Shown here: positions 1 through 36,388 of the stretch, one piece after another
Layout of the letters: each line of letters starts with the position of its first letter
Numbering within the stretch: position 1 is the first letter of the stretch
Assembly: GCF_004010195.1 (NCBI RefSeq)
Contig: NC_057719.1
Span: 3,007,735 to 3,044,122, forward strand
DNA length: 36,388 bases
Reading direction: 5' to 3'
Source of the DNA: Chiloscyllium plagiosum
Taxonomy: Eukaryota
Position numbers and translations under genes: made by a program
The notes under the pieces: generated by a model
What the model was told of the DNA's origin: nothing
Seen by the model: only the letters and a program-made list of their open reading frames with translations
The model's database searches: none

Positions 1-1085
1 TCCAATCTGTTGTCATTCAACTCATAGCCTGTCTGCCTGTTTTGCTACCAAAATAGATGACCTCATATTTATCCATATTACGCTGCACCTACCATGTATT
101 TGTCCACAAAATTACCTTGTCCAAATCATACTACATCCTCTCTGCAACCCCCTCACAGCATACTCACCCACTCAGCGTTGTGTCAGGTCTATGTCATCAA
201 ACTCGGAGATACGACACAGTTCCCTCTTCTAAATCATTAATATACATTGTGAATAGCTGGAGTTCAAGCACTGATCTGTGGTGTACCCATTAGACACCGC
301 CTGTTTCTCGGAAAAAAGACTAGTTTATTCCTGTTGCTTGTTTCTGTCTGCCAACCAGTTCTCAATCCATTTCAGTGCATAATTTCCAATCCTATGTGCT
401 TTAATTTAACATGTTAATCTCTTATGTGGGACATTTATTGAAAGTCTTCTGAAAATCCAAGTAAAACACATCCACTCGATCCCCAATCAACTCCACTAGT
501 TACATTCTCAAAAAAAGCAAAAGTGAGGACTGTAGATGCTGGAAACCAGAGTTTGGAAACCAGGCTCTATTCCTGATGAAGGAATTTTGCCCAAAACGTC
601 AATTTTCCTGCTCCTCGGATGCTGCCTGACCTGCTGTGTTTTTCCAGCACCACTCTGATCACATTCTCAAAAGATTCCAGCAGATTTGTCAAGCATGACT
701 TCCTCTTTGTAAATATATGCTATTTTTGTCTGATCCTGTGCTCTGCTATCAGATCTCTTACATTGGACGCTAGCATTTTTTCCACTACGATATTAGGCTA
801 ACACATCTATCTTTCACTGTCTTCTGTCTGTTTTCCTTCTTAAATAGTGGGGTTACATTGACTACCTTCCAACATGTAAGAACTGTTCCAGCATCTACAG
901 AATTTTGGAAGATGACCAGTAGTGATTCTGTTATTTCCAGGGCCACTTCCTTAAGTACTCTGGGCTGAAGGGCATCAGCTCCTGGGAATTCATCTATCTT
1001 TAATCCCAGCACCACATCCCCACTAATATTAATTTCTTTCAATTTCTCCTTTCCATTAGGATCTGCATTTCCCCATATTTATCAG
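1..1085 (-). mobile_element. Old CR1 LINE ORF2 (RT) fragment, interrupted at 514-660 by a PLE mini-element; continues at 3045-3320
   Basis: Minus-strand translation gives CR1 motifs (LKIDEFPGADALQPRVLKEVA...WKVVNVTPLFKK, ORF 785-1042) plus a decayed LFTMYINDLEEG segment near 220-260; many frameshifts. Confidence 0.85.
514..660. mobile_element. PLE family-1 pseudo-LTR mini-insertion A (internally inverted), decayed hammerhead at 569-604 (+)
   Basis: 12-bp TSD acattctcaaaa (502-513 / 661-672); sequence homologous to the other eight copies; ctgatga-aggaattttgccc-aaaacgtc has GAAA mutated to AAAA. Confidence 0.85.
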
Positions 1086-1283
1086 AAATTATTTCCAGAT
1101 TTTCTATTAGATTTTTATTGTCACACGTACTCAAATACAGGAGCACAGGAGTGCAGAGAAAAGTGTCTAATGTCATCATTTAAGATACAAAAATACCTAG
1201 CTACAAAAATAAACTTAGGTACAAAATAGTAAAAGAAATATAGTTTAACAAACTAAGTCTTACCTTCCTAGAATAAGTGGAAA

Positions 1284-2974
1284 GAACAAAGAGAACAAAG
1301 AAAATTTACAGCCAGGAACAGGGCCTTTGGTCCTCCGAACCTGAGCCGATCCAAATCCACTGTCTAAACCTGTCGCCCAATTCCTAAGCATCTGTATCCC
1401 TCTGCTCCCCACCTACTCATACATCTGTCCTGACGCATCTTAAATGAATCTACCGTGCCTGCCGCTACAACCTCTGCTGGCAATGCCTTCCAGACACCTA
1501 CCACCCTCTGTGTAAAGTACCTTCCGCGTGTATTTCCCCTTAAACTTTTCACCTCTCACCTTGAACGCGTGACCTCTCGTTATTGAATCCTTCACCCTGT
1601 CTATAGCCTTCATGATTTTGTAGACCTCAATCAGGTCAGCCCTCAATCTCCTTTTTTATAATGAAAACAAACCTAGCCTACTCAATCTCTCTTCATAGCT
1701 AGCACCTTCCATACCAGGCAGCATGCTTGTATACCTTCTCTGCACCCTCTCCAAAGTGTCCACATCCTTTTGGTAATGTGCTGACCAGAACTGTAAACAG
1801 TATTCTAAATGCAGCCAAACCAAAGCCTTGTACAATTTTAACATGATCTGCCAGCTCTTATGCTCAATACCCCATCCGATGAAGGCAAGCATACTATATG
1901 CCTTCTTAGCCACTCTATCCACCTGTGTAGCCACCTTCAGGGTATAATGGACCACTCCCAAATCTCTCTGCTCATCGACTTTTCCCAAGGTTCTTCTGTT
2001 TACAGTATACCTTCCAAAATGCATCACCTGACATTTGCCCAGATTGAACTCCATCTGCCACTTCTCTGCCCAACTCTCCAGTCTACCTATGTTCTCCTGT
2101 ATTCTTTGATAGTCCCCTGTGCTTTCTGCTACTCCACCAATCTTCATCTACAAACTTACTGATCAGACCACCAGTGCCCTCTTCCAGATTATTTATGTAT
2201 ATCACAAACAACAGTGATCCCTGTGGAACACCACTGGTGTTTCCATTTCCAGAAACTTCCTTCAACTACTACTCTGTGTATCCTGTTGCTCAACCAGTTC
2301 TTTATCCACCTCGCTGAACACTCTGCACACCATGCAACTTCACTTTCTCCATTTATTTACCATGGGAAACCTTATCATATGCCTGACTAAAGTCTATATG
2401 TATGACATCTACAGTCCTTCCTTCATCTATCAACTTGGTCACTTCCTCGAAGAACTCTATTAAGTTGGTAAGGCATGACACCCCCCTGCACAAAACCATG
2501 TTGCCTCTCACTGATAAGCACATTCTCTTCCAAATATAAATGGATCCTATCCCTCAGTACCTTCTCCAGCAACTTTTCCATCAGGCTCACTGGTCTGTAG
2601 TTATCTAGAATATCCCTACACCCTTCTTGTACAGGAGGACAACATTAGCAACTCTCCAGTCCTCCAGCACTTCACCTGTGTTTAAGGGTGCTACAAAGAT
2701 ATCTATCGGGGCCCCAGCAATTTCCTCTCTCGCCTCCCTCAGCAACCTGGGATAGATCCCATCTAGTCCTGGGGATTTGTCCACTTTAATAACCTTTAGC
2801 CTACCAAACACATCTTCCCTACTTATGTCAATGTGATCCAGACTAATCAAACTTCTATCTCTAATCTCAACATTCATCTTGTCCCTCTCCTCAGTGAACA
2901 CTGATGCAAAGTAATCATTGAGAATCTCACCCATTTTCTCAGGTTCGACACATAGCCTTCCATCATTATGCTTT
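1284..2974 (-). mobile_element. CR1 LINE, 5'-truncated, with 3' end
   Basis: ORFs 1656-2147, 2083-2265 and 2605-3009 carry CR1 RT motifs (SGVPQGS, WQMEFNLGKCQVMHFG, HLEYCLQFWS, KVDKSPGLDGIYPRLL); short-repeat tail at about 1284; candidate TSD agtggaaa (1276-1283 / 2975-2982). Confidence 0.92.
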
Positions 2975-3044
2975 AGTGGAAAATAAAGAAATAAGGTAAT
3001 TGTTAACATTAAAGTCCTTCTTAATATAAACTTGAAAAATAAAG

Positions 3045-3320
3045 GATTCTGTCTTCCTTTGTGAAGACAGGACTAAAGTAGATATTTAGTGGGTCTGCTA
3101 TCTCTTTGTTCCACATTCCCCAAATTTGCCTGTTTCTCACTGTAGAGAATCTTCTATACTCACCTTGACCAATTTTGTTTTTTCTTTTCACATATTTAGA
3201 GAAGCTTTTGCTATAGGTCTGTATGTTTTCTGCAAGCTTACACTCCTATTGTATTTCCCCCCTCTCACTCAGTCTGTTTGTCTCCCTTTGCTGTAACCTG
3301 AGCTGTTCCCAATCCTCAGG
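3045..3320 (-). mobile_element. Upstream continuation of the CR1 at 1-1085
   Basis: Minus strand reads NKEIADPLNIYFSPVFTKED, the CR1 ORF2 segment that precedes the kinase-like K-SPG-D motif seen at about 980. Confidence 0.7.
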
Positions 3321-3324
3321 GTTA

Positions 3325-3425
3325 TTAGCAAAAGGCAGAGAAATGGAGTTGAGGATTATCAGATCATCAGAATGGTGAAGCAGACTCAATGGACTGAATT
3401 ATGCTGCTACATCTTATGGTCTTTA
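3325..3425 (+). mobile_element. Short CR1 3'-UTR fragment
   Basis: Similar to the CR1 3' end at 30090-30215 (gcagactc.atgg.ctgaa...ttatg). Confidence 0.55.
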
Positions 3426-3431
3426 AAACCA

Positions 3432-3532
3432 ATGAAGTATAACTTCTCTTTAGTATTGTGGGAGACATGGCAGCCTATGAGTGCATTGCAAGGTCTCACA
3501 AACAATCATGTGATAATGACCAGACAATTGCT
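3432..3532 (-). mobile_element. Deu-domain SINE (SacSINE1/AmnSINE1-like) fragment
   Basis: Diverged reverse complement of the Deu core at 3670-3770. Confidence 0.5.
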
Positions 3533-3654
3533 TTAGACTTTTGTAGCTTTTTCATTTTAACCTTGTGTTCACTATTCCTATGTGTTGCTCCTCAGCAACA
3601 ACTTCAACTACTTATCCCACTGACCCCACCCATCCAAAATATCATGGACAATTT

Positions 3655-3835
3655 TTTCCCTCAGCTGACAGAAGATCTGGTAATTATCATGTTGCTGTTT
3701 ATGGGAGTTTGCTGTGCACAAATTAGCTGCTGTGGTTCCTGCATTGCAACAATGACTACACTTCAAAACTTTTGCTGTAAAACCAAATGTGTCCCCAAGA
3801 TTCCAAAGAGTATGATATGAACGCAAATCATTTCT
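3655..3835 (+). mobile_element. Deu-domain SINE (SacSINE1/AmnSINE1-like) fragment
   Basis: ttgctgtttatgggagtttgctgtgcacaaattagctgc...acaatgactacacttcaaaa matches the recalled Deu-domain consensus; homologous copies at 9640, 16276 and 23455. Confidence 0.7.
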
Positions 3836-4032
3836 TATATACCTAAAACCACCACTAACTAGGTTACTATTCAGTACGAAACCAATACTGAAATCATTAG
3901 ACTTAATATAATCCCTCCATCCATGTTTTCTCCAGGAACTAATTCTACTGAATCCATCTATACTGTCCACCGCAAAGCCCTTGGCAGGCACTTCATCACA
4001 GAAGAGTTGTTGCTCTTGTGATAAAAAGTTGG

Positions 4033-4325
4033 ATTAGATTACATTAGATTACATTACAGTGTGGAAACAGGCCCTTCGGCCCAACAAGTCCACACCGACC
4101 CGCCGAAGCGCAACCTACCCATACCCCTACATTTACCCCTTACCTAACACTACGGGCAATTTAGTATGGCCAATTCACCTGACCTGCACATCTTTGGACT
4201 GTGGGAGGAAACCGGAGCACCCGGAGGAAACCCACGCAGACACGGGGAGAACGTGCAAACTCCACACAGACAGTCGCCTGAGGCGGGAATTGAACCTGGG
4301 TCTCTGGCACTGTGAGGCAGCAGTT
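4033..4325 (-). mobile_element. HE1-type tRNA-derived SINE, 5' end slightly truncated
   Basis: Near-identical to 4949-5289; B box GGTTCAATTCC on minus strand; (agatt/acatt)n tail. Confidence 0.9.
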
Positions 4326-4948
4326 TCTAGCCATCTTTAAGATCCCATCAAAAGGAAATCATTCACAGGAAAGATGATATAAGCAGACAACAACTTCCAT
4401 ATTAACTGCTTTAATTAAAACCTTTTAAAATACCATGCGCTCAATGAATAAACAAAGTAGTGGCTGGTTATGGAAAATTAGCTGCTAGCTTTCTGAATGG
4501 CATAACTCATTGTGAGCAGTGAGAGGTGTGTGTCAAGACTGCTCAGTGAATTAACTTGAGTAAAGCACCTGTCATCCTTTATTTTTGACATGTCAGAGAC
4601 AGATACAGTTTCTGTCTCTCCATACGGATTCATAGGTCATTTCTGATTGAGTGTGAGATCTGCTGATACTTGGTGACCAGGTGGGTTGTAACTTGCTGAG
4701 TAATCACAGCAAATACTAATATCTGCTGCAAGGAAAATTAATGACTGCTTTAATTCTGTGTCATGACTTTAAAAGACCATCAAAGCCCAGGATATTGTAT
4801 GCTTTGTAACTGTTGTCTCCACCTGTCCTGCCACCTTCATGATTTATCAGGTAAAGGTTGCCTCTCTGTATTTTTGTGCATTCTTAAAACATTGGGTTGA
4901 AATCTGAAAAAATATTTTTTGAAGTCATTGTTTTAAAGGGTTGCTGTA

Positions 4949-5289
4949 TTAGATTAGATTAGATTACTTAGATTAGATTAGATTAGATTACTTACAGTGT
5001 GGAAACAGGCCCTTCGGCCCAACAAGTCCACACCGACCCACCGAAGCGCAACCCACCCATACCCCTACATTTATCCCTTACCTAATTCTACGGGCAATTT
5101 AGCATGGCCAATTCACCTGACCTGCACATCTTTGGACTGTGAGAGGAAACCGGAGCACCCGGAGGAAACCCACGCAGACACGGGGAGAACGTGCAAACTC
5201 CACACAGTCAGTCGCCTGAGGCGGGAATTGAACCCGGGTCTCAGGCGCTGTGAGGCAGCAGTGCTAACCACTGTGCCACCGTGCTGCCC
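4949..5289 (-). mobile_element. HE1-type tRNA-derived SINE, full length
   Basis: Minus strand: A box TGGCACAGTGG, B box GGTTCAATTCC, conserved body, CR1-like 3' end and (TAATC)n tail; CpGs retained, so young. Confidence 0.92.
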
Positions 5290-5454
5290 ATTTTTGAAAT
5301 GCCTGACTCTTCTGGAGAACATTGTGTAAACAGCCTGTTTGAACAAACAGTAATGGAAATGGTTGCAGATGATTGGAGTTGTGGGATTCTATGTCCACCA
5401 TGCAACTGGGTGGCCACAAGAAATTAATTCATTTATGGAGTACTGACCAGTTAA

Positions 5455-5640
5455 TGATATCAAAACCTTTTGCCAGCCAACAAGGATAGTTCGTTCCTCC
5501 ATACCCCGGCACTAAGGTCAAGGATGTCACAGAGGGGCTACAGGACAGTCATTACCAGGAGGATGAACAGCCCAGGCTGGTGTCTACGCAGTTACCATCG
5601 ACTTACATAGGAAGGAGGATGTGGACCTGCAGTCAGAATC
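5455..5640 (+). mobile_element. CR1 ORF1 (SGNH esterase-like) decayed fragment
   Basis: Translates as PGTKVKDVTEGLQD...EDEQP, resembling the CR1 ORF1 motif LPGARVKDV.ERL..IL..EGEQP. Confidence 0.65.
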
Positions 5641-5860
5641 ACCCTAATCTCTCTGTTATCTCTTTACAAAAATTTCAGCAAGTTAGTTAAACTCAATTCT
5701 CCTTTTAGAAATCTATGCTAGGTCTTCCTAAACAATCCATCTTTTCATGTGACTACTAAATCTATCCCAAATAATTGTTTCTGGAGACTTCACCACCACT
5801 GAAGTTAAACTGACTGCTCTGTAATTGCTGGGTTTACCCTTATAACCTTTTTTTGAACAA
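5640..5860 (-). mobile_element. CR1 RT fragment
   Basis: KKGYKGKPSNYRAVSLTSVVVK (ORF 5728-5910). Confidence 0.8.
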
Positions 5861-5892
5861 TTAGAAGGATCTTGTGTTGCTATCAACAAATA

Positions 5893-6335
5893 CAACATAA
5901 GAAATACCAACAGGAGTAGGCCATCTGACCCTCAAGCCTGCTCTGCCATGTAATAAGATCATGGCTGATCTTTTTGTGAATTCAGCTCCACTTACCCACC
6001 CGCTCACCGTTACCCTTAGTTCCTTTACTGTTCAAAAACCTATCTGACCTTGCCTTAAAAATGTCCAATGAGGAAGCCTCAACTGTTTCACTGGGCAGGG
6101 AATTTCACAGATTCATACCCTTTGGGTGGAGAAGATCCTCCTTAACTCAATTCTAAATCTACTCGCCCTTATTTTGAGACTATGCCCCTAGTTCTTGTTA
6201 CACTCAGACGTGGAAGCAACCTCCCTGCTTCTATCTTATCAATTCCCTTCATAATTTTATATGTTTCTCGAAGATACACCTCATTCTTCTAAGTTTCAGT
6301 CCAAGTCTACGCAGTCTCTGCTGATAGGCCAATGG
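5893..6335 (-). mobile_element. CR1 3' fragment
   Basis: Colinear with the CR1 3' end at 7346-7800. Confidence 0.85.
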
Positions 6336-6534
6336 TCTGTGGAGAAGCAATTCAAATGAGTGAATTCCCAAAATGAATGCAGCCCAAACCAGAGCAGCAG
6401 GAAGGTTCTTAACTTCTTAACACCACCAGTTGGCAATTCCCCTCAATTCTGATCTTTCAAAAATCTTTGCTGTTAGGAATTGGCCATCATTGTCATGGTT
6501 GCTAAGACTCAGGGCGTGCTGAGTTGAGTGATTA

Positions 6535-6650
6535 CAACATAAGAACTCGGAGCAGGAGTGGGCCAACTGGCCCTTTGAGCTCCACCATTCAATAAAATCA
6601 TGACTGATCTTTTTGTGGTCTCAGCTTCACTTGCCTCCCCTCTTACCACA
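6535..6650 (-). mobile_element. CR1 3'-UTR short fragment
   Basis: acataagaactcggagcaggagtgggcc..., homologous to 7346-7460. Confidence 0.75.
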
Positions 6651-6899
6651 ACAACTATTTTCTCTTCCATCTATAGTTATGAAGTATTGAGAACAGATTT
6701 TGTCAAAGTATCTTCTAGATCCTCTTTTTACAGTTATTGATTATTTAGCTCATCTCTTTCTTTCATAAGTTAGTGGACATTGCTGTTCTGACTTTGATCC
6801 ATAAGACCAAACAATATATTCATACATAAAGTAACAATATGTGTGTTACCTTTGTTCTTTTGTTCTCATTGGTACTGTGAGCTTTCATCTTTGCTTTTC

Positions 6900-7330
6900 A
6901 TCATCTATACTAATAATTGTTGACCAAAGCACAATGGTGTAATGATCCTGAAGTATACCGATGAGATAGTATTTGGAGCTTCATAAGGAATAACTAAGTA
7001 AGCCATAGTGACATGGTGAAGAACATTTTTAAAATACTGCAATATAAATTCTCAAATTAAACAATAACAAGTAAAAGAACTCATCATAGATTTTAGGTAA
7101 AAGCAAGTTCATAAGATTATTTCCAATAAAGTTCATAGTGTGGACATTGAAATAGTTACTAACTACAATTATCTAGTTCACAAGGTAAACAATACGTTGA
7201 ACTAGAGAGAATAATATAAAGATGTTTGGGCCAAGGAACATACAGAATTATCCTTTGAGTAGGTTATCACAATCAGAAACTCTTTCTTATGGCTATAGTT
7301 GATGGCACTATCCATTTTTAATGTCTGTCT
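6900..7330 (+). mobile_element. Highly decayed Rex1/Babar- or L2-like RT fragment
   Basis: ttaaacaataacaagtaaaagaactcatcatagattttagg resembles LN..KTKELIIDFR; boundaries approximate. Confidence 0.45.
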
Positions 7331-7345
7331 TAGTACAGCTGTTTT

Positions 7346-8310
7346 AGAACTTAAGAACAAGAATTAGGAGCAGGAGTAGGCCGTCTGGTCCCTCAAGCCT
7401 GCTTCGCCATTCAATTAGATTGTGGCTGATCTTTTCGTGGTCTATGCTCCACTTACCCACCCGCATACCATAACCCTTAATTCCTTTACTGTTCAAATAA
7501 TTCTCTATCTTAACTTTAAAAACATTCAATGAGGTAGCCTCAATTAATTCATGGGGGAAGGAATTTCATAGATTCACAATTCTTTGGGTGAAGAAGTTCC
7601 TTCTCAATTCAGTCCTAAATCTTCTCCCTCTTATTTTGAGGCTATGACCTCTTGTTTACCCGCCAGTAGAAACATCCTCCTTGCTTCTATCTTATCTATT
7701 CCCTTTGTAATTTTGTATGTTTCTATAACATCCCTCCTCATTCTTCTAAATTCCAATGAATATAATCCCAGACTACTCAGTCTCCCCTCTTAAGCCACCC
7801 CTCTCAACTCTGGAATCACCCTAGTGAATCTCCTCTACGCTCTCTCCAGTGCCAGTACAAGTAAGGAGACCAAAACTGCACACAGTACTCAAGGTATGGC
7901 CTCACCAGCATCCCGTACAACTGTAACATAACCTCCCTGTATTTAAACTCAGTCCCTTTAGCAATGAAGGACAAAATTCTATTTGCCTTTTTAATTATCT
8001 GTTGCATCTGCAGACCATCTTCTGTCATTCATGTACAAGGACACCCAGATCCCTCTGCACAGCAGCATACTGCAATTTTTTTACCATTCAAACAATGGTC
8101 CTTTTTACTGTTATTCATACCAAAATGGATGACTTCACGTTTATCAACATTACGCTTCATCTGCCAGACCTTTGCCCACTCACTTAAACTATCTATATCC
8201 CTTTGCAAACTTTCAGAGTCCTCTGCACACTTTGCCCTACCACTCATCTTGATGTTATCTGCAAATTCTGACACACTACACGTGGTCCCCAACTCCAAAT
8301 CATCTACAGA
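7346..8310 (-). mobile_element. CR1 LINE 3' portion
   Basis: SEFADNIKM, WAKVWQM, LVRPYLEYCVQFWSPY motifs in ORFs 7816-8298; 3' tail at 7346. Confidence 0.92.
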
Positions 8311-8537
8311 AAGGGAGGTAGGTATTAGGGTGGTAGACTCTTTATGGTTACAGAAATTATTACACCAGACAGGAAGAATATGTGATGAACAGATCTCTCT
8401 TGAAGAAATCTACTCTCAAACAAAAGTAAAAATTGCCCTCTTTTCCTCAGTAATACTGATGAATACACTCATTAAGTGCAGAACCTCTGATGCAGGACAA
8501 AATGGCTCCTGAACTTGTTTGTGTCCTTTTCTATGAG

Positions 8538-8732
8538 GAGAAAATGAGGATTGCAGATGCTGGAGATCAGAGCTGAAAATGTGTTGCTGGAAAAGCGCAG
8601 CAGGTCAGGCAGCATCCAAGGAGCAGGAGAATCGACGTTTTGGGCAAGAAGGGCTCATGCCCGAAACGTCGATTCTCCTGCTCCTTGGATACTGCCTGAC
8701 CTGCTGCGCTTTTCCAGCAACACATTTTCAGC
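8538..8732. mobile_element. PLE family-1 fold-back mini-insertion B
   Basis: 76-bp inverted arms 8571-8646 / 8658-8733 (2 mismatches), 11-nt spacer; 33-nt unpaired tail 8538-8570; 18-bp TSD tgtgtccttttcta(t/a)gag (8520-8537 / 8733-8750); hammerhead lacks its CUGA start. Confidence 0.9.
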
Positions 8733-8934
8733 TGTGTCCTTTTCTAAGAGACCTCTTATTAGGAGATGGATGTATGGACCAGGCTATGTAGACTATGATA
8801 GAGAGTTCTACTTCTTATATTGTTATTATTTATATGTATTCTTTTCAAACAAATTAGCAAAATGGATTTCCATATGAATAAGAAGATAATTCAACAACAA
8901 AGTGGGACTTGAACCCATGGCCTTAAGACTCAGA

Positions 8935-9400
8935 GAGCTGTTTCTTCTGGAATCCTGTTCTGTGGAGATCAGTGGAGGTTCTGACAGTGAGCTCCATCAA
9001 GTCAGAATTAGATAGATTTTTGATAAAGAAAAGGTATAAAGGGGAGACAGGAAAATAGGGTTCAGAATGAATGGGTTTGAATGGCCTCATCCTGCTTCTA
9101 CACTGTGGGGAGAATGTTACTTGATAAGGCCTTGCGATTTTTAAAAAAAATATCATGCTGACATTCCTTTGTACAGCGTTTTCCCACTGAACAAAATAGT
9201 TTCTCCTTATCTACTCTGTCAAAGTCTGCAATCATCTCAAATACTTCAGTTAGATCGTCCCTTTACCTTCAATACCCTCATGTCATAATTTCACCATTCT
9301 AACCCCATTCCCAATTTGATCACTTTGCAATTCACCCTTACTTAGTCTCTTTTCTAAGGCGTGGCTTCCAGACTTGAATACACTCGACCAAATGCAACTC
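8935..9400. mobile_element. Two decayed CR1 3' fragments (+ 8935-9100; - 9150-9400)
   Basis: tggaat...gtggagg...aagtcagaattagatagatttttg...gaatggcctcatcctgcttcta resembles other CR1 3' ends in the window. Confidence 0.55.
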
Positions 9401-9639
9401 TATTGTTAACACTGTGTAATTCAGCTGAAACATTTAATGTTTTTTTTTCCATTGGGTGCATTGGAATGCAGTTGTGTACTGCTGGTGAAACAGTCAGAGA
9501 GTGATCATTAACTGCCTGTAGTATAGTATCAAAAAGCCCACTGGAAACTCAAATGCCCAATTTGGGATTCCTTCTTTTCACCAGCGGACTCCACATTGAT
9601 AAGTTTTAAAAAAAAACATAATGTCTTGTGTTTATCTCG

Positions 9640-10020
9640 TGTCTTTGACAAACTTAGGATGACTCAAAAGATTTCATAATAATAAGCTAGTATTTTTGAA
9701 GTGCAGGTATTGCTGAAATAAAGGAAATATTGCAGCCAATTTACAAATAGTAACAAAATAGTGATCAGATAATTTAGTTTTACTGATGCCTTTTTAGAAA
9801 AGGGTCATGTCGGGGAAAGTTTCAGCAAAGTCGTACAAACCAAGCTCCCAAAAAATGAGGAGAATTATGTCAGAGTGCACCTTTCAGATGAGATATTAAA
9901 CCACGTTTAAACCTGCGTGCCCTGTCAGATGAATGTAAAATATTACCAGGCACCTTTGTGAAGAGGGGCAAGGAGTTCTCTCTGGTGTCCTGGCCAATTT
10001 TTATTTATTCTTTAACATGA
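9640..10020. mobile_element. Deu-domain SINE remnants (core on - at 9640-9790; 5' body on + at 9870-10020)
   Basis: Similarity to 3655-3835 (reverse complement) and to 15500-15630 / 23455-23540 (gaagag...ggagttctc...gtcctggccaat.tttat). Confidence 0.55.
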
Positions 10021-10565
10021 TAAAGAAAGGACAAGGATTTTGGAAAATGCTGCAAAAAGGGGACTATTCTCTGTAAAATCAGGATAACGGATTGACTTTC
10101 ACCTCCAACATAATATAGTTTGAATTTGAAAACTACTGTCATTCAGGTCAATCGTGGCAGCAGCAGGGTTGGCAGTGTTTGGCTCCTGAGTGCGGCCGCT
10201 CATTGCTCACACGGTGGGTTCTGCTGCACCCATGTGGCTCCATTGTTGTCTTTTCAGCTCGGTAATATTTTGTGGATTGGGTTGCCCTGGGGCCTCCTCC
10301 GGAGGACCGCCTATGGGATGCTGGGCCCTTGCAAATCTCCATCCCCGCTCCATCTCAGGTGGCGGCATCAGAAAACAGGCTAGGACCCGGGTGGTCGATG
10401 TCTAGCATCAGAGGAGGTACAGGATCTTGCAATGTGACTGTCTCCAGCTCAGAGGTGGTGGACACAGAAGCAACAGCGCTGGTGTCAGCAGGAAAGGAGC
10501 ACATTGCCAGAACCTTGGGGACGATGTCCAACAGCAGTGACTGGAGGTGAAGAGAGGGTGATGTT

Positions 10566-10988
10566 CATGAACATCAACTAGCCACGAAACGACATGACCA
10601 GCTATCCTTAGTAGCCACATACGCAGACAACAAGCAACATGAATTCGACTGGGACAACACTACTATCATAGGGCAAGCCAGACAGAGAACAGCCAGGGAA
10701 TTCCTAGAGGCATGGCATTCATCCACAAACTCCATCAACAAACACATCGACCTGGACCCAATATACCAACCACTACAGCGGACAGCTGAAACTGACAACC
10801 GGAAGCGGCAGGGACAGACCATTATAAACACCGGAGGAAACATCAAAGAAGCACTTCGCAGGAGGCTCCCAAGCACTGATGATGTCGCCTAGCCAGGGGA
10901 TGAAACGTTTGCAACAAAAACTTCCAGCTCGGCGAACAGAACCACAACAACGAGCACCCGAGCTACAAATCTTCGCACAACTTTGAAC
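10566..10988 (+). mobile_element. Penelope-like element family 2, 3' fragment (GIY-YIG C-terminus + pseudo-LTR)
   Basis: Uninterrupted HEHQLATKRHDQLSLVATYADNKQHEFDWDNTTIIGQARQRTAREFLEAWHSSTNSINKHIDLDPIYQPL; homologous to 13705-14118. Confidence 0.9.
10873..10912 (+). ncRNA. Minimal type-I hammerhead ribozyme motif (PLE family 2)
   Basis: GCA-CUGAUGA-U-[GUCGCCU AGCC AGGGGAU]-GAAAC-GUU-UGC: helix I GCA/UGC, helix II 6 of 7 bp, palindromic ACGU helix III. Confidence 0.75.
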
Positions 10989-11411
10989 TGCAACTTGTGA
11001 TTGCTGTCAGGATCAAATACAATTTCACAATGACCACCTTTACTGACTGTCTTCAGTACTCACCCATGACATTCCAGAGGGCTGCCGATGCCAATAGAAT
11101 GGTCCCTGCAGCAACAGAGCTGGCCCTTGGAAAGAGTGGAATATTAGTCAAAGCATAATCTTTGTGGGGTTGATTGTCAATGGAATACTGTTACCTTTAT
11201 CATCCTATAATTGCCATTCAACCAGATGGAAAGGCTTCAGTGATTACAAGGAGTGAAATAAATTTATCATACAGAGAACAGGTCTTTAATGTCATCCTTA
11301 ATTGATTCCTCACAATCAAACTAGTCTCTTAGCTCCCAAGCAAGCTTTGGTTTATATCCCCATTCATTACATCTGTCTAGAGCGCCACGCATTGTGATTT
11401 CAACAAAGCAT

Positions 11412-11700
11412 TAAATCCCTACTGTGCAGAAAGAGGCTGTTCAGCCCATCGAGTCTGCATTGCACCTCTGAAGAGCAAACTAAACAAACCAATCCCCTAC
11501 CCTACTCCCATAACCCTGCATTTACCATGGCAGATCCATATGGCGTGCACAATTTAGTACAGCCATTCCACCTTTGGACTGTGGGAGGAAACCGAGGCAC
11601 CTGGAGAAAACCCACACAAACACGGGGAGAATATGCAAATTCCACACAGAATATTGTCTGAGGGTGGAATCAAACCCGGGTCCCTGATGCTATGAGGCAA
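11412..11700 (-). mobile_element. Diverged HE1-type SINE
   Basis: tttggactgtgggaggaaacc...aacccgggtccctgatgctatgaggca, homologous to 4949-5289. Confidence 0.85.
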
Positions 11701-12156
11701 TGTATAGGATGAGCTGAAGGGTAAAATTATTGATGATACTCAACAGCTGCATGACCTTGAATGAGTCCTGTGGAAATTCCTGTCCACGCCTAAGATTGAA
11801 CAATCAGCGTGTTTTTTTTTGTAGTTATTTTTCTGTACTTGCTGTTTATTACACCGCGTAAGAGAGAGAGTTTCATCCTGGATCGTTGGACTCCACCTCA
11901 AATCAGGATCATGAATGGTGCCAGGAACAAGCTCAGCCTTCAGACCAGCCATCACTCAAGGGGTCCCCGACGTACAAGAGGGGGTGAGGCTTATTGTGTT
12001 TTTCTTTCTTAATTCTTTTTATTTACTAAGTAAATGCTCCTATCTTTTTTGTCTTTTATAAACAATCATATTTAAGAAATTTGCTGTTGTTAAGTATTCT
12101 CTTAACTACATTTAACTGAATCCAAAAGAATCACTTGGATACACTCTGTGATCTAA

Positions 12157-12255
12157 GATGTGGTGTGGAGGTACTAGTGTTGGGCTGGGGTGGACAAAGT
12201 TAAAAATCACACAACACCAAGTCAAAGTCCAACAGGTCTATTTGGAAGCTAGTGC
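12157..12255 (-). mobile_element. Probable 3' terminus of a third PLE family, truncated
   Basis: gtgttgggctggggtggacaaagttaaaaatcacacaacacc...gtccaacagg...ttggaagc recalled as a common shark PLE terminus; no second copy in the window to confirm. Confidence 0.4.
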
Positions 12256-12483
12256 CACCCATCTCAGATATTCATCTGAGGCAAGTTTAAAGCCAGAGTG
12301 TAGGAGTATTCCGACATTGGAACTGGAAATATAGGTGCTACATGGGCACATTTGAGCAATTATCAGGAGGTAGCAATGTTTTATCTTTCAGACGATATAG
12401 ACTCATAGAGCCATAGAGTCATAGAGTTATACAGCACAGAATCAGACCTTTTGATCCTACTCATCATGTTGACCAGATATCCT

Positions 12484-14118
12484 GGATGTAAGTTTACTCA
12501 CTGAGCTGGAAGGTTCATTTTCAGGCATTTTGTCACCATATTAGGTAAGATAATCAGTAAGCCTCCAGTGAAGCACTGATGTTAGTGACCCACTATTTAT
12601 GTGTTTAGGCTTCCTTGAAGTTTGAAGTTTAAAGGAGCACCAATGTACAGATTAGCCAAGGAGCTACACCAAAGACTAAAACACTTAGTAGAAGACTCAG
12701 ACCACTCCATCCATGCCACCCAAGAAATTCTGAAGATCACCAAAAACACCAAAATAGAATAGGATGAAATAATCGTTTCCTTTCAAGTAACAGACCTGTT
12801 CACATCCATCAACATCAACTTGGCCAAGGAACACTGACTACACTATTAGAAGAACCAAAGACACCAAACACCACCAACTTCATCAGCAAGGACAATATCG
12901 ACAGGTTGACCTAAGTCATATCACCCACTTCACTTTCAATAACAAAACCTACAGACAAACCAACGGAACCCCCATGGGATAGCCGATATCAGGGTTCTTA
13001 GTAGAGGCAGTAATGCAGAGATTCAAACAAACAGCTCTGCCAACCATCCAACCCAAACTTTGGGTCCGCTACGTGGATGACCCATCACTAAATGAAACAA
13101 ATTAGAGGAAACCTTCAAGACCATCAATAATTCCCTTACTGGTATAAAAATTCACTAAAGAGGAGGCAAACAACAACAAACTGCCATTCCTAGATATCAC
13201 AGTAGAGCGAACAGCCAATGGAGAACTTCAAACCAGCATCTACAGGAAAACACACAGACCAAATACTGAACTGCAGTAGCAATCATCCCAACATCCACAA
13301 ACGAAGTTGCATTGGAACATTACTTCAATGAGCCACCACACTGCAGCACAGAGGAACTATGAAGAGCAGAGGAAAATCACTTATGCAGTGTATTCAAGAA
13401 GAACAGGTACCCAATGAACACAGATTGCCAATTTCTCAGCAACAAACCCAAACAAGCAGACAAACGCATCCAGAAACCCCATCCACTCTCCTCTACATCA
13501 AAGACATTTCAGAAATGACTGCCAGACTACTTAGACCCTTTGGCATCATGGTAGCCCACAAACCCATCAACACACTAAAACAGCAGCTAATGGACTTGAA
13601 GGACCCCATACAGACAACAGGCAAAACTAATGTCATTTCCAAAATACCGTGCAAGAACTGTAACAAACACGACATTGAACAAACGGGCAGAAAACTAGCC
13701 ACCAGGAACATCAACTAGCCACAAAAAGACATGACCCATTCTCGCTAGTATCCTTACATATGGATGAGGAAGGGCAACACATCCATCCTAGGACAAGACA
13801 AACTAAGACATACACGAGAATTACTAGAAGCATGACATTCCAACTGGAACTCTATCAACAAACACAGTGATTTGGACCCCATTTACCACCCTCTGAGAAA
13901 AAGAGCTGGAAATGGCATCACCACAAGAAATGGCATCAACAACCCAAGGAAACCTAAACACATAAATAGAAAGCGGGTCACTGACACCAGTGCTTCACTA
14001 GAGGTTCACTGATGATATTACCTAGTACAGTGATGGAACATCTGAAAATGAACCTTCCAGTTCAGCGAGCAAACTTACATGCAGAACCTCAACCTGAGCT
14101 ACAAATTTTCTCATGAAT
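12484..14118 (+). mobile_element. Penelope-like element family 2 (decayed RT + GIY-YIG) with inverted 5' pseudo-LTR
   Basis: NGTPMG*PISGFL, WVRYVDD, LPFLDI, NVISKIPCKNCNKHDIEQTGRKLATR; 12484-12618 is the reverse complement of about 13945-14083; 9-bp TSD agatatcct (12475-12483 / 14119-14127). Confidence 0.93.
14005..14046 (+). ncRNA. Decayed hammerhead motif in the 3' pseudo-LTR (decayed antisense copy at about 12516-12560)
   Basis: UUCA-CUGAUGA-U-stem-GGAAC-AUC-UGAA; helix I UUCA/UGAA intact, core GAAA mutated. Confidence 0.55.
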
Positions 14119-14838
14119 AGATATCCTAAATTAATCTAGTCACATTTGCCAGCATTTGGCCCAGATCCCTCTAAACCTTTCCTGTTCATATACCCATCAA
14201 ATGCCTTTTCAATGTTGTAATTGTACCAGACTTTAGCACCTCTTTTTACAGATCATTCCATACACACGCCACCTTCTGTGTGAAAAACCTTAAGTTCCTT
14301 TTGAATTATTCCCCTCTCACCTTAAATATATGCCCTCTAGTTTTGGACTGGGGAAAGGATCTTTACTCTTTCTGTGCCCGTCATGATTTTATACATCTCT
14401 ATAACGTCACCCTTCAGCCTCCAATGCTTCAGGGAAAAAAGCTGCAGTCTATTCAGCCTCTCCCTATAGCTCAAACCCTCCAATTCCTTGTAAATCTTTC
14501 CTGCACCCTTTCAAGTTTCACAACATCTTTGCTAAAGCATGGAGGCCAGAATTGAATGCAGTATTGTAAAAGTTGCCTAACCAATGTCATGTCCGCAACA
14601 TGACATTCCAACTCCAATACGCAATGCACTGACCATTAAAGGCAAGCATACCAAATGCCTTCTTCACCACCCTGCCTACCTGCGACACCATTTTCAAGGA
14701 ACTAGGAACCTGCATGCCTCGGTCTCTTTGTTCAGCAACACTCCCTAGGAGAAAGTGAGGTCTGCAGATGCTGGAGATCAAAGTTGAAACTTTATTGCTG
14801 GAACAGCACAGCAGGTCAGGCAGCATCCAGGGAACAGG

Positions 14839-14878
14839 AGATTCGACGTTTCGGGCACAGGCCCTTCTTCAGGAATCC
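14839..14878 (-). ncRNA. Minimal type-I hammerhead ribozyme, intact
   Basis: GGAUUC-CUGAAGA-A-GGGC-CUGU-GCCC-GAAAC-GUC-GAAUCU: 6-bp helix I, 4-bp helix II, full core; predicted cleavage between 14845 and 14844. Confidence 0.85.
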
Positions 14879-14911
14879 TGAAGAAGGGCCTGTGCCCGAA
14901 ACGTCGAATCT
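14872..14911 (+). ncRNA. Minimal type-I hammerhead ribozyme, mirror copy
   Basis: GGAAUC-CUGAAGA-A-GGGC-CUGU-GCCC-GAAAC-GUC-GAAUCU; helix I has one A.A mismatch at the palindrome centre; predicted cleavage after 14905. Confidence 0.75.
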
Positions 14912-15499
14912 CCTGTTCCCTGGATGCTGCCTGACCTGCTGTGCTGTTCCAGCAATAAAGTTTCAACACTCCCTAGGACCTTACCGTTAACTATATAAAT
15001 CCTGCCCTGATTTGCCTTACCAAAATGCAATACCTCACATTTCTCTACATTAAACTCCATCTGCCACTCCTCGGCACATCGACCCATCTGATCAAAATCC
15101 CATTGTACTCTGAGGTAACCTTCTTCACTGTCAATTACTCCATCGATTTTGGTGTCATCTGCAAACTTACTAACTATACCTCTTGTATTCACATCCAAAT
15201 CATTTGTATAAATGACCAAAAGCAGTGGACCCAGCACCGATGCTTGTGGCACACCACTGGTCACAGGCCTCCAGTCTGAAAAACAACCCTCTGCCGCCAC
15301 CTTCTGTCTCCTACCTTCAAGCCAAAGTTGTAGCCCCCTGGGATGGCTAGCCGTCCCAGGATTCCATATGATCTAACCTTGCTAACCAATCTACCATGCA
15401 GAACCTTATCAAGCATCTTGCTGAAGTCCATATGGACAGTTTCTAATGCTCTGCCTTTGTCAGTCTTCTTTGTCACCTCCTCAAAAGATGATTAAGCTA

Positions 15500-16425
15500 G
15501 GGCTCCATGTATCCTCACTGGTGGGTATAAAGATCTTAAACTGTTATATTAAAAGAGAGTAAAGGAGCTCTTCTAAGTCTCTTGGGCCAGTATTTATCTC
15601 TCAATTACGAAAACAAATAATCACTGGCCACCATAAGACCATAAGACATAGGAGTGGAAGTAAGGCCATTCGGCCCATCAAGTCCACTCCGCCATTCAAT
15701 CATGGCTGATGCGCATTTCAGCTCCACTTACCAGCGTTCTCCCCGTAGCCCTTAATTCCTCGAGACAACAAGAATCTATCAATCTCGGCCTTGAAGACAT
15801 TTAGCGTCCCGGCTTCCACTGCACTCCGTGGCAATGAATTCCACAGGCCCACCACTCTCTGGCTGAAGAAATGCCTCCGCATTTCTGTTCTGAAATGACC
15901 CCCTCTAATTCTAAGGCTGTGTCCACGGGTCCTAGTCTCCTCGTTTAACTGAAACAATTTCCTAGCATCCACCTTTTCCAAGCCATGTATTATTTTGTAC
16001 GTCTCTATTAAGTCTCCCCTTAATCTTCTAAACTCCAACGAATACAATCCCAGTATCCTCAGCCGTTCCTCATATGTTAGACCTGTCATTCCAGGGATCA
16101 TCCATGTGAATCTCCGCTGGACACGTTCCAGTGCCAGTATGTCCTTCCTGAGGTGTGGGGACCAAAACTGGACACAGTACTCCAAATGGGGCCTAACCAG
16201 AGCTTTATAAAGTCTTAGTAGTACATCTCTGCTTTTATATTCCAACCCTCTTGAGATAAGAGACAACATTGCATTCTCATTGGTGTATATGGGATCTGTC
16301 TGTGTGTAACTTGCCTGCTGCATTTCTCTGCATCATAGTAGTAACCTCACTTCATAAATATTTCATTGACCAATAAGATGCTTTGGTCATCTTGAGGTCA
16401 TGAAATGAGCTACAGGAATGGACCT
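15500..16425 (+). mobile_element. Deu-domain SINE (15500-15631 + 16276-16425) split by a young CR1
   Basis: The two halves join into a SINE body plus Deu core (cattggtgtatatgggatctgtctgtgtgtaacttgcctgc...cacttcataaatatttcattg). Confidence 0.6.
15632..16275 (-). mobile_element. Young 5'-truncated CR1 LINE
   Basis: Open frame through the ORF2 C-terminus (LVRPHLEYCVQFWSPHLRKDILALERVQRRFT...GYGENAGKWS*); (ccataaga)n tail; CpGs retained. Confidence 0.95.
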
Positions 16426-17629
16426 TCATTTGCCTGACATTGATGACCTTTAACCTCACAGATGTGATGAATATCTCTGTGTAATAACCTTGTTATGTAG
16501 CAGAGTCCAGAGTGGGGCCTCCGAGTCTCACTTGGCAATGCTTAATGCAGAGTTGGAAACCACTATGCAAACTGTTTTCTTACAGGACAGAGGCCTGGCA
16601 CCCAGTCTGTGGGTTTTTAAATGTCAATATGAACGTTCATAACCTGAAGAGTGCAAAGGACTCAATGACTGAACCACCGTGATGGGTGCATGGATAGGAC
16701 ATGCACCCATCTCACCTCCAACCATACCATTAACACCTACAATTCAAAATGTCAATCTGAGTAGAGGCTAATGAAAAGATGAGTCAATGTGTTGCTGTCA
16801 CAGGAGTGTGTTCTCTGCCCCCTGACAACAAGTACTTGGAACTAAGAAGCCAATAATTACCTAGGAGATGGCACATTAAAGTCATTGCAAATTACAAGCT
16901 TCTGATGAGGAATAAATATGAGACAAGAATTATGCAATTTCTGCTGATATAAAGACAACGCAGCCAGGATCTCTCCTCTCTACCTCCTCCTCCACCACCG
17001 AGCATACACTTTGATATATAAAATGCTTCCTCGGGTACATGCAGAGTCCAATACAGGTGCACAATCACAAGCCCAGCTTCCCAAAAGCAGACCTTTCCTG
17101 AAAACATGACTGTCTATGATTGATGGTTTCTCACATGGAAGAGATTGCACTGATGTGAGGAAATGGAGGAGGAATGAAGTGTTATTAGGTCCATTGTGTG
17201 AAAAATGATTTAGTATCAGCAGCAACATGGCCATTAACTGAAAGTACTTTCCAATTATATCATTGATTTTCCAGCATCCCCTATTCATTGAAATAAGACA
17301 TCCTTATCTGAATTAATGCACTGCAATTTTCTGCTTCTTGATAACTGCCGATTTTGAACATCTGGTGTGATGTGCATCCTCAGTGCAGCTGCAACATGAC
17401 TCCAACAGACGGGAGATGACCAGCGTCAACAGCCATGTCAAACCATGCCCATGACAACTGTCAAGGAAGCTGCAATTTCCAGGACACTCACGGGATTATG
17501 GCCAGGGTCAGAACTTCTTCCTAGCTGACAGGCTGACAGGTGGTGAAATCAATAGTGGCAGCGGCAAGAGCAGACAGCACAGCATCAGAACAAGAGAGGA
17601 AACCACGACTGGATCACTCTATATCACAG

Positions 17630-18092
17630 ACCCACCCTGGTCATTGTACACAAACACCCGAATCATTGTACATAAACCCTGATCATTGTACACACACAGA
17701 CACTCTGATCATTGTACATAGACACAAACACCCTCATCATTGTGTACACACACACACACACACACATACACACCCTGATCATTGTACATACACACGCACT
17801 GATTATTGTATGCACACACCCTGATCATTGTACATACACACGCACTGACCATTGTATGCGCACACCCTGACCATTGTACATACACACGCACTGATCATTG
17901 TATACACATACCCTGATCATTGTACATACACATACATACAGACACCCTCCCCATCATTGTACATACACACACACCCTCATCATTGTACACAAACACCCTC
18001 GTCATTGTACACACACACACACACCGTGATCATTGTACATACACACACACTGATCATTCTATACACACAACCTGATCATTGTACACATACAC
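17630..18092 (+). repeat. Minisatellite, unit CCCTGATCATTGTACA(YA)n of about 20-26 nt, about 18 units
   Basis: Directly visible tandem units. Confidence 0.92.
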
Positions 18093-18207
18093 CCTTTTGG
18101 AACAAAAATGCAATGAGAAGTGCTGTATAAATTAAGGTTGAGTTTAATGCAGATACAATAAAAGAAATGAACAAATACTTGGCACCTGCATTTTAATCAA
18201 AGTGTGA

Positions 18208-18496
18208 ATCTGTACAATGATCAGGGTGGGGCATGCACTCTGTAAAATAAAAGGGCTCTGTCATAAAATCAGGGAGGGTATGTCTACAAAATGATCAGGG
18301 AGTGTGTCAGTACAATGATCATGGTGTGTGTGTACAATGATTAGGGTGTGTGTGTATAATGATCATGATGTGTGTGTACAATGATCATTGTGTGTGTGTG
18401 TACAATGATCTGGATGTGTGTATACAATGACCTGAATGTTTGTGTACAATGACCTGAGTGTTTGTGTACAATGATCAGTGTGCATGTGTACATGAT
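18208..18496 (-). repeat. Same minisatellite in inverted orientation; resumes at 20708-20762 after a CR1 insertion
   Basis: tgtgtacaatgatcagggtg units. Confidence 0.9.
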
Positions 18497-19017
18497 ATAG
18501 GTATGTGAGGAATAAAAGGATGATTAGGGTAGGAATCGGGCCAGTCAAAGACAGAAGTGGGAAGTTGAGTATGGACCCTGTGGAGATCGGAGAGGTGCCA
18601 AACAAACATTTCTCATCAGTTGTCACTCAGGAAAGGGAGAATATTGTAGGCGAGAAGAATGAGGGACGAGATATTAGACTGGAAAGGATCGAGGTTAGTT
18701 ATGAACAGGTGTTATCAATTCTAGAAGGAGTGAAAGTAGACAAGTCCCCTGGGCTGGATGGGATTTATCCGAGGATTCTCTGGACACTAGGGAGGAGATA
18801 GCAGAGCCTTTGGCTTTGATATTTGAGTCATCATTGTCTACCTGAGGACTGGAGGATTGCAAATGTTGTGCCCTTGTTCAAGAAAGGCAGTAGAGATGAC
18901 CCAGGTAATTTTAGACCAGTTAGCCTTGCTTCTGATATCGGAAAGGTTTTGAAAAGGATTATAATTATCTCGCAAGCAACAATTTGATTTCAGTTAGTTA
19001 ACATGGTTTTGTCAAGG

Positions 19018-19493
19018 CAAAAACAAGGATTGCAGATGCTGGACATACACACCCTGATCATTGTACATACACACGCACTGATTATTGTATGCACACACCC
19101 TGATCATTGTACATACACACACACTGACCATTGTATGCGCACACCCTGACCATTGTACATACACACGCACTGATCAATGATCAGGCAGCATCCTAGGAGC
19201 AGGAAAATCGACGTTTCGGTCAAAAGCCCTTCATCAGGAATAGAGGCATGGTGCCTGCAGAGTGGAGAGATAAATGAGAGGGGGCTGGAGGTGGGAAGAA
19301 AGTCGCATAGAGTACAATAGGTGAATGGGGGTGGGGATTGGGGTGATAGGTCATAGAGGAGGGCTTCCTTTCCACCTATCCACTCCACCCTCCTCTCTGA
19401 CCTATCACCTCCATCCCCACCCCCATTCACCTATTGTACTCTATGCTACTTTCTCCCCACCCCCACTCCCCTCTCATTTATCTCTCCACTCTG
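19018..19493. mobile_element. PLE family-1 mini-insertion D with fold-back 5' part and hammerhead at 19206-19241 (-)
   Basis: Imperfect TSD atggtt(t/c)tgtcaagg (about 19002-19017 / 19495-19509); inverted arms about 19258-19363 / 19388-19493; CUGAUGA-A-GGGC-UUUU-GACC-GAAAC-GUC. Confidence 0.85.
19043..19176 (+). repeat. 134-bp copy of minisatellite segment 17764-17897
   Basis: Identical but for one substitution, including the order of unit variants. Confidence 0.92.
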
Positions 19494-21654
19494 AATGGTT
19501 CTGTCAAGGGCAGGTCGTGTCTCACAAACCTCATTGAGTTTTTTGAGAAGATGACCAAGCATGTAGATGAGGGTAGGGCAGTTGACATGGTATACATGGA
19601 CTTCAATAGAGACTGTGATAAGGTTCCATATGGTAGGCTGTTGAGAAAAGGCAGAGGCATGGAATTGAGGGTGATTTCGCAGTTTGGAGTAGAAACTGGC
19701 TTTCTGAAAGAAGGTAGCGAGTGGTGGCTGATGGAAAATATTCAGCCTGGAGTCTGGTTACTAGTGGTGTACCACAAGGATCTGTTTTGGGACCACTGCT
19801 GTTTGTCAGTTTTATAAATGACTTAGACGTAGGCATAAATGGATGGATTAGTAAATTTGCAGATGACACTAAAGTCAGTGGAGTAGTGGATAGTTTGGAA
19901 GAATGTTATGGGTTGCAGGGGGACTTGGATAAACTGCAGAATTGGGCTGCGAGGTGGCAAATAGAGTTCAATGCAGCTAAATGTGAGGTGATGCACTTTG
20001 GGAAGAATAACAGGAAGGCAGGGTACTGGGTCAATGGAAAAATTCTTGGTAGTGTGGATGTGCAGAGGGATTCCATGTACATAGATCCCTGAAAGTTGCC
20101 ACCCAGGTGGATAGTGCTGTTAAAGCATACGGTGTGTTAGGTTTCATTCATAGAGGAATTGAGTTCCAGAGCCGCAAAATCATGCTGCAACTGTACAAAA
20201 CGCTAGTGCGGCCACACTTGGAATATTGTGTACAGTTCTGGTTGCCATATTTCGGGAAGGATGTGGAAGCATTGGAAAAGGTGCAGAGAAGATTTACCAG
20301 GATGTTCCCTGGTCTGGAGGGAAGGTCTTATGAGGAAAGACTGAGAGACTTGGGTCAGTTACCATTGGAAGGAAGAAGGCTAAGAGGGGATTTGATAGAG
20401 ACATACAAGATGATCAGAAGATTAGTTAGAATGGACAGTGAAAGTCATTTTCCTAGGACGTAACTATAAATTGAGGGGTGATCGATTTAAGACAGATGTC
20501 AGAGGCAGGTTCTTTACACAGAGAGTGATAGGGGCGTGGAATGCCCTACCTGCTAATGTAGTCAACTCAGCCACATGAGGGAGATTTAAACAATCCTTGG
20601 ATAAGCACATGGAATGTGATGGGATAGTATAGGGGACGAGCTGAGAATTGTTCACAGGTCGGCGCAGCATTGAGGGCCAAAGGGCCTGTTCTGTGCTGTG
20701 TTGTTCTATGATCAGGGTGTATATGTGTGTACAATGATCAGGGTGTTTGTGTATAAAATGCACATAACAATAAATAAATCAAATCAAAATCAAATCAATC
20801 TTCATGTTTGTCTGTGAGATCCATGCTGAAATGCTTTGGATCATTTAACCATGACAAAGAAATACGACTTAAATACGAATATGCTTACTTAATTCCTACA
20901 AATGTTGAGCAGTTTTAGAAATTATTATTGACATGTTCATGCTTTGAGAAAGCTGTTAACTTGATCAGTTCAATTGTTGTGACAAATGAATGCAGTGCCT
21001 ACATCTGAAATGTTCATCTATTAATAATATTAGAGGTCTCATCTTATAATTACTGAGACATCTTTGTGATGACCTTAATGATTACCTGTTGATCTAGACC
21101 TTTGGCATGGTTGGTTCCATTCAGCCACAGTTCTTTGCCTTGAAATCTTTCTCAAACACATAATTAACTATGTCCCACTTTACACATCATCACAAATTCA
21201 GAGCTGTGTCAGAGCAGTATGCACATTCACTGCATTAATACAGCATGCACCACGCTTTTGGAAATGAATCTTTTATTAAAATCATTAAAGCTGTAAATAT
21301 TTTAAAGTTTTAGATATCCATTCATAATTCAGCTGCTGACCCTGAGATTAATTTTAATGCTGAAGAATTGTCAGCAATTCTCAGCTAAGTAGCTGACCCA
21401 GCTAAGGCTTGATCTGTATCAGGTTATAGATAACCTTAAGGTTAGCTGTTCTTACAGCAGTTGACACGCTTCAAGAATGTCATGGTTTTGGATGTAGAAA
21501 TTCTCCAGGATTCCTGTTCATGGTTATTTCTGATTATCCCTGCCTGGAAGGGACACACAATCTCTGTGTGAAAGGTTGGGGAGTTAGATGGGGTATGTGC
21601 AATTATGAGACGGAGGCAGTTAGATGGGGTGCAATGTGTTACTGAGAGGATGAG

Positions 21655-21830
21655 AGTTGGATTTGATTTGATTTTGTCACTGTCACATGTACTGAGATAC
21701 AGTGAAAAGAATGTTTTGTGTGTTATCCAGGCAAATTACATTGTACATAAGAACAACAGGATAATAGAACAGAATGCAGACTGTAGCGTAACAGTGAGAG
21801 AAGGTGCAGAGAAAGATTAATTAATTTGAA
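21655..21830 (-). mobile_element. Rex1/Babar-like LINE 3' tail fragment
   Basis: Reverse complement resembles the tail at 29725-29780 (cttttcactgta..tcagtaca..tgaca..aaatcaa); a similar remnant lies at about 1105-1170. Confidence 0.55.
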
Positions 21831-22087
21831 TATGAAGTACAGTGTGTATAACCGTGGGGATTAGATGGGATACATTGTGTTTCTGAAAGGAAATGGAGGC
21901 GGATTATGTGAAAGTATGGAATATTGAATAAGAAACAGTTATTGTGTGAAATAATGGATAGGATACAGTTATTTTGTGAAAGAATGCAGAGCATGTGGCA
22001 CCTTTGTGAATGTCTCTTTAGCTGTTTTGGGGATATGTGCATCACTGGTTGGCCACGCATTTGTTACCAATCCAAGTGCTCTTGAGC

Positions 22088-22407
22088 AGATTAGATTAGA
22101 TTCCCTACAGTGTGGAAACACACCCTTTGGCCCAACCAGTCCACACCGACCCTCCGAAGAGTAATCCACTCAGACCCATTTCCCTCTGACTACTGCACCT
22201 AACACTATGGACAACTTAGCATGGCCAATCCACCTGACCTGCACATCTTTGGACTGTGGGAGGAAACTGGAGCACGCGGAGGAAATCCACACAGACACGG
22301 GGAGAATGTGCAAACTCCACACAGACAGTCACCCGAGGCTGGAATCGAACCTGGGACCCTGATGCTGTGAGGCAGCAGTGCTGACCACTGAGTCACTGTG
22401 CCGCCCC
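22088..22407 (-). mobile_element. HE1-type tRNA SINE, full length
   Basis: B box GGTTCGATTCC, body homologous to the other copies, (agatt)3 tail. Confidence 0.92.
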
Positions 22408-22409
22408 TC

Positions 22410-22570
22410 ATAGTTCCCTGTAGTTCCCAAGCTTCTCTCTATAGCCTTTCTTAAATAAAGGCACAACATTAGCCACCCTCCAGTCTTCTGGCACCTCACA
22501 TAGTTATAGATGATACAAAACACTTCTGCTAAGTGCTCTGCAATTTCTTCCCAACCTTTCCACAACGGCC
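22410..22570 (-). mobile_element. CR1 ORF2 fragment
   Basis: EEIAEHLAEVF followed by a frameshifted PEDWRVANVVPLFKK. Confidence 0.8.
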
Positions 22571-23454
22571 TGAAATAAGCGGCCTGAGCTGTGAAGGTCG
22601 ATGCGACAAATGTAATAACTGAGCCAGCTGATATCTTTAACCCAAGTTAAACATGTCAATATCCCAGCTGAAATCTCAGGATAACAGGTGAATGGATTGT
22701 AGCTAATTTTGCCTGTCCTGCAAGCACAATAGCTGGAAGACCACACATCCCAACTAAGTTCAAACCAGCAATTATCAGGTTTCCATTGTAAAGAGGAGTC
22801 ATCCAGCTTTGAAATGTTAACTGTATCTCTCTCCACAACTGCTGCCAGATCAGACTTTGTCTGGTATTGTATGTTTCTTTCAGATACAAAATCTTGGAGC
22901 TTCCTTATTCTTTATAATTGTAGCTTTCGTTGTGAATGCTCTGACTAGATATTCAAACCCACTTTCCTTGCACAAAGTGCAAGCAATAATCTTTCACCAT
23001 ATTTAAATATCATAATACCACAATGGAAAATGCAAGCCACATTCTCTTTTCCACAGTAGACACTATTAATCCCACTTTATATTTTACTCATGCCAAAAAC
23101 TAGAACAAAATCTTTTAAAATTTCACTTATTAGGTAATGTAATGCACCATAGAGAAAGGTCCTGCCTCAAAATACAAAATACAAAATTGCAGAGAATGAC
23201 TTGCAGCCCGTCCCACCCCCAAGGTCAAATACAACTTACTTTTGCTACATTTTCCAAAATGACTTTCTTGATATTATAAAGATTAAGAATTGTCTAATGC
23301 ACAAAGATTTGGTGAAAGTGGACTCCACTCAGATTTCTCAGTCATTTTCTAAATTGGGGAGATCATGACAAAACATTCACATTTAAAAATGCCAACATTT
23401 ATGCCATCTTTTCATAGGAGATAAAATGGCTCATGCCTACCCGCGCAGGTTAAG

Positions 23455-23620
23455 AATTTTTAAAATCCAATAGCACTATGCTGAAGAAAAACAGAGGCAT
23501 GCTTCTAGTGTCCAAGAGAATTTTAATCCCTCAGCCACATCACTTAACCAGCAACTACCATCAATCATATTGTAGTTTGTGGGAGCTTGCTGTGAGAAAA
23601 TTGGCTGCCACAAGTTGGCA
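23455..23620 (+). mobile_element. Deu-domain SINE fragment
   Basis: catattgtagtttgtgggagcttgctgtgagaaaattggctgcc Deu core. Confidence 0.65.
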
Positions 23621-23639
23621 GTCAGACTTTTGAAAGGCA

Positions 23640-24000
23640 GCAGTTCACCTGTTGTCAGTGCTGTAAAGAAGGAACTTGCAGGATTTTTATCCAGTGGCAT
23701 TTAAGGAACAGTGAGTTAGTTCCAAGACAGGATTGTGTGCAGAATATGTAGGTTGGTGGTGTTCTCATGCATCTGCTGATGTTGTCCTTACAGATGGTAA
23801 AACGGCTATTGAAAGAGCCTTATCAAATTGCTTTAGTGCATTTTGTATATTGTACAGACTGCAAACGCAGTGCAATTTTGGTGGAGGAAGGGAAGAGTGG
23901 TGAATGAGGTGTTCATCAAATGAGCTACATTGTTCTGGACAGAGTCAGTGTCTTGAGCGTCATTGGAGTTAAGTCATGGATTGTCACTTGTATGGTGAAT
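23640..24000 (-). mobile_element. Decayed CR1/L2-group LINE 3' region
   Basis: Diverged reverse complement of 24430-24720. Confidence 0.6.
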
Positions 24001-24059
24001 CACTTTGATTTTTATTCTGGAAATTCCTCTCTTTTGAAATTGTATCCATGCTGTGAGAT

Positions 24060-24420
24060 TCTTCAGTATTATTCAAAATTGCAGATGTGAGGAAAGATTG
24101 GGTAGACAAGGGTCGTTTCTTTTGCAGCAGAGGAGATTGAGGGGGTGACTTTGTCAATAATAAGGGGCTTGGATAGACTTGTTTCCCAATGCACAGAGGA
24201 GAATTACCAAGTGCCCCAGATTTCAGATGATTGGTGGAAGAGTGAGAGTAGACACGAGGAAAAGCCTTTTCATCTACTGGGGGATGATGGGTGTCTGGAG
24301 TTCACTGCCCAGGCAGGTGACTAAGGTGGAAAGCCTCAATTCAGTAAACCAGGATCTTCACCGAAGCGCTATAACCAGCACAGCTACAGATTGAGTGCTG
24401 GAAATAGGATAGGTAGGTAG
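24060..24420 (+). mobile_element. Decayed CR1 3' fragment
   Basis: aggagattgagggggtgac...tggagttcactgccc...gtggaa pattern (RRLRGD...WSSLP). Confidence 0.6.
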
Positions 24421-24429
24421 TTTATTCAG

Positions 24430-24785
24430 ATCTACAAGATGCAATGCAGAAATTCACCAGCAATCCTCAGACAGCACGACCAAACCCACTCAGAGTTCCA
24501 AACCCATGAACACTTCAATTTAGAAGGATAAGGGCAGCAGACATATGGAAACACCACCCCCTGCAAGTTCCCCTCTGAGCCACTCACTATCCTGACTTGG
24601 AAATATATTGCCATTCCTTCAGCGTCGCTGGGTCAGAATCCTGGAATGTCCTCCTTAAGGGCGTTGTGGGTCTACCTACAACATGTGGACTGCAGCAGTT
24701 CAAGGCAGCTGGCTCCCACCTTCTCAAGGGGCAACTAGGGATTAGAGAGTGGTGTGATGCCCGCATACTGTGAATTAATAAAAAC
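24430..24785 (+). mobile_element. CR1/L2-group LINE 3' end
   Basis: Encodes PLTILTWKYIAIPSASLGQNPG with an alternative-frame WN.LP-like end; A-rich terminus; related copy at 23640; an older related fragment at about 25030-25320 (-). Confidence 0.65.
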
Positions 24786-25344
24786 TAATTCAATTTTTCT
24801 AAAACAAAATTACAGTTCCTTTTAACCTAAAAAAGTCCAGTTCAGTTCGTTCCTTTTAAAATAAATATGCTTGGCTAGGAAAAGGTATCCATGCTGAAAG
24901 GTATTGATCAGAACAAACTAAGGATTGATTGAATGAAGTGAACAAGTTCATCCCTCCTCACCTGGGAGTGTAATCATCTGGGGTAAGCCCATCTGGAATC
25001 CGAATAACTGAGCTCTGCCACCTGAGGTGAGGTCGCAGTGCCTGGTACTCATGTGGCCCAAATGTCATTTACCACTTATCTGGTCTGAATGTTGTGCAGG
25101 TCGTGTTGCATGCTGCGAAAAACTACCTCAGTAACTGAGGAATCAAGAATGTAATCAAAAACTGTGCAATTATCAGTGAGCACCTCAAAGTGAGATCTTA
25201 TGATAGAGGGAAGACTAATGCACTGGAAGAAGGTTTTGCCAAGGACAGTGCCCTGAGGACCTTAGAGATCTCATGGAGCTGAAATGATTATGCTTCAACC
25301 ATCTTCCTTTGTGCTAGGTTTCGTTTTTATTGTATTCAATCATA

Positions 25345-25632
25345 GGATGAGGACACCATTGGCTAGTCCAGCATTTATTGCCCATCCCTAATTCCCAGAG
25401 GGCAGATAAAAATCAACTACATGTAGTCCCATGTAGGCCAGGCTAGGTAAGGATGGCAATTCCCTTTGCTAAAGGACATTAGTGAACCAAATGGGCTTTC
25501 CTGACAATCAACAATGGAAGCATGGACATCATTAAACTCTTAATGAATTCAAATGGCACCATCTACCGTGGTAGGATTCGAACTCGGAATTTGTGGATTA
25601 ATAGGAACTGGGATAAAATGACTAGGCCATCA
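25345..25632 (-). mobile_element. Second tRNA-derived SINE family
   Basis: Homologous to 31475-31735; minus-strand B box GTTCGAATCC at about 25574-25583. Confidence 0.7.
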
Positions 25633-25999
25633 GCTGCACCTCAGGACAGAGAGAAGTTACCAGATGAGGAAACTGTGGGCTGGCTGATCATTGGAAATCC
25701 ACATTCTTTACCAGCATGTGGCTGAGGTCTTGCAAATTAAACAAACCAACCTAAAAATTCTGACTGCCTGCATAATTATGTGATTTCATTCTTATACTGA
25801 ATCCTATTTGTATTTGTTTGTAATATTCTTTGTTTAAAATCAGCTGATGGGGTGACCTGATGGGAAATTGTGATTTGGACATTGGAATATGAATGATTTG
25901 GAAAGTATCCATGAATAATGTCAAGAGATCCTGATATGCTGGCCTGACTTGGGGTGGAAGGTGGTGTAAGGGCTTTTTTTCAAAATAGGCCATTCAAAT

Positions 26000-26181
26000 G
26001 GGGTGGCACTGTGGCTCAATGGTTAGCACTGCTGCCTCACAGCGCCAGGGACCTGGGTTCAATTCCAGCCTGGGGCAACTGTCTGTGTGGAGTTTGCACA
26101 TTCTCCCCATGTCTGTGTCAGTCTCCTCCCACAATCCAAAGATGTGCAGGTTAGGTGAATTTCCCATAGTGTTCAGGGATG
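26000..26181 (+). mobile_element. HE1-type SINE 5' half; 3' half at 29034-29155
   Basis: A box TGGCTCAATGG, B box GGTTCAATTCC; the body resumes immediately after the CR1 tail at 29033. Confidence 0.88.
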
Positions 26182-27651
26182 GTGGAAAGGACGATGGATG
26201 AGGACTTGCCATCTGAGGTAGTTTGGGCTGAGGTTCGGAATAGGAAAGGTGAGGTCACCCTGTTAGGAGTCTTTTACAGGCCTCCCAATAGTCCTAGAAA
26301 CGTAGAAGAAAGGATAGGGAAGGTGATTCAGGAGATGAGTGACAGTAATAGGGTGGTGGTTATGGGGGACTTTAACTTTCCTGATATTGATTGGGAAAGC
26401 TATAGCTCAAGTTCGTTAGATGGGTCAGTGTTTGTTCAATGTGTGCAAGAGAGTTTCCTGACACAATATGTAGACAGGCCAACAAGAGGTGACGCCATAC
26501 TGGATTTGGTTCTGGGTAACGAACCAGGCCAGGTGTTAGAATTAGAGGTAAGTGAGCACTTTGGGGATAGTGACCATAATTCGGTGATTTTTACACTCAT
26601 GATGGAGAGGGATAAGTGTGTACTACAGGGCAAGAGTTATAGCTGGGGTCAGGGAAATTATGATGCGGTGAGGCATGACTTAGGATATGTGGCTTGGAAA
26701 AGTAGACTCCAAGGCAAGAGTGTAAATGATATGTGGAGCTTGTTCAAGGAGCAACTATTGAGTGTCCTTCATAATTATGTACCTGTCAGGCAGGGAGGAA
26801 AGGGTCATGCGAGGGAGCCGTGGTTTAATAAGGAATTGGAATCCCTTGTTAAATGGAAGAGGGCGGCCTATCCCAAGATGAGACGTGAAGGTTCAATGGG
26901 GGCGATTGAGAGTTATAGGGTAGCCAGGAAGGACCTGAAGAGAGAGCTAAAAGCAGAAAGGAGGGGACATGAAAGGTCCTTAGTCGGTAGGATTAGGGAA
27001 AACCCAAAGGCTTTCTATAGGTATGTTAGGAATAAAAGAATGACTAGGGTAGGAATAGGTCCAGTCAAGGATAGTAGTGGGAAGTTGCGTGTGGAGGCGG
27101 AAGAGATTGGGGAGACACTGAATGAATACTTTTCTTCAGTATTTACTCAGGAACACGGCATTGTCGTCGATGTGAATACTGAGTCACAAATAAGTAGAAT
27201 GGATGGCTTTAAGGTATGTAGAGAAGAGATGTTGGAAATCCTGGAAAAGGTGAAAATAGATAAGTCCCCTGGGCCTGATGGCATTTATCCTAGGATTCTC
27301 TGGGAAGCAAGGGAGGAGATTGCAGAGCCACTGGCCTTGATTTTTATGTCCTCTTTGTCTACAGGAGTAGTCCCAGAAGACTGGAGGATAGCAAATGTGG
27401 TACCCTTGTTCAAAAAGGGGAGTAGGGATAACCCTAGTAACTATAGGCCGGTGAGTCTCACTTCTGTTGTGGGCAAAGTCTTAGAGAGAATTGTAAGGGA
27501 TAGGATTTATGCACATCTGGATAGGAATAATGTGATCAAGGATAGTCAGCATGGTTTTGTGAAGGGCAAGTCGTGCCTCACAAACCTTATTGAATTCTTT
27601 GAAAAGGTGACGAAGGAGGTTGATGAGGGGAAAGCGGTAGATGTGGTATAA
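26179..27651 (+). pseudogene. CR1 ORF2 fragment, 490 aa open (C-terminal APE domain, linker, N-terminal RT)
   Basis: GVFYRPP, VVMGDFNFPDIDW, LDLVL, GDSDH, SPGPDGIYP, NYRPVSLTS, QHGFVKGKSCLTNL; 5'-truncated; TAA replaces the Y of VYMD 6 nt before the gap. Confidence 0.95.
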
Positions 27652-27657
27652 ATGGAT

Positions 27658-28419
27658 NNNNNNNNNNNNNNNNNNNNNNNNNNNNNNNNNNNNNNNNNNN
27701 NNNNNNNNNNNNNNNNNNNNNNNNNNNNNNNNNNNNNNNNNNNNNNNNNNNNNNNNNNNNNNNNNNNNNNNNNNNNNNNNNNNNNNNNNNNNNNNNNNNN
27801 NNNNNNNNNNNNNNNNNNNNNNNNNNNNNNNNNNNNNNNNNNNNNNNNNNNNNNNNNNNNNNNNNNNNNNNNNNNNNNNNNNNNNNNNNNNNNNNNNNNN
27901 NNNNNNNNNNNNNNNNNNNNNNNNNNNNNNNNNNNNNNNNNNNNNNNNNNNNNNNNNNNNNNNNNNNNNNNNNNNNNNNNNNNNNNNNNNNNNNNNNNNN
28001 NNNNNNNNNNNNNNNNNNNNNNNNNNNNNNNNNNNNNNNNNNNNNNNNNNNNNNNNNNNNNNNNNNNNNNNNNNNNNNNNNNNNNNNNNNNNNNNNNNNN
28101 NNNNNNNNNNNNNNNNNNNNNNNNNNNNNNNNNNNNNNNNNNNNNNNNNNNNNNNNNNNNNNNNNNNNNNNNNNNNNNNNNNNNNNNNNNNNNNNNNNNN
28201 NNNNNNNNNNNNNNNNNNNNNNNNNNNNNNNNNNNNNNNNNNNNNNNNNNNNNNNNNNNNNNNNNNNNNNNNNNNNNNNNNNNNNNNNNNNNNNNNNNNN
28301 NNNNNNNNNNNNNNNNNNNNNNNNNNNNNNNNNNNNNNNNNNNNNNNNNNNNNNNNNNNNNNNNNNNNNNNNNNNNNNNNNNNNNNNNNNNNNNNNNNNN
28401 NNNNNNNNNNNNNNNNNNN
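27658..28419. other. Assembly gap (762 N)
   Basis: Run of N. Confidence 1.
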
Positions 28420-28780
28420 TTTTTTTTTAAAAAAAACTTGAGTAGACAAATTCTTTTAAGGCAAGCTCTGATTATTTTACGACTTATAGTATTGTAATTG
28501 AGCAATGATTGGTCAGGACTATTTAAGAAAACTAATTTTGGATCTAAATTAAAGGACTAAAACTGGGTAATTACAGTGAATTGCAAAATTGGGAACTATG
28601 CATTTTGCATTTTAACTATTAAATACTGAAGAAATGAACGTAAATATATAAATATATTTATAAGTTAGGAACAGGCTTTAAAGGTTAGTCAAGCATGAAT
28701 TGATGAATTGGTGTTTGAAGTTATCAAGTTTTAAAAAACTTGAGTAGACAAATTCTTTTAAGGCAGCTCTGATTATTTTA
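28420..28780. repeat. AT-rich non-CR1 segment with a direct repeat of about 52 bp at its ends (period about 302 bp)
   Basis: ttttaaaaaacttgagtagacaaattcttttaaggca(a)gctctgattatttta at about 28425-28479 and 28729-28780. Confidence 0.8.
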
Positions 28781-29033
28781 TAGCTTTAAATTAAGGGGGG
28801 GTAGATATAGGACTGAAGTTAGGGGTAGGTTCTTCACTCAGCGAGTCGTAAGTTCATGGAATGCCCTGCCAGCAGCAGTGGTGGACTCTCCCTCTTTATG
28901 GGCATTTAAGCGGGCATTGGATAGGTATATGGAGAATAGTGGGTTAGTATAGGTTAGGTGGGCTTGGATCGGCGCAACATCGAGGGCCAAAGGGCCTGTA
29001 CTGCGCTGTATTCTTCTATGTTCTATGTTCTAT
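28781..29033 (+). mobile_element. CR1 3' end (probably of the element starting at 26182)
   Basis: SFKLRGGRYRTEVRGRFFTQRVVSSWNALP; (ttctatg)3 tail. Confidence 0.9.
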
Positions 29034-29155
29034 GATGTGTAGGCTAGGTGCATTAGTAAATATAGGGAAAGGGTCTGTGTGGGTTACTCTTTGGAGGATT
29101 GTTGTGGACTTGTTGGGCCGGACAGCCTGTTCTCACACTGTAGGGATTTTAATTC
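29034..29155 (+). mobile_element. HE1-type SINE 3' half
   Basis: gggtctgtgtgggttactctttggagg...gcctgttctcacactgtagggatt, reverse complement of 22095-22200. Confidence 0.85.
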
Positions 29156-29240
29156 AAATAATAGTCAGGAAATGATTGGGTTAAATCAATTTTTGATGAT
29201 GTTTCTGCAGAAAGAAAGTATAAGATGCGTTCTCTGACCT

Positions 29241-29780
29241 CAGGACTGTGAGAAACTACAGAAGGTGGTGTGCACAGCTCAGACCCAGACCACCACGGAA
29301 GCCAACTTTCTATCCATGGACTCCATATACACGGCTCACTGCCACGGAAAAGCTGCTGACATCATCAAAGACACATCATGCCCCAGTAATGATCTCCTAC
29401 AACCTGTCAGACAGAAGATACAGAAGGCAAAAGTGAGGACTGCAGATGCTGGAAACCCTGAGTTTAGATCAGAGTGGTGCTGGCAAAGCACAGCAGGTCA
29501 GGCAGCATCTGAGGAGCAGGAAAATCGACGTTTCGGGCAAAAGCCCTTCATCAGAAGATACAGAAGCCTGAGCACACACACCAACAGGTTCAAGGACAGC
29601 TTCTTCCCTGCTGTTATTAGATTGATGAATAGACTCTCTCGCTTCAATGAGCAATGTATGCCTCTGTCTAAGTCTTTCTAATCTGTACATCCTTGCTTAC
29701 CATGACCTTCTTACCTTGCTCATAAACAAAGCTTTTCACTGTACTTCAGTACACTTGACAATAAATCAATCAGTCAATCA
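29241..29780 (+). mobile_element. Rex1/Babar-like LINE 3' end containing PLE mini-insertion E
   Basis: QDCEKLQKVVCTAQT...AADIIKD...RRYRSLSTHTNRFKDSFFPAVIRLMN; (aatc)n tail. Confidence 0.85.
29427..29551 (-). mobile_element. PLE family-1 mini-insertion E with intact hammerhead core at 29527-29554
   Basis: 15-bp TSD cagaagatacagaag (29412-29426 / 29552-29566); CUGAUGA-A-GGGC-UUUU-GCCC-GAAAC-GUC; element ends exactly at the start of the core. Confidence 0.92.
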
Positions 29781-29789
29781 AAAAAGAAA

Positions 29790-30215
29790 TTGATTGGGCC
29801 TATATTTGTTGGAATTTCGAAGAATAAGAGGCAACCTTACTGAAGCATAGAAGTCTCTTAGGGAACTTGGCGGGGGAGATATGGAGAGGTTGTTTCCACG
29901 TGTGGGAGAGTCGACACCAAAGGACATCATCTCAGAATAAGGAGGTCACACATTTAAAAGAGAAATTTGAGGAGGAATTTCTTCTCTTAGAGGGGAGTGA
30001 ATCTGTGGAATTCTTTACCACAGAGGGCTGTCGAGGCTGGGTCATTAAATATATTCAAGGCTGAGAGAGACAGATTTTTAATCAGTAAGGGAATGGGGAA
30101 AAGGCAAGAAAATGAATTTGAGGGATTGTCAGATCACCCATGGTTTCATTGAATGGTAGAGCAGACTCGATGGGCTGAATGGCCTACTACTGCTATTAAG
30201 TCTTTATGACTTATG
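29790..30215 (+). mobile_element. CR1 3' fragment
   Basis: LEFRRIRGNLTE...LWNSLPQRAVEA; 3' UTR similar to the 7346 copy. Confidence 0.85.
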
Positions 30216-30284
30216 AGGTCACATTGACTTGCATGACGAGTGAGTAAAGAGATTCTGTGGTAAATGCACTTCTACCCAGAATGG

Positions 30285-31475
30285 GTAGTGGTAGATCATG
30301 CCTCACAAATTTATTAGAGTTTTTTGATGAAGTGACCAGGAAGGTTGACGAGGGCAGTGTAGTAAATGTAGTTTATTTGGATTCCAGTAAGGCCTTTGAT
30401 AAGGTTCTACATGGTAGGCTACTCTGGAAGGTTAGATTGTATGGAATTAAGGGGAAGCTGGCAAATTAGATACACAATTGGTTTGATGGTAGGAAGCAGA
30501 GGGTAATAGAGGAAGAATGCTTATCGGACTGGAGGTCTGAGACTAGTGGAGTGCCTCAGGCATCTGTGCTGGGCCCATTGCTGTTTGTTATCTATATCAA
30601 TGATTTGGATGAGAATATACAGGCATGGTTAGTAAGTTGGCTGATGACATTAAAATAGAAGGTATCATGGACAGTGAGGAAGGTTCTCAGAAATTGGAGC
30701 ATTCTTGATCAGCTGGGGAAGTGGGCCGAGAAATGGCAAATGGAGTTTAATATAGATAAGTGTGAGGTCTTGCATTTTGGAAAGTCAGTTCAAGGTAGGA
30801 GTCTCATGGTGACTGGTAGGGCCTAAAGGAGTGTAGTGGAACAGAGGGACCTTGGAGATCAGGTTCTCTGAAAGTGAAGTCACAGGTAGACAAGGCAGTG
30901 AAGAAGGCTTTTGGCACACTGGCCTTTATCAGTCAGGGCATTGAATATGGAAGTTGGGAAGTTGAAGTCAAAAATGGTGGTGCTGGAAAAGCACAGCTGA
31001 TCTCGGGCAGCATCCGAGGAGCAGGAGGGTCGATGTTTCGAGCATAAGCCCTTCATCAGGAATACTGGGGGGGGGGGGGGGAAAGGTCATGGGAGGTTGG
31101 GCCCATGGGGGCAATAAATGGGAGGGAGGTGTGGGAGGGTGGCTAGAATTTGGTGATGGAGCAGGCCTAGGACTTGTATGTCCGTGGCGAAGTGGGAGGG
31201 GGAGTTGAAGTGTTCAGCCACAGGTTGATGGGATTGTTTAGTGTGTGTGTCCTAGAGATGTTCTTTGAAACATTCCCGCAATTTGGCATCCTGTCTTCCC
31301 AATGTAGAGGAGACCACATTGAGAGCACTTCCTTCTATGGAAGTTGGGAAGTTATGTTGCAGTTATACAGGATATTGGTAAGTCCGCACTTGGAGTATTG
31401 TGTTCAGTTTTGATCACCTTGTTATAAGAAGGATGTTATTAAACTGGAAGGAGTGGAGAAGAAATGTAAAAGGAT
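30285..31475 (+). mobile_element. CR1 RT fragment (30285-30963 + 31336-31475) split by PLE insertion F
   Basis: [41 protein letters not shown]. Confidence 0.9.
30964..31335 (-). mobile_element. PLE family-1 insertion F: pseudo-LTR with hammerhead (31028-31063) plus GIY-YIG remnant
   Basis: 18-bp TSD tatggaagttgggaagtt (30946-30963 / 31336-31353); minus strand about 31330-31250 reads CSQCGLLYIGKTG...FKEHL. Confidence 0.88.
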
Positions 31476-31735
31476 CTGTGGGTCTGGAATCACATGCAGG
31501 CCAGACCTTGTAAGGATGACAGGTTTCCCTCCTTGAAGAACATTAGTTAACCAGATGGGTTTTCCAACAATCAACAATGGATTCATTGTCATTATTAGAC
31601 TCCTGATTCCAGATTTTGACTGAATTCAAATTCCACCATCTGCCATATTGGGATTTGAACCCAGGTCCCCAGAACATTAGCCAAGTATCTGGTTTAATAG
31701 TCTAACAATAAAACAATGAGGCCATCACCTTCCCC
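31475..31735 (-). mobile_element. Second tRNA-derived SINE family
   Basis: Minus-strand B box GGTTCAAATCC; homologous to 25345-25632. Confidence 0.75.
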
Positions 31736-32014
31736 CAGAATATTGATTGCATTATTGTCCAAAAAACCTATTGATATCATTGTTGAATATACTCAATGTC
31801 GGAGCATCTACAGACCTCTGTGGTAGAGAATTTTAAAGATTGACATTCTTCATGGTTCCAATGGAACTTTTAAATTCACCTGGATAGAAATATGGCATTG
31901 GAAAACATAATGGAAGTATGGAACAGTCTCCCACAAAATGAAGTATTTGCTGGCTCATGTTAAATCTAGGTTATGACTTTATTTATTAGGAGAATGGGTT
32001 CCTCGTGTACACCA

Positions 32015-32146
32015 GGTTAAAAACAATGACTGCAGATGCTGGTAACCAGATTCTGGATGAGAGGCGCTAGAAAAGCTCAGCAGTTCAGGCAACATCCGAG
32101 GAGTAGTAAAATCGACATTTCGGGCAAAAGCCCTGATTCTGGCTAA
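32015..32146 (-). mobile_element. PLE family-1 mini-insertion G, truncated within the hammerhead
   Basis: 10-bp TSD gtgtacacca (32005-32014 / 32147-32156); homology ends at ...cgggcaaaagccct (32134). Confidence 0.85.
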
Positions 32147-32239
32147 GTGTACACCAACGATGCCAACATCTCACTCTTAAATGTAAATAAAAGCCCTCCT
32201 CAACAAACAACATTCAAAACCCAGCTTAATCAAGAGGTG

Positions 32240-32460
32240 CTGAAAATATGTTGCTGGAAAAGCGCAGCAGGTCAGGCAGCATCCAAGGAACAGGAGAATC
32301 AACGTTTCGGGCATAAGCCCTTCTTCAGGTCCTAACTTTCTCCTCGAAGATTTTAACCTACTGCAAATCCTCTTACAAGGATGCCTTCCTTGAAGAAGCT
32401 CTCTTCCTCCCAAAAAGGATCAGCTCTGATCTCCAGCATCTGCAGTCCTCACTTTCTCCT
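32240..32460. mobile_element. PLE family-1 mini-insertion H (3' tail on +, inverted hammerhead segment on -, extra internal 90 bp)
   Basis: TSD cttaa(t)caagaggtg (32225-32239 / 32459-32472); minus strand 32301-32328 reads CUGAAGA-A-GGGC-UUAU-GCCC-GAAAC-GUU. Confidence 0.88.
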
Positions 32461-32469
32461 TAACAAGAG

Positions 32470-32687
32470 GTGGTCATGGTAATATTGCTGGGCTAGTAAT
32501 CCAGAACCATCGGTCATTATTCTGGCAGCATGGGTTCGAATCCTACTGTGGTAGAATTTAAATTCAATACAAATCCAAATTCAGTAAAAAGCTAGTTTAA
32601 CAGCAACCATGTGACCACTTGATTGTTGTGAAAACTCAGGTCTCAGTGTCCTTTAGGGAAGGGCATCTGCTGCCTTCACCTGGCCTC
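32470..32687 (+). mobile_element. tRNA-derived SINE related to the second family
   Basis: B box GGTTCGAATCC at about 32533; body resembles the reverse complement of 31475-31735. Confidence 0.65.
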
Positions 32688-33410
32688 AACGATGGTGGTT
32701 CTGACCCCCATAATTATGCAGTATTGTGAGAGGTTAGTCATGGTTCGCTTTGGCTCTAGCCTCCCAGGAGAAAGTGAGGACTACAGATGCTGGAGAGTCA
32801 GAGTCGAAAAGGGTGGCACTGGAAAAGTACAGCCAGTCAGGCAGCAACCAAGGAGCAGGAGAATCGACGGTTCGTGCATAAGCCCTTCATCAGGAGGGTG
32901 GGGTGGTGGGGGCGGGGTGGGGGTGGGGGGGTGGTGGTGCGGGGATGTGGCGGAGGTGGTGGTGAAGGGAGTTGAGAGATAAATAGGAGAGTGGGGCTAT
33001 GGCTGTGGGGAATGTAGCTGGGAAGGCGATAGGTAGGTGGAAGTTGGGGGAGGGAGTGATGGTGATAGGTCGGAGGGAAGACTGGAGCAGATAGTCCAGC
33101 CTACCTTGATCCCTTGCAATTTGCCAATCGGTGCAACAGATACACAGCAGATGCCATCTCCCTGCCCCTACACTCATCCCTAGGACATCTGGGTAATAAA
33201 AATATCCACGTCAGGCTTCTACGTATTGACTACAGCTCTGCCTTAAACACTATAATCCCTACCAGACTTATCTCCAAACTCCAAGACCTATGTATCTGCC
33301 ATGGCCTCTGCAACTGGCTCCTCAGCTTCCTGACCCACAGGCCGCAAGCAGTGAAGAGAGGGAACAGCACCTCCTCCATGATAGTCCTCAACACTGGCAT
33401 CCCACAAGGG
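32688..33410 (+). mobile_element. Rex1/Babar-like RT fragment split by PLE insertion I
   Basis: VVLTPIIMQYCERLVM | DPLQFA...TADAIS...HVRLLRIDYSSALNTIIP...LNTGIPQG. Confidence 0.85.
32766..33093 (-). mobile_element. PLE family-1 insertion I with decayed hammerhead (32862-32896)
   Basis: aggagaaagtgaggactacagatgctggag terminus; G-rich pseudo-LTR like copy D; possible degraded TSD tc(t/c)agcct. Confidence 0.85.
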
Positions 33411-34130
33411 ACCCATCGCAATGTGGTTAACTCTAAACTGCCCCCTGGGCAATTAAGGATAGCCAAACTTTGAATGAACTTTTTGTTTAAAACAAAGGCC
33501 ATTTGCTGTTTGTAGAATTTTTGGTGCTGAATGATCAAATTTCTTACAGAGCAAGTTGGTGCTTGGACCACCACATCATCTACTTGGAGATGATGATACA
33601 ATGAGGCATAACAGAAATTACTGCATTTCATTTACAAAGTATTGCAACTTATCGCATATGATTTATATCACAGAAACTGACCATTTGCTCCAACAGGTCA
33701 GTGCCTCAGCCCATGCATCAGCCAGACCCGTTCCTACCCTTTCTCATCTAGCTCTATTAACTTGTCTTTCTATTCTTCTCCCTGTCAAGTGCTTCCCTTT
33801 CTTTTGTGAACAGTCTTTTCTCTGATTCTAGAGAAATCCTCCGCTCGCTGTCATTCGCTGCAAAAGGCAAAGAGCTGTGAAGGGAGGGATGAGTAAATGG
33901 AATTGGATGGGTGCCGAGGGGTGAATGGCTTATGATGTGTTTTTCAGGGAAGTGGAAAACAGAAGACTGATTCCCCTCAGGGGAACAATCTCCATTTCTG
34001 TCTTCAAAGCCAAGATCTGCAACAAACTGCACTCTGCATCAGTTTGATCCAAAAATAGGGAATGTCAACAAGAGTCCATCACCAATTGTATGGATGTGAA
34101 ACATGTTTTTTGCTTAACCAGATGTCTGCA

Positions 34131-35090
34131 ATTAGAGTCATGGAGTCATAAAGATGTACAACATGGAAACAGACCCTTTGGTCCAACTCGTCCATGCCGA
34201 CCAGATATCCCAACCCAATCTAGTCCCACCTGCCAGCACCCGGCCTATATCCCTCCAAATCCTTCCTATTCATATACCCATCCAAATGCCTCTTAAATGT
34301 TGTAATTGTACCAGCCTCCACCACTTCCTCTGGCAGCTCACTCCATACACACACCACCCTCTGTGTGAAAACGTTGCCCCTTGGGTCTCTTTTATATCTT
34401 TCCCCTCTCTTGCTAAACCTATGCCCTCCAGTTCTGGACTCCCCCATGCCAGGGAAAAGACCTTGTCTATTTACCCTACCCATGCCGCTCATGATTTTAT
34501 AAACCTCTATAAGGTCACCCCTCAGCCTCCGACACGCCAGGGAAAATAGTCCCAGCCTGTTCAGCCTCTCCCTGTCGGTCAAATCCTCCAACCCTGGCAA
34601 CATCCTTGTCAAGCTTTTCTAAACCCTTTCAAGTTTCACAACATCCTTCCGATAGTAAGGAGACCAGAATTGCATGCAATATTCCAACAGTGGCCTAATC
34701 AATGTCCTGTACAACCGCAACATGACCTCCCAACTCCTGTCCTCAATACTCTGACCAATAAAGGAAAGCATACCAAATGCACTTCTCAGCCCATTGGCCC
34801 ATCTGATCAAGATCCCATTGTACTCTGAGGTAACCTTCTTCGCTGTCCGCTACACCTCCAACTTTGGTGTCATCTGCAAACTTACTAACTATACCTCTTA
34901 TGCTCACATCCAAATCATTTATATAAATAATGAAAAGTAGTGGACTCAGCACCGATCCTTATGGCACTCCACTGGTCACAGGCCTCCAATCTGAAAAACA
35001 ATCCACCAAAGGTCTTCTACCTTTGAGCCAATTCTGTATCTAAATGGCTAGTTCTCCCTGTATTCCATGAGATCAAACTTTTCTGACCCG
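34131..35090 (-). mobile_element. CR1 LINE 3' portion with internal deletion near 34780
   Basis: SKFADDTKV, LIRPLLEYCMQFWSPY, RLRGDLIEVYK; gagtcat tail. Confidence 0.93.
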
Positions 35091-36388
35091 TCACTGGGTC
35101 CTAAGCAAACCCTCTGCAAAAATACACTAAACTGCAGCCTGCCAGCTCCAGAGGGCCCTAGGAAGGATCACTTAACTGGAACCAGTCACAATCCACTCCA
35201 CCAGACCACTGGACCACTCAAATGTAAGAAGTTGTGAGGAAGCAGGGTAAGCGTGCTGGCCTGCTAGTAAGACTGAGACTACGCGGTTTCAAGACTCCCT
35301 TCCTAGCTTACTCCTAGCAGATGTACAATCTCTGGAGAACAAGATGGACAAACTCAGATCACAGCTCAGCTTCCAGCGTGAACTGCGGGACTGCTGTGCA
35401 TTCTACTTCACAGAAACCTGGCTCAACCCATCTATTCCCGACTGCGCACTTCAGGCTGATGGCTTTTCTATCCCATTGTATGGACCGTACAATGTCCTCG
35501 GGTAAGACAAAGGGTGGAGGGGTTTGCTTTTTAATAAACAACTTGTGGTGCACGGACATTGCAACCCTGGGCAGCCATTGCTCCCCAAACCTTGAACTCC
35601 TCACCATCAAATGCCACCCGTTCTATCTATCACAAGAATTTACAGCTGCTGTACTAATTGCTGTGTACATACCGCCACAAGCAAAGGTTGAGGAAGCTCT
35701 GGATGTGCTGTACTCCACCACTAACACCCTGGAGATGGACCACCCCAAGGCCCTGTTTATTGTGACTGGTGACTTCAATCAAGCCAATCTAAGGAAGGTG
35801 TTGCCCAAGTACCACCAGAACATTACTTGCCCCACCAGGGACCCGAACATTTTAGATCACCACTACACCACTGTGAAGGATGCCTACCACTCCATCCTCA
35901 CCCTCATTTCGGGAACTCCAACCACAATGCCGTGTTTCTTCTCCTGGCTTACAGACAAAAGCTCAAGTAGGAGACCCCCTCGCGGATACAGGTCCAGTGC
36001 TGGTTGGAGGAGGCAGAGGATCAACTCTGATACTGTCTGGAATCGGCTGATTGGGCTGTGTTCAAACAGTCTGCAGGTACCTTAGACGAGTACGTCACCA
36101 CCGTCACAGACTTTATCAGCAAGGGAGACCCCCTCGCGGATACAGGTCCAGTGCTGGTTGGAGGAGGCAGAGGATCAACTCTGATACTGTCTGGAATCGG
36201 CTGATTGGGCCGTGTTCAAACAGTCTGCAGGTACCTTAGACGAGTACGTCACCACCGTCACAGACTTTATCAGCAAGTGTGTGGAGGACTGTGTAGTGAG
36301 GAAGTCAATCTGTGTGTTCCCCAACAGGAAACCCTGGATGAATCAGGACATACAGAACCTGCTAAAAGCCAGGCGTGAGGCCTTCAGA
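35090..36388 (+). mobile_element. Rex1/Babar-like LINE 5' region with apurinic endonuclease domain (frameshifted), runs off the window
   Basis: FTETWL, DRTMSSGKTKGGGVCFLINNLWC, AVYIPP, IVTGDFNQANL, CPTRDPNILDHHY, PNRKPWMN. Confidence 0.88.
35970..36277 (+). repeat. 154-bp tandem duplication
   Basis: 35970-36123 and 36124-36277 are identical except for one T/C. Confidence 0.95.

Follow-up and report, generated by a model that had tools for sequence, protein, structure and literature searches.

The locus examined here raises the question of whether the hammerhead motifs dispersed over a 36,388-nt stretch of the Chiloscyllium plagiosum genome (contig NC_057719.1, positions 3,007,735 to 3,044,122; this whole stretch is the window) form a self-propagating ribozyme family or were left behind by autonomous Penelope-like elements (PLEs). 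The copies are probably by-products of such elements and not a self-propagating ribozyme family, and most of them break off at the hammerhead's front edge, a limit likely set by the start of the RNA template.

Nine insertions built on one hammerhead module

Nine insertions of ~130 to 480 nt, starting at 514, 8538, 14751, 19018, 29427, 30964, 32015, 32240 and 32766 and carrying one common module, were all recovered in the window where the initial annotation had placed them, and blastn across the window gave no tenth copy of the hammerhead module. The ~120-nt module that had been described is common to all nine, but the insertions at 19018, 30964, 32240 and 32766 are much longer than it. The alignment of the nine copies comprises 14 segments, and signed positions below are counted from core C3.

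514 to 660, no strand assigned: copy 1, the terminal ~50 nt, antisense on the + strand, followed by an inverted arm that starts at -8, crosses the hammerhead (C3 at 573, + strand; mutation at G12 and disrupted helix II) and ends ~44 nt inside the terminus; target-site duplication (TSD) 502-513/661-672
8538 to 8732, no strand assigned: copy 2, a fold-back whose direct arm extends as far as loop II (8646) and whose inverted arm runs from core position 6 to 36 nt inside the terminus, the whole core being in neither arm; TSD 8520-8537/8733-8750
14751 to 14963, no strand assigned: copy 3, a perfect 92-bp fold-back with a 36-nt tail and two complete cores (C3 at 14872 on the - strand and 14878 on the + strand), centred at -4/-2; TSD 14736-14750/14964-14978
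19018 to 19494, - strand: copy 4, terminus, 137-nt minisatellite insert (19043-19179) and hammerhead (C3 at 19237), followed by 128 nt of pyrimidine-rich upstream sequence and a 106-nt inverted arm of the same sequence; TSD 19003-19017/19495-19509
29427 to 29554, - strand: copy 5, a simple stub between C3 (29554) and the terminus, core intact, native 5' strand of helix I absent; TSD 29412-29426/29552-29566, overlapping by 3 nt at both ends
30964 to 31335, - strand: copy 6, tail-less end and hammerhead (C3 at 31059), followed by C-rich upstream sequence and an endonuclease coding remnant; TSD 30946-30963/31336-31353
31153 to 31327, - strand: the endonuclease remnant in copy 6, a broken GIY-YIG/CCHH
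32015 to 32146, - strand: copy 7, a stub ending at helix II (+8), CUGANGA absent, with a short templated filler; TSD 32005-32014/32147-32156
32240 to 32463, + strand: copy 8, an inverted hammerhead arm (32241-32329) ending at -1, a terminus-like 15-mer, 76 nt running past it (32345-32420; the ATG at 32381 may be the start of the element's ORF), then a 40-nt tail; TSD 32231-32239/32464-32472
32766 to 33094 (end approximate), - strand: copy 9, full tail, hammerhead (C3 at 32893; A15.1 mutated) and ~200 nt of C-rich upstream sequence with 70% similarity to the corresponding part of copy 4; marginal TSD

The hammerhead lies on the strand opposite to the letters quoted in the initial annotation, where it follows the pattern CUGAWGA-A-GGGC-NNNN-GCCC-GAAACGUC. 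It presents the features of a minimal type I hammerhead, namely, the core CUGANGA / GAAA / UH, the extra base between 9 and 10.1, the G10.1-C11.1 pair and the palindromic 15.2-16.2. A generic minimal-hammerhead scan returned 5 perfect matches, compared to 0.13 expected (30 Markov shuffles, maximum 1), and no hammerhead match was present among the 24 Rfam hits at E<=1. The Rfam miRNA hits at 19259-19498 correspond to the inverted arm of the copy at 19018. Reading the aligned copies, we found the loop II variants as claimed (UUUU in four, UUAU in three, UCAU and CUGU) and either U or A at core position 7, together with the three terminal subfamilies: aggagaaagtg (8538, 14751, 32240 and 32766), ggcaaaagtg (514 and 29427) and aaaaacaa (19018 and 32015), the copy at 30964 having no terminus.

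TSDs of 10-18 bp had been attributed to eight copies. Seven are in that range, with 12 bp at 514, 15 at 14751, 15 at 29427, 10 at 32015, 14 exact (or 18 with one mismatch) at 8538, 15 with one mismatch at 19018 and, by a wider search, 18 at 30964; the wider search gave 9 bp at 32240, and the best pair at 32766, 11 bp with two mismatches, is marginal, this level being reached by 113 of 2000 random window pairs. An exact match of at least 10 occurred in 9 of 2000 random pairs.

The assignment of the copies to Penelope-like termini carrying a minimal hammerhead motif is supported. Inside the TSD-bounded copy at 30964, the remnant at 31153-31327 shows the spacing CxxC-YIG-TG ... EH ... V..H.....H found in the shark PLE proteins P0001 and P0002, with an alignment score reached by 1/2000 (P0001) and 2/2000 (P0002) shuffles. 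No match was obtained for the remnant in Pfam, PDB and a protein database, for a 33-aa part of it in Atlas, or against P0001 by plain BLASTP; these protein searches thus disclosed no autonomous partner, so that the endonuclease link rests on one shuffle test, and a putative GIY-YIG/CCHH endonuclease can be connected to the terminal repeat with modest confidence. The window contains no RT sequence of the family of the hammerhead copies.

Outside the window, contigs covering 212 nt numbered 26,720 and 21,286 in two public DNA runs, figures that bear out the high copy number that had been extrapolated, even though contig depth in these runs is not copy number. Run X22 gave 0 matched reads, and no RNA dataset was listed as matching 29250-29750. 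A scan for the core pattern in public metagenome contigs and a pattern scan of public viral contigs each returned 0 loci. A 20-mer gave 17 loci in metagenomes and 9 in prokaryotes, and 26/26 of these were dismissed as chance, with only 19-40 nt of the module matched.

Three discrete boundaries and no common junction

The arms of the copies end at three landmarks. The first is the end placed 126, 131, 128 and 127 nt downstream of core C3 in 4/4 complete arms, i.e., 118-123 nt from stem II. The second defines the tail, and lies inside the first by 36, 36, 38 and 44 nt, with ~34 nt read from the alignment in the copy at 30964. The third is at the hammerhead itself: 8/11 arms end within -8 to +16 of core C3, three continue upstream of the hammerhead, and none ends at the cleavage site. 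A smooth length distribution, typical of random 5' truncation, had been named as the result that would speak against a discrete non-autonomous family; the lengths are discrete, not smooth.

Discreteness at both ends, along with high copy number, also favors a SINE-like non-autonomous family, in which masters of ~125 nt or slightly longer, endowed with their own promoter, would depend on PLE protein for mobilisation in trans. According to PMC3846280, pLTR-flanked RNA can be used in trans by PLE proteins, non-autonomous PLE derivatives such as MRC1 (PMC8557442) and retrozymes are known, and the D. virilis Penelope has an internal promoter. However, no uniform structure derived from a master was found in the window, where all nine architectures differ and no junction is common to any two copies. 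None of the nine copies contains a B box (by a consensus pattern) or a tRNA head, and tRNA genes numbered 0, while the loose A-box pattern is uninformative for a SINE promoter. Moreover, one copy (30964) includes a coding remnant, another (32240) has sequence beyond the terminus, and the stubs are without the downstream RNA that was needed, as described in PMC11167929, by PAc, the Poseidon element of Anolis carolinensis (Frangieh et al. 2024). The SINE-like mobilisation that had been proposed is thus unsupported, with neither a common junction nor a tandem array, and we regard it as distinctly unlikely.

The hammerhead motif in the copies

All 11 core positions are intact in 6/11 arms, and core, helix II and the ACGU palindrome are intact together in only 4/11; the earlier statement that the core is largely kept is therefore generous. 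The pattern of the family is clear. Helix I reaches at least 4 contiguous pairs in 1 of the 8 arms scored. In two DNA runs, G12 was mutated in 11% and 16% of the depth versus 12% and 8% at a CpG outside the core, and decay at six CpG positions in or adjoining the core ranged from 7 to 20%. Thus, the motifs, the essential G12 included, decay at CpG rates. Furthermore, the best arm sits within the 92-bp arm-to-arm hairpin, and compensatory (two-sided) changes were found in 0/4 helix II pairs across 8 arms, which are few and too similar. If the suggested genomic reservoir of ribozyme motifs is taken to mean working ribozymes, the case for it is weak. The variation among subfamilies, where loop II and N7 are free and the core is fixed, fits, as the initial annotation held, a putative functional hammerhead in the source elements.

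The presence of such a motif also raises the possibility that the template owes its limits to hammerhead self-cleavage or to a circular retrozyme RNA, the copies being retrozyme monomers. The motif has the published minimal-hammerhead features (PMC4209133), a double-hammerhead fold can be drawn at -13.1 kcal/mol, and retrozymes are reported from one chondrichthyan genome, but that fold is 5 kcal/mol above the minimum of the dimer. In addition, cleavage after C17 would leave copies coreless, whereas 10/11 arms keep both strands of helix II; none of the 22 Tandem Repeats Finder rows covers the module, so that no tandem array of it exists in the window; and PAc inserts without cleavage (PMC11167929). 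As for the cleavage site as a 5' end, the public runs showed neither a depth drop at 19209/19210 nor, among the ends listed, a pile of loose ends there. The self-cleavage reading is largely refuted in the window, and we consider it very improbable.

A sharp stop at the hammerhead edge in public sequencing runs

Among the loose ends listed (18 of 376), the best supported lay at 19239/19240/19241, corresponding to -2/-3/-4, with 96/117/310 contigs in run X5 and 94/102/265 in run X11. Their agreement of 0.32-0.34 points to unique flanks. Between bins 19232-39 and 19248-55, depth dropped 15-fold and 19-fold in DNA and 14-fold in RNA. Subfamily divergence may account for part of this drop, and, since the subfamilies differ at -5/-6, ends from slightly further up were probably pooled at -4. 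Regarding the RNA 5' end, no begin or end pile-up was present among the rows listed, and reads were about equal on both strands. Two further candidates were rejected: the ATG at -12 in the copy at 19018 as a conserved start (98% of the depth has another base), and the CAG at -18 as the splice acceptor that would set the ends (neither a pile-up at -17 nor such an RNA joint among the rows listed).

The pile-up at -4 to -2 sits on ATT, the motif that PAc cuts most often (PMC11167929), and the copies could be by-products whose stop at the hammerhead edge arises from processing or pausing at the DNA level and not from an RNA 5' end; nicking or microhomology at this ATT, or a cDNA fold-back through the complement of helix I, would be possible routes. 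Several X5 joints connect 19240/19241 to 19195-19204, and palindromic junctions are read as self-priming in PMC3846280, but the X5 joints are single contigs and scattered. ATT also occurs after the cleavage site, yet no pile-up is present there among the rows listed, and a structural stall would be expected on 3'-side entry to the helices, not after their passage. We judge such a DNA-level origin of the stop to be unlikely.

A by-product model for the copies

We thus favor, as likely, the reading that the copies are abortive, internally primed insertions made by autonomous PLEs, with RT running off the 5' end of the RNA. The endonuclease would nick both target strands, and RT would prime inside the RNA at the first landmark from one nick and often at the second from the other, copying ~125 nt until the RNA 5' end is reached. 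The cDNA could then be sealed as a stub, be joined head to head with a second cDNA to give a fold-back, or, following a jump or if a longer tandem transcript serves as template, be extended into the 3'-UTR and coding sequence. Only in the source elements would the motif have a role, as a dimer-type ribozyme; in the copies it would undergo neutral decay. Lacking the RNA that lies downstream of the site of priming, the stubs would be dead on arrival.

Several of these steps have counterparts in PAc, for which PMC11167929 describes internal priming 111-118 nt from stem II, the nicking and extension of both strands, and a tail that is the stretch between two start sites. In vitro, PAc needed RNA to +172, with priming at +111-118, a requirement of the anole element in vitro, which limits its application to the present copies. 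In the copy at 32240, the 76 nt after the terminus-like 15-mer are likely a continuation beyond the terminus, a sign that the template may extend further than the priming site.

More specifically, it is possible to hypothesize, with about even chances, that the stubs record an intermediate of the "strong-stop" type, in which the RNA begins at helix I, priming occurs ~125 nt downstream, RT runs off, and only a template jump to the 3' repeat yields a full-length copy. Starting at helix I is no general rule, since the inverted arm of another PLE family in the window reaches >40 nt upstream of its core. In the D. virilis Penelope, ~120 nt (46 bp plus a 75-bp intron) separate the start site from helix I, which lies downstream of it, and this counts against a start at helix I.

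Since publications already cover this class of element, its hammerhead and the inverted-plus-tail pattern, the finding as first worded is mostly ordinary; the useful remainder is the sharp third boundary, at the hammerhead edge. No description of this stop was found in the PLE literature searched, Repbase and Dfam lying outside that search; Supplementary Fig. S2 of PMC11167929, on genomic copy coverage along the template, may show the same boundary in Anolis. The boundary would mean that the ribozyme is entire and uncleaved in the copied RNA, whose start probably lies immediately ahead of it; this bears on the role of PLE hammerheads and on the origin of pseudo-LTRs, and a stub-rich genome makes it testable by counting. 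If the "strong-stop" reading is true, many thousands of stubs and fold-backs would map, in vivo, the two priming sites as well as the RNA 5' end, and would show that the template is not produced by ribozyme cleavage.

Comparison with known systems

The canonical insertion unit of EN+ PLEs, as described in PMC8557442 and PMC3846280, consists of a 5'-truncated copy, an adjacent inverted copy, a 30-40 bp tail and a TSD, with published tails of 30-40 bp in the former and 31 bp in the latter. The present copies resemble it in the inverted arm of 5/9 of them (514, 8538, 14751, 19018 and 32240), the tail of 34-44 nt, the TSDs of 9-18 bp, the palindromic junction and the GIY-YIG-like remnant upstream of the repeat. 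Different from it, most copies are cut to ~125 nt, with the sharp stop at the hammerhead edge.

The motif shares with the minimal type I hammerheads of metazoan PLEs (Cervera and De la Pena 2014, PMC4209133) the extra base between 9 and 10.1, the G10.1-C11.1 pair, the palindromic 15.2-16.2, the lack of loop 3 and a short helix I, as well as an occurrence as dispersed single motifs, in the thousands, and as closely spaced pairs on opposite strands. Helix II is 4 bp long here versus 7-8 bp in the Schistosoma hammerheads (PMC4209133), and no shark is named in the available text of that study.

Non-LTR retrozymes are recognised by tandem units arranged head to tail, all of which contain a complete hammerhead (PMC7229834; bioRxiv 10.64898/2026.07.22.740005). 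Like them, the copies are non-coding, PLE derived and dispersed as monomers with a type I hammerhead, but they form no tandem units, their repeats being head to head with a tail.

Finally, a conserved ORF start at stem II, as described for PAc in PMC11167929, is not evident here, and PAc primed without homology in vitro, whereas the TSD ends of four copies (8538, 14751, 19018 and 29427) overlap the terminus by 3-4 nt, a microhomology at the first primer. The present copies and PAc nonetheless agree in that priming is placed ~111-123 nt from stem II, the tail is bounded by two start sites and the template extends beyond the priming site.

Occurrence and class of the insertions

All nine Penelope-like insertions claimed in the initial annotation, named here by their start positions (514, 8538, 14751, 19018, 29427, 30964, 32015, 32240 and 32766), were found in the window, which has a G+C content of 42% and abundant LINE remnants, and no tenth copy was found there. 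The nine-copy observation is real, as is the described variation of loop II and of core position N7. Target site duplications (TSDs) of 10 to 18 bp, claimed for eight copies, were firm in seven, while that of 32240 measures 9 bp and that of 32766 is marginal. The copies do not constitute one uniform unit, as follows:

29427, 32015: plain stubs
514, 8538, 14751, 32240: terminus joined to an inverted hammerhead arm
19018, 30964, 32766: extend 128 to 276 nt upstream
19018: additionally, an inverted arm of its own upstream part
19043-19179 (insert in 19018): 137 nt, 99% identical to a minisatellite at 17764-17900, 1.3 kb upstream

The minisatellite piece takes the place of about 50 nt of the module and resembles an insert templated by neighbouring DNA. 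In copies 514 (554-563) and 32015 (32135-32143), the filler at the junction duplicates 8 to 9 nt of the copy's own tail, which suggests slippage or re-priming there. Copy 30964, flanked on both sides by its 18-bp TSD, contains a broken coding stretch that, with X at the breaks, can be aligned to two shark Penelope-like element (PLE) proteins over their CxxC-YIG-TG...EH...H...H motif, the alignment score being matched by 1 and 2 of 2000 shuffles; parts of this stretch gave no match in Pfam, a protein database, PDB or Atlas. In copy 32240, a terminus-like 15-mer is followed by 76 nt that occur only there within the window and include an ATG at 32381; we infer that they belong to the element, downstream of its usual terminus, and no database confirmed them.

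On the tests run, the copies work like, and classify as, truncated insertions of an EN+ PLE. The SINE-like non-autonomous family suggested initially is unlikely: in the window, no B box or tRNA head was found and the architecture differs among the copies. No tandem units bearing the module were found there, and a retrozyme is likewise very unlikely. The window also contains the following elements:

12482-14118: second PLE family in canonical form, with inverted pLTR, decayed RT (GTPMG, WVRYVDD, LPFLD) and GIY-YIG
same element, continued: pLTR bearing a hammerhead-like core at 14009; tail of about 34 nt; 9-bp TSD (12475/14119)
10551-10990: third PLE remnant, endonuclease C terminus, hammerhead-like core near 10876
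4054-4324, 4992-5262, 11569-11699, 22109-22407, 25996-26129: separate dispersed repeat, about 270 nt long, with 96% identity between two copies
26170-27651: LINE open frame, 493 aa, AP-endonuclease and RT domains
35970-36277: tandem duplication, 154 nt, exact (99%)

The inverted arm of the second PLE family extends past the core by more than 40 nt on the upstream side. A protein piece of this family matches Stegostoma tigrinum proteins at 80% and 73%, which makes a shark the probable host. The third remnant, for which no TSD was found, has its terminus about 110 nt beyond the core and is 68% like the 14009 repeat. The dispersed repeat may resemble shark V-SINE/HE1 elements; the LINE frame stops shortly before an N gap (27658-28419), and the tandem duplication is possibly an assembly artefact or very recent.

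State of the hammerhead motif

The module letters first quoted are antisense, the hammerhead lying on the other strand as CUGAWGA-A-GGGC-NNNN-GCCC-GAAACGUC. A generic scan found five perfect minimal hammerheads in the window versus 0.13 expected by chance. Core, helix II and palindrome are all intact in 4 of 11 arms; helix I reaches at least 4 pairs in just one of eight scored arms, itself embedded in a hairpin of -198.5 kcal/mol, and none of eight arms carries a compensatory change in helix II. In two public DNA runs, G12 is altered in 11% and 16% of contig depth and five nearby CpG positions in 7 to 20%, compared with 12% and 8% for a CpG outside the core (19193; among the 40 of 59 entries listed), so that the inserted copies show no sign of protection. 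Furthermore, subfamilies agree as closely downstream of the motif as within the core, and conservation by itself therefore does not single out the ribozyme.

A boundary at the hammerhead front edge

Four public runs, two of DNA and two of RNA (X21 and X22), were mapped to 19176-19387 of copy 19018. The Penelope stub repeat is high-copy: 26,720 and 21,286 contigs matched in the DNA runs, which represent two organisms, contig depth not being equivalent to copy number. Counting from core C3 (19237; minus is upstream), the best-supported downstream loose ends among the 18 of 376 listed lie at 19239-19241 (-2 to -4; 523 and 461 contigs, agreement about 0.33), although subfamily differences at -5/-6 probably cause ends to be pooled at -4. 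Between the 5' core and a stretch lying 10-17 nt upstream, depth drops 15- and 19-fold (DNA) and 14-fold (X21), with no drop at the cleavage site in these runs. RNA reads on the region (952 of 12,955,460 in X21, 0 in X22) divide about equally between strands in X21 without any begin or end pile-up, as expected from passive transcription of embedded copies. Single contigs also connect the front edge (19235-19246) with a part of the module immediately beyond the cleavage site (19180-19204), and these joints could reflect cDNA that folded back via the complement of helix I.

Three landmarks are visible in the copies themselves. In the four complete arms, C3 and the terminus are separated by 126, 131, 128 and 127 nt. 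The four arms with an inverted hammerhead have their outer ends 36, 36, 38 and 44 nt inside the terminus, which marks a second start there, and the tail-less copy 30964 ends about 34 nt inside. The third is a stop at the front edge, where 8 of 11 arms end (-8, +16, +4, -4, -2, +1, +8 and -1); the other three continue upstream, two of them turning C-rich at -5 and -2. The stub repeats belong to a known element class; for the helix I boundary, no description was found in the portions of the literature searched.

Proposed mechanism and comparison with known systems

We propose that both primers copy toward the 5' end of the RNA and that copying would halt at the front edge because the RNA begins there, such run-off yielding stubs and head-to-head fold-backs, while longer copies would require a jump or a tandem transcript. 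That the copies are by-products is very probable; for the run-off step we have only a slight preference. Evidence against run-off is that the RNA reads of the public runs revealed no RNA 5' end, that the start site in D. virilis lies about 120 nt upstream of helix I, and that the pile-up falls on an ATT, the preferred nick site of PAc, the Poseidon PLE of Anolis carolinensis.

PMC4209133 characterizes PLE minimal hammerheads by one additional base following A9, by G10.1-C11.1 and by a palindromic 15.2-16.2, all shared by the present motif; in the same paper, coelacanth and Xenopus carry thousands of such motifs, mostly single, and close opposite-strand pairs are also on record. Inverted-plus-tail units are standard in PLEs (PMC8557442, PMC3846280). 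In PAc (PMC11167929), both strands are nicked and extended by the protein, with priming at an internal RNA site 111 to 118 nt from stem II; two start sites delimit the tail, and the process requires RNA to +172 but not cleavage. The geometry of the terminus and of the second start described here agrees with PAc.

Follow-up and report, generated by a model that had tools for sequence, protein, structure and literature searches.

How does a perfect palindrome that carries a hammerhead ribozyme motif on each strand come to lie within a LINE of Chiloscyllium plagiosum? With its tail and flanking duplications, the palindrome occupies positions 14736 to 14978 of the window, by which we mean the whole stretch of 36,388 nucleotides that was analysed. 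It consists of two identical pseudo-LTR (pLTR) ends of a Neptune-type Penelope-like element (PLE), placed head to head within one 15-bp target-site duplication (TSD), and we think it likely that it arose in a single event of dual target priming. Its parts and its host are as follows, with element positions such as +91 counted from the C of CUGAAGA.

14561..15372 (examined part only), minus strand: host, a decayed LINE reverse transcriptase (RT) coding region, split by the insertion
14736..14750, no strand: left TSD, 15 bp, with its last 4 nt shared with the end of the PLE tail (microhomology)
14747..14782, minus strand: PLE tail, 36 nt between the outer end classes at about +91 and about +126, which are likely two RT start sites
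14783..14874, minus strand: left arm, a PLE pseudo-LTR end in minus-strand sense that runs on into the tail
14839..14878, minus strand: minimal type-I hammerhead motif, core from 14872, predicted cut after 14845
14872..14911, plus strand: minimal type-I hammerhead motif, core from 14878, predicted cut after 14905, one helix I mismatch
14875..14875, no strand: central unpaired junction base, A or T relative to the tail (14:16 across copies)
14876..14967, plus strand: right arm, the same pseudo-LTR end in plus-strand sense, ending at the proximal end class without a tail
14964..14978, no strand: right TSD, of which the first 4 nt are common to TSD and arm end

The two arms are each 92 nt long, lie 1 nt apart and are 100% complementary, and the flanking direct repeat of 15 nt is 100% identical, in agreement with an earlier note on this DNA. 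Excision of the insert together with one TSD copy yields an open LINE RT frame again (…GKVLGSVAEQRDRG…) with a match to Pfam RVT_1. Because removal of the insert restores the host frame, we regard the palindrome as a true insertion inside a LINE, as had been claimed, and the direct repeat as a true TSD; the LINE is one that we take to be CR1 or CR1-like. The tail, given as 32 nt in the earlier note, is indeed one-sided but is 36 nt long, with 4 nt at each outer end shared with the TSD. The insertion had also been called very young. It is young, but so is the whole family, and it is not exceptional in this respect since perfect arms are common. We sampled 82 palindromes, mostly from one contig, namely 30 with the junction found here and 52 others from contig C1 (11 preselected as palindromes). 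The arms lack any difference in 51 of these, 36 differences occur in 13,618 arm bases, and the chance of zero differences in 2x92 nt is about 0.6.

The proposed origin of the arms in a PLE pLTR is borne out by a second locus, L216, in which an 893-aa frame of RT, linker and GIY-YIG endonuclease is followed by the 3' UTR and then by the arm, letter for letter. Copies that reach upstream of the hammerhead likewise lead into GIY-YIG and RT coding sequence. The L216 frame scores 33 bits against RVT_1 (cut-off 29.6) and 21.2 bits against GIY-YIG, just below the cut-off of 22.6, while L082 reaches 22.9 bits for the latter. A C-x4-C-x2-C linker lies between RT and GIY-YIG in L216, and its GIY-YIG has a CCHH finger; both agree with the CCHH arrangement (two Cys between GIY and YIG) and the CX2-5CxxC linker set out in PMC8557442. 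By its sequence, the parent reads as an EN+ PLE of the Neptune/Nematis linker type, the linker being the only feature that assigns it to the Neptune type. Searched against the sequences in the PDB, the RT region of the parent gave no match at E<=1. Downstream of the tail, the element runs into the N-terminal region of the ORF (363 exact matches), so arm and tail together constitute the pLTR. The left arm is identical to the pLTR downstream of the 893-aa frame in L216, the right arm shows 0 differences from the reference copy, and the tail is identical to the parent pLTR in L107 at 35 of 36 nt. Since the N-terminus of L216 is rearranged, this locus was not taken as an intact master. Its ORF N-terminus (about 4500-5061) contains four in-frame repeats of about 40 aa, which are probably frame-keeping duplications by template jump.

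The hammerhead boxes can be read on both strands as the earlier note described; the minus-strand helix I has 6 bp, and that of the plus strand contains one mismatch. Helix I of the parent element has 4 bp only, and the 2 extra pairs on the minus strand are contributed by the opposite arm, an accident of the junction. With a CUGANGA/GAAA/NUH core, an extra base before helix II and a palindromic 15.2-16.2, the motif reads as the minimal dimer-type hammerhead that had been proposed, and it agrees with what PMC4209133 gives for minimal type-I PLE hammerheads, including a helix I of 4-5 bp. Rfam gave no match to any hammerhead family at E<=1; the only Rfam matches were to miRNA hairpins, far below threshold and reflecting the hairpin alone.

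The motif occurs on both strands because two copies of one pLTR end are joined head to head. Each transcript has a single sense ribozyme, and its own antisense arm is transcribed earlier. The suggestion that the hairpin would silence the ribozyme is supported by predicted folding: for the minus-strand transcript the full hairpin is at -198.5 kcal/mol, compared with -138.7 kcal/mol with the hammerhead forced, which puts the hairpin ahead by 60 kcal/mol, and the full hairpin of the plus-strand transcript is predicted at -203.6 kcal/mol. For a short leader RNA of the parent, prediction puts the hammerhead fold within 0.5 kcal/mol of the minimum, so the block would come from the palindrome. Minimal hammerhead ribozymes (HHRs) were inactive as monomers (PMC4209133), and neither monomer nor cis-dimer folding is expected of a motif paired with its own full antisense. 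The two ribozyme motifs are probably inert passengers. The earlier note had likened the ambisense layout to viroid- and retrozyme-like RNAs. Ambisense viroid-like RNAs are circular and rod-like, with an active ribozyme in each polarity; here, both polarities carry the motif as perfect complements that are predicted to block each other. A self-propagating ambisense RNA finds no support, and the joining of pLTRs head to head is enough to give a ribozyme on both strands.

The palindrome is one of thousands of short head-to-head PLE stubs. Exact-pattern searches of the 3.56-Gb genome, in which reversed-pattern controls gave 0 each time, found 11,344 matches to a 46-nt stretch of the hammerhead arm and 21,607 matches to a 34-nt stretch of the distal arm. 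When gaps of at most 30 nt are allowed, the head-to-head junctions number 2,679, and 216 of these (8%) have the exact 45-nt centre of the palindrome under study. About eight further arm-like copies lie in the window. One of them is a second head-to-head stub, from a sister subfamily, at 8520-8750, with 82-nt arms at 95%, one tail, a 5-nt centre without the hammerhead core and an 18-bp TSD whose copies differ at one position. Stubs with a single arm, from related PLE subfamilies, lie at 502-672, 19181-19241, 29412-29566, 30981-31067, 32028-32142, 32241-32460 and 32766-32895; several have TSDs, and the helix II loop reads CUGU, UUAU, UUUU or UCAU on a kept stem.

Other arrangements and neighbouring sequences were also observed. 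The same family forms 224-nt head-to-tail units of hammerhead, arm, tail and ORF-start piece (L093-L096, L117-L118 and G000:C8:24157659-24158535), with at most five in tandem; these are retrozyme-like and could in principle form a dimeric ribozyme. In a partial tandem in L105 (about 1370-1790), the second unit begins exactly at the -4 edge, after an ORF-start piece, as expected if a template jump took place at the 5' end of the RNA. At L037/L038, L047 and G000:C1:18072167, 25850387 and 26033219, a longer palindromic insertion recurs, with an arm spacing of 264-269 nt and the same flank each time; it is probably carried within another repeat. Within the window, 13332-13718 is a C-terminal piece of another PLE-like endonuclease that has no Pfam match, two hammerhead-like motifs at 10876 and 14009 come from unrelated PLE families, and a 493-aa open LINE frame at 26170-27651, reading from endonuclease into RT, ends in a 762-nt assembly gap (27658-28419). 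The flank in L102 (about 2066-2735) has a 223-aa frame that may resemble a retroviral envelope fragment. Sequencing runs labelled as four other organisms contain 15-27% of the words of the stretch, with the arm or the host LINE as a possible source. No RNA run is among those listed for the stretch, which has no bearing on expression.

The outer ends of the stubs follow a simple rule. The 3' ends of the arms are bimodal, at about +91 and about +126, and one long and one short end, meaning exactly one tail, are found in 81 of the 82 sampled palindromes, the exception being a rearranged copy. Single-arm copies occur with both outer end classes. A TSD of 12-18 bp, with a mode of 14-15, is present in 77 of the 82. 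Among these 77, TSD and element overlap by at least 2 nt at the tail end in 34 and at the other end in 39, compared with about 19% under a simple null, and this excess suggests short pairing between primer and RNA. The two end classes are likely two RT start sites, by analogy with the Anolis element PAc. In PMC11167929 the tail of PAc is described as bounded by two RT start sites next to each other, together with cutting and extension of both strands, a predicted dimer and HHR cleavage that is dispensable in vitro. The main text of the same paper reports neither homology nor a difference between the strands in start site in vitro, which weakens the case for dual priming.

The inner ends also fall at a preferred position. 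Among 95 unselected arms in the first ~16 Mb of contig C1, 56 reach -7..-1, where 42 end and from where 14 continue upstream. Counted in 7-nt bins, the share of arms that stop in a bin they reach is 1-6% between +55 and +7, 24% for 0..+6 and 0-14% upstream. Stops at the edge are scattered over -6..-1 and not confined to one base, and single-arm copies have the same edge (19/47). It lies on TCATTCC, which is initiator-like, the initiator (Inr) consensus being YYANWYY. Judged from these genomic edges, the inner edge may be the RNA 5' end, that is, a transcription start. An internal promoter with an Inr has been described for Penelope (PMC2377424). The lack of an excess of cap-derived G before -4 (11/53), the spread of the edge and the 24% of stops at 0..+6 speak against a transcription start. 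Two other sources of the edge were considered and rejected: the ribozyme cut (+28), because only 2 of 89 arms stop in that bin, a scarcity in line with the dispensability of HHR cleavage in vitro (PMC11167929), and splicing, as in D. virilis, because there is neither an AG acceptor nor a common upstream exon. In palindromes, the arm without a tail reaches the edge more often than the arm with one (42/57 vs 22/54), and the longer arm may be on either side (30 vs 17, with 5 equal). We dropped this bias as proof of one RNA because it is also present in single-arm copies (16/21 vs 11/22) and does not discriminate.

We propose the following course of events. The PLE RNA would start at the initiator-like TCATTCC, likely between -6 and -3, at the 5' base of hammerhead helix I. 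Two nicks some 14-15 bp apart, one on each target strand, would be made by the PLE protein, which probably acts as a dimer. Reverse transcription from one nick would begin at the proximal RT start (about +91), and from the other at the distal RT start (about +126), with priming aided by 1-4 nt of pairing between target and RNA. With both start sites in the 5' leader of the RNA, each cDNA would come to the end of the RNA, one after about 95 nt and the other after about 130 nt, and their 3' ends would anneal at a microhomology before fill-in. At the locus studied here, both cDNAs would end in AAT and pair round a central mismatch that repair could resolve either way. The product is predicted to be a dead-end copy, with no ORF, the Inr context lost and a read-through RNA that forms a 92-bp hairpin in which the ribozyme is buried.

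The junctions between the arms provide a record of how the arms were joined. By hand count, the first 50 loci listed comprise 29 junction types; the studied junction accounts for 5 of the 50, two other types are equally frequent, and 5 of the 50 have the perfect junction with no unpaired base. Several types keep native bases beyond the studied centre or have added bases, so they do not descend from that centre by deletion. Palindromes are prone to later central deletion, which could be another source of the shorter types. The same set of junctions recurs in subfamily B, where the studied junction was counted by hand at 3 of 56 loci listed; 51 of 51 informative loci have B letters on both arms, 5 of the 56 being uninformative (also a hand count). 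No private variant is shared among the 30 sampled copies of the studied junction, and in 4 cases a private variant was found on both arms. Read relative to the tail, 16 of the 30 copies have T at the centre and 14 have A (p=0.86 against 50:50); a 31st copy, L002, has a rearranged arm and was left out, and its inclusion would give 16:15. This pattern points to repeated de novo formation and not to a master palindrome. Two cDNAs of the same sense that end in AAT and anneal round one mismatch would produce such a random central base. The absence of mixed A/B arms and the four variants on both arms fit one RNA, but also separate bursts or conversion between the arms.

For head-to-head PLE palindromes, Arkhipova et al. 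(2013, PMC3846280) proposed self-priming on an antisense template. In this rival reading the antisense RNA, or else the first cDNA, would fold back and be extended, and the endonuclease would resolve the far end, leaving the tail. Self-priming explains the identity of the arms, the lack of mixed A/B arms and the four variants on both arms, and at some junctions a microhomology is accompanied by a 5-nt loop. However, junctions with 0-1 unpaired bases, such as the 216 copies of the studied junction and the perfect type at 5 of 50 loci listed, leave no room for a loop. Fold-back of a single strand would also fix the central base relative to the tail, whereas 16:14 was seen, and both the occurrence of the longer arm on either side and that of single-arm copies with both outer end classes speak against it. 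We regard self-priming as an unlikely origin of these stubs.

Alternatively, a master palindrome may give rise to a transcript that is mobilised as one unit in trans, the ribozymes on both strands having a function as in retrozymes or ambisense RNAs. The earlier note had asked whether the fold-back point is unique in the genome. It is not, as 216 copies have the exact 45-nt centre, with clean TSDs; non-autonomous PLE derivatives are known (10.64898/2026.07.22.740005), and the central base would come out random here too if a palindromic RNA were dually primed. A self-propagating family is not supported by these copies, however, given 29 types among 50 loci listed: the studied junction makes up 8% of 2,679, is one of those 29 types and occurs at 3 of 56 loci listed in subfamily B. 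The 30 copies have no junction-specific variant, and a master copied linearly would fix the central base, which the ratio of 16:14 argues against. The longer junctions hold native bases past the centre that deletion cannot supply. The hairpin is predicted to be 60 kcal/mol more stable, with a single sense ribozyme per strand and minimal monomers that were inactive (PMC4209133). Neither a structure fixed by descent nor diagnostic variants, as would characterise a SINE- or MITE-like family with one master, were found. A master palindrome is therefore, in our judgement, quite improbable.

There is similarly little chance, we believe, that dual priming is right but that the inner edge is an RT stop at a bound or folded site, or a processed RNA end, and not a transcription start. 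This reading draws on the exact coincidence of the edge with the 5' strand of helix I, on the lack of an excess of cap-derived G before -4 (11/53), and on the roughly one quarter of arms reaching the edge that go on upstream (14/56). An RT moving 3' to 5' would, however, have opened helix I before arriving at the edge, and the copies that pass it are as expected if long RNAs are primed on their downstream pLTR. A processed end is at odds with the lack of an AG acceptor and of a common upstream exon, and the upstream CUC triplet, as read from the letters, could not pair into a hammerhead cut site. Finally, an assembly or library fold-back artefact, brought to mind by N gaps near many copies and by contigs of four runs that, placed on the left flank and left arm, are too fragmented to bridge the locus or to reveal a filled or an empty allele, is almost certainly not the explanation, since removal of the clean 15-bp TSD restores the host frame and the family-wide rules hold, each palindrome having its own TSD in 77 of 82 cases and one tail in 81 of 82.

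L1 twin priming also uses a primer from each of the two target strands. It yields an inversion with microhomology at the join, and its cDNAs cover adjacent parts of the RNA; the cDNAs of the stub would instead cover the same part of the RNA, from two fixed starts, and so give a palindrome. DNA-transposon MITEs have symmetric terminal inverted repeats and a short TSD of fixed length. A MITE was rejected here because the ends are variable and, with the tail, asymmetric, the TSD is 12-18 bp and the arms come from a retroelement.

The architecture of the stub is already published. The insertion unit of EN+ PLEs comprises a pLTR, an adjoining inverted 5'-truncated copy, a one-sided tail of 30-40 bp and a TSD (PMC8557442; PMC3846280), and the stub, with its 36-nt tail and 15-bp TSD, has the same parts in the same arrangement as these elements (Craig et al. 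2021; Arkhipova et al. 2013). The stubs differ in that they have no ORF, that both copies stop at one preferred edge 5' of the hammerhead, and that they occur as near-perfect palindromes of ~215 bp in thousands of copies, with TSDs of 12-18 bp. The Poseidon element PAc of Anolis (Frangieh et al. 2024, PMC11167929) is alike in its two adjacent RT starts bounding the tail, in double-strand cutting and extension and in a dispensable HHR. It belongs to a different clade, however, and the stubs use one start per side in 81 of 82, with target microhomology; the main text of the PAc paper does not model the inverted copy. Metazoan PLE minimal hammerheads (Cervera and de la Pena 2014, PMC4209133) share the core boxes, the G-C base of helix II and the short helix I, and close pairs on opposite strands are described in Schistosoma (PMC4209133), but the stub motif differs in having its own complete antisense as a pairing partner. 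Like the stub, non-LTR (animal) retrozymes (bioRxiv 10.64898/2026.07.22.740005) are non-coding and pLTR-derived, with a type I HHR. They form head-to-tail tandems with HHRs on the same strand, whereas the stub is head to head, with one sense HHR per strand, and falls outside this class. Among open-licence papers, we found neither an ORF-less, edge-defined palindromic stub in thousands of copies nor dual priming by a PLE. The origin of the inverted repeats and one-sided tails of PLEs is called an open question in PMC8557442.

Taken singly, the element is an ordinary, dead-end PLE stub. We suggest tentatively, and with somewhat less than even confidence, that the stubs are a genome-wide in vivo record of the missing step in Penelope transposition, in which a PLE dimer primes both target strands simultaneously, one at each start site of one RNA, and the ends of the two cDNAs anneal with each other. 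If this is true, a single mechanism would underlie the inverted pLTR of all EN+ PLEs, their one-sided tail and their junction palindromes, and dual priming would replace the antisense self-priming model. As a consequence of internal initiation, most events would then be lost on the 5' leader of the enzyme's own mRNA. The at least 2,679 near-perfect hairpin templates in the genome are a possible source of dsRNA directed against the element, and possibly of cruciform instability. The family makes the question of PLE integration directly testable: the single tail in 81 of 82 palindromes, the coin-flip central base, the junctions without a loop and the lack of mixed subfamily arms are counts that separate the models, and what they predict bears directly on the in vitro system that exists for PLEs (PMC11167929).
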